Of a stretch of 64,000 nucleotides of DNA, positions 1 to 64,000 are shown one piece after another (within the stretch, counting starts at the first letter, position 1; each line of letters begins with the position of its first letter). The DNA comes from Malacoraja senta. Taxonomy: Eukaryota. The position numbers were made by a program, and so were the translations under genes. The notes under the pieces are model-generated. The model made no database searches. It had not been told where the DNA came from and saw only the letters and a list, made by a program, of their open reading frames with translations. Where the stretch lies: the NCBI GenBank assembly GCA_038087875.1, contig CM075987.1, positions 16,680,001 through 16,744,000 of the forward strand. The letters are read 5' to 3'.

Positions 1-399
1 TTCACTGGAGTTAGAAGGATGAGGGGGGTTCTTATAGAAACATATAAAATTATAAAAGGACTGGACAAGCTAGATGCAGGAAAAATGTTTCCAATGTTGG
101 GCGAGTCCAGAACCAGGGGCCACATTCGTAGAATAAAGGGGAGACCATTTAAGACTGAGGAGAGAAGAAACTTTTTCACCCAGAGAGTTGTGAATTTGTG
201 GAATTCCCTGCCACCGAGGGCAGTGGAGGCCAAATCACTGGATGGATTTAAGAGAGAGTTAGATAGAGCTCTAGGGGGTTAGTGGAATCAAGGGATCTGG
301 GGAGAAGGCAGGCAAGGGTTATTGATTGGGACGATCAGCCATGATCGCAATGAATGGCCTCCTCCCTGCACCTATTTTCTATGATTCTATGTTTCTATG
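1..399 (+). mobile_element. CR1/HER1-type LINE 3' fragment
   Basis: ORF2 C-terminus (RTRGH..FFTQRVVNLWNSLP), 3'UTR and TTCTATG-type tail; closely similar to 57437-57753. Confidence 0.9.
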
Positions 400-1094
400 A
401 ATAGGTAACGTTTCGAGTCGACACCCTTCTTCAGACTGAACCTGAAGGGCTGAAGGGCCTGTTCCTGTGCTGTTACCATTCTATGTTCTGACCGGTCAGA
501 ACGGTCTCTTGCACAAATAACCTGTCAGTTATACAAGCAAATGAGTTTGTACACACTGTGTATGTGGGACCCCTGACAGGAATGCTCCTGAGGCTTGGAT
601 TAAGGAGCACAGGCTGTTCGTTGAGTGTCCCGGCCACAGACTCACATTGCATCTTTAATGCTCTAAATCTGCGGCTTCAATAAGCTGCTGATTCTGTGTT
701 GATTTCCAGTGGAGGATCTGCCAAGCGTCGGTTACACTGGCCCAACGATGCTTGAGGCAATCTAAATCTTGACTCTTTAACAATTTGGCCCGCAGGCCAG
801 GATGATGAACATTATGGGATGATCTGTGGGGTCCAGTTCTGTCGCAGAGACTCCCGTTTCCAAAAAACATTAAAACCTTGTGGAACCTATCATATCCCCA
901 CAGCTGAGTTTCTGCCTCTCATTTATACGACTCATAACCCTTGCTAAAATAAATCATTTTTGTGTTTTGATATTCATTTTACAGCACTGAGCACTTACAC
1001 CAAGATTTATTGCCCAGTCTCAGTTACCCTGAGGTGGGGGAGGTGTTTTGGAGAGCTTCATACCTCAATGATTAGATGCAGCAGTGGGCAACTT

Positions 1095-2240
1095 AGAGAC
1101 ATGGAGGCATATTGCTGTGCAGCACGGAAACAGCCCTTTCAGCCCAGTTTGTCCACGCTGGCTAAGTTAACATTTTGGGGACAGCATTTGCCTGCATTTG
1201 GCCCAGAGCCATCTAAACCCTTTCTACCCATACATCTGTCCAAATGTTTTTAAAAATCTATAATTGTATCCAGTTTTACAGCTTCTTCTGTCAGCTCATT
1301 ACAGATACGGACAAACTTCCGAGAGGAAAACGTTACTGCTGAGATCATTCTTTAATCTCTCCCCTATGCCCTCTAGATTTAGGTCAAAGGTTTCAAAGGT
1401 CTTTTATTGTCACGGTGTACCAATTAAGGTGCAGTGATATTCGTATTACCATGCAGCCATACTAAAACAAAAAGCAACAAGACACACAACTACATAAAAG
1501 TTAACATAAACATCCACCACAGTGGATTACCCACATTCCACACTGATGAAGGCAATAAAATCTAATCTTCCTCTCTCATTTTTCTCCTGCGGTCGGGGCA
1601 GTTGAATCATCCGTCGGGGCGATCGGAGTTCCCGCAGCCGGCGGTCGAAGCTCCCGCCTCGGGGCGGTCGAAGCTCCTGCGGCATGGAGCTCCCGAAGTC
1701 GGTCTCTAACCTGGGACCACGAGCTCCACGATGTTAAAGTCCGCAGGCTCCCGTTGTTGGAGCTCAGAGGTCGATCCCCGACAGGGATCGCCCGCTCCAC
1801 AATGGTGAGTCCGGCAGGCTTCCGCGGTGGAGCTCCCGAAGTCGGTCTCCAGCAAAGGCCGCCAACTCCTCGATGTTAGGCCGCAGTGCGGACGGAGATG
1901 CAATACGGAAAAACAACGGTAAGAAAAAAAGTTTCCCCCAACCCCCCCCCCCCCCACATAAAACCAGCTAAAGAACACTAAAACATACATTTAACACAAA
2001 CTAAAAATCACCAGAGAAGGAAGGGGCAGACAGACTGTTGGCGAGGCTGCCATTGCTGGCCATTGCTCCCTCTACCCTGCAGAAAAGACTCGGAGTATTC
2101 ACTTTATTCATGCCCCTCATGATCTTGTAGACCTCAGCAAGGTCACCCTCAGCCTCCTAGGCACCAGGGAATAAAGTTCCAGCCTATCCAACCTCTCCCT
2201 ATAACTCAATCACGCAGGCCCAGGTGACTTCCTGGGTCCA
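1095..2240 (-). mobile_element. Old CR1-type fragment interrupted by a GC-rich retro-element (about 1381-2060)
   Basis: Degraded CR1 3' sequence lies on both sides. The insert has internal GAGCTCCCGAAGTCGG repeats and a minus-strand AATAAA plus ACCTTTG-repeat tail. Confidence 0.6.
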
Positions 2241-2379
2241 CGGCATTATGTGGCAGCATCTCTTCTGTGTCAGTGTGGCACACTTGAAAGAGTGTTTTAA
2301 AGTAAAGAGGAAGTGGCAGAGGGATGGAGAGATTTAACAGGAGAATTGTTAAGCTTGATCCTCAGGCAGGAAATGTCTG

Positions 2380-2672
2380 TGCCTTTGGCCACCGTGTCCA
2401 CACCGACCATTGATCATCCGTAAACACTCGTTCTAAGTTATTGCACTCGTTCTAAGTTAGCCCACTATCACATCCATTCCCTATGCACCAGGGGCAATTT
2501 ACAGAGGCCAATTAACCTACAAACATGCACATCTTTGCGATGTGAGAGGAAACCCACGTGGCAGCATGGAGATCGTGCAAACCCCACACCGACAGCACCC
2601 GTGGTCAGGATCGAACACGGGTCACTGGCGTTGTGAAACAGCTGCTCTACCACCACTGCCGCTGTGCTGCCC
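2380..2672 (-). mobile_element. HE1-type V-SINE
   Basis: Reverse complement of a tRNA-like head (GGTTCGATCC B box), V core and CR1-like tail. Confidence 0.8.
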
Positions 2673-3092
2673 AATCTGATGGAAATGCACATATTTGTGA
2701 CTGAGTAAATAAACCTTTCATCAAAGCAAAGGCAGCTGAGGGCACGGCTAACAGTGGTGGAGAGATTAAAGTCAGGAGGCCAGACAATATATTGGAGGGT
2801 GGTAGGAAGCATTTGAGAGTCTAGACATGTGGTGGGATGGAGTTGTTGACACAGACTGGGAGAGGATGGAAGTTTCCTTTCCCAAACTGTTATTCAATGA
2901 AGTCGAGGATGTTCATCTTTAAACTTTTTTGAGATTCATGGCTGAAACGAATCACTTTGATTTTTGAAATTCCAGGTTTAAATCTGGGCATTGCCAAGAT
3001 TTGTTACCCTGAGGTGGGGGAGGAGTATTGGAGAGCTTCATACTCAAACTATTAGATGCAGTTGATGTGCTTGCTGGGCCAGTTCAGCAACG

Positions 3093-3420
3093 GGGTGGCA
3101 CAGTGGTGCAGCTGGTGGAGCTGCTGCCTCATGGCGTTAGAGATCTAGGTTCGATCCTGACCTTGGGTGCTGTCTGTGTGGAGTTTGCATGTTCTCCCTG
3201 TGACCACATGGGATTCCTCTGGGTGTTCCAATTCCCTCAACATCCCAAAGACATGTGGGTTTGTAGGTTAATTGGCCTCTGTAAACTTGCACCTGTGTCG
3301 GGAGTGGATGAGAAAGTGGGATAACATAGAATTAGTGTGAATGTTTGATTAATGGTGGACGTGGTGGGCTGAAGGGCCTGTTTCCATCTCTATTTTTAAA
3401 TTCAATTTAATTTAAGTCCA
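3093..3420 (+). mobile_element. HE1-type V-SINE
   Basis: GGTGGCACAGTGG A-box-like head, GGTTCGATCC B box, V core TGTGTGGAGTTTGCATGTTCTCCC, tail. Confidence 0.85.
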
Positions 3421-4092
3421 ATTCAAACAAATAGTACCTTTTGGTGGGATGATGTTCCAAAGTGGCTGTTAATGTGGTTCTGCGCCATAGTAACTGTGTA
3501 CATCATCATATCATATATCATATACTTATTAAAAGCCTGATCTTGTACGTATGTATATGTGTGTGTATATGTGTGTGTATATGTGGTTGTCTTTACATCT
3601 TCGCATAAACACTTTTTTACATATTCTGATTGATTACATTTTTACATATTCTGATTGACATTTTTCCCCTCGAGGCCGAGAGCACCTTCACTGAACAATT
3701 TATGCTTTATTTCTTGACTTATTTCTGATTAAAAGTAAATAAGTTAAAAAATATCAAAAGACTTTGAATTAAAAATGACCAGCTTTCACTGATGACATCA
3801 CAATGGCTCGGCTAGCAGTGACCAGCTTCACTGAAGCTTTCATCCTATATTTCACATTATTCGCGATTAAAGCATTAAAAATGCCAACTTTCACAAGATT
3901 TTTACTGTTAAAATAATTCCTGCCAACCAACACACTTTGATCCAATGTTGCGACACAGGAACACTCTGAACTTTTCACCTCACAGGAGGGGGAGGGCGAA
4001 TTGCTATTGCAACACGCAGGGCAATTGGAATTGGGGGCTACGGGTAGGGAATGGGTGCATTGGGGGAGCAGACGCAACGCGCCTCTCGTCTC

Positions 4093-4187
4093 GTGTGTGT
4101 GTGTGTGGGTGGGTGTGTGGGTGTGTGTGTGTGTGTGTGCGTGCCTGCGTGCATGTGTGCGTGCGCGTGTGTGTGTGTGTGTGTGTG
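4093..4187. repeat. (GT)n/(GC) compound microsatellite
   Basis: Direct inspection. Confidence 0.95.
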
Positions 4188-4599
4188 TTCCACCCCCCCC
4201 CCCCCCCGAATAATGGCAAAAACGTTTTTTTGGACCATCTTACCATTGTCCTGTGTTGTGGTGTATCCAGTTTTGTTCAGATTGATGACATATTTTAAAA
4301 GTCATTCACATTTTCAACCTTTCAATATCCAGTTTGACAAAAATCAGTTCAAGTTGCAGTGGAAGTTTGCAGTTATGACTTCACAATGGGACCTCACTTA
4401 CATAAACTGCCGACTTAACTTTTCACTGTACAATGTTGCACATCACATGACACTGAGTCCTGGCAGCAAGTGCAATTGGATTTTTAAAGTGAAAAGTCTC
4501 TTTTATAACGTTTAAAAAGAGGGAGGGTGAAGAGGAGGGGGAGGGAGTGCTGGGGAATAACGGGAAATGAGCCACCCCTGCTCAGTTGGGGGCAATGGT

Positions 4600-4778
4600 T
4601 GAGTGGTGGAATATTACGTTGGGGGAACGGGTTGCGATGGGGAACGGGTGAATGGTGGAATATTTACCTTGGGGAACAGTTTGCATTGGGGGACCAGGCC
4701 TCCCGTGGGGGCTATGGGTGAGTGGTGGAATATTGCGTTGGGGGAACGGGTTGCGTTGGGGGACCAGGCCTCCCATGT
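4600..4778. repeat. Degenerate tandem repeat (GGTGGAATATTGCGTTGGGGGAACGGGTTGC...) about 3 copies
   Basis: Direct inspection. Confidence 0.85.
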
Positions 4779-4841
4779 GACAGGGTCCCAATGGGTCACA
4801 ATTGGACTAGTTACTGTTAAATCTAATGTCTGTTCCTTCAG

Positions 4842-4951
4842 GGCAGCAACTGATCACAATGTGGACAATACAACTGCCATCCTGAGAGAGTGGCTGACCA
4901 GCGTCCAGAGGTTTTACCACTACGTAGAGTGGAGGCCGATGAGGAGCCAAG
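4842..4951 (+). CDS. CERCAM: CERCAM-like coding exon (homologous exon 2); 110 nt, apparent 1-nt deletion
   Basis: ttccttcag|G GCA GCA ACT... encodes (W)[33 protein letters not shown], a COLGALT-family motif. Donor is AAG|gtatgt. The exon needs 111 nt to stay in phase with the next exon. Confidence 0.9.
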
Positions 4952-5143
4952 GTATGTCCGCCCTGCGTCCTGCTGGGAGCTGGGTGTTAGTGGCAGTGGT
5001 GCACTGTGTTAGGGTGGGAGCTGCTGAGATCCACACTGTTGCATCCTTTGATTCCCAGAACATTGGTCAGGATTCCATCCTGAGCTGATCCTTAGTGGGG
5101 ATAGGAGAGGGGTTGATCAAAGACAATTGTGGCGGCACAGTGG

Positions 5144-5472
5144 TTGGGGAAGTCCAGGACAAGGGGTCACAGTTTAAGGATTAAGGGGAAATCCTTTAGG
5201 ACCGAGATGAGAAAAACATTTTTCACACAGAGAGTGGTGAATCTCTGGAACTCTCTGCCACAGAAGGTAGTTGAGGCCAGTTCATTGGCTATATTTAAGA
5301 GGGAGTTAGATGTGGCCCTTGTGGCTAAGGGGATCAGGGGGTATGGAGAGAGGCAGGTACAGGATACTGAGTTGGATGATCAGCCATGATCATATTGAAT
5401 GGCGGTGCAGGCTCGAAGGGCCGAATGGCCTACTCCTGCACCTATGTTCTATGTTTCTATGTTTCTATGTTT
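5144..5472 (+). mobile_element. Young CR1 3' fragment inserted into a V-SINE head
   Basis: Nearly identical to the 3' ends of 17760-18500 and 41100-43336; (TTTCTATG)n tail. The SINE begins near 5130 and resumes near 5474. Confidence 0.9.
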
Positions 5473-5709
5473 CACGGCACCAGAGACCTGGGTTCGATCC
5501 TGACTTTGGGTGCTGTCTGTGACTGCCTGGGATTCCTCCGGGTACTTCGCTTTCCTCCCACATCCCATAGACATGTGTGTAGGTTTGTAGGGTAATTGTG
5601 TGGAACTCAGCAGGCGGGACAGAAGACCGCTTTGAACTGACTTCCAACTGGACTGCATGGAGCAGCTATAAGATAGACACAAAGTACTGGAGTAACTCAG
5701 TGGGTTAGG

Positions 5710-6040
5710 TAGCACAGTGGCGCAGCGGTAGAGTTGCTGCCTTACAGTGAATGTGGCGCCGGAGACCCGGGGTCGATCCTGACTACGGGTGCTGTCTGTA
5801 CAGAGTTTGTACCTTCTCCCCGTGACCTGCGTGGGTTTTCTCCGAGATCTTCGGTTTCCTCCCACACTCCAAAGACGTACAGGTATGTGGATTAATTGGC
5901 TCGGTAAATGTAAAAATTGTCCCTAGTTGGTATAGGATAGTGTTAATGTGCGGGGATCGCTGGTCGGCGCGGACCCGGTGGACCAAAAGGGCCTGTTTAC
6001 GCGCTGTATCTTTAAACTAAATTAAACTAAACTAAACTAA
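5710..6040 (+). mobile_element. HE1-type V-SINE nested in a minus-strand PLE-derived unit (about 5670-6092)
   Basis: Full SINE with (AAACT)n tail. The flanks join into a continuous PLE terminal sequence. Confidence 0.85.
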
Positions 6041-8319
6041 TCTCAGGAGAAAAAGGATAGGTGACATTTCGGGACGGGACCCTTCTTCAGACTTTGTTTC
6101 TAAATGGAGCAACTGGTGGACTGGAGTCATAGAGTCACCCAGCACAGAAACCGGCTCTTTGGCCCAATTAGTCTGTGCTGCCCAAGATATCTCTGAAAGC
6201 TAGTTCCATTGGCTGAGTTTGGTCCATTTCCCTTTAAACCTTTCTCTGCTGAATAACCATTGATATTTGATCTGGGTGTCTGAGCACCCATATCTTTAAA
6301 TGCATTATTAATGTATTTGTATGATTTGGGTAGAGGTCTGACAGGCGAGCAATTTAGTTTTAACATCTTCCAGCATTGATGGGAGAGATGTTGGGTACAA
6401 TTTCCATCCTGTCTCCCACCCTCCCAAAGCCTAATTTCCTCCGGGCACAGCCCAGGTCAGTAAAGCACCATTATGCAGCTGGGTGGCTTGGTAATAACGT
6501 TGAGGGTGGGAAATGATTCACACCCACGCCAGTCCACTTTATAGTAAGCTGTGCACTATCCCTGACGTCTCCGTACTGAGGGAGTGACTGGTTGGTCAAC
6601 CTAAGGAGTACTAGTTACACTGGTCAACCGGAGGAGTACCTTCAGCAACAGACTAGTTCCACCAAGATGCAGTACAGAATGCCACAGGAGATCCTTTTTC
6701 CCTGTAGCTATGAAACTGTACAACTCCTCCCCTTCTGTCGTGGGGTAGACTGACTCCCCTCCCCCCTCCCCCCCTCCCCTCCCAATCTTTCCACATCCCC
6801 AATCCTTTCCACTCGTCACTTTAATTTCATGTTTCATGTATCTTGTGTTTTATGACAGCTGGCAGACCAATTTCCCTCCTGGGATAAATAAAGTTCTATC
6901 GTATCTCATGGTGTAGAGTTTGCGTGTGACCATATGAGGTTCCTCCGGGTGTTCTGGTTTCCTCCTGCATCTCAAAGACATGCAGGTTTGTAGGTTAATT
7001 GGCCAGTGTAAATTCCTCTGGAGTGCATGTGAAAGTGGGATAACAGAACTAGCATGAACTGGTGATCAGTGGTCGGTGTGGACTCGGTGGGCCGAAGGGC
7101 CGGTTTTTAATGCTGTGTCTTTCAATCAATCAAAAGTGTTTGCGTGTGACCACGAGAGGGGCAGATCGAAGTCTTGCACATCTGCAAATGATATTTACTG
7201 CAGCTGGCAGCTATTGTGTGCTCCTCTGGAGCAGGACGTTAAACAAATTTGTGATGGAAACCATATGTTTTTGGAACAAGATTCTGTTGGAAGGGGTAGC
7301 TCGGGGCTATCTTTTCTGTTTCTTGCCCGAAATAACTCTTTCCTGTCTGCTTGCCCCCCATCAGCCACGAGTTTAATCCCTCCTGTGATCAGGAGCCAGA
7401 ATTACCCTGCCCTGATGGCTAGAGTATTGTCTCCATCTACACTTCAGGCGCCTTGGGAAAGCAGCCAGCTTAATCAAGGACCATTCGCATCCCGACCGTT
7501 CCCTCTTCTCCCCTCACCCATCAGGCACATGACACAAAAGATGAAAGCACATCCCCATCAGATGCAGGAACAGCTTCTTCCCTGCTATTATTGGACCACT
7601 GAATGGTCGTCCCATCAGCTAAGGTGTAGTCCTGATCACCCAACCTGGCCTCTTTTGCTGTAAATAATACTGTAACACTATATTCTGCACTCTGGTATTT
7701 CTCTTTTTGCACTCTCTGTTGCCCTTGTATATGGCTTGATTGCACTCATATATAGTATGATTTGATTTGGCTGAATACCACACAAACAAAAGCTTTTCAC
7801 TGCATCTCGATACACACTGAATAATAAATCAATACCAATCACAATGAGGCATGTTATGGTTAATTTGACTGCTTCATGCGAGGCACACTATTGCATTAGG
7901 TCACATTACAAAACCGCAGAGGCTGGAAATCTGAACTAAAAAACCAGTAACTGCTGGAAACGCCCATCAGGTCAGGCAGCATCTGTGGAAAGTGGAGCTC
8001 TGACCGGAAACGTTAACTTAACCGTTATTCTGTTTGTGTGTGTAATTGAGTGTAAACTGGATGGGTTTGACAGGGCACTGGCAATCCAACCCACCAGAAC
8101 AAGAAGGCACCCCGGCATTTCTAACTGTGATTGCTTCCCCAGTCATAAAGTCATCTTGTTGGGGCAATGTTGGCCTCGGACCTCTCGAACATTCTGGACT
8201 TTAAGCCATTGGTGGGTATTCTCTGAGCTCTGGCATTCCCATCCACCTCCTCTCCACTTCCTTCCCCCTCGCTCCTCACACCCTAACTCTTTGCCCCGTC
8301 TATTTTTCAATCTCAAAAC

Positions 8320-9058
8320 AAGAGTCAAGACAAGTCAAGAGAGTTTTATTGTCATATGTCCCAGATAGAACAATGACATTCTTACTTGTTGCAGCACAAC
8401 AGAATATGATATGACAAACGAGAGAGGGAAAAGAAAAGCTCAGTGTGTATAGATACACATACTCACAACATGCCCATATATATATATATATATACACATA
8501 CACACATACTCAAAAAAACAAACAAAACTCAACAATAATAATAATAGTCTATTGTAGTTCAGAGCCTATATGAGGTTGTAGTGTTTAATTGCCTGATGGC
8601 TGTAGGGAAGAAGCTGTTCCTGAACCAGGACGTTACCGTTTTCAGGCTCCTGTACCTTCTTCCCGATGGCAGCGGTGAAATGAGTGTGAGGCCAGGATGG
8701 TGTGGGTCTATGATGATGTAGGCTGCCTTTTTGAGGCAGCAACTCCAATAAATCCCTTTGATGGTGGGAAATCAGGGCACGTGATGGACTGGGCAGTGTT
8801 CACAACTTTTTGCAGTCTTTTCCGCTCCCAGACGTTCAAGTTGCCGATCCAGACAATGAAGCAACCAGTCAATTTGCTCTCTGCTGCGTATCTGTAGAAG
8901 TTCAAGAGAATCCTCTTTGACATACCGAATCTCCGTAATCTTCTCAGGAAGTAGAGGCACTGATGTGCTTTCCTTATAATTGCATCAGTGTGCTGGGTCC
9001 AGGAAAGATCTTCGTAAATATGCACGCCCAGGTATTTGAAGTTTTTGACCCTCTCCAG
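8320..9058 (-). mobile_element. Rex1/Babar-like (L2-related) LINE 3' fragment
   Basis: ORF 8708-9025 WTQHTDAIIRKAHQCLYFLRRLRRFG..LLNFYR is a post-RT region; (TCTTGAC)n tail. Confidence 0.75.
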
Positions 9059-11254
9059 TGAAAAGATATAACAATGTGTGCATTCCTGGAAAGTCCCTAT
9101 CAGTTTTACCTTGGCTGTGTATAATGCAAAGGATATATCAGATTTCCCTGTTTAATTTCACCATCAGTCTCCAGCTTTCCCCGTGATTAATGCCAGTAAC
9201 TCTGCACTACCTCACACCTCCTCCCAAACTACCTCTGCAGAACTTCAGATTAGTTCTCCAGCTGCCCCTGCCGCCTGCTGTAACCTCACACTTACTCCAG
9301 CTCCCCCCTGTACTATCCCAAGAGAGCGTGGAATTAAACCTCACTGATTTGATCATCCCCTTGAATTAAATCAGTTCCCTTTCCTATGCATCGTTCAACT
9401 CTCTCACCAGCCTTCCTACGTAATCACAGATGTGTTTAACCCATCTGGCTTTCAACCAATTGCCTCTTCCAGGAACATTTACATTCCCAGTTGAAAAGGG
9501 GAACACTCCTGGGAATAGTCCTCTTCTCGCTGCTAAATTCTGTTTGTTTTTTTCTCGATCAAATTGCACAGTTGACTGGACTGTCTTTAACACCAGCATC
9601 AACTTGCAATGTTTGCTCTTCAACACGGTGATCATGTTGATGATTTATAGTTGTCATATTCACTCTCTGAGGTGCGAATGGAATTTAGATTGCATCATTT
9701 ATTGCATTACTGTATATTGGACTGGAGTGCTTGCAAAAGCAGACATTTCACTGTATCTCTGAACGTTGACAACAAATTAACTAACTAACCAACTAAACTC
9801 TGGTGACGTGCCTGTTGCAATGGGAGCTCATCGTTTTCTCTGTGTTCCCATAAGTTAGAGTTTGGTCAGTTTTAGAAAGCTGCCAATCTGTGGACTTGGG
9901 GGAGAATACAGAACGGTACAGCACAGGAAAAGGCTCTTCTGCCCGCAATGTTCATGCCGAACATGCTTCTTTTAAGCTATCTCCTTCGTTTGTACATGAT
10001 CCCCATCCCTCCATTTGCTGCATATCCATGAGCCTATCCAAAAGTCTCTTAAACGCCACTGCCATATCTGCCTCCACCACCACCTTTAAGCTTTGCCCCT
10101 CTCAACTTAAAGCTATGGCCTCTAGTATTTGACATTTCTTCCCTGGGGATAAAGGTTCATTGTCAACCCTATCTACATCTGTCCTAATTTTATATATTTT
10201 AATCAGGTCTCCCCTCAGCCTCCGATGTTGCAGAGAAAACGATCCCAGTTTGCAGGTAGGGTGAATGCACAGAGTCTTTTGCCCAGGATAGGAGAATTAA
10301 GAACTAGAGGGAAAAAGGTTTAAGGTGAGAGGGGAAAGATTTAACAGGAACCTGAGGGGGCAGCTTCTTCATACAGAGGGTGGTGGGTGCATGCAACAAG
10401 TTGCCAGAGGAAGTAGTTGAGTGGGGCCAGTGTAGAGCGTGGCCATGGGATTGGGACCTCTCATTCACCCTGGTTCCTGCGATGCAAGGCGATTACTGAC
10501 GATGATCTGAATCTCCTTCTCTCTTGCTCTTGGCTGTTCTATCTCCAAACGCTCGCATTCCTGGCTCAGAGTCTGATTCTTAGCCCATCTGCTGGGCTTG
10601 TAAAGGGAGACAGGATGTGTAGATCTCTGGCAGCTCACGAGTGCACCGTTACTGGGATGCACCTGCGCCGTTGATATTCCCACAGCTACAAATTTTTATT
10701 CACACGTCTGCTGGCCATGGCACCTGAAGATGTGGAATTGGGGATTCATATCAATGGAGGGTGTCCTATGGTGAGTGTTTCATTGACCTTCTGATCAAAT
10801 AGTTATCATTAGGGACTGCAAAAATGTTTCCGATGTTAATGTTTACTTTTGCTGTAGATAATCCAAACACTGTAGTTTACATTACAGACATTCTCCAGGA
10901 CAAAAGCTTTCAGCTGCTAGAAACTTTCCCTTGTTGTATGTATCTCTGCCATTTGGCTTATTTGATCCCTCTCAGTGTTGCTGCAATTCCTATTCCGTCT
11001 TTCCCTCTGCTGATTCACTCTTTATCCCTATTTGCTGTCTTTTTCTCTACCTCTCTCCCTTCCCCTCCATCAATTCTCATTTATTTTCTTTTTATGTCTC
11101 CTTTCCGCCTCCATCTCCTCTCCCCCCATCTTGTCTCATTTCCTGTTCCCCACTGCGCTTTTTAATAACTAACAATCATGCAGCTTTGAATTACAAAAAA
11201 CTCTGATAAGCTGCATGCCAATGTTGGCAAATCCGGATGGTTCACTGGGTGACG

Positions 11255-11502
11255 TTTCCTATTCTCCTGTTTCTGTGCTCCCACTCACACACCTGGTTCC
11301 TGCACTCCCCTTCCCACAATGGCACCCCAGTTCCACGCTCCTTTTCACACACAGGCGACACCCGTTCCTGCACCATCTTTCACACACTCGGGGCCCCAGT
11401 TCCTGCACTCACTTTCACACGCAGGGGCCGTCACACACCAAGGCCCTGGTTCCTGCTCCCACTTTCACACACTCGGGGGCCCCAGTTCCTGTGCTCCCTT
11501 TA
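11255..11502. repeat. Degenerate minisatellite (CCCAGTTCCTGCACTCACTTTCACACAC-like unit)
   Basis: Several diverged tandem copies visible. Confidence 0.75.
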
Positions 11503-12296
11503 ACATGGATTTAAAGGGGTCGTGGGAGCTCCTACAACCCACCACAGCCCCATTTCCTGCTCCATCTTCAAACTCACCAGGGCCCCATCTTCCATTGTCC
11601 TTTTAACCTCAGCGAGTTTGCTGGACATTTTATTGGAGTTCCGTGTGACATGAATTAAATAGTGAATTATAAGTATGTTGGAGTATTAACTGGTGTACCA
11701 TCCAGTGCTGTTGGCCAGTCCGGTGCCATCAAAGCCATGCTGTATTTCAAGAGGCCGTGGATACTCAGTTCTGGACTTTGTGCAGAGTTGAATCCAATAG
11801 ATTTTTGTACTTAGTGGGATTGAAGGAAGACAGGAATCTGTATTTTATTGAATGGTGGATCAGGTTCCAATGTTTGAATGCCAAAATGGTGCAGATGCTG
11901 GAAATCTGAGATAAATATAGGATAGTACTCAGCAAGCCAAGCAGCATCCGTGGAGAGAGGAACAGATTTAACAGAAAAACCAAGTCAGGATGATGTCAGA
12001 TTTGGCAGGGAATCTTCAGCTGATGTTGTTCCTCTGTATCTATTGCCATTGGCCTTCCTGGGGGGGTTTGTGATGCAATTGCCCACAGAGTCCTATTGAG
12101 GTGTTGCAGTGCATTTTGTAGATAGTACATTGCCGCAATGGTGCAACGGTGATGGAGGAAAATACTAGTGGATGGAAAGCCAACAAAGAGGGTGTCTCTG
12201 CCATAGAAGGACTTCCAGGAGACAGACCTTGCCTTATTAAACGTACCAACCAGCTCATTGCTTCCTGTCTTTAACACTGCATTTCCTCTGCTGTAG

Positions 12297-12414
12297 ATCC
12301 TACCCGAACGAACTGGGCCCCAAGCACTGGACCCGAACCAGGTTTGAATACATCATGAAGCTGAAGCAAGCTGCACTCAAATCTGCCAGGAAACAGTGGG
12401 CTGATTACATCCTG
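12297..12414 (+). CDS. CERCAM: CERCAM-like coding exon 3 (118 nt)
   Basis: ctgtag|A TCC TAC... encodes [39 protein letters not shown]; donor CTG|gtgagc. Confidence 0.95.
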
Positions 12415-12469
12415 GTGAGCATGGATTCTGCCACTTCCCTCTCTGGGGCACTTGGGGTTTCCCAACAAG

Positions 12470-12764
12470 TGGCATGGTGGCGCAGCTGTAGAGTTGCTGC
12501 CTTACAGCGCCAGGTACCTCGGGTCGATCCTGAATGCTGGCGCTCTCTGTATGAAGTTTGTACGTTCTCCCCGTGACCAAGTGGGTTTTCTCCGGGCGCC
12601 CCGGTTTCCTCCCACACTCCAAAGACGTGCAGGTTTGTAGGTTGGCATAAATGTGTACATGTAAAATTGCCCCTAGTATGTGTAGGGTAGTGTTAATGTG
12701 CGGGGATCACGGGTCGGTGCGGACCCAGTGGGACGAAGGGCCTCTGCTGTATCTCTAAACTAAC
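12470..12764 (+). mobile_element. HE1-type V-SINE
   Basis: Same consensus as the other copies. Confidence 0.85.
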
Positions 12765-13046
12765 CTGTAGGTGCTTCACTCAGATCATCCGACCTCAGAG
12801 ATTGACCTGCAGTGGGCACACAAGACCTGTGGACATGAAGGCCAAGCTCTAAGTCATTCGCTGAAACATTCACTGAAAGGTAGAGCACTTAACACCCACA
12901 AAAGGTCCTCCATCATTGTACAAGGCCCCCCTCCGTCAATAATGGTCCCTGGTGAAACTCTGGAAAACATGCACCATTTGCCACATTCAGGAGCAACCTC
13001 TCTGACGAAATTCACATTCACCTTCCGTGTGCCAGCACAGCCTTTA

Positions 13047-13483
13047 AGGGCTGTCTCCGCGTACTCGAGGCCTCAGCTTATTTATGCCAAGCCAACTAAC
13101 CTTTTTTACTTATGGACATTTTTCATCAGGCTAGAAAAACGCCCGCGAGTAAAAAAAATCGATACTTTTTTTTACTTGTAGTAGGTTTAGTCGTAGCAGG
13201 TCGTAGTAGGTCGGCATGTTAGTCGTAGGTAATCGAGGGTAGTCGAAGGTAGTCAAAGGTGGTCGTAGATAGTCTTCATCATAGTCGAAGGGAGGTCAAA
13301 GGGAGGTCGAAGGAGATCGAAGGAGGTCGTCTTCACTCTCCACTATTCGGTGTCCAATTTTCCTGAAGTTAGTCGTAGCTAGTCTTCAACATAGTCGAAG
13401 GAGGTCTTCAACATGACATTTTTTCAAACTCTCCTAAACTCTTCTAAACTTGCCAATTAGGTCGCCCAAGTGGGACAGCCCCT
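13047..13483. mobile_element. Harbinger-like MITE (deletion derivative of the 23216-23748 family)
   Basis: Near-identical interior rich in GTCGAAG/GTCGTAG repeats; right TIR ..GTGGGACAGCCCCT; left TIR truncated by an internal deletion. Confidence 0.75.
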
Positions 13484-14290
13484 TTTGGCTACTCCCAATG
13501 TAGAACTGGCCAAGGCGATCTGTTGCTGACGGTGAATTTATGGACATAAGCTGGAACAAATCTTCCGTAGCTAAGACCATCAGATTGCGTACTGTACATG
13601 TGGGGCCGAGATGCTGTCCTCTCGCAAGTGTACATGAACAGGGCTACATGAAAGATGCCTGCCTCTTTAGGGACACATCTAAATGGTGTAAATCGGCATG
13701 TATCAAGGGTCCCAACCCGAAACTTCACCCATCTTTTTTCTCCAAAGGTGCTGTCTGACCCGCTGAGTTACTCCAGCAGTTTGTGTCTATCTTTGGTATG
13801 AACCTGCATCTGCAGTTCTTTCTTTCTACATCTTGTGGTCTATTGGTGGATGATGGAAGGCCTTCTGCTGATAAATCTCTCTCACTGTCTATATTTTGAT
13901 CAGATTTTTGTAAATCTGATGGTGTTATAGCTGAATCCCACAGGCTCTTGCTCTGAATTGAGCAATGTCATGTTTATTTCGCCCCAGTATTAAGTTCAGA
14001 GTGACTAAAATTTGCAATAATCCCTCCCAACAAACCCCACCCCATGCACTGACCACACTCGTTCCCGGCACACTTCGTCACTAATGACTCTGTGGTATTG
14101 GTTAAAACATTGGAACATTTGCAGACATGAGCCTCAGTAACTTTTTCCATTCGGTAATTTTTCCCATTGTACAAGTTCTTTCTTTGGCCCAGCTCTCGTG
14201 TGCTTTGGAGCAGTAAACACAGGACGTTAGTCTATGCCATTCTGGCCATTCTGTGGATGACGTGAAAGCAGAGCTTTGCTCGACATCTAG

Positions 14291-14610
14291 TAGCCCTGTC
14301 CCACAGTACGAGTTCATTCTAAGAGCTCTCCCGAGTTTAAAAAAAATCAAACTCGTGGTAAGCACGGAGAATGAACGTAGCGGGTACGTCGGAGCTCGGG
14401 GACGTCTCTTAGCGCTAACGGCAGGTACTCGGGAAGACTCGCTAACGGCAGGTAAGCGCGGGAAGAATCGTGAAGATTTTTCAACATGATGAAAAATGTC
14501 CACGAGAGCCCCGAGTACCGATGAGTGGCCATTACCGTAAATCTCCGAGTTCGAATCAGGGTAAACTCGGGAGAACTCTTGGAATGAACTCGTACCGTGG
14601 GACAGGGGTT
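14291..14610. mobile_element. MITE with about 45-bp TIRs (CCCTGTCCCAC family)
   Basis: Left AGCCCTGTCCCACAGTACGAGTTCATTC mirrors right GAATGAACTCGTACCGTGGGACAGGGGTT. Confidence 0.85.
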
Positions 14611-15470
14611 TAAGGCTGCCGCACCTAACCTTGGATGGGGGCAAAGAAGGAAAAAATGTTAATTGCTGGACATAGCCCGGGCAAAGATCTCACAATCTGC
14701 GTTGCAGTGAGAGACCGGAAGAGAGAGAATCATTTCTCATGGACAGAAGGACAAGGACGACCCTGAGGCATCAGAGGGGCACCTCCCCCAGGCATCAGTC
14801 TTTCCTCCAGGACTTGTGCATGGTCGCCCCTCGGACATCCCAGTCAACCTGTCCCGCCCTGGAGACCTGCCTCACGGGAGCTCAGTAAAGATCAGCAAAG
14901 TGTCCGGGACTTGACCAGGTTCAAGGATTTACTGACCTCGACTGGCAGAGGTGACGAGATAAATACACAAGGGGGAAGAAAATAAAAGATCAATGCTGAT
15001 GGTCACATTTAGAGATGGGCTTCTGTGGACACTGGCCGAGGCAGTACTCTGCTTCTATCCCACCTTAGATGTTTAAGGTGAGAGGGGCATCGTTTAAAGG
15101 AGAACGGGGCAAGTTGTTTTTACGCAGTGGTGCCAGGAAAACACTGCCAGGGGTGGTGGCGTAGTACATATTGTAGGGGCATTTAAAAAGCTTTCCGATA
15201 GGGAATGGAGGAATATGGGTCATGTGCAGGCAGAGGAGATTAGTTTAACTTGGCACCATGTTCGGCACGGACATTGTGGGCCGAAGGGCCCATTTCTGTG
15301 CTGTACCATTCTGTGTTCTATGACAGGATGGGTTTGGAGGAGCTCTGGACCAGCTGTTACATGTGTTAAATAAATCAGTGGTGATTCACACAGGCACTGG
15401 AGAGATTGAAGAGAGTTGTTCAGCTCCCATGATTAATATAAAATGGAGCTGGTCTGGGTTTGCAATCTGT

Positions 15471-15695
15471 GTAGGAAGGAACTGCAGATGCTGGTTTAAA
15501 TCGAAGATAGACACAAAATGCTGGAGTAACTCAGCAGGACAGGCAGCATCTGTGGAGAGAAAGAATGGGTGATGTTTTTGGGTCGAGACCCATCTGCAGG
15601 CTGAAGAAGGGTGTCGACCAGAAATGTCACCCATTCCTTCTCTCCAGAGAAGCTGCCTGTCCCGCTGAGTTACTCCAGCATTTTGTGTCTTATCT
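15471..15695. mobile_element. Fold-back PLE-derived unit with hammerhead-like motifs, 16-bp TSD
   Basis: Inverted arms of about 90 bp. TGGGTTTGCAATCTGT is duplicated at 15455-15470 and 15696-15711. Confidence 0.85.
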
Positions 15696-17352
15696 TGGGT
15701 TTGCAATCTGTCCAGTCTTGGTTCCTCACCCACCTGCATGTTTTGACCGTGTGATGTCCTGAGTGTTGTGGAGCTGTCTGGAACTTTCAGTCCTCGGATT
15801 CTTCTTTGCTTCCTTTGCCAACATGCAAAGAAAAAACGAGTAGCTCCCTCCTTGCCAAATGTCAACTGCTCTTAACGCAGCCATAGAAACACACATCTGC
15901 CCAAGTGCAGCCTCCAGCTAACAGCGCGGATCTACAGCTGCATGCCAGCTGGTAAATAAGCTCACCTCTGGCAGGGAGCGCTGGTAGGAGTGAAGGAGGT
16001 GAACCGATTGCCAAATAAACCCTGCTGCTGTTGGTGTGATGGCAACAGGCATTCACCTGGATCTTCTGGAGTCTGTTACTTGCGATCTGTTGGAAAAGTC
16101 ACTGGAAAAAACATGAAATTAAAAATTCATATTGATGAGACGCCAGCAACAAATGTTTGCATTTCTCTGAGAAATAGCGTGTCCTGGAGAGTTTTAATTG
16201 CAGCCTTATTATTGACAGTATGTTGCACTTCATCTAGAAAGAGGTCCCTCAGGTAATACCCCACAGAGGGTGGGCAATGATCAGAGAGTTAGTAGGGTGG
16301 TTGATCTGGTTGGCAGCTGATGAAATGGACAGGACCAAAATAGCATCCAGTCTAAAACACTAAACCCAGTCCTCTGATGCACTAGCATTTTAGTGGGGAG
16401 ATAATCACAGAGTTAAACAACATGGAACCAGGTCCTTTGGTCCACCTCGTCCATGCCGATCAAGATGCCCGTTTGCCCGCATTTAGCCCATATCCCTCGA
16501 AACCTTTCCTATCTGTGTACATGCCCAAGTGGCATTTAAATGTTGTTGTTGTACCTGCCGCTACAACTTCCTCTGACAGTTCGTTGCATATCCCCACCAT
16601 CCTCTGAGTGAATCGGAATGAATGATTTATTCATTCATGAATGAATATATTTAAATTGAATTTAAATGTCCCTACGTTTCCTGCCCTGTGCAGCACGCTG
16701 GCAAGCTGGCAATCCCATCAGATGTTGGTCGGGACAGAGCTTTGTGTTCACAGGTTCTACGAGTAGAATTAGGCCATTCGGCCCATCGAGTCTACACTGC
16801 CATTCAGTCATGGCTGATCTCTGCCTCCTAATCCTGTTTTCCTGCCTTTTCCCCATAACCCTTGTCACCCGTTCTAATCGAGAATTTGTCTATCTCTGCC
16901 TTAAAAATATCCACTGACTTGGCCTCCTACAGCCCTCTGTGGCAATGAGTTCCACAGATTAACAACGCTCTGACTAAAGATGTTCCCCCTCACCTCCTTT
17001 CTAAAAGAGCACCGCCTAGACTCTCCCACCAGTGGAAACATCCTTTGCGCATGCACTCAGATCTATCTCTATCTATGCCTTTGATTATTCTGTAAGTTTC
17101 AATGAGGTCCCAACCTCCCTCCTTTCCCCTCCCAACAGAACAGGCACAAAAATCTCCCAACCCTATCTCACCCAATGCAACAGTGAGTAGAATCTACCAA
17201 CCACCTCCCTCCCAATTCACCAGGACTAAAATCTAGCCGTTTTCTTCCCTGTGCTCCTGCAAGTTTGAGCTCTTTTGGTTTTTGTTCCAAATCTCCAGTC
17301 CCTGCCGTGTTTGCTTTGACTTAATGACCATTAGTTTCCTCGTTACTTTCAG

Positions 17353-17487
17353 TTCGTGGACACAGATAATATTCTGACTGACAACCAAACGCTCAACCTG
17401 CTGATGGCAGAGAACAAGACCGTGATCGCCCCACTACTGATGTCGCAGGCAGCTTACTCCAACTTCTGGTGTGGGATCACTCCTCAG
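17353..17487 (+). CDS. CERCAM: CERCAM-like coding exon 4 (135 nt), contains DxD motif
   Basis: tttcag|TTC GTG GAC ACA GAT... encodes [45 protein letters not shown]; donor CAG|gtaatg. Confidence 0.95.
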
Positions 17488-17759
17488 GTAATGAACTGCT
17501 TCTGCAGATCCTGCTTGTTGAAATGATCGGGCGTCACAGTGGCGCAGCAGTAGAGTTGATTAGTACGGGTGTCAGAGGTTAGGGGAGAAGGCAGGAGAAT
17601 GGGGTTAGCAGGAAGAGATAGATCAGCCATGATTGAGTAGACTTGTTGGGCCAAATGGCTTAATTCTACTCCTATTTCTTATGATCTTTTGACTTGCTGC
17701 CTCACAGCATAAGAGTCTTGGGTACGATGCTGACTACAGATGCAGTCTGTACTCAGCAT

Positions 17760-18500
17760 CCTCAGACTAGGAAAAGGGGAGATGCAGCGAGACCTGGGTG
17801 TCATGGTACACCAGTCATTAAAAGTAGGCATGCAGGTGCAGCAGGCAGTGAAGAAAGCGAATGGTATGTTAGCTTTCATAGCAAAAGGATTTGAGTATAG
17901 GAGCAGGGAGGTTCTACTGCAGTTGTACAGGGTCTTGGTGAGACCACACCTGGAGTATTGCGTACAGTTTTGGTCTCCAAATCTGAGGAAGGACATTATT
18001 GTCATAGAGGGAGTGCAGAGAAGGTTCACCAGACTGATTCCTGGGATGTCAGGACTGTCTTATGAAGAAAGACTGGATAGACTTGGTTTATACTCTCTAG
18101 AATTTAGGAGATTGAGAGGTGATCTTATAGAAACTTACAAAATTCTTAAGGGGTTGGACAGGCTAGATGCAGGAAGATTGCTCCCGATGTTGGGGAAGTC
18201 CAGGACAAGGGGTCACAGCTTAAGGATAAGGGGGAAATCCTTTAAAACCGAGATGAGAAGAACTTATTTCACACAGAGAGTGGTGAATCTCTGGAACTCT
18301 CTGCCACAGAGGGTAGTCGAGGCCAGTTCATTGGCTATATTTAAGAGGGAGTTAGATGTGGCTAAAGGGATCAGAGGGTATGGAGAGAAGGCAGGTACGG
18401 GATACTGAGTTGGATGATCAGCCATGATCATATTGAATGGCGGTGCAGGCTCGAAGGGCCGAATGGCCTACTCCTGCACCTAATTTCTATGTTTCTATGT
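17760..18500 (+). mobile_element. CR1 LINE 3' fragment (ORF2 C-terminus open)
   Basis: ORF 17740-18408 RDLGV..VRPHLEYCVQFWSP..QRVVNLWNSLP; tail. Confidence 0.95.
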
Positions 18501-18540
18501 ACAGAGTTTGTACATTCTCCCTGTGACCGCATGGGTTTTT

Positions 18541-18845
18541 GTTTTAGTTTAGTTTAGAGATACTGTACAGCAAGGAAACAGGCCCTTCGGCCCACCAGCG
18601 ATCCCAGCACATTAACACTACACACACACACTCGGGACAATTTTGTTTACATTTATACCAAGCCAATAAACCTACAAACCTGTACGTCTTTGGAGTGTGG
18701 GAGGAACCGAAGATCTCGGAGAAAACCCACACAGGTCACGGGGAGAACGAACAAACTCCGTACAGACAAGCACCCGTAGTCAGGATCGAATCCGGGTCTC
18801 TGGCGCTGTAAGGCAGTAGCTCTATCGCTGCTCCACCGTGCCGCT
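18541..18845 (-). mobile_element. HE1-type V-SINE nested in another SINE
   Basis: (TTTAG)n at the left end and a reverse-complement head at the right. Confidence 0.85.
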
Positions 18846-19581
18846 GGCTTTCTCCGGACGCTCTGGTTTCCTTCCACATTCCAAAGACGCGCAGTTTTGT
18901 AGGTTAATTGACTTCTGTAAACTGTCCCCAGTGAGTAGGATTCAAAACTGGGATAACATAGAACTAGTGTTATTCACAAATCTGTCATTGGGCGGCACAG
19001 ACTCGGTTGGCCAATGGGCCTGTTCCCACGCTGGATCTCTAAACTAAGGTTAATTGGCCATTGTAAAATTGCCCCTTGTGTGTAGAGGAATGGGAAAATC
19101 TGAGGGGAATTGATAAAAATATGGAGAGAATAAAGTTGGATTAGATTAGAACATAAAGTGCTGGAGTAACTCAGCGGGCCAGGCAGCATCTCTGTATCAG
19201 CAATGTTTCAGGTCGAGACCCATCTTCAGACTGAAGGGGTCGAAGGCTCCAGACACAACACAATTAGAGAGAATTTACAGAGTTCAATTAACCTACAACC
19301 CCGTATGTGTTTGGGATATGGGAGGAAACCGGAGCACCCAGGGGACCCCCAACATAGTCACAGGGAGAACATGCAAACTCCACACAGACAGCACCTGAAG
19401 TCTGGAACGAACCCCAGTCTCTGACTCTGTGAGGAAGCGGCTCTACTGGTTGCACCACTGTGGCGTCCTCATCATGTATGAAGATGAAATGAGCAGGGAA
19501 AGCAGGATCAGGGTATCGGAGGTAATGGGGAGAAGGCAGGAGAATGGGGTTACGAGGGAAAGATAGATCAGCCATAGATCA

Positions 19582-19905
19582 TGGCGGCATGGTGATGTAG
19601 CAGTAGAGTTGCTGCCTTACAGCGCTTTCATTGCCAGAGACGCAGGTTCGATCTCGACTACAGGTGCTGCCTGTACGGAGTTTCTACGTTATTCCCCGTG
19701 ACTGCGTGGGTTTTCTCCCAGATCTTCAGTTTCCTCCCACACCCCAAAGACATTCAGGTTTATAGATTACCAATTGGCTTGGTATAAATATAAATGACCC
19801 TCAGTGTGTGTAGGAGAGTATTAATGTGCGGGGATCGCTGGTCGGTGTGGACTCGGTGGGCCAAAGGGCCTGTTTCCTCATTGTATCTCCAAACTAAACT
19901 AAACA
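19582..19905 (+). mobile_element. HE1-type V-SINE
   Basis: Consensus match, AAACT tail. Confidence 0.85.
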
Positions 19906-20047
19906 AGGTATGATTGAATGGTGGAGTAGACTTGATGGGTCAAAGGGCCTCATTCTGCTCCTACTACTTATGAAGTATGAAAGTGAGTGGTGAATGTGAG
20001 AATGGCTGGCACTGGACTGTAATGTATCTTTGCTTTGTTTGATGCAG

Positions 20048-20252
20048 GGGTATTACCGTCGGACAGCAGAGTACTTCCCCACGCGGCACCACCAGAGATT
20101 AGGCTGCTTTGCCGTGCCCATGGTGCACTCCACCTTCCTGATCGACCTGCGCAAGGAGGCGGCACAGGGCCTGGCCTTCTATCCCCCGCACCCGGACTTC
20201 TCCTGGGCCTTCGACGACATCATCGTCTTTGCGTTTTCCTGTCGTGCCTCAG
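20048..20252 (+). CDS. CERCAM: CERCAM-like coding exon 5 (205 nt)
   Basis: Encodes [80 protein letters not shown] matches CERCAM rather than COLGALT1/2 as recalled. AG/GT boundaries. Confidence 0.95.
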
Positions 20253-20562
20253 GTAGCTGGCGCGAGCGCGGGCAGGAGGCCACGGGCTGGAGAACCACCG
20301 GCAGAGTTACCTTCACTGATCTAGTACACGGAACTACTTTCTCTGCCAAGACCAAACGTCTCGGTCTTTCAAAGAGCTTGTAAACCGTGCTGTTATTATT
20401 GGTGGGTCAGGGTGGGCTGATATTCCATCCGCACCTCTCCCTGTTCTCATATTGCTATTTTCAGTCCTTTTGACTGAGGGTCCGTTCTGACCCTCAGTCA
20501 TTGAGCATTTATAAGATGGGGACTTTTAAGTGGGTTTTTCAGATACTGGGGGAAGATGGAAA

Positions 20563-21098
20563 GTCCCCTAATTTGAGGAAAGACATTCTTGCTATTGAGG
20601 GAGTGCAGCGTAGGTTTACAAGGTTAATTCCCGGGATGGCGGGACTGTCATATGCTGAGAGAATGGAGCAGCTGGGCTTGTACACTCTGGAGTTTAGAAG
20701 GATGAGAGGGCATCTCATTGAAACATAGAAGATTGTTAAGGGCTTGGACACACTAGAGGCAGGAAACCTGTTCCCGATGTTGGGGGAGTCCAGAACCAGG
20801 GGCCACAGTTTAAGAATAAGGAGTAAGCCATTTAGAACGGAGACGAGGAAACACTTTTTCTCACAGAGAGTGGTGAGTCTGTGGAATTCTCTGCCTCAGA
20901 GGGCGGTGGAGGCAGGTTCTTTGGATGCTTTCGAGAGAGAGCTAGATAAGGCTCTTAAAAATAGCGGAGTCAGGGGATATGGGGAGAAGGCAGGAACGGG
21001 GTACTGATTGGGGATGATCAGCCATGATCACATTGAATGGCGGTGCTGGCTCGAAGGGCCGAATGGCCTACTCCTGCGTCTATTGTCTATTGTCTATT
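20563..21098 (+). mobile_element. CR1 LINE 3' fragment
   Basis: SPNLRKDILAIEGVQRRFTRLIPG..., in-frame stop, (TCTATTG)n tail. Confidence 0.9.
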
Positions 21099-22101
21099 GG
21101 GTCAGGAAAGTATGGCTGAGCACCAATCTGACCCTTTAGCCAGAGGGTAGTTAATCTGTGGAACTCATTGCCACAGAGGGCTGTGGAGGTCGTCAGTGGA
21201 TATTTTTTAAGGCAGAGAGAGACAAATTCTTGATTAGAAGGGGTGTCAAGGGTTATGGGGAAAGGCAGGCCAATGGGATTAGTAAGCAGAGATCAGACAT
21301 GATTGAATGGCGGAGTAGACTTGATCGGCCGAATGGCCTAATTCTGCTTATAACCTGTGAACTTGTGAAGAACTCAGAGATACAGTAAGATTCTCAAGCC
21401 TACCCTGCCATATACTAAGACATTGGTTAATTGAATGGCTTAGGTTTGTAAAGTCTCTTGCTATTATCTTGTTCTCAATGTCAGCGGCATTGGATCAAGT
21501 GAATGGGTTGGTGCTGGGCCTTGGGTAACTTGAGGTGGATTGGCTGAAGGTTGGAGACTTTTGGTGCTTTTTGATAGAATAGACAATAGACAAGTTGAAG
21601 ATGTTACCAGGACTCTAAGTTCTGAGCTATCGGGGATGTTGGGCAGGCTAGAACTTTATTCCTTGGAGCCAGAGGCTGAGGGGTGATCTTATCGAGGTGT
21701 CTAAAATCATGAGGGGGAATAGATAGTGTGAATCCGCACAGCCTTTTTTCCCCAGAGTGAAGGAATCAAGAACTCGAGGGTGAGAGGAGAAAGAATTAAT
21801 AGGAACTTGAGGGGCAACTCTTTTCCACAGAGGGAGGTTGATATAAGGAATGAGCTGCCAGAGGAAATAGTCGAGGCAGGTACTATAAGAAAATGTAAAA
21901 AGTATTTGGACAGTTTACATGGATAGGCAAGGTTTAGATGAATATGGGCCAAATACAGGCAAGTGGGACTTGGCGAGGGCCAAAGAGCCTGTTCTGCACT
22001 GTATGACTCTAAGTGTGAAGTGTTCCAGGCAGTGATGGCTGGATGGTGAGGCTAAACAAGTTGCCATGTCTGATCAGCTTCCCTGCTGTTTTTGTTTGCA
22101 G

Positions 22102-22221
22102 AGGTCCAGATGTATGTGTGCAATAAAGAGCAATATGGTTTCATCAACATTCCTGGCAAGTCCCAGAGCACACTGGAAGATGACAACCAGAACTTCATCC
22201 ATCTTATGTTGGACGCAATGA
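22102..22221 (+). CDS. CERCAM: CERCAM-like coding exon 6 (120 nt)
   Basis: tttgcag|AG GTC... encodes EVQMYVCNKEQYGFINIPGKSQSTLEDDNQNFIHLMLDAM; donor A|gtaaga. Confidence 0.95.
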   Translation, partial: RSRCMCAIKSNMVSSTFLASPRAHWKMTTRTSSILCWTQ

Positions 22222-22507
22222 GTAAGAGCATCTTTGAGCGTAAATTTCTTTTTTGCCTCATCATTGATGTTTACATTTAGGTTTATTATTGCCAGGTAAA
22301 GTGAAGAGAGAAATACCAGAGTGCAGAAGATAGTTGCTAAACATGGTAGCATAACAGTACCAGAGAAAATGTTGCATGAATGTAAATGAGGTAGGACAGA
22401 AGATTAGGATTACTCCTTCGCTTATTGAAGGGCAGTTAACAGAGAGAATACGTTGTTCCTGAGTCTGGTGGTACATACTTTCAATCTTCTGTATTTTCTT
22501 CCATGTA

Positions 22508-22948
22508 ACTGTAGAGACCATATTATTGTACGGGTGTGAGGCATGGACTCTCACTCGAGCACTGTCCAAGGCTCTCGATGGTACCTACACCCGAATGCTC
22601 AGAAAAGTTCAAAATGTCAGTTGGAGGGACCACATCACCAACGCCCTGCTCTATGGGGAGAATCTATCTCTGACCGAGAAGATCAGGTGGAGAAGGATGA
22701 GGCTCGCTGGTCACTGCCACCCCCCACCCAGAAATGCCAGCAAACAAGGTCATGCTGTAGGAACCCACCCATGGAAGACGTGACCCGGAACGGCCAATCA
22801 AGACCATGCTGAATACGTTGATGGAAGACATGTGTAGAGACCAAAGAGGAATTTGCCAACTACATGGAGGACAGTGATGTGTGGTGCGTCCGTCACCGTG
22901 CCCGTCGGAAACCAGCGTTGCTAATGTTTTCAACGATGATGATGATGT
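22508..22948 (+). mobile_element. RTE-clade LINE 3' fragment
   Basis: ILLYGCEAWTLT..DGTYTRMLR..SWRDHITN..RMRLAGHC; (GAT)n tail. Confidence 0.8.
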
Positions 22949-23215
22949 ATTTGAAGAAGGAATGGCCGGGATGGGAAAGGTCCTTGATTAAGTTGACAGC
23001 TTTCCCAAGAGAGCGCGAAGTGTAGATTAGATCAATGGGTGGTTTGTGTGATGGACAGTACATCCACAACTGTCTGCAACTTCTTCTGGTCTTGAGCAGA
23101 GCTATTTCCAAACCAAGCTGCGATGCTTCATATGTTGCATCTGTAGAAGTTGGTTAGAGGCGTTGGAGACATGCTGAATTTCTTCAGTCTCCTGAGGAAG
23201 AAGATGCATAAAGGA

Positions 23216-23748
23216 AGGGCCTGTCCCACTTGGGCGACCTAATCCGTGAGTTCTGGCGAGTTTGCTCTCGACTCATACTCGCAGCATGGTCGACTCGAGG
23301 TCGTAGGAGGTCTTCGTAACTCTCCTTCATGTTCGAGAGTGGTCTCCGCGTACTCGAGGCCTCAGCTAGGTCACGGCGTTTTTTTCAATATGTTAAAAAA
23401 TGCCCGCGAGTAAAAAAAAAGGTCGCCATGGAAAAAATCGATACTTTTTTTACTCGTAGGTTTAGTCGTAGTAGGTCGTAGTAGGTCGGCATGTTAGTCG
23501 TAGGTAATCGAGGGTAGTCGAAGGTAGTCGTAGATAGTCTACATCATAGTCAAAGGGAGGTCGAAGGAAGGTCGAAGGAGATCGAAGGAGGTCGTCTTCA
23601 CTCTCCACTATTTGGTGTCCAATTTTCCTGAAGTTAGTCGTAGCTAGTCTTCAACATAGTCGAGGGAGGTCGAAGGAGGTCTTCAACATGTCATTTTTAA
23701 AAACTCTTCTAAACTCGCCAACTAGGTCGCCCAAGTGGGACAACCCCT
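23216..23748. mobile_element. Harbinger-like MITE
   Basis: TIRs AGGGCCTGTCCCACTTGGGCGACCTA / TAGGTCGCCCAAGTGGGACAACCCCT. Confidence 0.85.
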
Positions 23749-24175
23749 TTAGGGTGTTTTTTCTTTTAGTTGTAGCTTCAATGTGGTTGTTCCAGGACAA
23801 GTTGGTGATATTGTGGAATAAGTGTGACAGGGAAACAAAAATCATCATGGACACAAATAGACTCTGAACTCCGCTCATGATTCCTTGAACATGGGGTGAA
23901 CATGGGTAACTAGTTAAGTCATTTGCACAAGTACAATGAGTTTCAGGTACAACAAAAATCGTGCTTGCATCAGTATCACAGGCACATAGACTCGGACAAC
24001 ACACAAAAACACACAGATAAATGACCCATAAATTCTGCAAGACAATGAAGAGAAAATGTCTGTGCAAAAAACAAGACATTACAAAACACAATAAGAAAAC
24101 AAGTCCACGGTAGTGCAAGAGGTAGTCCGTAGTTGCCAAGGTAGGAATAGGGTTGTGCAAGTTGGTTCAAGAAGT

Positions 24176-24495
24176 GCACGGTGGCGCAGCGGTAGAGTTG
24201 CTGCCTTACAGCGCTTGCAGTGGCGTAGACCCGGGTTCGATACCGACTACGGGTGCTGTCTGTATGAGTTTGTACGTTCTTCCCGTGACTGCGTGGGTTA
24301 TCGCCGAGATCTTCGGTTCCCTCCCACACTCCAAAGACAAACAGGAATGTAGGTGATTGTATACAGGTAATTGGCCTGGTGTAAATTATCCCGAGTGTAT
24401 GTAGGATCGTGTTAATCTGCTGGGATCGCTGGTCGGCGCGGACATGGTGGACCGAAGAGCCGTTTCTGTGCTGTATCTCTAAACTAAACTAAACG
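24176..24495 (+). mobile_element. HE1-type V-SINE inside a Rex1-like fragment
   Basis: Consensus match. Confidence 0.85.
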
Positions 24496-27409
24496 AAAGA
24501 ACTAAACTGATGGTGCAGCTGTATGTGAACCTGGTGATGTGGACCTTCAAGCTTCTGTACCTCCTGCCCAATTGTAGCAGTGAGAGAGGGCATGGCGCAA
24601 ATGGTAGCGGTTCCTGATGTTTGAAACCGTCTATTTGAGCCAGTGCCTCATGTAAATATTTGCCTTCAATGGCGGGGAGGGTTGTGGCAGGTCGAGGTCA
24701 CCACCCTCTGCAGAGAAAAACACTTTTTAGGAGCAAGATGTTGCCTTGCTAAATAAACCAATGCATAAAGACCTTTGAAGCGGTGCCAGGTTTTTAATTA
24801 ACCCTCGAGGACAAAATAGTTGTGGTTTGTGCATTAACTAACAGTTCATAAATGTCCACCGTGTAAGTGAAAGACATCGCTGCAAGACACGGGAAGGAAA
24901 TGTTGGCCAAACTTTACTGCCTTTCATTAAGCGAGTGCAAAAATAGCAGGGAAGAGAGTTAAGACCCAACTGGGCAACCCTCCATATGACAAACAGGGCT
25001 AAATACAGCACCTGATGGAATTTGTCTTCAGTTCAACACTTGTCTGAACTCAATGGGGGTAGACACAAAGTGCTAAAGTTACTCAGCAAGTCAGGCAGCA
25101 TCTCTGGAGGACCTGCATAGGTGACGTTTCGGGACGCGACCCTTCTTCAGATCCTCCGCGACACCTTCCCATGAGCTCCTCTCCCCCTCTCGAGCCTCCT
25201 CAGAGCATGGGTCTGACCCCATCCCTGACCACTTTGTTAGATTTTCACCATTTCCCCCCTCCCACGACCTTCCCCGCTCCAATGCAGTATGGTCAGTCCT
25301 CAGCAGAGGACTCCTAGAACAGAAAACAAACTTCCAAAAGCTCCTGTGGACATGTGGATCAGAAGCTGCACCTTTGTACCCTTGCGCCCACACCTCAACG
25401 AGTTCTGAGCCTGTTGTCCATCGTCCCCCTTGACGAGGGTAGAGCTGTGTCAGCCAGATTGTGTCTCTACTTGGGTAGGAAGGGGATAAAACCCACACAA
25501 ATGCATTGTTGTATGCAGAAATAGAGGGTAGACAGTCAGGTATAGACGGTAGACAGTCAGAAGCTATTTTCCAGGATGGAAATATCAAATACTAGAAAGC
25601 ATTGTGTTAAGGTGAGTGAGGATGTGCAGAGCAAGTTTTTCCTCGGAGAGTGGCGGGCGCTTGGAACATGCTGGCAGTGGTGGTGGGGGAGGCAGACACG
25701 ATAGGATGGGCACAAGGATACGCAGAGAATGGAGGAACATGGATTATATCCAGGCAGGGTAGAGTTGGTTTGGGCATTGTGTTTGCCACAGATATTGTGG
25801 GCCGAAGGGCCTGTTGTGTGTTGTGTACTATTCTATGTTCTATGTACAGATACAATGCAAACCCTCCTTGCAGCAGCATTATGGCAGATAGACTCGGACT
25901 CACACATAAACATGTTATACATAAATCACACTTGAATTCTACAAGACAGTGAAGAGAAAAGACTGTGTAAAAAGACAAGTGTTTAGCGCCATACACAATT
26001 GGGATGAGTTGGGCAATCCGCACACTTACACTTCAGTCTCAGGCCTCTGAATGGGCCCACCTTGGCAGCACGTCACCTGGGGTTGTTTGTGTTCAGCGTA
26101 AGGCCAAGCGCTGGGATCATTCTCCTGTCCCCAAACACAGGAGGGGGAGCGGGAAGGAAACTACGCCGACTGTCTTCAGTGCAGCAAGCTGGGTTGTGAT
26201 TGATCGGAAGATAGAGCATGGAAACAGGCCCTTCGGCCCACCAAGTCCACGCCAACCGTCGATCACCCGTTCACTCTAGTTCTATGTTAAACCACTTTCG
26301 CATCCACTGCGACACACACAATGTGTTTGGAATAGATCGGGTTGTTGCACAGAGTCTCTTGCCCAGGTTCGGGGAATCGAGAACCAGAGGGCATAGGTTT
26401 AAGGTGGGGGGGCGGGGGGTGGGGGGGGGGATTTAATAAGAATCTGAGGGGTAATAATTTCACACAAAGCATGGTGGGTGTATGGAACGAGGTAGTTGAG
26501 GCAGGTACACTTGCAACGTTTAGACAGGTACATGGATAGGATTTAGAGGGATACAGGCCAAACACAGGTAGGTAGGACTAGTGTAGATGGGACATGTTGG
26601 CCGGTGTGGGCATGTTGGGCCGAAGGGCCTGTTTTCCATGCTGTAAGACTCCATGATTCTATGACTCCAGAGATAATTTTCAGAGGCCAATTAACCTGCA
26701 GACCCGCAAATCTTAAGGATGTGGGAGGAAAGCGGAGTACCCAGACAAAACCCTCGCAGTCACGGGGTGAAACGTGCAAACTCCACACAGATGGCACCCA
26801 AAGTCAGGATTGAACTTGGGTTTCGGACACTGTGGGGCTGCAGATCTACCCAGCTGCACCACTAGGATTGTGAATCCACCTCGCGAAATGAGGCACCTTG
26901 GCTCTCAGCCAGACCTCTCAGTACAGATCAGGCTGCAGAGCAGCTGAGAAACACGAGAGCTGAGGCCTTCCGTAACTCAACCCCTTAATCCAGCGAGCGG
27001 GGTTTAATATCAGCCCGTTCTGGGAAACATACCAGAGCTGTGTAACCATGGCAAGATAGGTTAGAGCCTGTCTTTACAATATATTTTTCCTTTTTATTAA
27101 GTTTAACTGCTGTCTGAAACTCTGATGCTATTGACATACTGAACCACAAAGTGGCTGGAACTCTGTGTCTCCAGTCGCCCGTTCTTGATTTGGAAGAGCT
27201 TTTGATGAAAGACCCGCTCACCCCCAAAGTATGTTAGTTAGTGAAGTGGAGACACAAGACACTGCAGATGCTGGAATCTGGAATAGAAAACAAAGTGGTG
27301 GAGGAGCTGAAGCAGTTAAGTGCTCGTACATTATATAACACACATATATAATGTGTCAGAATACAGAGTTTAGCCTCATTCTATAATAATTAAAGCAGAT
27401 TACACAATA

Positions 27410-27583
27410 GAGACACAAGAACTGCAGATGTTGAAATCTGGAGCAAAACACAAAAGTGCTGGAGGGACAGCGGGTCAGGCAGCATCTGTGGAGGGAATGG
27501 GCCGACGAAGTTTTGGGTCAGCACCCTTTTTCGGACTGATGGAAGAAAGATGGAAAAGAGAGATGGGGATGGGACAAAGCCTG
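27410..27583 (-). mobile_element. PLE-derived short unit with 15-bp TSD
   Basis: GCAGATTACACAATA duplicated at 27395-27409 and 27584-27598; degenerate hammerhead-like motif near 27505-27536. Confidence 0.8.
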
Positions 27584-27631
27584 GCAGATTACACAATATA
27601 TGGAACAGCACAGCACAGGAACAGGCAGTCA

Positions 27632-27860
27632 TGGTGGCACAGCGGTAGAGTTGCTGCCTTACAGCAAAAAATGCAGCGCCAGAGACCTGGGTTCGATCCC
27701 GACTACGGGTGCTGTCTGTATGGAGTTTGTACGTTCTCCCCGTGATCTGCGTGGGTTTTCTCCGAGAACTTTGGTTTCCTCCCACACTCTAAAGACGTAC
27801 AGGTTTGTAGGTTAATTCGCTTGTTTAATTGGCTTGATAAAAATGTGAAATTGTCCAAGT
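27632..27860 (+). mobile_element. HE1-type V-SINE (3' truncated)
   Basis: Consensus match. Confidence 0.8.
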
Positions 27861-27949
27861 TGGCGATATGCAGTACTGCCCTACCGACTACAAAATTCAG
27901 AAGGTTCAGAAGGTTCAACACACAATGTCTGTGCTGAACCAAGACCAAC

Positions 27950-28955
27950 TTGGGTAGTTTACAACCTAATGGTATGAATACTGAATCCTCCAATTTTAGG
28001 TAACTTCTTCTCCCCTCTTCTCTGTGCCTCACCTGGACCCGCACCCATTTCTCCCCTTGCCCCCCCCCCTCCACTTCCAACTATATTCCTTCTTCTGCCT
28101 TCACAACGTGCCACTCTTCCATTCTTATCTTACTTGTCTGTTATCTTTTCATCTCTGGCCTTTGCCCAAATATCTACCTATCAACCCCCCCCCCCTCACC
28201 TGCATCCACCTATCATTCACCAGGCTTTGTCCTGGCCCTCCTCTCTTCCAGCTTTCTCCCCTCCACCCCAGCCACAATCAGTCTGAAGAAGAGTTCCAAC
28301 CCGAAACGTTACCTGTCCATGTTCTCCAGAGATAATAATAATAATAGATTTTATTTTAAGGGCGCCTAATACCGAGGTCTCTAGGACACCTTACAATTTA
28401 AGAAACATATAAACATATAAACATATAATCAGAGTAAAATAAGTTATAAAGACATCACCAATACATAAATTAAAAACAGAAATTTGATCCAAAAAAGACA
28501 ACAAAATTCAGAAAACACAACATGAAGGGAGAGCAGCGGCAGCCAAACCGCGCCAGCGTACACTCTCCCTTCCGCCCGCCATGTTGGACATAGGCTAACA
28601 CAGACACTTAACACTACACACAAAATCATCCCCCCACAATGGTTACCACTGTGGGGGAAGGCACAATGTCCAGTCCCCAACCCAGTTCTCCCCAGAGTCA
28701 GGCCCATCGAGGCCGCCACAGTTGCCTGTACGGAGGCCCGATGTTCCTGGCCGTCGGGAGAGTCCTCGCAGCGGCTGGAACGGCCGGTTTCCCAGCCGGA
28801 GTCGATGGCACCTGAAGCCGACAGGGCCGCGCCGAGTTGGAGCCACGAGGCTCCCGATGTTAAAGTCGGCGCTGGTCGCTCAGCAGAGATGCTGCCTAAC
28901 CCACTGAGTTACTCCAGCACTTTGTGATTTAGCACCTGCAATTTCTTGTATCTCC
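27950..28955 (+). mobile_element. Penelope-like element 3' end (ORF end, pyrimidine-rich UTR, hammerhead-like motif) split by a 550-bp insert
   Basis: LGSLQPNGMNTESSNFR* resembles the PLE ORF C-terminus. CTGAAGA..GAAACGTT at 28283-28310. The insert at 28334-28883 has a (TTA)n tail and CAGAGAT duplicated on both sides. Confidence 0.7.
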
Positions 28956-29221
28956 AGCTCCTATCTGCCTGCATATAATCCATACCCCTCCAATCCCTGT
29001 ATATCCATGTGCCTATCCAAAAGTCTCTTAAATGTCACTATCGTATCTGCCTCAACCACCGCTCCTGGCATAGTTATGGATGTTTTACCCATGCATGAAG
29101 ACAGGGAAATAGTTGGACAGTGGTTGCATCCACAAAGGTACATTTTACTACAGTGGTACATCGTGAATGACTTCCCACTGAGGCTTTTCCCTGTGGGGCA
29201 TCAAAGCCATCCACCCAGTTA

Positions 29222-29449
29222 AGGGCCTGTCCCACTTTCACGACCTAATTCACGACCTTTTTTACTTGTGGACATTTTTCATCATGCTAGAACAAACGCC
29301 CCGACCTACTTGATGCCACGAGTACCTACGACTAGCATCACGGCCTGCTACGACCTACCTACGACCTCGCGACGACCATGCTGCGAGCATGAGTCAAAGG
29401 CAAACTCGGCAGAGGTCGTGAATTAGGGCGTGAAAGTGGGACAGGCCCT
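29222..29449. mobile_element. Harbinger-like MITE
   Basis: TIRs AGGGCCTGTCCCACTTTCACG / CGTGAAAGTGGGACAGGCCCT; flanks TTA and TAA. Confidence 0.9.
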
Positions 29450-30237
29450 TAACTAATGCTGTCCTGGCCTGGATGGCTACCCTTGATCTACAACTTTAGG
29501 CTGTGCACGCCATACACAAGAAGAAGAAGACTACAGTGGGACACCATGGGCTACTGATGTGATGACGCAAAGTGACACTCATGTGGCTGAGGAGACCCAG
29601 GGTAACAGGGTGGAAATACCAATGCTGGACAAGAGTGGTGACCACTTATTTTTCTCATGTTCCGTGGGGTATTGTTTGATACTGATCAAACAAGTTGAAG
29701 TTTGCAGATGTGCTATAGAAAGAAAGCATGCTGTGGGGTTGCATCATAGCTTTGTTTTGGGGTAGCTGCCGAAAACCAAGGAAATTGCAGAGAGATGTAG
29801 CCCAGTCCATCACACAGACCCAACCTCCCACCAATAACTCCATCTACACATCACACTGCCTTGGGAAAGCAGACAAACATGTTCAAAGACTTGTCCCAAC
29901 CTTTCTTCTTGCTCCTGTTGGGCAGAAGATACATAAGTTTCAAAGCAGGCACTACCAAACTCAAGGACAGCTTCTTCCTCTCTGTTATCAGGCTTCTGAA
30001 CAGTCCTTCCATAAGCTAGGGTACAGTATGATTCACCTCTACCCCATTGCAGACATTGTCTATTGTCCCTGGAACCGCTACAATGCTGAGAACTATATTC
30101 TGCCCTCTGTCTCTTTCCCTTTGCTCTGCCGATTGTACTTGAGTTTGGCTTAATTGTCAGTGTTATCTGATCCGCCATCATATTGTGAACCATTGGTGGG
30201 ATTTATAAACAAACGCGCCTTGTCTTTCTCCCTGCAG

Positions 30238-30314
30238 TTACCGGGCCCCCGATGGCCCCATCGCAGTTCATCCACCTCCCACCTAAGTTTCCAGATAAGA
30301 TGGACTTTGACGAG
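30238..30314 (+). CDS. CERCAM: CERCAM-like coding exon 7 (77 nt)
   Basis: ccctgcag|TT ACC... encodes (I)TGPPMAPSQFIHLPPKFPDKMDFDE; donor GAG|gtaagc. Confidence 0.93.
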
Positions 30315-30982
30315 GTAAGCTCGCGCTGGCAGAGTGAGGTCTGATAGGGGTTGGGCTCTCTCCTCAGTTGGGTTAGGAAACAGCATTGGAAACATGGGGG
30401 TGAGAGAGGGTTTGAGTTCTATGGCAGCCTTACCCACCCAGTCCATAAGACATAGGAGTGGAATTAAGCAATTCAGTCCATCAAATCTGCTCCGCCATTC
30501 GATCATGGCTGATCTATTTTCCCCTCTCAACCCCATTCTCCTGCCGCCTTCCTGGAAATATTGATGCCCTTACTAATCTAGAACCTATCAATAATTTCCG
30601 CTTTAAAAATACCCAATGACTTGGCCTCCACAGCAGTCTGTGGCAATGAATTCCACACATTCACCACCCTCTGGCTAAAGAAATGTCCTTTTATTCTGAG
30701 GCAGTGTCCTCAGATCCTAGACTCCTCCACTGCTGGAAACATCCTCTCCACATCCACTCTATCTAGACCTTTCATTATTTGGTAGGTTTCAATTAGATCC
30801 CCCTCACCCTTCTAAACTCCAGCAGGTACATGCCCAGAGCCATCACATGCTCCTCATAAGTAATGTCCGTGACAACCTCTCTGTCCCTCATATTGTCCAT
30901 ATTATTCATATTATGGACATAAGAATACTTGGTCATACTTACAAATTCCTTCCAGGGTTCTGTTCCCATCTATTCCTGTACA

Positions 30983-31285
30983 GGGTGGCACAGTGGCGCA
31001 ACAGTAGAGTTGCTGCCTTACAATGCCAGAGACTCGGATTCGATCCCGACTACGGGTGCTGTCTGTACGGAGTTTGTTTGTTCTCACAGTGACCGCATGG
31101 GTTTTCTGCGAGATCTTCAGTTTCCTCCCACAGTTTTGTAGGCTAATTGGCTTGGTATAAATGTAAAATTGTCCCTAGTGTGCGTAGCATAATGTTAATG
31201 TGCGGGGATCGCTGATCGGGGTGGACTCAGTGGGCTGAAGGGTCTGTTTCCGCGCTGTATCTCTAAACTAAACTAAACTGAACTA
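30983..31285 (+). mobile_element. HE1-type V-SINE
   Basis: Consensus match. Confidence 0.85.
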
Positions 31286-32658
31286 CAGTGCCTCCGCACA
31301 TGTCCTCGATGCTAGGGTCTCATCATGTCCTCCTACCCCCACATAGCTCACCATTACCAGTGAAGCTTGCAAATCTTCCCAGCGACCCCCTTTGCCTCGT
31401 TGCCACTTTCTCCACCGACAAACGTTTTTCTCCCGCCCTCAGTTACCTCTACTGATTATTCTCCTCCTCCTTGCTCAATATTGACCTGTTCAGGAACTCG
31501 ATGGGTGCTGTGTAAGTGGTAAAATGTAAGTTTGTTCTTGCTGTGGGTATGTGCCAACTGGATCTGCCTCTCATGCTGAAACTATGATGCGTTTCAATGT
31601 ATGTATTTCTTGTTCGATCTGTTTGATCTAAAACTGGTTTAGTGCATTTTTAGTGCTCATAGAGACATAAGAGCTTTGCAGAATAGAAACAGGCTTTGCA
31701 GCCCACCTTATCCATGCCGGTGACACATTGGGCTAGTTGCATTTGCATGCATTTGGCCCATAACCCTCTAAACCCATTCTATTCATATATCTGTAAAAGG
31801 GTATTTTAAAAGTCATAATTGTATCCTCTTCTACAACTTCCTCTGGCAGCTCATTCCAGATACAGACTACCTTCTGAGTGAAAATGTTGCCCCTGAGGTC
31901 TCTCTCAAATCTCTCCCCTCTCACCTTAAGGCTTTACCCTCTTACTTTAGAATCCTCTGCCTAGAGAAAAGACCGCAGGCGTTCATTTTATCCACGCCAT
32001 TCATGATTCTTGATTTAAAGCTAAATATTAAGGTAATAGTTAAACCTCATAGTTAAATTTCTTGGCTGTCTTTTCATCCAAAGGTACTAAGATCAAAACA
32101 TTACATCCAGGTAGAAATTTAATGTGTTTTTATTTCCCTTTTCTCTCCTGTTTTCAATCAGACATTGTCTTGTTTGTTAAAAGCAAGTTAAACATGAAAC
32201 CCAAGTTCTCTGCTCCTCTCAACTTTTATTCTGTACACTGGCAGTGGTGAGTTTTCCAGCCAGGTTAACTTGATGATGCAGTGGGTTTGTCCACATTTTG
32301 ACGAGTTGCTCTCAAGTTGGATCTTCAGTGGTGGTATTAACGACAAGAAAAATGATCCATGGTTTTCAAAGGGCTAATGAGAGGGTATAAGGTGAATTGT
32401 CCTAAAATTGTCACTGCCATAAAAAAAATGTTAGCTAAGCAGAGCTGTGTTCTTCAAAGAATTACAAAGAGCTGTGTTGGGGGGAGGTGGCGGGTGGTGA
32501 AAGCAGGCATAGGTAGTTGCCAACGGAATTAGAAATCCTTTTTAAAGAGGAGGCTTTGGTACACAGGTTTTTCAGTATTGTAATATTCTATAGAAAGAAC
32601 TTACCTGTACAGATGGCCATTGACTAGATCTGGAGGAAACCTCTCGCCAATACTCTAA

Positions 32659-32895
32659 AGGGCCTGTCCCACTTGGCGGTTTTTTCGGTGACTGCCGGTA
32701 TCATTGACTGACGTATCAGGTCACCAAAATATTTGCGGCGTGACGCAGCGTGATGACGTATTGACGCGCTGTGTTTTTTCAAGTGTCGCAACGTTTTTTT
32801 TGTCATCGCTGGATTTTGAAATGTTCAAAATCTTTTGGCGACACTGATATGACGGCGGCAGTCGCCGAAAAAAATCACCAAGTGGGACAGGCCCT
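32659..32895. mobile_element. Harbinger-like MITE with TAA TSD
   Basis: TAA|AGGGCCTGTCCCACTTGG ... CCAAGTGGGACAGGCCCT|TAA. Confidence 0.9.
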
Positions 32896-33049
32896 TAACA
32901 CTAACCCTACTGAGCATACAGAGTTCTTTCATCAGAACTGGGCGATACAGTGGTGCAGCTGGTAGAGCCACTGCCTCACAGTGCCAGATACCGAGGGGCC
33001 CGTTCCTATGCTGTACTATGTTCAATGTGATCATCTTATCTTGTGGCAG

Positions 33050-33156
33050 GTTTATCTGATAAACCTCAAGCGACGTCCGGACAGACGGGAGAGGATGCTG
33101 CAGGCGCTGTACGAGCAGGAGATCAACTGCAAGATAATAGATGCCGTGGACGGGAG
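33050..33156 (+). CDS. CERCAM: CERCAM-like coding exon 8 (107 nt)
   Basis: Encodes VYLINLKRRPDRRERMLQALYEQEINCKIIDAVDG, the start of the GT25 domain; boundaries ggcag| and AG|gtcagt. Confidence 0.95.
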
Positions 33157-35959
33157 GTCAGTCAGCTTCCTTTGCAGATGTACTTGTCCCAGGGGAGATC
33201 ACCTTAATTGGCCTTAGAGCAGCAAGTCAGAAAACTGATTGCCCTTTGGGCAGAACCAGAGATAATGACTAAACCGCCCTCACGTTCCTCCCACTGGGTG
33301 GTGTGAGATCTCCTTTACTCCTTATGTGACTGGGAGGGGAGCTGGACTCTACATGGCATCCCTCCCCCCCTCCAGCCATCGGTACCAGAAGCAGCTTGTC
33401 ACTCATTGTGGGACCTCGCTGCATGCCAGTATTTGAACAACCAACACGCACATGAAGTCTATAATATCATGTTTGTGATTGAGTTACACAGTCAAGATCG
33501 GATCTGGATTTGGTATTAATATTGGTTTATTAATAATTATGTGTACCTAGATACAATGAGAGGCTTTTGTTTGCATTCTATACGGCTTGATTGTTCTCAT
33601 GTATGGTATGATTTACATGAATGCAATCAAGCCGTACACAACAGGTGAAGCAAAGAGAAAAATACTAGAGTGCAGAGTCAATAGAGTGTTGCAGGATCAT
33701 AATGCCCAATTCCAGACCAAATGTCCACAGTGAGGTAGGCTGGAAGGTTGTGCCCACACCTTAGTTTATGGGAAGGCGGTAGACATTAGGTTTAGGTTTA
33801 GTATTGTCACGTGTACTGAGGTACAGTGAAAAGCTTTGTTTTGCAAGCTATCCAAACAGATTAGCTACACTATAAATAAATACAATCAAGTCAAACTCAA
33901 GTACAACAGATAGAGCAAAGGGGAAGATACGGAGTGCGGAATATAGTTCTCAGCATTGTAGAGCATCAGTTCCATAAGCAAAGTCCAACGTCCACAATGG
34001 GGTAGAGTTGAATCGGACAGTACCCTAGTGTATGGAAGAACAGTTCAGATAAAGGGGGGTGGGGAGAAGCTGTTCCTGAGTCTAGTGTTGTGCGCTTTCA
34101 AGCTTCTATATTGTCCGCCAGGCCGGGATGAAAAGGATCCTTAAGGATTTAGGTTTGTGCCAAATAGCCTCAGCCAGGGGCATATTATCAAAACCCCAAA
34201 ATAAGTTATGATGCCCTTGGGAGGCTCTCTACTGTGGAGAATGTAAACATGGCTCTTGTTCTGGGAAAGACTGGGAATTGGATTTGAAGAGGATGAAGAG
34301 GATAAATATCTTTTAGTTCTTATTATCATCAATTGTTGAAAAACACAACCCTCCCAGATGAGTTTCTCTTGCTTTGTTGCCCTGCCCCTTACTACCACAA
34401 ACCTTCTCATCCTCCCTCTTCAATTCACTTATGTCCTGAGCTGGCGCCCGAAAAAAAAGAAGAGGTTTTTGGCAAGGATCGATGAGACCGCAGCCCAGCT
34501 TGCTTGCTGTGGGGGGAATAATGAATTAGTTTGTTGCTGGTAGAGAAAGTATGGTAGCAATTTTGGAAACCAAATGCACCTTGGGCAAAATAACCATGTG
34601 CCAAGTGAGGAAAATTAAGCCAAGATCAGAATTTTCTTGTTTTAAATTCTAGTCATGTGTGGCTGACAGTTTTATAGTGCTTGAGATCATATACAGTATG
34701 TTGATTTTAATTCAATAAATCTGACTGAAACGAGAAAAGGAATGTGTTGAGCGACCAAGTTTAATTTTCTTGATCAATCAATGAAGACTGAATGTAATTA
34801 CTTTCCTGTGGTCACTTTAACCACTCCACTCTTGGAGGATCTGGCTGGTTTCATATTGATGTCTTCTAATACCATGGGAGCCCATTTTGAAGAGTGAATT
34901 TTGTTTTTCACCAGCAGGTGAAGAGTTGGTGCCTCTTGGCCTCTTGCCCTTAACTAGTTCTTACACAAGCACCCCATCCCCCCTCCCCCAACCTCACCTA
35001 CCTCACCGCATGGAAGCCACTTCGCTTTCGAGTTTAACATTGTCCTCAGGATTGGCTCCTGCCCTCCATTTGATGGACATCAACTCCGATCAATTCAATC
35101 AATTGAAAGATACGGCATGGAAAAAGCCCCTATTGACCCACTGAGTTCACACCGGCCATCATCATACTAGTTTCATGTTTTCCCACTTTCGCACTCACTC
35201 CTTAAACACTCAAGGCGATTTACAGAGGCCCAATTGACCCACAAATCCACACGTCCCTTGGATGTGGGAGGAAACCTAAGGACACGGATTAAACCCATGT
35301 GGTCACTTGAAGAACTTGCAACCTGCACACAGACAGCAGGCGAGATCAGGATCAAACCCAGGTCTTTCATGCTCTATGGCAGCTCTACCAGCTGCACCAC
35401 TATTATATGAAAGAACAAATCACTAACACTAAAGAATTGGTTTTGGTGCTTCGATTTTCTGGGAAGTTGAAGAAATTGGCAGAACATGAAGGACAGATGG
35501 GAATGTGAGCTCACCCTTGCAAGCTACATGTTGGATTCTTCTCAGTGACTGAGATGCTGCATGAAGTTCCCAGTTGGCACACATTAATCTCTCTCACTGA
35601 CCCAGATTTGGTGCACACTGGGCCATTCTCCAAAATGTGTGCGTGTCCTGCCACTCTCCAGCCAAGTGCCCATTCTTTGCCCTTCAGCCTAGAAACTGAT
35701 TGTTGACAGTCTTTGTCGAACCTTTGGGGAGCTGGACCCAAAGCAGTTGCTGAACTCATCTGACACCAACGCTCAAGCACATATTAAATTAGGTTAGGAA
35801 CGTAAGCGGTTTCTGATTAATTCCCAACGCAGTGGGATGTGTGAAGCTTTTCTGTAACAAGCCATTGGAAAGGAGCCGGCACGGTACAGAGCAGGAGTGA
35901 ATCTATGAATAACTGGTCTACATTATTTAACAGCTCTTTGCATAGTCTTAAGAAATAAA

Positions 35960-37225
35960 CAGCATTAATGTGTTAAAGTCCCCAGGGCCTGATGGATCCA
36001 TTCCAGGTTATTGAGGGAGGCAAGAGAGGAGGCTGCAGATCTTGATGAAGATCTTTGTATCGTGTCTGGCCACAGGCAGGGTCCCAGAGTACTGCAGAGT
36101 GACCACAATCCAACCTTTATTTCAAAAGGGAAATAGGGATGAGCCAAGAAAGTATAGGTCGGTGAACCTCCAATCAGCAGTCTGGAAGCTGCAAACAGGA
36201 TTCTTCAGGATATGATTTACTCACAGCTGAAGAGAATAGGCCAATTAGAGTCAGTCCGCATGACTTTGAGCGTGCCAGGGCTTGCTTTACAAACTTGACT
36301 GCATTTTTTGAGGAGGTGACAGTGGTGGATGTTGTCCATGTGGATTTTCATAGGGCGTTTGAGAAGGTCCCCCATGGTAGGCTGATCCAGAAGATCCAAA
36401 TTGACTTTGGACTTTGGATTCATAGAAGGCAAAGGGAAGTGTTGGAAGGGTGTGATTCTGACTGAAGCTCTGTGACCAGTGGGATTCCACAGGGATCAGT
36501 GCTGGGACCTCTGTTGTATGAAATGTTGATAGGTTTCGGCTTATTATTGTCACATGTAACGGGATACAGTGGGAAAACTTTGTTTTGCATGTTGGTTTGT
36601 AAGTTTGCAGATGATATAAAAACTGGTGGAGTTGCAGACGGTGAAGAAGGCTGTCAAAGGATGCAACAGGATATAGATCAGTTAGAGATACGCGAAGAGA
36701 AATGGCAAGTGTGAGTTGCTACATTTTGAAGACCAATTTTAAAGGGAAAGTACACAGTTAATAGCAGAACCCTAAACAGCATTGATCTCTTTACAGAGGG
36801 ATCTTGGGATCTAAGGTTGGACAAACATGGATTATTCTCTCTGGAGCATCAGAACCTGAGGGGAGACCTGATAGAAGTTCATAAACGATGAGAGGCTTAG
36901 ATAGGGTAGACAATCAGAACCTTTTTCCCAGGGTGGAAATGAAAAGATCAAAGGCTGTAGCTTTAAGGTCAGTGGGGGTGAGTTTAAAGGAGGCGTATGG
37001 GGCAAGTTTTTTATACAGGGTGGTGGGTTCCAGGAGCATGTTGTCAGAGGTACTGGTGGAGGCAGATATGATAGTGGCATTTATGAGGCTTTTAGATAAG
37101 CACATGATTTTAGAGGGAATCAAGAGATATGGATCATTTGCAGGCAGAGGAGGTTCGGTTAACTTGACGTCATGTTCGACATGGACATCGTGGGCCAAAG
37201 GGCTTGGTCCTGTGTTTTATATTAT
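35960..37225 (+). mobile_element. Old degraded CR1 RT fragment
   Basis: Remnant VTSGIPQGSVLGPLL and KFADD motifs with many frameshifts. Confidence 0.8.
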
Positions 37226-37543
37226 GTAAATGTAGTAAAACACTCAGGGTGTTGTCCTGTAAGGCCTGCCAACTTTAACTAGGCAAGGTCCCACTTCAAT
37301 GTCTTGTTGGTTGAGGACTGACCTTTGGATTGCTCATGACGAGAATGTATTGCTAGGCTTCATGTTGAGGAAGCAGAATATTCTCAATACTGCCATCTCA
37401 TCCAAAAGTTGAGCCTCCTGCAAACAGTGGAAACAAAGTGTATCCAAGAGTGTTACCACTTTCACTCCGTGGGCTAATGTGTACCTTTTACTTTAAAGTA
37501 TTAACTTTTACTGACATTTGCTACCTTGATTTTGTCTCCACAG

Positions 37544-37676
37544 TGCTTTCAATAGTAGTACGTTAAATGCGATGGGAATTAGCATGTTGCCTGGATATTT
37601 TGACCCATACTCTGGCAGGACTTTGACCAAGGGAGAAATTGGATGTTTCCTTAGCCATTATTCCATCTGGAAAGAG
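37544..37676 (+). CDS. CERCAM: CERCAM-like coding exon 9 (133 nt)
   Basis: ccacag|T GCT... encodes [44 protein letters not shown]; donor GAG|gtttgc. Confidence 0.95.
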
Positions 37677-38112
37677 GTTTGCATCTTTGACATGATGAGT
37701 TTGTACCATTATTTAACTTTTTAATTTGTTTTTTTCCCCTAAAAACTACCATTCACAGCTCTATATCTTACAGGAGCATTTCAAATCTTGCTTATATCCA
37801 GTGCTTTTTTAATATGTGATGGTGCACACCAATACACTGTACCAGCATCCCAAAAAAGTTAAACGCATGGTTTTATTTTCTGCTAATGTGATATGTATGT
37901 TCATTAATCATGTGTGCTGGCACCTTTTTGACTGCAAGAAAAAGCCCTGGTTAGATCACGAACACATATCTATCATTAGTGGTGGTCAGTGGACATTGTA
38001 TGCAGTGATTTGACCAAGTATGGGTGTGTCCACTTTAGAAGGTCCTGACTCATGGTCCAAGTATGCAGATTGTGTGGTTCCTGGCACTCAGCTGATGCCT
38101 TAACCAAGTTAC

Positions 38113-38445
38113 TGTTTAGTTTTGTTTTGTATAGAGATACAGCACGGAAACAGGCCCTTCGCCCCACCGGGTTCGCGCCGACCAGCGTTCCCCGCATATC
38201 CTACACACTATCCTACACACACTTGGGACAATTGTTTACATTTACCAAGCCAATTTACCTACATACCTGCGCGTCTTTGGAGTGTGGAGTTTGGAGGAAA
38301 CCGAAGATCTCCGAGAAAACCCGCGCAGGTTACGGGGGAACGTACAAACTCCGTACAGACAGCAGCCGTCCATAGTTGGGATTGAAGGCGGGTCTCCGGC
38401 GCTGCGTTCACTGTAAGGCAGCAACTGTACCGTTGCGACACCATG
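38113..38445 (-). mobile_element. HE1-type V-SINE
   Basis: Reverse-complement consensus match. Confidence 0.85.
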
Positions 38446-38659
38446 GCTCCTGTTCTTCTTGTGCCAGTCTTCATGTCAGTAGACACTCCCCCACGGAGAC
38501 CACAGCTGACTAATCCACTTATGAAATCCTGGACAGGATGACTGGGAATAACTTATTTTGTTTTGAGAGGCCAACAAATAGGGTTTCTTATATCTGAGGT
38601 ATCGGTGCTCACTGCTTCGTGTTGCCCATTCACATTGCGATCGTATTGAGAGGTGGAGT

Positions 38660-39873
38660 CAGGGCCGGCCTTAAGCCAATTGGACCAATTGCTCCCAATT
38701 GGGCCCCACGCCTAAGGGGGCCCCGAGCTAGAGTAATCTACTCTCGGCTCGGGTAGATCTACCCCGGGTGGAGGGGGGAGAGAGAGTAGAGGGGTGGAGA
38801 GAGAGTAGAGGGGTGGAGAGAGTAGAGGGGTGGAGGGGGAAGAAAGGGGTAGATGGGGAGGGGGGTGTGAAGGGGAATGGAGAATGGGGAGAGGGGGAGG
38901 TGGGTCGTTCCCTCACAGTCCCGGGGCAGCACTCCCGCCCCTCCAGTCGCCGTGCTTCACGCACACAGCCCCGGCTCCACCACTCTCTCTCCCCGGGGAG
39001 ACGCGGTGAACAATACAGGGTGGGCAGGGCCGGGGGTTGGAGCAACGTTTACAAACCTCAGCCTCAGCTCACACCCCCGTCCACCCGGACCCCGGCTCTC
39101 CTTCCTCCTTCCTCTCTCTGTTCCCTTCTCTCCTTCCCTCCCTCCCTTCTTTCTCTCCTTCCCTCCCTCCCTTCTCTCCTTCCTCCATTCTCTCCCTCCC
39201 TTCTCTCCTTCCCTCCCACACACACACACACACACAAAGCACAGGCAACTAACACACACACAACTAACACACACACACACACACAACTAACTTAGGATGG
39301 GGCTGAAGCCCAAAATTTAATGCCTGGACTAGTTTTTCGCCAATGGTTATTGGTTTTCCAGGATCTAGTTAATTAAATTACTTTTTTTTTCATTTCACAG
39401 TCACTAAAACAAGTGGTATTGTAACTGTACTTTTCAGAGATGATCTACACATTTTGTTTAAGAAGGAACAGCAGATGCTGGAAAATCGAAGGTAGACAAA
39501 AATACTGGAGAAACTCAGCGGGTGAGGCAGCATCTATGGAGCGAAGGAACGTTGCCCATTTCCTTCGCTCCATAGATGCTGCCTCACCCGCTGAGTTTCT
39601 CCAGCATTTTTGTCTACCTACACATTTTGTTTGTTACTTGTAGACTTACGTGTATGCAATGTTATATTAAAATGTAGCTTAGAGCTGTTTGGTCCATTAA
39701 CTCGCAGGCATTTTTTAAGCGCACATTTTGATTACTTTCCATTTTACCATAGAGATATAAAGTCTATAATAGACTTTATTTATATTTCGATGATTCTACA
39801 GACCTTGGCTGGGAACCTGGGGCTCACCAAAATTTTTCCCAATTGGGCCCCGCACCTCCTAAGGCCGGCCCTG
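38660..39873. mobile_element. Non-autonomous hAT-type DNA transposon
   Basis: 14-bp TIR CAGGGCCGGCCTTA / TAAGGCCGGCCCTG; 8-bp TSD GGTGGAGT / GGTTGAGT (1 mismatch); subterminal AATTGGGCCCC repeats. Confidence 0.85.
39460..39617. mobile_element. Fold-back PLE-derived unit nested in the hAT element, 15-bp TSD
   Basis: CTACACATTTTGTTT duplicated at 39445-39459 and 39618-39632; inverted arms. Confidence 0.85.
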
Positions 39874-39943
39874 GGTTGAGTTGCAGGTCAGCTGTTCTCC
39901 AAACTGGGGAAAAATAATGGATGATATTTTAATGTGGTTGCAG

Positions 39944-40071
39944 GTTGTGGATCGAAAGCTGAACAAAGCCGTGGTCTTCGAAGATGATGTGAGGTTTGAG
40001 GGCCACTTTAAGAGGAAGCTGACAAGACTCCTGAGTGACATTGAGGATGTCGCTTTAGAATGGGACCTCAT
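39944..40071 (+). CDS. CERCAM: CERCAM-like coding exon 10 (128 nt), contains FEDD motif
   Basis: Encodes VVDRKLNKAVVFEDDVRFEGHFKRKLTRLLSDIEDVALEWDL; boundaries ttgcag| and AT|gtaagt. Confidence 0.95.
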
Positions 40072-41099
40072 GTAAGTGCACGTTAAACTTGTATCTGTAA
40101 ACATATGAAGCAGGTATGCAGGTTTGACCTCAATGCCCTGGGAATATTGCCTGGTTTTCTGCCTCTCCAGATCTCTGGATGGTTGAGCAGTTTACGCTGC
40201 TGCGATCGTATAGCTACCTCAGCCTGTACAACAGGGTTTTAAACCAGGTCTTTAACTTTCTATTCATTCGCACAATGTGGGGATCACAATATCCCTCAAA
40301 GCCCATGAAATGCTGCCTATGTCATCCAGGCCAGACCAAAAACAAGGACAAATTTCCTTTCCTAAAGGTTCAGTGAACTAAATAGACATGTAATCACAAT
40401 CAGATGCTATTACTGACATAAGCTTTCTACTTCCAAATTTAGTTTAATTGAAATTACACAATTATCATGATGTAATTATAACTATATCAATAGTCGAGGC
40501 CTTGGGTATGAGTTTGAGTTGAGTTTATTGTCACGTGTACTGAGGTACAGTGAAAAGCTTTCGTTGCGTGCTAACCAGTCAGCGGAAAGAGAATACAAGA
40601 TTACAACCGAGCCACCCATACTGTAGATACATGATACTCAAGTGACACAGCTGGTAAAGCTGTTTCCTCACTGTGTCAGACCCCGGTGCGATCCTGACCT
40701 CGAGTGCTGTCCGTGTAAAGCTTACTCCGGTTTCCTCCTGCATTCCAAAGACGTGGGGTTTGTAGGTTAATTGGCCTCATCAAATTGCACCGTGTGTGCA
40801 GGGAGTGGGTTAACACAAGACTAGCGTGAAAGGATGGTCAGCATAGACTTGGTGGACTGAAAGGCCTGTTTCCATGCTGTATCCCTAAACTAAACTAAAC
40901 CCCAACAATTTAACACTGTGCTATCAGAGCCCATCATTGTCCAAATGCTTATAGATTAGCTGTCTTTCTCTCCCTGCAAGTGGGCACGTATTTATCACTC
41001 CTCATTTTCCTCCCTTTGTCTCAGTTCCCTTTTCATCCCATCTCCCTCTCAAATCCACTAAGGGAGGTAATTATTGTGAAAGCCTGCACTGCTTAGCAG

Positions 41100-43336
41100 G
41101 GCAACGGTTCTGAACTTAAAGAAAGGTAACTTTGAGGGTATGAGACGTGAATTGGCCAAGATTGACTGGCAATTAGTTCTAAAAGGGTTGACGGTGGATA
41201 TGCAATGGAAGGCATTTAAAGACTGCATGGATGAACTACAAAAATTGTTCATCCCAGTTTGGCAAAAGAATAAATCAGGGAAGGTAGTGCATCCGTGGAT
41301 AACAAGGGAAATCAGGGATAGTATCAAAGCAAAAGATGATGCGTACAAATTAGCCAGAAAAAGCAGCATACCAGAGGACTGGGAGAAATTCGGAGACCAG
41401 CAGAGGAGGACAAAGGGCTTAATTAGGAAAGGGAAAATAGATTATGAAAAGAAACTGGCAGGGAACATAAAAACTGACTGCAAAAGTTTTTATAGATATG
41501 TGAAGAGAAAGAGATTAGTTAAAACAAATGTAGGTCCCTTGCAGTCAGAAACAGGTGAATTGATCATGGGGAACAAGGATATGGTGGACCAATTGAATAA
41601 CTACTTTGGTTCCGTCTTCACTAAGGAAGACATAAATAATCTGCCGGAAATAGCAGGGGGCCGCGGGTCAAAGGAGATGGAGGAACTGAGTGAAATCCAG
41701 GTTAGTCGGGAAGTGGTGTTGGGTAAATCGAATGGATTAAAGGCCGATAAATCACCAGGGCCAGATAGGCTGCATCCCAGAGTACTTAAGGAAGTAGCTC
41801 CAGAAATAGTGGATGCATTAGTGATAATTTTTCAAAACTCTTTAGATTCTGGAGTAGTTCCTGAGGATTGGAGGGTAGCAAACGTAACCCCACTTTTTAA
41901 GAAGGGAGGGAGAGAGAAAACGGGGAATTACAGACCAGTTAGTCTAACATCGGTAGTGGGGAAATTGCTAGAGTCAGTTATTAAAGATGGGATAGCAGCA
42001 CATTTGGAAAGTGGTGAAATCATTGGACAAAATCAGCATGGATTTACGAAAGGTAAATCGTGTCTGACGAATCTTATAGAATTTTTCGAGGATGTAACTA
42101 GTAGAGTGGATAGGGGAGAACCAGTGGATGTGTTGTATCTGGACTTTCAGAAGGCTTTCGACAAGGTACCACATAAGAGATTAGGATACAAACTTAAATC
42201 ACACGGTATTGGGGGTTCAGTATTGATGTGGATAGAGAACTGGCTGGCAAACAGGAAGCAAAGAGTAGGAGTAAACGGGTCCTTTTCACAATGGCAGGCA
42301 GTGACTAGTGGGGTACCGCAAGGCTCAGTGCTGGGACCCCAGCTATTTACAATTTATATTAATGATCTGGACGAGGGAATTGAAAGCAACATCTCCAAGT
42401 TTGCGGATGACACTAAGCTGGGGGGCAGTGTTAGCTGTGAGGAGGATGCTAGGAGACTGCAAGGTGACTTGGATAGGCTGGGTGAGTGGGCAAATATTTG
42501 GCAGATGCAGTATAATGTGGATAAATGTGAGGTTATCCACTTTGGTGGCAAAAACAGGAAGGCAGACTATTATCTAAATGGTGGCCGATTAGGAAATGGG
42601 GAGATGCAGCGAGACCTGGGTGTCATGGTACACCAGTCATCGAAAGTAGGCATGCAGGTGCAGCAGGCAGTGAAGAAAGCGAATGGAATGTTGGCCTTCA
42701 TAGCAAGAGGATTTGAGTATGGGAGCAGGGAGGTTCTACTGCAGTTGTACAGGGTCTTGGTGAGACCACACCTGGAGTATTGCGTACAGTTTTGGTCTCC
42801 AAATCTGAGGAAGGACATTATAGCCATAGAGGGAGTGCAGAGAAGGTTCACCAGACTGATTCCTGGGATGTCAGGACTTTCATATGAAGAAAGACTGGAT
42901 AGACTTGGCTTATACTCGCTAGAATTTAGGAGATTGAGAGGGGATCTTATAGAAACGTACAAAATTCTTATGGGATTGGACAGGCTAGATGCAGGAAGAT
43001 TGTTCCCGATGTTGGGGAAGTCCAGGACAAGGGGCACAGCTTAAGAATAAGGGGGAAATCCTTTAAGACCGAGATGAGGAAAAACTTTTTCACACAGAGA
43101 GTGGTGAATCTCTGGAACTCTCTGCCACAGAGGGTAGTTGAGGCCAGTTCATTGGCTATATTTAAGAGGGAGTTAGATGTGGCCCTTGTGGCTAAAGAGA
43201 TCTGGGGGAAGGAAAGAAGGCAGGTACGGGATACTGAGTTGGATGATCAGCCATGATCATATTGAATGGCGGTGCAGGCTCGAAGGGCCGAATGGCCTAC
43301 TCCTGCACCTATTTTCTATGTATCTATGTATCTATG
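41100..43336 (+). mobile_element. 5'-truncated CR1/HER1-type LINE with an open 634-aa reverse-transcriptase ORF (41140-43044)
   Basis: Motifs KSPGPD, NYRPVSLTS, QHGF, YLDFQKAFDKV, GVPQGSVLGP and KFADD. The APE endonuclease is missing. A 1-nt deletion near 43034 frameshifts the C-terminus. (TATCTATG)n tail. Confidence 0.97.
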
Positions 43337-43705
43337 GAATGTTGTCACTTGATGTGCCATTCCAGGAAGTACCAGGCCGTGTTTCTGGAGTGACCCAGTA
43401 ATGGGGGCTATTGGATTTCACTCCTTGAAGATCTTTTTTCAAACACATGGTCCTGAAATAAGCAGAACTTTGTAATTGAATCACTGGCCAGTATTTTTTT
43501 CCCCTCAGAGAACTGCTGTAAACATGGAAGGTAACAGCTCAGACATTTGCGATAACGATGGCAGGGATATCTCTCCAGGGTCTTTGAGACAAGTCATTCA
43601 ATTCAGCTGATGATATCCTGCTCTACGAATGGAGCAAGGATCTAATTCTCACTTTATACAGTACATACTGACCTCCGCATGGTCTAAACAGGGTATTGTT
43701 CCGTA

Positions 43706-43930
43706 CAGGACACAAAGTACTGGAGTAACTTAGCAGGTCAGGCAGCATCTCTGGAGAACATGGGCAGGTGACGTTGCGGGTTGAGACCCTTTTCAGACTG
43801 GTTGTGAAGAAGGGTCCGGGCTCGAAACATCACCTATCCACGTTTTCCAGAGATGCTGCCTGTCCTGCTGAGTTACTCCAGCACTTTGTGTCCAGTTTTT
43901 TAAACCAGCATCTGCAGTTCCTTGTGTCTA
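43706..43930. mobile_element. Fold-back PLE-derived unit
   Basis: Inverted arms meet at paired, degenerate hammerhead-like motifs (43768-43832). Confidence 0.8.
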
Positions 43931-44504
43931 CATTGTTCTATATCTCTGTTTAGTGTACCTTCTGAGATTAGACAGCAAAAGACAGCAAGGACTCTTGATG
44001 TAGCGAGGCATGTCAGCCCTTCACAATCCAGTCTCCCCCTGCTCCAATTAACAGATCCTTTCAATGAGTTTCACTGATAATTAGCAGCGACGTCGTCAAT
44101 TAGCATTTATACAGTACTTTTAATGCAATAACACGCTCCAAGACACTGCGCAAGGAACCCTTAAAAAATATTATCATTGAGCCATTTAAGAAAACAATGG
44201 GCCAGATTAAAGATATGTTTTATGGAGTCAATGTGGAAACTGGTCTTCCACCCACCTTATCCGTGCTGACCATTTTGCCCATCTATACTAATCACATTTA
44301 CGTGTCAGTCTGAACACATCTTTTATAGTGTTTGCCTTAATGAAGGGAGTAAATGGTGGAACAGTTTGAAGAAAGAAAGTCCGGAGCTGAGGGCCAAAGG
44401 CGTGTGAATGCACAGTGATAAATCAAACATGCACGAGGCAGGAATTATCCATTCGTGCTACAAACAGAACATATTAAGTCTTTGATGCCCTTAGTAATTG
44501 AATT

Positions 44505-44800
44505 GGAATGAATTGAAAGATACAACACAGAGGCAGGTTGCTCACCGAGCCCACGCCGACCATTGATCACCTGTACACACTACAATTACATGATCCCACT
44601 TTCTCAACCACTCCTTACACACTAGGGGCAATTTACAGAGGCCAATCCATCAACAAGCCCGCATGTCTTTGGGACATGGGAGGAAACCGGAGCACTCGGA
44701 GGAAATCCAGACGTTCACAGGGAATATGTGCAGATTTCACACAAACAGCACCCGAGGTCAGGATCGAACCCGGGTCTCTGGCAGTGTGAGGCAGCAGCTC
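44505..44800 (-). mobile_element. HE1-type V-SINE
   Basis: Reverse-complement consensus match. Confidence 0.8.
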
Positions 44801-44963
44801 AGGTCTTTTACCTCAGGAAATGGCTTCTCTCTGTACCCGCTCTGGACCACGATAGTTTGCGAATCACAAAACCCTGCATTATGAGAGAATCTTTATTTTA
44901 AAAGTGGGCACTTGGTTACAGTCAAGTATTAAGTTTAACAAATGCAACCTTTCATTTTTCCAG

Positions 44964-45167
44964 CTACCTTGGTCGTAAACTGGTCAATCCCAGCCAGGAG
45001 GAGGCCATTCCAGGTATCCGTAACTTAGTAGTGGCCGAGTATTCATACTGGACGCTGGCCTACGCCATCTCACTGCAGGGGGCCGAGAAACTGGTCAACT
45101 CTCAGCCACTGACAAAGATGCTGCCTGTGGATGAATTCCTCCCTATAATGTATGACAAGCACATCAA
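44964..45167 (+). CDS. CERCAM: CERCAM-like coding exon 11 (204 nt)
   Basis: Encodes [67 protein letters not shown]. YLGRKxVNP, with its one-residue-shorter loop, is CERCAM-type. Donor AA|gtgagt. Confidence 0.95.
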
Positions 45168-48100
45168 GTGAGTCCTCCTTAATTAATTGGAAAGCATTCT
45201 GACTGGTTTAACAGAACCAAATGGCATTTAAGAGGTTTTTAGATGGGCACATGGATATGGCGGGTATGGATCAGTGGGGATTAATTTAACTTGGCATCAT
45301 GTTTGACACGGGCATGAAGGGCCCAACCACCTGTCCTACACTAAAGGTCACGAAGTGTTGGAATAACTCAGCAGGTCATGCAGCAAAGGTAGACACAAAA
45401 AGCTGGAGTATCTCAGCGGGTCAGGCATCACCTCTGAAGAAAAGAAATAGGTGATGTTTTCATTTGAGATCCTTCTCAAGTTCAAGTTGAAGTGACATTT
45501 ATGGTACAGTGAGATTGGAATTACCATACAGCCATACGAATAAAAAGAACACAATACACGATAGAATTGAACACGAACATCCCCACACAGCAGGATCAAC
45601 GTTTCCCACTGTGAGGGAAGGCAATAAAGTTCAGTCGTCTTCCTTTTCTTCAGAGTGGGAGTCAGGGAAGAGGGAAACTAGAGGTGTGATAAAGCTGGAG
45701 TAACTTAGCGGATCATGCAGCATCTCTGGAGAACATGGATCGGGATGTTTCAGGTCGAGACATTTCTTCAGGCTGATTGGAGAGGGGGGAGAAGAAAGCT
45801 TCCACTACGATTAATAATCCACAACCACCCGAAGCCTAACCATGTTCTCCAGAGATGCTGCCTGACCTGCTGAGTTACTCCAGCACTTTGTGTCCTTTTG
45901 GGTATTAACCAGCATCTGCAATTCTATGTTTCTGCACCTGTTCCTGTGTTGTACAGTTCTATTTTCTAAGTCTTACAGGTTTTTTTTGTTCATGGAAATG
46001 AATGCGACACATTCTTCTGGGTAAGTCCATGTTATTTTTTGCTAAAATTGTGTATTCAAGGGTGCCTGACTGATGTTTTCCAGCTGAATTCAATGAACAC
46101 CAATTGACATAAATCACCATTAACAGAAACACTATCAGATTGGTTTTAAAGGCTTAATATTAGAGAAAGGATTTATTGAATGAGTGTTTTGAGGCCTTGG
46201 GCAAGCTTATGTTGGGACATGCTGTGAGGAATCTTGATGTCAACACCAAGAATGCCCAGGGGCAAGAAACAACCTGATGCATGTTAGGAATTTGTGTAGA
46301 AAGTACACAGATGCTCCTGAATAAGAGGTACAAAAAAGGTTGAGCAAGTAGAAAGGTGAAAGTGAGGGTAGCATTGGGCAATTGGATAGTAAACTTCCTT
46401 TGGCATCCCACACAAATGTACTGGTATAAAGGCATGGGCATGGGCATGGACTTGGCCTTGCAAGGGCGTGGGCCCGAGCCACTGGCGTTGACTACGCTGT
46501 CAAGAACAAATCGGTTCGTAGAACAGGTCAGAGTTCCTGTGGGCCGAGGTGGATGGGCGAAGAGCGAAGGGGACCCGGCGTGTGGGGGCCGCCGAGAACA
46601 AAGGGGGAACCCGGCGTAGGGGGGGGGGGGGGGGGGGCTGCCGCCAAGAACTAGAGAGACCGGTGGTGGGTGGGGAATGAAGAAGGGACCAGCAATATTT
46701 AAGGGTGCTTTGTAACTTTGTCGGCGGCACTTTGTGGCGATTCTTTTGTGTACTGCGTCTATCTGCTGTCTATCTATTAATGTGCAGAAATACAAAGATG
46801 AGATCTACCTATCTGGCTGGAAGCTTGCTCACCCTTATGACAGAACAGACAGACAGTCAACGTGTCTCCACTCAATGATAGCTGCCTGCTGAGTGTTGCC
46901 AACACCTTATGTTTCTAGTTCAGGATCAGCCAAATGATCTGCAATGGTCTTGTTCCTTTCTCTCTCTTGAAATGTGTGAGCTGTTAAACAAGGCAGCGGA
47001 ACGCCAGGGAGATATGTAGAGGGAAAGGAATGTGAAGTAACCACAGCCATCATAACCAGCGTTCCAGAGAACAGCTGGAACTGCTTGAACTGATGCAATA
47101 AATTACAGCGTGTTTATAGAATGCGGGAATACATCAGTGAAAGAATATTCCTCGTGTTCTCCTGCTTCCTTCTCCACGTGACCAAGTCTCTGTCAATAGC
47201 TGTCACCTCGCCTTGGAGTGGGAATGCGGCCAAAATCTTGAACAGTAACATATGAAGCAGTTATCATCAAGTTATGTAAAGGAAAAATAAGATGTAGGTT
47301 ATGACAAGACCGTGCTTCAAGCATATCGACAGGAAGATGACTCCATTGGAATGAGCTTTCTCTCCTGCCAATTATACCTTCCATGAGGACTGTGTTTTTT
47401 CCAACACAGTTTAGTGTCTCTGCACTCTCTGCATGTTAAAAATATTCTTAACGGCCCAGAAATCAGCAGCATTTTCTGGATTATCCAGTGGAGAGGATGT
47501 TTCCACTAGTGGGAGAGTCTAGGATCAGAGGCCATAGCCTCAGAATAAAAGGACAGATCTTTAGAAAGGAAGAATTTTTTTTAGTGAGTGGGTGGTGAAT
47601 TTGTGGAATTCATTGCCACAGAAGGCTGTGGAGGCCAAGTCAATTAATATTTTTAAGGTGGAGATTGACAGGTTCTTGATTAGTACGGGTGTCAGGGGTT
47701 ATGGGGATAAGGCAGGAGAATGGGGTTGAGAGGGAAATACAGATCAGCCATGATTGAATGGTGGTGTATACTTGATGGGCCAAATGGCCTAATTCTGCTC
47801 CTATGACATGAATTTATGAGTTTGTTCCCTCAGGATTGAGAGCTGGAACTGTGGACGTGGCCTCAGAATAAAGGGTCTAATAGTTTGGACAGAAATAAGA
47901 ATGCCTTTTGTCACTGCGGCGCGTGAGTCTTTTGAATTCTCTACCTCCAGCCTGTCGTTGAGTATATTCAAACCTGAGAACGATCAGCTTATTACAACAG
48001 TAACGGATTAAGGCAATTTGAGTATTGGGCTGATACTGAACGGCTGATCATACGCAAGGAATGTATTGGTTTGTTAATTATTGTCACGTGTACTGAGGCT

Positions 48101-49615
48101 CAGTGAAAAGCTTTGCTTTGCTTCTACCCAAACAGATCTGATGTGCCATACATAAATACAATCAAGACAAATTCAAGTGGTTGTGAGGGTTATGGGGAGA
48201 AGGCAGGAGAATGGGGTTGAGAGGGGAAGATAGCTCAGCCATGATTGAATGGCAAAGTAGACTTGATGGGTTGAATGGCCTAATGCTGCTCCTATAACTT
48301 CTGAACTGATGAAGTACAATAGATAGAGCAAAGGGGAAGATGCAGAGTGCAGAATGTAGCACGACAGTTTTATAAACAAGTTCCAATGTTCACAGTGGGG
48401 GAAGAGGTGAATCAGACAGTACCCTAGCTCATGGAAGGGTCATTCAGAAGCCTCATAAAAGAGAGGAAGAAGCTGTTCCTCAGTCTGTTGGTGCGCGCTT
48501 TCAAGCTTCAAGCAACAGTATTGTCTACCGTTTCCATATTTTTGTCCAGTATTGAAAAACATTCCATAACTTAGCCATCCCAAACTTGTTTGCAAGGGAA
48601 TAAACATGCTGGAGCTTGTCCTACCTGAGGGCATACATTGGAGCTTCTGTGACACATCTGATGGAAATCTTTCTTGAGCTGTTTATTTTCACATATAATG
48701 GAGCTCTAAACCTGTGACAACCTTGTGAAAGTTCAATGCCTTCAACATACCTTATGTGTTATAGTATTGCTTGCAGCAAATCGCACCAAACTATATTCAC
48801 TTAATGAATGAGCAAAACATAAAATGCCGGAGGAACTCAGTAGGTCAGGCAGCATCTGAGGAGGGAATGGACAGACACTGTTTTGGGTCAGGACCCTTCT
48901 TCGGACACCATATGTTAGACTGGTACTTTGTTCCTCATTAGTCTGAAGAAGGGTCCCGACTTGAAACGTGCTCAGTCAGTTCTTGTTGCCCGGGCCACTG
49001 AGTTCCTCCAGCACTTTGTGTTTTGTTCACGACTCCAGCATCTGCAGTCGCTTGTGTCTCCATTTCACCGAATACAACACTGAAGGTGGTGGTCGTCTTA
49101 CATTGCTGACCAATATTTATTTATGAAGTGAAGTGTTTCCTACTTTTAAAAGCATCTTCGTGCAAAGTAATTATTTCCCACTGCATTCTCTGACAGCATT
49201 CCTATCGGCACCGACTTGCCAAAACGTAGTCTCGAGGGTTGTTCATGGATCATCCTCAAAACTCTTCACCTGTCATCGTACATGGGCCACATGTCGTGGG
49301 TCAATTGTACTATAGCTGTCCCTGAAAAGGCAAGAGCTAAATATACCTTGGCCCAGAGTCCTGAGCATTGTTCTTTGGCACTGGATGATGGTTTATAAAT
49401 AATTCCTCTCTGTAGCTCTTGGAGCGTGTGCAGTGTAACACAAGAGGATGACTGCTGAGTATTTTTACATGAAAATGACTTTACCCGCTGGCTGCCTGGG
49501 AAGTAGCATTTCATCCAGCACCTGTTTCAGTTCATCGTTCGAACTGACGCTGGCCATGAAATTGGCAGAGTGCTCCTTCGTGTGGGCAATCCGCTTGTTA
49601 GATGGGCTGTTTCTG

Positions 49616-50772
49616 GCAGACACAAGGGACTGCAGATGCTGGAATCTTGCGTAGAACACTAAGTGCTGTAGTAACTCAGCGGGTCTGGCAACATCTCTGG
49701 AAGACATGGATAGACAACATTTCTGGTCGGGACCCTTCTTCAGACTGATTGTAATAGGGGGCGAGAAAGCTGGAAAAGAGAGGTGGGGGGGGGGCGGCGA
49801 GACAAAGCCTGCCAAGTGATAGGTGGAAGCAGGTGAGGGGGGGGAGGGGGTGGATTTGAGGATGGGTGGACAGAGATGAAAAGGCGACTAAAGTAGACAA
49901 GGAGACAAAAGAATGCAAAATAAGGTGACTAATTATAGACTGGCGAGAAAGCTGGAAGAGAGGTCGGGGCAGGACAAAGCCAGGCAAGTGATAGGTGGAA
50001 GCGGGTGAGGAGGGTTTGATTGGGAGATGGTTGGACAAACGCCAAAGGCTGTGAGATAAGGAGATATGGAGGGAAGAGATGTGAAACATTGTCAAAGGTT
50101 GTAGGTGGAAGAGAACAGAGGAAGGGGGGAGAAGTGTGGGTTAAATGGCTGCGCATCCAGATAGGGCACAGAGTAGACAGTGGGGAAAGAAGGGGGGTGT
50201 TAGTTAGTTGCTTAAAATTGGAGAATTCATCCCCACCCCTTCCCTGTGCCCCACGTGGATGTGCACCCATTTCTCCAACACACCTACCCCCTTTCCCCTT
50301 CCCACATCCTCTTCCGCCTATGTCCCTTATCTTTTTTATAAAATATTTTTATTAGAAGCAAGCACATATCATAATAAAACCATTTCATGTATATCATTCG
50401 TACATTGTTAATATTATCAGTTGTGAATTGGTTCTGCTTCTAGATTTTTTTTATATAGATAGAGAGTGAGAGAGAAAGAAAAAAATGTCTGTCCCTTATC
50501 TGACCACATTTCACACCTTATCTCATGGCTTTTTGTCTTTTCATCTCTGGCCTTTATCTACCTAACCCCACTCACCTGTATCCACCTATCACTTGCCAGG
50601 TTTTGTCCCACCCCACCTCTTTTCCAGCTCACTCCCCCATACCACAATCAGCGTGAAGAAGGGTCCCGACCCAAAACGTCACCCATCTATGTTCTCCGGG
50701 GATGCTGCCTGACCCGCTGCGTTACGCCAGCACTGTGTCTTTTGTTGTAAACTAGCATCTGCAGTTCCTTGT
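49616..50772. mobile_element. Large inverted PLE pseudo-LTR arrangement
   Basis: A minus copy (to about 50230, ending EFSNFKQL) faces a plus copy. Hammerhead-like motifs lie near 49715-49743 (-) and 50654-50680 (+). Confidence 0.7.
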
Positions 50773-52477
50773 GTGGAAGAGAACCTGACATGACTACAGA
50801 AGCAGACATTGTTAAAAAATGTTCCATTTCCTTTCTTCAGTTTGAACCAAACTTGCTCAGTAAAATGGCCACAAATCTGATCACAGCATGGAGGAGCATT
50901 TTCCAGTGTTGGCATCTTTCAGTGTTTCGCATTGGTGAGATGATGTTGTGGATGTTTAAAGCAGTAATGTTTAATCATTGTTCAGCATTGGCGATCTCTT
51001 GCTGGTATTGAAGCTAGATCGGGGATGGTGCAGAATGGATTCTAATTGTCAATTTTGTCTACTGCTTGGCAGCATTACAGAATAGTTCACGTCTACAGAG
51101 AAACAGTGAAATGCTTGTTCTGCACGCTATCCAGTCAAAATCACAAAATCACAAAATCACAAAATCCCGAAACTTTGCCTATTTCCTTCGCTCCATAGAT
51201 GCTGCTGCACCCGCTGAGTTCCTCCAGCATTTTTGTGTACCTTCTGCAAAGTCCATTCTTGGCTCGAGTAGATATGCAGTTTCTTATATTCTCAGGTTAA
51301 TGCCCAGTGTTCTGGGGGCTCTGGATCAATGATGTATGGGTTAGCGTGGGCCAGCTTGGCGCTGTTGGATGCTTCCACTGCCGCTCAGTGCAGCTGCCGC
51401 AGTCTGCATTACCTTTTAAAGACAGAAATGTGACATCCAAGCACAACATGGCAGATTTGGGGGTCCTTTCCCCTTCAATCTCATTTCTGCATCAATTTCC
51501 CTTCCAAGCTGCACTTAACACAAGACAAAATGGACTAATGTTTAAGTTGGAAAGGGTGGAGAAGAGATTGATCAGGATGTTGACTGTGCTCACGGCTTTG
51601 AGTTGTAGGGGAGAGGTTGCACAGTCTGGGACAGTCAGCCTCTTTCCCGGGGCAGAGGATCCTAAAACTAGAGGGGATAGGCTTAAGGTGAGGGGGGAGA
51701 GATTTATGAGACAATTTTTGGAGCACCTTTTTCACTCGGTAAGTTGTCTGTATCTGGAATGAGCTGCCAGAGGAAGCTATAGACGAAGATACAATTATGA
51801 CTAAAAAAAACATTTGTTCAGGATAGGGAGGGATATGAGTCAAATGCAGCCAAATGAGGCGAGGTCAATATGCCAACTTGTCCAGCATGGACATAATGGG
51901 GTGAATGCTGCACAGCTCTGTAACTGCATCATGTTTCTATATTGGCATTTGTGAAGATGGTGAAAATCTATAAGATTTTTGCCATCTTTGCAATCTAAAT
52001 CTAACAAGAACGTAAGAGCATAAGAAAGAGTGTAAGCCATTCAACCTGCTCCACCATGCGACCAAGTCATGGATGATCTTATGCCTCAAATTCACTCTCA
52101 CAATTGATGCACATATACAGATTTCATTAGTATTCAGAATTCCCTCTGTCTCAGCCTTGGACATATTTAAAGGTGAAGCAGCCACAAACATTAGTGGGTG
52201 GATAATTCCTTCTACATCACGAGCTTTCTCCTTGGTTCATTAAGAAATGATCAGCCCCTAGTCCTGAGTCTGTGACCCTGATTCTGTACTGAGGTACAGC
52301 AAGAAGTTGGCTGTGAATCGTTAAGTCTCCAGGTGTATGGTGGAGATAAATGATGATAGAGGCACTGTCTCCTTGGCATCCGTCAGTGTGAGTGGATGCC
52401 CAACAAAGTGTGAGTGGAGGGACAACAAAACTCAGTGGAAGGGTTCGTAGTGAGATGTGACCTCAAGATAATCCTGA

Positions 52478-52808
52478 AGATAGACACAAAATTCTAGAGT
52501 ACCTCCGCGGGTCAAGCTGCATCTCTGGGGGAAAAGGAATAGGTGATGTTTAGGGTCGAGACCCGTCAACAAACTGAGTCAGGGAGGGGGACTCTAGGGG
52601 TTTGGGAAGGTACAGAATAAAGCAGAGCCTGCATCGATGAATCAGGAAAGGTGGAGCCCACCATGGTCCATTGTTGGCTGGAGACGAGGTGATGACAAAG
52701 GAATACTGATGGTGAAATTAGCACTAGGGTGGGGGAGGGCTGGAGAGAGAGGGAATGCAAGGGTTGCTTGAAGTTAGAGAAATCAATATTCATGCTGTTG
52801 GGTTGTCG
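52478..52808 (-). mobile_element. PLE 3' fragment with about 12-bp TSD
   Basis: QPNSMNIDFSNFK ORF end; flanks AGATAATCCTGA / AGATAATTCTGA. Confidence 0.7.
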
Positions 52809-55800
52809 AGATAATTCTGATCAGAGTATACTGCTGGAAGCGCTCTGAACTTTAATGTTTATATTGGAAGCTGTTTAAAAATGGCCCAAGATAAGGGGAT
52901 CCGACACTCAGGTGGATCTGACCAGCTGGAGAGAGCCTAGTCTTCCAACTCTGCCTTTAGTTGACAGATATCACCCATGTGAGAGCTAGCAGTGCAACAG
53001 ATGCTGGTGTTCATGTACCATTACGTTGCGTTGAGGAGGCTTCTGCTGCCTCACTTAGAAAACTACACTCTCGTCATCTCCGTTGCACAAATTGGCAGCA
53101 TCTCCAGACAAAACATCAACTCCAAGCTGGTTAAGAATCACTTTTAGTTTTCTTTTGATGATTGAGTTTTCTTGGCTAGGAACTCAAATTCTAGTTGAGT
53201 TCCTTAACTTTGCTAAAAGAAACAAGTTGTCAAAAGAAACAACCTTTTAATTGTAAACAGTGTGATGTTCCCGCAGTGGTTGGAAAGGCAGCTGGGTATT
53301 TATATTCAGCAAAGCTTGGCAGAGGAAGTATTATAAGGCGGCTCCTGTTAATCTAAAGGACGAATGCAATAATGTGGCATTTCTTCAGATTCAGGTCTGC
53401 CAGCTCTTTAGTCGATGTTTATGTTCTCTCTTTGAGCTGGGAGTGTCCTACTTCTGATAGCTCAGCTCAACAGAGCTACTAAATAATCAAAAGGGTACAA
53501 TTTCACACCTAATCCTACTGAAAAGTCATGTTGGAGAAGGCAAGTGGAGCCAACAATGATCAAGTTAGACTATTTATAACTAAAGAGAATTTCAAAGCAG
53601 TCCCTTTACATCGGTGGAGACACCAGAAACTACAAAAGCTGGAATCGAGAGCAAAGCACAACACTCAGTGGTAGACAACAAATGCTGGAGAAACTCACAC
53701 TCAGTGGGTCAGCAACATCTATGGAGGGAATAGGCAAACAATGTTTCGGGTCTGAAGAAGTGTTCCATCCTGAAATATCCACAGATGCTGCCTGACCCAC
53801 TCAGTTCCTCCAGAACTTTGTGTTTTGCCTTTTTATCTGTGATGTTTTAAAAAAAAACTTACATCTTGTATATTTCCTAATTACAAAATGTGCCCTCCTA
53901 TTGTCAGCTTTTTTGTGTTTTCCTCCTTGGAAGGATTTGGTCCATAATGCCTGCTTTTGTGCTGACTCTCAGTGTTAGTTCATAACCTTGCAAGTTCCAA
54001 TTGCATCCTTTGTGCCGACAATTGCCTTGGTCATTATCTTTTCCTATTCACTTTTCCCTTCTCATCAGCTCAGTCTGCAACATATCCACAGATTAAACAT
54101 GATTAAAAGCCTTGGTTCAGAGATTACATTTTGAGTACAGCCACTGATTCAAGTACCTTTCACCTTTCCTAAATCTCTTTTCCCCTGAGTTTTTTCTCCA
54201 GATGATTTTTATACAAGTGAATGCAAAATGTGGCACAAATCAATGCAAACAGACACCATTTCCAGCAAACCAGCATACTGCAGTAGAAATAGTACAGGGA
54301 CGGACATCTTGTCATATTTAAGAATGCTCATGCATCTAAAAATGAGTTTACCACAAAGGAATTATCCATTGTCTGGTCCACCTCCAGTAATACAACTTTA
54401 ACTTTCCGAAAATGCTTTCTACAAATATAGAAACATGACTAGTAATTTTGATGTACAGAAGCCAGTTCCAATATCAATTTTAGAAATATACAGGGAAAGC
54501 TTTGGATGTCTGCCAGGTTTACAGTGGAACTGGCTATGAGAAGTACTTGAAAAAAAATTAACCCAAAAGATTGCACAAGGTTGAACCACATGAAGTTAGA
54601 ACAGTACAGCACAGGAATAGGTCTGTCAGCCCACAATGTCCGTACCGAACATGATGCCATGTTAAACTGATCTCCACTGCCTGCACATAATCCATATCCC
54701 TTCATTTTCTGCACATCCTGTGCCTATCTAAAAGCCTCCTAAATGTCACTATCATATATCTGCCGTGACCACCACCCCTGGCAGTACATTCCAGGCACCC
54801 CTCGCTCTCTGGGTAAATCAAATTGCCCCATACATTTCCATTGCCCATCTTGCCTTAAAGGTATGCACTGTGGTCCTTGATATTCCCACTCTGGGAAAAA
54901 GAGTCTGTCTATCCTATCTGTGCCAATCACAATTTTATATACTTCTTAGATCTCTATGTAATTTGCCAGATTAAAATTCCCCAGAGATTCTGTACCAATT
55001 TCAAGCCAATTTTGTGAAGACCCTGTGTAAAACCTTAATGTTGCACACCTTGGAAAATTGTCCTCCTGTCTCTAACTCTAAAGACTCTCTGTGCTCAGTT
55101 TAGTTTCTCACTGCATTAAGAGATTTGACTAATGGAGTATAAATGCAACACAAATTTGCTTCTGAAGGAAATGCACTGACTTTTGGAAGCATAAACACCC
55201 ACACTACAGATACTGCTACACCTTTAAGTAAAGTTGGGCAAAGAACTGAAGTGCTGAATAACTTCTCTCAGAGTACAAGATCTTGGCCCTCTCATGTAAG
55301 TAGCTTGGCTTGTGAAAGGAGAAAGCCAATTATTATCCAGCCAAGCTTCCATCATGTTAGAAACTGCTATTTTACTGAGTGAGGAAACTGAACAAATTAT
55401 TGCAGGAGCCATATATATATTTGTAATCAGCATAGCATTGCACCGAATGTGAAAATAAATAACATACATTATATGACGTACAATTCCTTGTTGAACCACT
55501 CTATCAGTTAATTCCTCATAGGAAATAATAAGAGGATTTCAAACCATATTTCCCACTGAGGTAACTATATTATACGCCTGGCAGAATGATGTAATGCATA
55601 TAGCACTCTGGTAGTGTGCAAACTCACATAAAAAGGGACTGGAACATTCGAGCTTCATATTATTGTTGGCCACAAGGTGGAATTCTGACCTCAGGAAATT
55701 TCTGAAACACAGAAACGTAATGACTGAGTATTTAATGTTCTTGAACACATGACTCGGTGCTGAGACAACCCAGACAGGACACATCTGCAGAGTACGCTGT

Positions 55801-55874
55801 GGAGTGAGGTCATCTCTAATACTGTGACATTGAAAGGACTTGGGTTTGTACCTACCTTGCGATGTCCCAAAGAG

Positions 55875-56200
55875 TTTAGTTTAGTTTAGACACTGCAGGC
55901 TCTTCAGCTCACCGAGTCCACGTCTACCATCGATCACCCTTTCACACCCGTTCTATGCTATCCCACTTTTTCATCCACGACCTACACATTGGGGGTAAAT
56001 TTACAGAGGCCAATTAACCTACAAACCCAGGATGTGGGAGGAAACAGGAGCACCCAGTGGAAACCGGAGCACCCAGAGGACACCCATTCAGTCACAGGGA
56101 GAACATGCAAACTCCACACAGACAGCAACTAAGGAAATGATCGTACCTAGGTCTCTGGCGCTGTGAGGCAGTGGCTCTAGCGGCTGTAGCGCTGTGCGCC
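55875..56200 (-). mobile_element. HE1-type V-SINE
   Basis: Reverse-complement consensus match. Confidence 0.8.
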
Positions 56201-56973
56201 CTAAATATTTATAGGACAACGTGTCCTTTTGTAATATCAAGAGTCAAGAGAATCAAGTGTTTTATTGTCATATGTCCCAGATAGAACAATGACATTCTTA
56301 CTTGTCGCAGTTTTTACTTGCAGAACAATATTGTTTCTGTCATGCTGTGGAATGCTATTGTAGCAGAAAATACCGTTGTAGTGTAGTTATCCTATTGTCA
56401 CGTGCACTGATTCTAAAACTAGAGGGCAGAATTTTAAGCGGGACCTCAGGGGCAAGTTTTCACTCGGAGGATAATCCGTATCTGAAATGAGCTGCCAGAG
56501 GAAGCTATAGGAGCAGATACCTTTTTAGCAGGCATTTGAACACATATAAGGAGATGAGAGGTTTAGTGGACTATGGGGCAAATGGAGGCAAATGGGACTA
56601 GCCCAATATGCCAACTCAGTCGGTATGGACAAGCTGGGCTGAGGAGCTGTACAGCTCTATGACTCTGCCATGCCCCAAGCTGATACTGGGGCTCCAACTC
56701 ATAGAATGACCAGTTGAGCAAGTCCTGTGGAATTGAGCTCCAGAGGGGCAGCCATTTAAGGGAAGGAGCAGGGAGGATGGAATCACTCGACAAAAGGAGG
56801 CCCTTCGAAAAGACAACCACGTTTGTTCCAATCTTTCCCCACAGCTTGTGCAGCATCCATCTTTCAGCCTCTGCAAAGCTGCTAATGGATCTGTTTCTAC
56901 CACTTGTTCAACTCATGCATTGTTGATCACACCAAACCTGGAGCGTTGCTGAATGTACATTTTTCTCTTCCAG

Positions 56974-57214
56974 TGAGGAATACAAGGAGGTTTACCCCAA
57001 ACGAGACCTGTTGGCTTTTTCCGTCAACCCTCTCCTGGTGTTCCCCACCCACTACACCGGAGAACCCGGATGGTTCAGCGACACGGAATCCTCCACCATT
57101 TGGGATGATGACTTGGTGAAGACGGATTGGAGCGGCTCTCAGAAAACAGTGAAGGCCTCACAGACAGGAACGTCACGTCAGTCCTTTGGATCTGCCTCAA
57201 GGGATGAACTGTAA
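56974..57214 (+). CDS. CERCAM: CERCAM-like last coding exon, C-terminal RDEL
   Basis: ttccag|T GAG... encodes EEYKEVYPKRDLLAFSVNPLLVFPTHYTGEPGWFSDTESSTIWDDDLVKTDWSGSQKTVK...SASRDEL then TAA. WDDD and WSGSQKT are CERCAM-type. Confidence 0.95.
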
Positions 57215-57230
57215 TCAGCGTCAGTGTAAG

Positions 57231-57236
57231 GTAAGG
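57231..57236 (+). other. Probable 5' splice donor of a 3'UTR intron
   Basis: Near-consensus AAG|gtaagg 16 nt after the stop codon. Confidence 0.6.
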
Positions 57237-57436
57237 CAGGAAAAATAGACTTATTCGCATAAATTCTTCGTCCATCATTGCCTGAGTAGAAAGTTCCACT
57301 CCTCAACAGGTCAGTGGGTAAATTCAGACCAGTGACGACAGCCTGCCAGCATCTGCTGCACTGATCCTGAGGGACCATCTGGCTTCACACGTCTTGAACC
57401 CTACTCCACCAAAGGACCAGAGAATTTGATGGCATA

Positions 57437-57753
57437 ATGGAGTCCAGAACCAGGGGCCACAGTCTTAGAATAAAGGGGAGGCCATTTAAGACTGAGGTGA
57501 GAAAGAACTTTTTCACCCAGAGAGTTGTGAATTTGTGGAATTCCCTGCCACAGAGGGCAGTGGAGGCCAAATCACTGGATGGATTTATGAGAGAGTTAGA
57601 TAGAACTCTAGGGGCTAGCGGAATCAAAGGATATGGGGAGAAGGCAGACACGAGTTATTGATTGGGGACGATCAGCCATGATCACAATGAATGGCGGTGC
57701 TGGCTCGAAGGGCCAAACGGCCTTCTCCTGCACCTATTTTCTATGTTTCTATG
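57437..57753 (+). mobile_element. CR1 LINE 3' fragment
   Basis: ESRTRGHSLRIKGRPFKTEVRKNFFTQRVVNLWNSLP; tail. Confidence 0.9.
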
Positions 57754-59050
57754 AAACTTGATTTAACTCGAGTTGAGATAGGAGATCATTTGCTAGACTG
57801 GTAGAACTCAGAATCATTGCCTTCCCATTAGGGGATTTAATCTGCGCTATTTAATGATCAGCTCCCAAGCCAACTAGACCATTTACATCATCAGTCCAGG
57901 AAGTGATGACGTTGCTGTTGAGGGTTAGACATTTGTCTTCGAATTCAATCACAGTTGTATCTTCCCGTTTGCTGTATCTATTGTGCTGGAGATTGACTTG
58001 ACTTTTACTTGTATGGCATATCTGATCTCTTTGGATAGCATGCAAACAAAGCTTTTCACTGTACCTCGGCACATGTGACATTAATAAACCTCTACCTAAA
58101 CCAAATCAGGTCAACCCCTCGGGACTTAAGAACATGTTTAGAAGCCTCTCTTCTCTGGTTACAGGTACCTGCATTTCTTTGGATCTTTTACAACCTTTGA
58201 TCTAAGGCTCTTTATAGTCTGGAGAATGTAATGGCATAATGAGAACTATGCCCTCTAGTTCTGGGGGAAAAGACTGTGCATTCACCTTGTCTATTCCCTC
58301 ACGATTGTATACACCTCTCTAAGATCACTGCTCAGCCTCTGTCACGCCAAGGAATAAAATGCTAGCCCACTCAACCTCTCCCTATATCTCAGACCCTTGA
58401 GTCATGACAACATTCTTGTGAATCGTCTCTACATTGTTTCCAGCTTAATGGCATCTTTCCTATCACACGGTGACCTAAACTATACACAACTGTTTCAATG
58501 TTTACTAGGAATCTCCAGAATAATATAATGGGACCTAATACATGTATCTGACAGTCCGTACGGGGGCATTTTTTCACATCCATCAGTAAATTGCTGTGAC
58601 TCATCCAATGGTTCAATGTATAGAATAGAGAAATATCCCAGCCATGAGCTTCATATCACTTGACCCCTCCCTCCCCCCACCTGAGCGGGACGGGCACAGA
58701 GCGAATGTAAAGTGTGACTAGATGGGGTATGAACAGTGAATATACATTTCTTTATTGCCCCCAATTCTCTATCTCTTTCTCTCTCTCGCCCCCCTCTCCT
58801 TCTCATCCTTCCCCTCTCTCTCTCCATCCCTCTTACTGAAACGCACAAACATACAGTTGGCCAGTTCAGTCTATCACCCTTGTCTCCCTGCCTTTGTTCT
58901 CCCTAGTCAGTTCATTGCTTTTCAGGTTAACACATCAGGCGCCCTCCTGGCCTCTTCCTGGCCACACAATCCTGCATTCCCTCAGAGTTTTTTTATGTTT
59001 GAATGGGTGACGTTTGAACCCACAACCTGTGCAAGAGTGCTAACCAGTAA

Positions 59051-60267
59051 AGGGCCTGTCCCACTTTCCCAAGTTATTCACAAGTTCTCCCGAGTTTTCC
59101 CCTTGATTCAAACTCGGCGAATGTCCGTAGCGAGTCCGTAGGAGGCCGTAGATATTTTGTAGCGGCTCGTAATGCCAGCCTTAGGTACTCGGGGCATCAG
59201 GTAAGTCGGGACGTTTTTTTCAGCATGTTGAAAAATGTCCACGAGTAAAAAAAATAGCCCCGAGTACCTACGGCTGGCTATAGAAAGTAGGCGCGAGAGC
59301 AGACCACCAGGCCCATCGAGCCCACACCGCCACTCGCTCATGGCTGAACACTAAACAGACACCCTTACCCACAAACAGTAGACACAAGACACAGAACACA
59401 AGACACTACCCTCCCCTTTATATCGCTATCACCCCTCTCCACCCCAAGAACCGCGTGATCTCCTGGGGGAGGCAAAAAACCGGATAAAAACCCAGGTCCA
59501 ATTCGGGAAAAAAATCCGGGAAATTCCTCTCCGACCCCAATCCAGGCGATCGACACTTGTCCAGGAGATCACTCAGGTCTTACTATACTAACCATACCTA
59601 GGTCCATATCCCTGCCCTCTCCCCGTAGCCCCTTATCCCCTTGGCAGCTAAAAAACCATCTATTTTAGACTTAAATATATTTAATGTTTCTGCTTCCACT
59701 GCTCCCTGGGGCAGTGAATTCCATAAATTAACCACCCTCTGGGTGAAGAAGTTCTTCCTCATCTCAGTTTTAAAAGAGCCCCCTCTTATTCTACAACTAT
59801 GTCCCCTAGTTCTAGTTTCCCCGATCATTGGGAACATCCTCGGTGCATCCACCCGATCAAGGCCCCTCACGATCTTATATGTTTCAATGAGATCGCCTCT
59901 CATTCTTCTAAACTCCAAAGAGTAGAGTTCCAGCCTACTTAACCTTTCCTCATATGTCAATCCCCTCATTGCAGGAATTAATCTTGTAAACCTTCGCTGC
60001 ACTGCCTCCAGGGCCAGTACATCCTTTCTTAAGTATGGACCCCAGAACTGTACACAGTATTCCAAATGTGGTCTCACTAATACTGTGTACAGCTGCAGCA
60101 AGACCTCCGTGTTTTTATACTCAATCCCCCTAGCAATAAAGGCCAAAACTCCATTGGCCTTCCTGATTGCTTGCTGCACCTGCATACTATTACCGTAATT
60201 CTCTGAGTTTGAATCAAGGGAAAAACTCGGGAGAATTTGTGAGTAACTCGGGAAAGTGGGACAAGTC
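59051..60267. mobile_element. Harbinger-like MITE split by a CR1 insertion
   Basis: Long imperfect TIRs at 59051-59117 and about 60200-60267; the interior is related to 14291-14610. Confidence 0.8.
59282..60187 (-). mobile_element. CR1 LINE 3' fragment with an extended 3'UTR
   Basis: Minus ORF MQVQQAIRKANG..VRPHLEYCVQFWGP..; short CTAT duplication at the junctions. Confidence 0.9.
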
Positions 60268-60751
60268 ACCCTGCACATTGTGTATCAAAGTAGTAATCAC
60301 TGTGTTTTGTTACGTTGTTGTATAGGAGCTAAAATGTTTTGAAGGACTGATATGACCACTCAACTATATTTAAAAAGTCAAATTAAATTTAGTGTTCCTG
60401 TAAATATAAAGAAATGTATCTATTCTCAGAAAATGAGTTGCTGAGCTCATTTACTGAGCGATGTTATTTTGAGTGGGTAATGAGGATGCTCCAGCTGTAA
60501 TCAGTGGGACTGCCTTAAGCTTCTGTGCACACCAGGCAACTTGATCTTCAGTGTTCCCAGGGATCTCCTGGCATGGGGGCCTAGACCTTCCCATTACATA
60601 TGTTGCAGGTGTCGTTCAGATTATAGGTACATGGCTGAGAAATGCAAAGCACAAGAATAAATGGGCTGACTGTTTACTGGGTAAAGCTACCCTTCCTGAG
60701 AAAACAATGGGTCACTCCACTGGCCTCACACTCCAAAGAGCTGAACACTAA

Positions 60752-61040
60752 TGGCCCTGTCTCACGGTGCGAGTCCACCCACGAGTGATCCCGAGTTTAA
60801 AACAAATCAAACTCGTGGTAATCACGTAGAATTAACGTAGCGGGAACGTCGGAACTCGTAACGCTAACGGCAGGTACTCGGGAAACTTGTTCACTAGTGA
60901 AAATCTTTCAACATGATGAAAGATTTCCACGAGTCAAATTTACTCTTGAAGTAAAAATTTTAAACTTTTAAACTCGTAAGAACGTAGTGGCCGTGAGTTT
61001 ACCTTAGTGACTCGTGCGTCTACCTTGGGCACTCTTTAAC
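60752..61040. mobile_element. Truncated MITE of the CCCTGTCCCAC family fused to a PLE-derived unit
   Basis: Left TIR GGCCCTGTCTCACGGTGCGAG; the interior resembles 14291-14610. Confidence 0.65.
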
Positions 61041-62134
61041 TCAGCGGGACAGGCAGCATCTCTGGAGAGAAGGAATGGGTGACGGGATGATGTTTCCAAA
61101 ATTCTGCTGCGTCTTTGTGTTACTCCAGCACTGTGTGTTCACTTTTTGTCAACCAGCATCTGCCCTTTCTTGTGTATGACATTATTTGATCCGTGGCAGT
61201 TGATTGTCGCTCCCTTCAGTTTCCCAGGGGGAGGTTGCGTAGGCTGGGTCTCTGTGGGAGGAAACCGGAACACCCGGAAGAAACCCATGCAGTCACAGGG
61301 AGAACGTGCAAACTCCAGACAGGCAGTACCCGTGGTCAAGATCGAACCCAGGTCTCTGGAACTGTGATGCAACAGCTCCACCAACTACACCACTGTGCCA
61401 CTCTTATTTCCCTCTCATAAAGAAAGTAAATCTTATTTTACATTCTCTGTTTTCAGAAGGTGAACGTTCTCAGGAAGTTGGTGTTTCGGACCGACAGAAC
61501 TGCCAAACAATGAACAAAGATCGGCCAGCTGAAATGTTGTGGACTTCTTTCAAAGTTCACCTGCCAGAGACAGGCCAGACAACCAGTCAGAGAAACTTGG
61601 ATGACGAGCAACATGATTCAGTTCCATCTCAGGCCTTCACCTGTGTGTAGTATGAAGATGGTACCCACTGCCCAAAAGGCAAATCACTGACTTAAACGCA
61701 AAATAATCCAGCTTGTCAACAAGAAACATAAAATATTGTACAGATAGATCTTTCAACATTTCTAAACTGCAAAAAACAATTTACGATCGGCTCTTTATTG
61801 ATATGCACCCAATATGTAGTCAGCAATGTTAATAATGCCAGTGCTTAAAACAGAATGTTTTAGAACTTCCTGCTGGTCCTGTGTGCTTCCACAGTGCTGA
61901 GACGCAGCAGGCTGTGTAAGCATAGAGAGGATTGGTGCCCTAGTTGAGATCACGAGATTGTATACCAGGGAAAGAGGGAAAATGAGCGAAACATCAAGTC
62001 GATGCAGAATGGGCTAAGCAGCTTCCTTCTGTGTTGTATCATTCAATTATTCTGTGAATTTCAGCCTGCAACTCTTTGAAACTCCTCGGTAGGTAAAAAG
62101 CAAGGCAAAAGATGCTGTAAATTGCTGGAGATCA

Positions 62135-62495
62135 TAGGGTCATAAGTGATAGGAGCAGAATTAGGCCATTCGGCCCATCTACACCATTCAATCATGGCAG
62201 ATTTATTTCTCCCTTCTAACCCCATTCTCCTGCCTTCTCCCCATAACCCCCAACACCTGTACTAATCAAGAATCTATCTATGTCTGCTATAAAAAATATC
62301 TATTGACTTGACCTGCACAACTTTAGGTGGCAAAGAATTCCATAGATTCACCACCCTCTGACTAAAGAAATTCCTCCTCATCTCCTTCCTAAAGGAACGT
62401 CCTTTAATTCTGAGACTATGACCTCTAGTCCTAGGCTCTCCCACTAGTGGGAAAATCCTCTCCACATCCACTTTATCCAAGCCTTTCACTATCCG
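62135..62495 (-). mobile_element. CR1 LINE 3' fragment
   Basis: Minus ORF KGLDKVDVERIFPLVGEPRTRGHSL. Confidence 0.85.
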
Positions 62496-62816
62496 GGAAG
62501 GTCATACCTCTAAATAAACATACCCTCACTTCATGATCTCCTAATGGCTGTCTCCTGCTGTGATAGTAATCTGTAGAAACAGAGGTTTGAGGATTATTTG
62601 ATGGCAGCTGGTAAGGACTGGGATGGAGTCACTGTGCAGACACTGGGAGAGATCAGTTCCTTTATGATCAAGTCACACCAAGCCTACTGGGTGTGTTACT
62701 TGTAAGATTGCAAAGGAAGCTCATAGGGAATTAACAGCCAATGTGAGACTATTGTAAGTCCAGTGGCCCATGGCCTAGATGTTTGAAGAACAAACAATGG
62801 AATGATTTACATTCAA

Positions 62817-63185
62817 TAGTGAAAGGCTTGGATAGAGTGGATGTGGAGAGGGTGTTCCCACTAGTGGGAGAGTCTAGGACTAGAGATCATAGTCTTAGAA
62901 TTAAAGGACATTCTTTTAGGAAGGAGATGAAATTAAATTTCTTTAGTCAGAGTGTGGTGAATCTGTGCAATTCTTTTCTGCTAGAAGGCTGTAGAGGCCA
63001 AGTCAGTGGATATTTTTAAGGCAGAGATAGATTGATTTTTGATTAGTACAGGTGTCAGAGGTTATGGGGAGAAGGCAGGAGAATGACGTTAGGAGGGAGA
63101 GATAGATCAGCCATGATTGAATGGCAGAGTAGACTTGATGGGCCGGATGGCCTAATTTTGTTCCTATCACATATAACCTTATGAC
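62817..63185 (+). mobile_element. CR1 LINE 3' fragment
   Basis: KGLDRVDVERVFPLVGESRTRDHSL; inverted relative to 62135-62495. Confidence 0.85.
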
Positions 63186-63289
63186 CAAATTCCTAACTAA
63201 TTTTAGAATAGCAAACCAACCTCTATTCACTATCTTTGGTGGGGAGGATGGACTGTTCAAAATGTTTTGCTTGAAATGTTTTTACCCAA

Positions 63290-63930
63290 CTTCACAAGTG
63301 TTTATTTGCCATATGAAGAGAACAATAACATTCTTTGTTGCTGCAGCTTTACAGGCACGTTAGAGGCAATAATAACGATATACAATAAATTATCGATTAA
63401 TGTTAGTGCAAAAAAACAAAATACATAGAGCAACCATAGTAGTGCAAAGTGTGCTGAGGTAGGGTTGTGGTTAAGGTTGTGCAGAGTGGTTCAAGAACCT
63501 GATGGTTGATGGAAAGAAACTGTTCTTAAACCTGAAAGTTAAGGTTCTCAGGCTTCTGTACCCTCTTCCTGATGGTAGCAGCAAAATGAGAGCATGGTCA
63601 GGATGCTATGGATCTTTGATGATGTTAACTGCCTTCTTGATTCCTGTGGATCCCTTCAATGATGAGAAGGACAATGCCTGTGATGGACCGGGCAATGTCC
63701 ACCACTTTCTGCAACCCGATCATTCTTTAGCGTCTGAGTAACAGAACCAGGCCGTGATGCATACAGTCAATATGCTCTCTACTGCACACCTGTACAAGTC
63801 CAATAGGGTATTTGCCAACATGCTGAATCTCTTCAAACTTCTGAGGAAGTAGAGGCATTGTTGAGCTTCTTTGTGATTGCATCAATGTTCTGGGTGAAGA
63901 CAAATCATCAGAGATGTGTACGCCCAGGAA
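63290..63930 (-). mobile_element. Rex1/Babar-like LINE 3' fragment
   Basis: Homologous to 8320-9058 (FLGVHISDDLS..). Confidence 0.7.
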
Positions 63931-64000
63931 CGAACCATACACCTATTTAAATTGGCAGGATGGCAGACATTGGGGTTTTTTCTCTCCTGAATGTAAAAAC

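Follow-up and report, generated by a model that had tools for sequence, protein, structure and literature searches.

Minimal hammerhead-ribozyme sequences in short, decayed end-pieces of probable Penelope-like elements, mostly within COLGALT introns of the skate Malacoraja senta

We analysed a window of 64,000 nucleotides from the skate Malacoraja senta (assembly GCA_038087875.1, contig CM075987.1, positions 16,680,001 to 16,744,000 of the forward strand). The host gene in this window encodes a procollagen galactosyltransferase, and copies of a repeat with a hammerhead motif lie inside it:

4843..57211, plus strand: procollagen galactosyltransferase (COLGALT), with 11 ordered exon matches; repeat copies between these positions are intronic

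An initial annotation of the window had listed 12 copies of the motif, five on the plus and seven on the minus strand, and all 12 were recovered within 0–2 nt of their listed positions. A fuzzy motif search of the window gives 11, 13, 14 and 18 matches at 4, 5, 6 and 7 mismatches, compared to means of 0, 0, 0 and 0.15 in 20 first-order Markov simulations. A profile HMM trained on 25 window copies, which match it by construction, finds 32 pieces in the 64-kb window and none in the reversed window. Since 16 of the 32 pieces are the arms of eight inverted pairs and three more are split or duplicated parts, they represent about 21 insertion loci, mostly within COLGALT introns. The Rfam scan of the window that the initial annotation had proposed returned no hammerhead model match at E<=1; miRNA-like Rfam matches at 39.5 kb were discarded, being the inverted pair located there.

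The annotated unit consisted of the motif alone and has to be extended, as the repeat continues 65–100 nt beyond the predicted cut site and may end in a tail of 31–34 nt. The single and split copies are the following, with signed positions relative to the hammerhead core:

397..439, minus strand: short copy, starts at about -5 and is ended at +37 by another repeat
5670..6093, minus strand: single copy from -3 to about +93, without tail, interrupted at +50 by a repeat of ~330 nt (5715-6039), presumably SINE-like
7911..8014, minus strand: old divergent 3' piece with tail
11890..11958, minus strand: old 3' piece with tail, without hammerhead core
13704..13826, plus strand: solo copy from about +5 to the tail end
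19147..19234, minus strand: short copy from about -5, without tail, with an internal deletion past the cut site
25059..25152, minus strand: short copy from -1, without tail
27250..27309, minus strand: 3' piece from +66 to the tail end
27412..27583, minus strand: solo copy from about -50 to the tail end, with a 16/17-bp target-site duplication (27395-27411, 27584-27600)
27945..28953, plus strand: longest copy, with ORF-end stub, pyrimidine-rich spacer of ~280 nt, hammerhead at 28283-28310 and tail at the end; broken at +50 by an unrelated insertion of ~550 nt (28334-28882)
45341..45690, minus strand: second-subfamily copy from about -45, core interrupted by another repeat (about 45480-45640); a duplicate of +50..+94 comes next
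51165..51240, plus strand: short copy from about +16, without tail
52478..52805, minus strand: second-subfamily copy with ORF-end stub, spacer of ~190 nt and decayed hammerhead, no tail
52463-52477 and 52806-52820: target-site duplication of the preceding copy, 13/15 bp

The 5' side of the piece at 7911..8014, read on the plus strand, may be what is left of a hammerhead from a different family. We also considered the minus copy at 27.4 kb and the plus copy at 28.3 kb as one inverted pair and rejected this, as the minus copy has its own target-site duplication.

The remaining loci are inverted pairs, eight among about 21 loci, all of them head-to-head:

15471..15695, both strands: pair with its junction centred on -1 (15600); tail on the minus arm, none on the plus arm
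15455-15470 and 15696-15711: target-site duplication of this pair, perfect 16 bp
39460..39617, both strands: pair without core, arms from about +35 and +21; tail on the minus arm only
39445-39459 and 39618-39632: target-site duplication of this pair, perfect 15 bp
43707..43929, both strands: arms from about -9 and 0; tail on the plus arm only
45690..45933, both strands: arms from about -30 (minus) and about +16 (plus, with a deletion); tail on the plus arm only
48809..49059, both strands: arms from about -2 and -3, 31 nt between them; tail on the plus arm only
49618..50774, both strands: long pair, arms meeting at 50226-50229, tail on both; the minus arm begins with the last 5 ORF codons and its spacer is partly duplicated
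53606..53828, both strands: arms from +15 (minus) and -2 (plus); tail on the minus arm only
61037..61176, both strands: pair without core, beyond the range annotated initially, arms from +24 and +65; tail on the plus arm only

Exactly one arm carries the tail in seven of the eight pairs (p=0.035). Clear target-site duplications were seen at only 4 of the about 21 loci (16/16, 15/15, 16/17 and 13/15 bp), and the 3' ends that they define lie at +94, +94, about +122 and +128.

As initially proposed, the motif matches a minimal type I hammerhead of the kind found in Penelope-like elements (PLEs): the core, the extra nucleotide at 9a, G10.1-C11.1 and the palindromic ACGU all fit. The core CUGANGA ... 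GAAA ... UH is the majority letter at all 11 core columns; all 11 core bases together with H17 are kept in 8 of 19 copies, and the core plus ACGU in 3 of 19. An A occupies 9a, between 9 and 10.1, in 16/19 copies, while at the palindrome 15.1-16.1 ACGT is the commonest form (7/19) and most others are its CpG decay products ACAT or ATGT. Stem II had been drawn with 5 bp and a 2-nt loop; folding rejects that loop, and the helix has 4 bp closed by a 4-nt loop, with 84% of cells paired. Helix I consists of two contiguous pairs (79% of cells paired), varies one-sidedly to G-U, and by nearest-neighbour energies costs +0.9 kcal/mol in the monomer. Covariation supports no helix, the single pair with two-sided change lying below shuffles, and consensus folding z-scores of -0.8 to +0.6 are no better than shuffles. 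Only the copy at 397..439 satisfies the whole descriptor (11 core bases, ACGU and both stem I pairs), with GUU as its triplet and one G-U among its four stem II pairs. The copy at 25059..25152 has an intact core, ACGU and GUC, together with a U-U in stem II and only one stem I pair.

The copies decay by CpG loss. Median divergence from the consensus is 16.5% (29 pieces), CpG sites mismatch at 29%, and 45 of the 55 such changes are C>T or G>A. Non-CpG positions of the core are better kept than the downstream block (12/200 vs 162/1220, p=0.002). Post-insertion selection could be the reason, but ascertainment and differences between subfamilies produce the same pattern. As a check for coding constraint past a conserved ATG at +50, the spacing of the two CCAGCA boxes could be measured in 12 copies, 3 of 15 rows having been left out as mis-parsed; it is divisible by 3 in 7 of these copies, which are related.

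The initial annotation had also placed the motif downstream of a PLE ORF end. This holds for three copies only, each with a stub of 5–17 codons; in the copy at 27945..28953 (plus strand) the stub reads LGSLQPNGMNTESSNFR, then a stop at 28001-28003, and in the copy at 52478..52805 (minus strand) it reads QPNSMNIDFSNFK. Set beside Craig Fig. S2, this L-x-P-x-G-[LM]-N pattern with its following stop looks like the rows for Neptune and Naiad and unlike those for Poseidon. No RT and no full GIY-YIG domain was found in the window, where a six-frame motif scan for remnants gave nothing convincing. The stub, a short query from a mutated copy, matched no Pfam family and no protein homologue, and pattern scans for longer relatives gave 0 matches in viral, metagenome and prokaryote genome collections. 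PLE identity therefore rests on the insertion anatomy and the 17-residue pattern, and the proposed PLE origin is backed by this anatomy and the endonuclease-like C-terminal stub. The elements probably belong to the Neptune clade, going by how the stub reads, by its placement at the C-terminus and by the hammerhead.

Contigs of three sequencing runs align to a 476-nt stretch around the 28283 copy (1,375, 15,426 and 10,033 contigs), and their cover climbs 12–33-fold at the hammerhead edge. The family majority drawn from them over this copy reads NIEFSNF and restores stem II. The copies represent several subfamilies with differing upstream regions, probably at least two or three among the PLE copies in the window. 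The motif is a real minimal hammerhead-ribozyme sequence in short, decayed PLE end-pieces, of a kind described in 2014.

The 5' ends of the pieces cluster at the front edge of the hammerhead. Ten of 30 fall within -6..+1 of the core, where 1.1 are expected (p about 2e-8), and 8 of 28 do so when two pairs are collapsed (p about 3e-6); near the cut site (+24..+31) there are 2 of 30 compared to 2.35 expected. These ends were set by eye, so that unrecognised upstream subfamily sequence would pass for flank, and the self-complement TCAG-N-CTGA blurs them by up to 5 nt. Each of the three runs has contigs whose loose ends, with heterogeneous flanks, lie before 28278 (65, 338 and 278 contigs; agreement 0.33–0.37); one run also has such ends before 28280. 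The cluster suggests that cDNA ran off at an RNA 5' end located at a TCAGT that resembles an Inr. For the cluster itself, a different origin is plausible at somewhat below an even chance, namely template switching at TCAG-N-CTGA, nicking near it by the element's own endonuclease, or a CAG acceptor-like site at -1. The inversion at 15.6 kb is centred exactly on -1, but non-inverted copies (434, 6090, 25150) begin there too. Nicking has a precedent in the anole enzyme, which nicks ATT near its own ORF-pLTR junction. An acceptor would fit the pyrimidine tract and CAG that precede the core in long copies, as well as the D. virilis pLTR intron that stops at helix I; however, the ORF-end sequence expected upstream in a spliced form is absent from six short copies (best 11/20), and a GT donor is present in only one of the three ORF-end copies. 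No spliced retrocopy joining the ORF end to the hammerhead occurs among the 15 contig joints listed of 237.

The same ends could come from a self-propagating mini-element, a module of 95–130 nt with its own Inr-type start (TCAGT, +1 at -3) that is copied in trans by a PLE protein in SINE fashion, independently of full-length elements. The 5'-end cluster and the loose contig ends agree with such an element, and in rotifers no more than the pLTRs is needed in cis for trans mobilisation. We nevertheless consider it unlikely: 20 of the 30 5' ends lie elsewhere, letters specific to subfamilies recur between the short copies and the long, ORF-bearing ones, we saw no diagnostic specific to the short units, and full-length transcripts yield the same ends, by run-off from their 5' pLTR, without a separate family. 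The initial annotation had inferred a non-autonomous, retrozyme-like family, which finds no support here, given that head-to-tail repeats are lacking in the window, the cleavage site does not fix the unit ends and several subfamilies are present. Short pieces are the usual product of ordinary PLE transposition. In a weaker form of the claim, short pLTR-only RNAs may be copied in trans. A true non-LTR retrozyme family, with hammerhead-cleaved units circularised and re-inserted, is very improbable. By definition retrozymes have head-to-tail repeats in which two or more successive units each hold a hammerhead, whereas here the motif is in none of 32 TRF tandem-repeat rows of the window, and the nearest same-strand cores are 291 nt apart and belong to different subfamilies, one of them interrupted. 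Although retrozymes also have a type I hammerhead, have been reported in one chondrichthyan genome as proposed pLTR derivatives, and could account for the one contig (run X1) that joins 28333 back to 27970, the unit ends lie off the cut site at both sides (3' ends 65–100 nt beyond it), and the motif is minimal while described coral retrozymes carry canonical hammerheads. Least probable of all is that some copies are exapted, active intronic ribozymes acting on COLGALT pre-mRNA. The better-kept core would agree with this, as would the 12 of 32 pieces lying on the gene's sense strand, but 20 vs 12 is not a significant strand bias (p=0.22), CpG decay strikes G12 and the ACGU palindrome, and the sole sense copy with core and ACGU (28283) has an A-C in stem II. 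Moreover, a stem II cross-dimer (-20.8 kcal/mol) is favoured over the double hammerhead (-9.4 to -12.7 kcal/mol) in a nearest-neighbour model that omits core contacts.

We hold it highly likely that the copies are short, dead insertion products of endonuclease-positive PLEs in the skate genome, probably Neptune elements of at least two to three subfamilies, formed as follows. The unit would be the end module of a pseudo-LTR (pLTR), composed of an ORF end in some cases, a pyrimidine-rich spacer, the minimal type I hammerhead and a structured region of 65–100 nt holding two reverse-transcription start sites. The element's GIY-YIG would nick the target, by the enzymology of PMC11167929 and Craig 2021, and reverse transcription would start internally at either site, about 94 or 125–128 nt past the core, the stretch between them being the tail. 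The cDNA would usually be short, a second, inverted short cDNA would often be joined to it head-to-head, one arm carrying the tail, and insertion would leave the 15–17 bp duplication observed here. A tandem transcript would have these start sites in its 5' pLTR as well, so that many cDNAs would run off the RNA 5' end after 95–130 nt and thereby give rise to the 5' ends accumulated at the hammerhead front edge. If the hammerhead ever worked, it may have done so within the RNA of master elements, as a ribozyme that was weak, dimeric or aided by protein. It would not set the insert ends, and the intronic copies would decay without function. More tentatively, very many insertion ends in the skate genome may record where the template RNA of Neptune-type PLEs starts (an Inr-like TCAGT, 3 bases before the core). 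The short units would then be complete run-off copies begun at the RT start sites of the 5' pLTR, possibly re-transcribed as SINEs are, and the PLE counterpart of integrated strong-stop DNA; the hammerhead, at the RNA 5' end with a 3-nt helix I arm and copied uncleaved, may be a translation or timing switch and not an excision tool.

Related systems agree with these insertion products in several respects. The accessible text of Cervera and de la Pena 2014 (PMC4209133) describes minimal hammerheads in metazoan PLE pLTRs, by the thousands in fish, coelacanth and frog genomes and including fish Neptune, Poseidon and Xena elements. They are likewise type I with no helix III beyond the palindromic 15.1-16.1 stretch, have the same extra nucleotide between 9 and 10.1 and the same G10.1-C11.1, and are mostly single dispersed motifs, with opposite-strand pairs 100–700 bp apart. 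The skate helices are shorter than the 7–8 bp (helix II) and 4–5 bp (helix I) that this text gives for S. mansoni: helix II has 4 bp, and helix I has 2 bp with 2 more beyond a 2x2 loop. The text does not mention cartilaginous fishes, of which Li et al. 2026 sampled one. We found no literature report of hammerheads in skates or sharks, or of 5'-end clustering, though subscription papers, Repbase and bioRxiv supplements might contain one.

The insertion units of endonuclease-positive PLEs, in the accessible portions of Craig et al. 2021 and Arkhipova et al. 2013 (PMC3846280), share 5' truncation, an adjacent inverted copy, target-site duplications, solo pLTRs and a 30–40 bp tail on one end; inverted pLTRs with duplications are described in the latter. 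Their rotifer examples have duplications of 8–10 bp, compared to 15–17 bp here, and those portions describe no cluster like the third of skate 5' ends at the hammerhead front edge. In Poseidon_Ac of Anolis (Frangieh et al. 2024, PMC11167929) the hammerhead is likewise followed by two RT starts bounding the tail, the cleavage site is not an insertion end either, and ribozyme mutants leave insertion unaltered. The skate elements differ in clade, being probably Neptune, and in the RT start region, which is UG-rich as read from sequence alone, the anole site being described as AC-rich. Non-LTR retrozymes (PMC7229834; bioRxiv 10.64898/2026.07.22.740005) share the type I hammerhead, non-coding nature and pLTR kinship, and differ in that the skate copies have no head-to-tail repeats, end off the cleavage site and carry a minimal motif.

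As a ribozyme discovery the family carries little weight, such PLE hammerheads being known by thousands already (PMC4209133). Its value lies in what the copies, as a natural data set, can tell about PLE transposition; PMC11167929 and Craig 2021 leave open the late steps of this process and the role of the hammerhead. At about 21 loci per 64 kb, the skate genome offers very many junctions that record RT starts, RNA 5' ends and inversion points, and the junctions described here argue against hammerhead cleavage defining the template.

A repeat family with a recurrent motif, predicted to be a minimal type I hammerhead ribozyme, is spread across the window. All 12 copies listed in the initial annotation are present, offset by 0-2 nt from its positions, and motif matches at 4, 5, 6 and 7 mismatches number 11, 13, 14 and 18, compared with 0, 0, 0 and 0.15 in 20 Markov simulations. 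A profile derived from an alignment of 25 copies from the window itself recovered 32 pieces (20 minus, 12 plus), whereas the reversed window gave none; the hammerhead models of Rfam gave no match to the window. A skate procollagen galactosyltransferase protein aligns to the plus strand at 4843-57211 in 11 exon matches, in order; therefore, the DNA of the window comes from a skate, with most copies lying in introns. Over the exon at 39944-40072, identity is 98% to the skate protein and 81-91% to other batoid ones, and a PDB search also matches this exon to human COLGALT1. The pieces show no strand bias (p=0.22).

We scored the motif columns in the 19 copies that span the hammerhead. The expected base is the majority in every core column, an A lies between 9 and 10.1 in 16/19 copies, and helix II pairs as G-C, G-C, G-C, U-A with a 4-nt loop. 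The letters at 15.1-16.1 are ACGT in 7 copies and ACAT or ATGT in 8. The same core, helix II, 9-10.1 and 15.1-16.1 traits appear in passages of Cervera and de la Pena (PMC4209133) on minimal hammerheads of Penelope-like elements (PLEs), where the motifs are mostly single, with pairs on opposite strands, and weakly active, dimers included. Helix I has only 2 contiguous pairs. All 11 core bases and H17 are retained in 8/19 copies, three of which (434, 25150 and 28283) also keep ACGU, and the whole descriptor is satisfied by the 407-434 copy only, whose triplet is GUU. Three results are counted against structure: no covariation was found among the copies (1 pair with two-sided change, 490/500 shuffles being equally high), folding z-scores ranged from -0.8 to +0.6, and the helix II cross-dimer (-20.8 kcal/mol) is stronger than the double hammerhead (-9.4 to -12.7) under an energy model that omits core contacts. 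In the literature, hammerheads of the PLE kind are weak, dimeric or protein-assisted (also excerpts of PMC6765202).

The anatomy of the insertions identifies the unit. Counting from C3, the first core base, as position 0, the copies run 65-100 nt past the predicted cut between +27 and +28 and end at about +94 or at +122 to +128. Half of the pieces (16/32) make up 8 head-to-head pairs, and a 31-34 nt tail at the 3' end is found on exactly one arm in 7/8 (p=0.035). Clear target-site duplications (TSDs) flank 4 of about 21 loci (16/16, 15/15, 16/17 and 13/15 bp), in a search of 20 units and then 23 boundary sets. Exactly the same anatomy is described for PLE insertions in parts of Craig et al. 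(bioRxiv 10.1101/2021.04.23.441226): 5' truncation, an adjoining inverted copy and a 30-40 bp, usually one-ended tail. Inverted pseudo-LTRs (pLTRs) with TSDs, and solo pLTRs, feature in sections of Arkhipova et al. (PMC3846280). In extracts of Frangieh et al. (PMC11167929), the tail lies between two internal sites of RT initiation, both located downstream of the hammerhead, the ribozyme requires protein, and insertion is unchanged when the ribozyme is inactivated. On these published grounds for PLEs as the makers of such insertions, we assign the unit to the end module of a PLE.

A retrozyme identity was rejected; the initial annotation had called the units retrozyme-like. In retrozymes, every unit carries a hammerhead and the units follow one another head to tail (passages of PMC7229834 and bioRxiv 10.64898/2026.07.22.740005), and the motif occurs in 0/32 tandem-repeat rows of the window; the label is dropped. 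The smallest spacing between cores on the same strand is 291 nt, and these two cores come from different subfamilies. A head-to-tail joint occurs in one contig of one sequencing run; partial PLE tandems give such joints too.

Within the unit, a possible 8-bp stem around a small hairpin at +44 to +115 (e.g. 43848-43918) crosses the tail boundary, with 88% of cells paired and no covariation, and is a candidate RT-binding structure. A CCAGCA box precedes both 3' ends, which finish in TTGTGTC-like sequence. At +50, after GAGAT, two different repeats are inserted in PLE copies (window 6040 and 28333), which may reflect chance or a common target preference. Other repeats and remnants in the window are:

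41080-43330, plus strand: open stretch of 654 codons that includes an RVT_1 domain (E 2.4e-32), presumably a young CR1-type LINE
17765-18500, 20563-21097 and 59611-60185: 5'-truncated relatives of 41080-43330, up to 94% identity
7975-8030, plus strand: what may remain of a hammerhead (GAAACGTTAAC) from a distinct and older PLE family, placed back-to-back with a minus-strand tail piece
8711-9151, minus strand: Pfam ALKBH8_N match (E 1.4e-11), probably from the C-terminus of a further LINE family
5715-6039, 18543-18841, 24176-24511 and 30981-31285: examples of abundant SINE-like repeats, ~300-330 nt, about 75-83% identity among copies

The link to a PLE ORF end, also claimed initially, holds for three copies, with ORF-like ends of 17, 13 and 5 codons. 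It is the weakest part of the PLE assignment: the window yielded no remnant of an RT or GIY-YIG domain, the stub had no match among protein families and homologues, and pattern scans of viral, metagenome and prokaryote genome collections gave no relative of greater length. Contigs from three runs aligned to 27860-28335 (1,375, 15,426 and 10,033, the summed depth not being a copy number) show that the stub at 28 kb is itself repeated; their majority letters turn it into NIEFSNF and restore helix II, and in most copies the downstream block, the unit sequence past the motif, continues from this stretch. The stub pattern L-x-P-x-G-[LM]-N ends Neptune and Naiad endonucleases, not Poseidon ones, in Fig. 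S2 of PMC8557442. Because this pattern is followed directly by a stop and a hammerhead is present, the clade is likely Neptune. The two longest copies (27945 and 52805) begin 40-55 nt upstream of the ORF stop. This is close to the geometry in D. virilis, where a start site lies 46 bp ahead of the pLTR intron (part of PMC2377424), and a second RNA start may lie near their 5' ends.

The copies are decayed, with a median divergence of 16.5% from the consensus. CpG sites show 29% mismatch, deamination-type in 45/55 such changes. Non-CpG mismatch is lower in the core (6%) than in the downstream block (13%, p=0.002), which we take to reflect ascertainment together with constraint on the master elements; the difference is also compatible with later selection on core positions. 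We infer that the window copies lack function.

One feature of the copies is non-random. Of 30 5' ends, placed by eye, 10 fall in -6..+1, where constant truncation would predict 1.1 (p about 2e-8), or 8/28 with two pairs counted once (p about 3e-6); this range was picked after seeing the data, and the significance survives correction for about 120 such ranges. At +24..+31 there are 2/30 ends, with 2.35 expected. Thus the ends are not set by the ribozyme cut and are often set by its front edge. Contig cover rises 12-33-fold from bin 28260-28275 to bin 28276-28291, and loose contig ends of low agreement (0.33-0.37) accumulate before 28278 in all three runs, both signals including contributions from other subfamilies with other spacers.

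The TCAGT at the front edge, self-complementary with the CTGA of the core, fits an initiator whose +1 would lie at -3. The same site also forms a tract of pyrimidines followed by CAG, which is how the D. virilis pLTR intron ends (part of PMC2377424). In our preferred reading, a tandem transcript would be reverse-transcribed from the start sites inside its 5' pLTR, and the cDNA would run off the RNA 5' end, ending at the hammerhead front edge. The cluster could also come from fold-back switching, from trimming by the endonuclease or from an end related to a splice acceptor, and together these are about as likely as run-off.

The copies are minimal hammerheads in PLE pseudo-LTR remnants and represent a known kind, here in a skate; the initial annotation was correct in recognizing minimal hammerhead motifs in Penelope-derived units. 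We found no literature naming PLE minimal hammerheads in skates or sharks, but descriptions of the class extend across fishes. Clustering of the 5' ends would gain in value if it proves to mark the template start.
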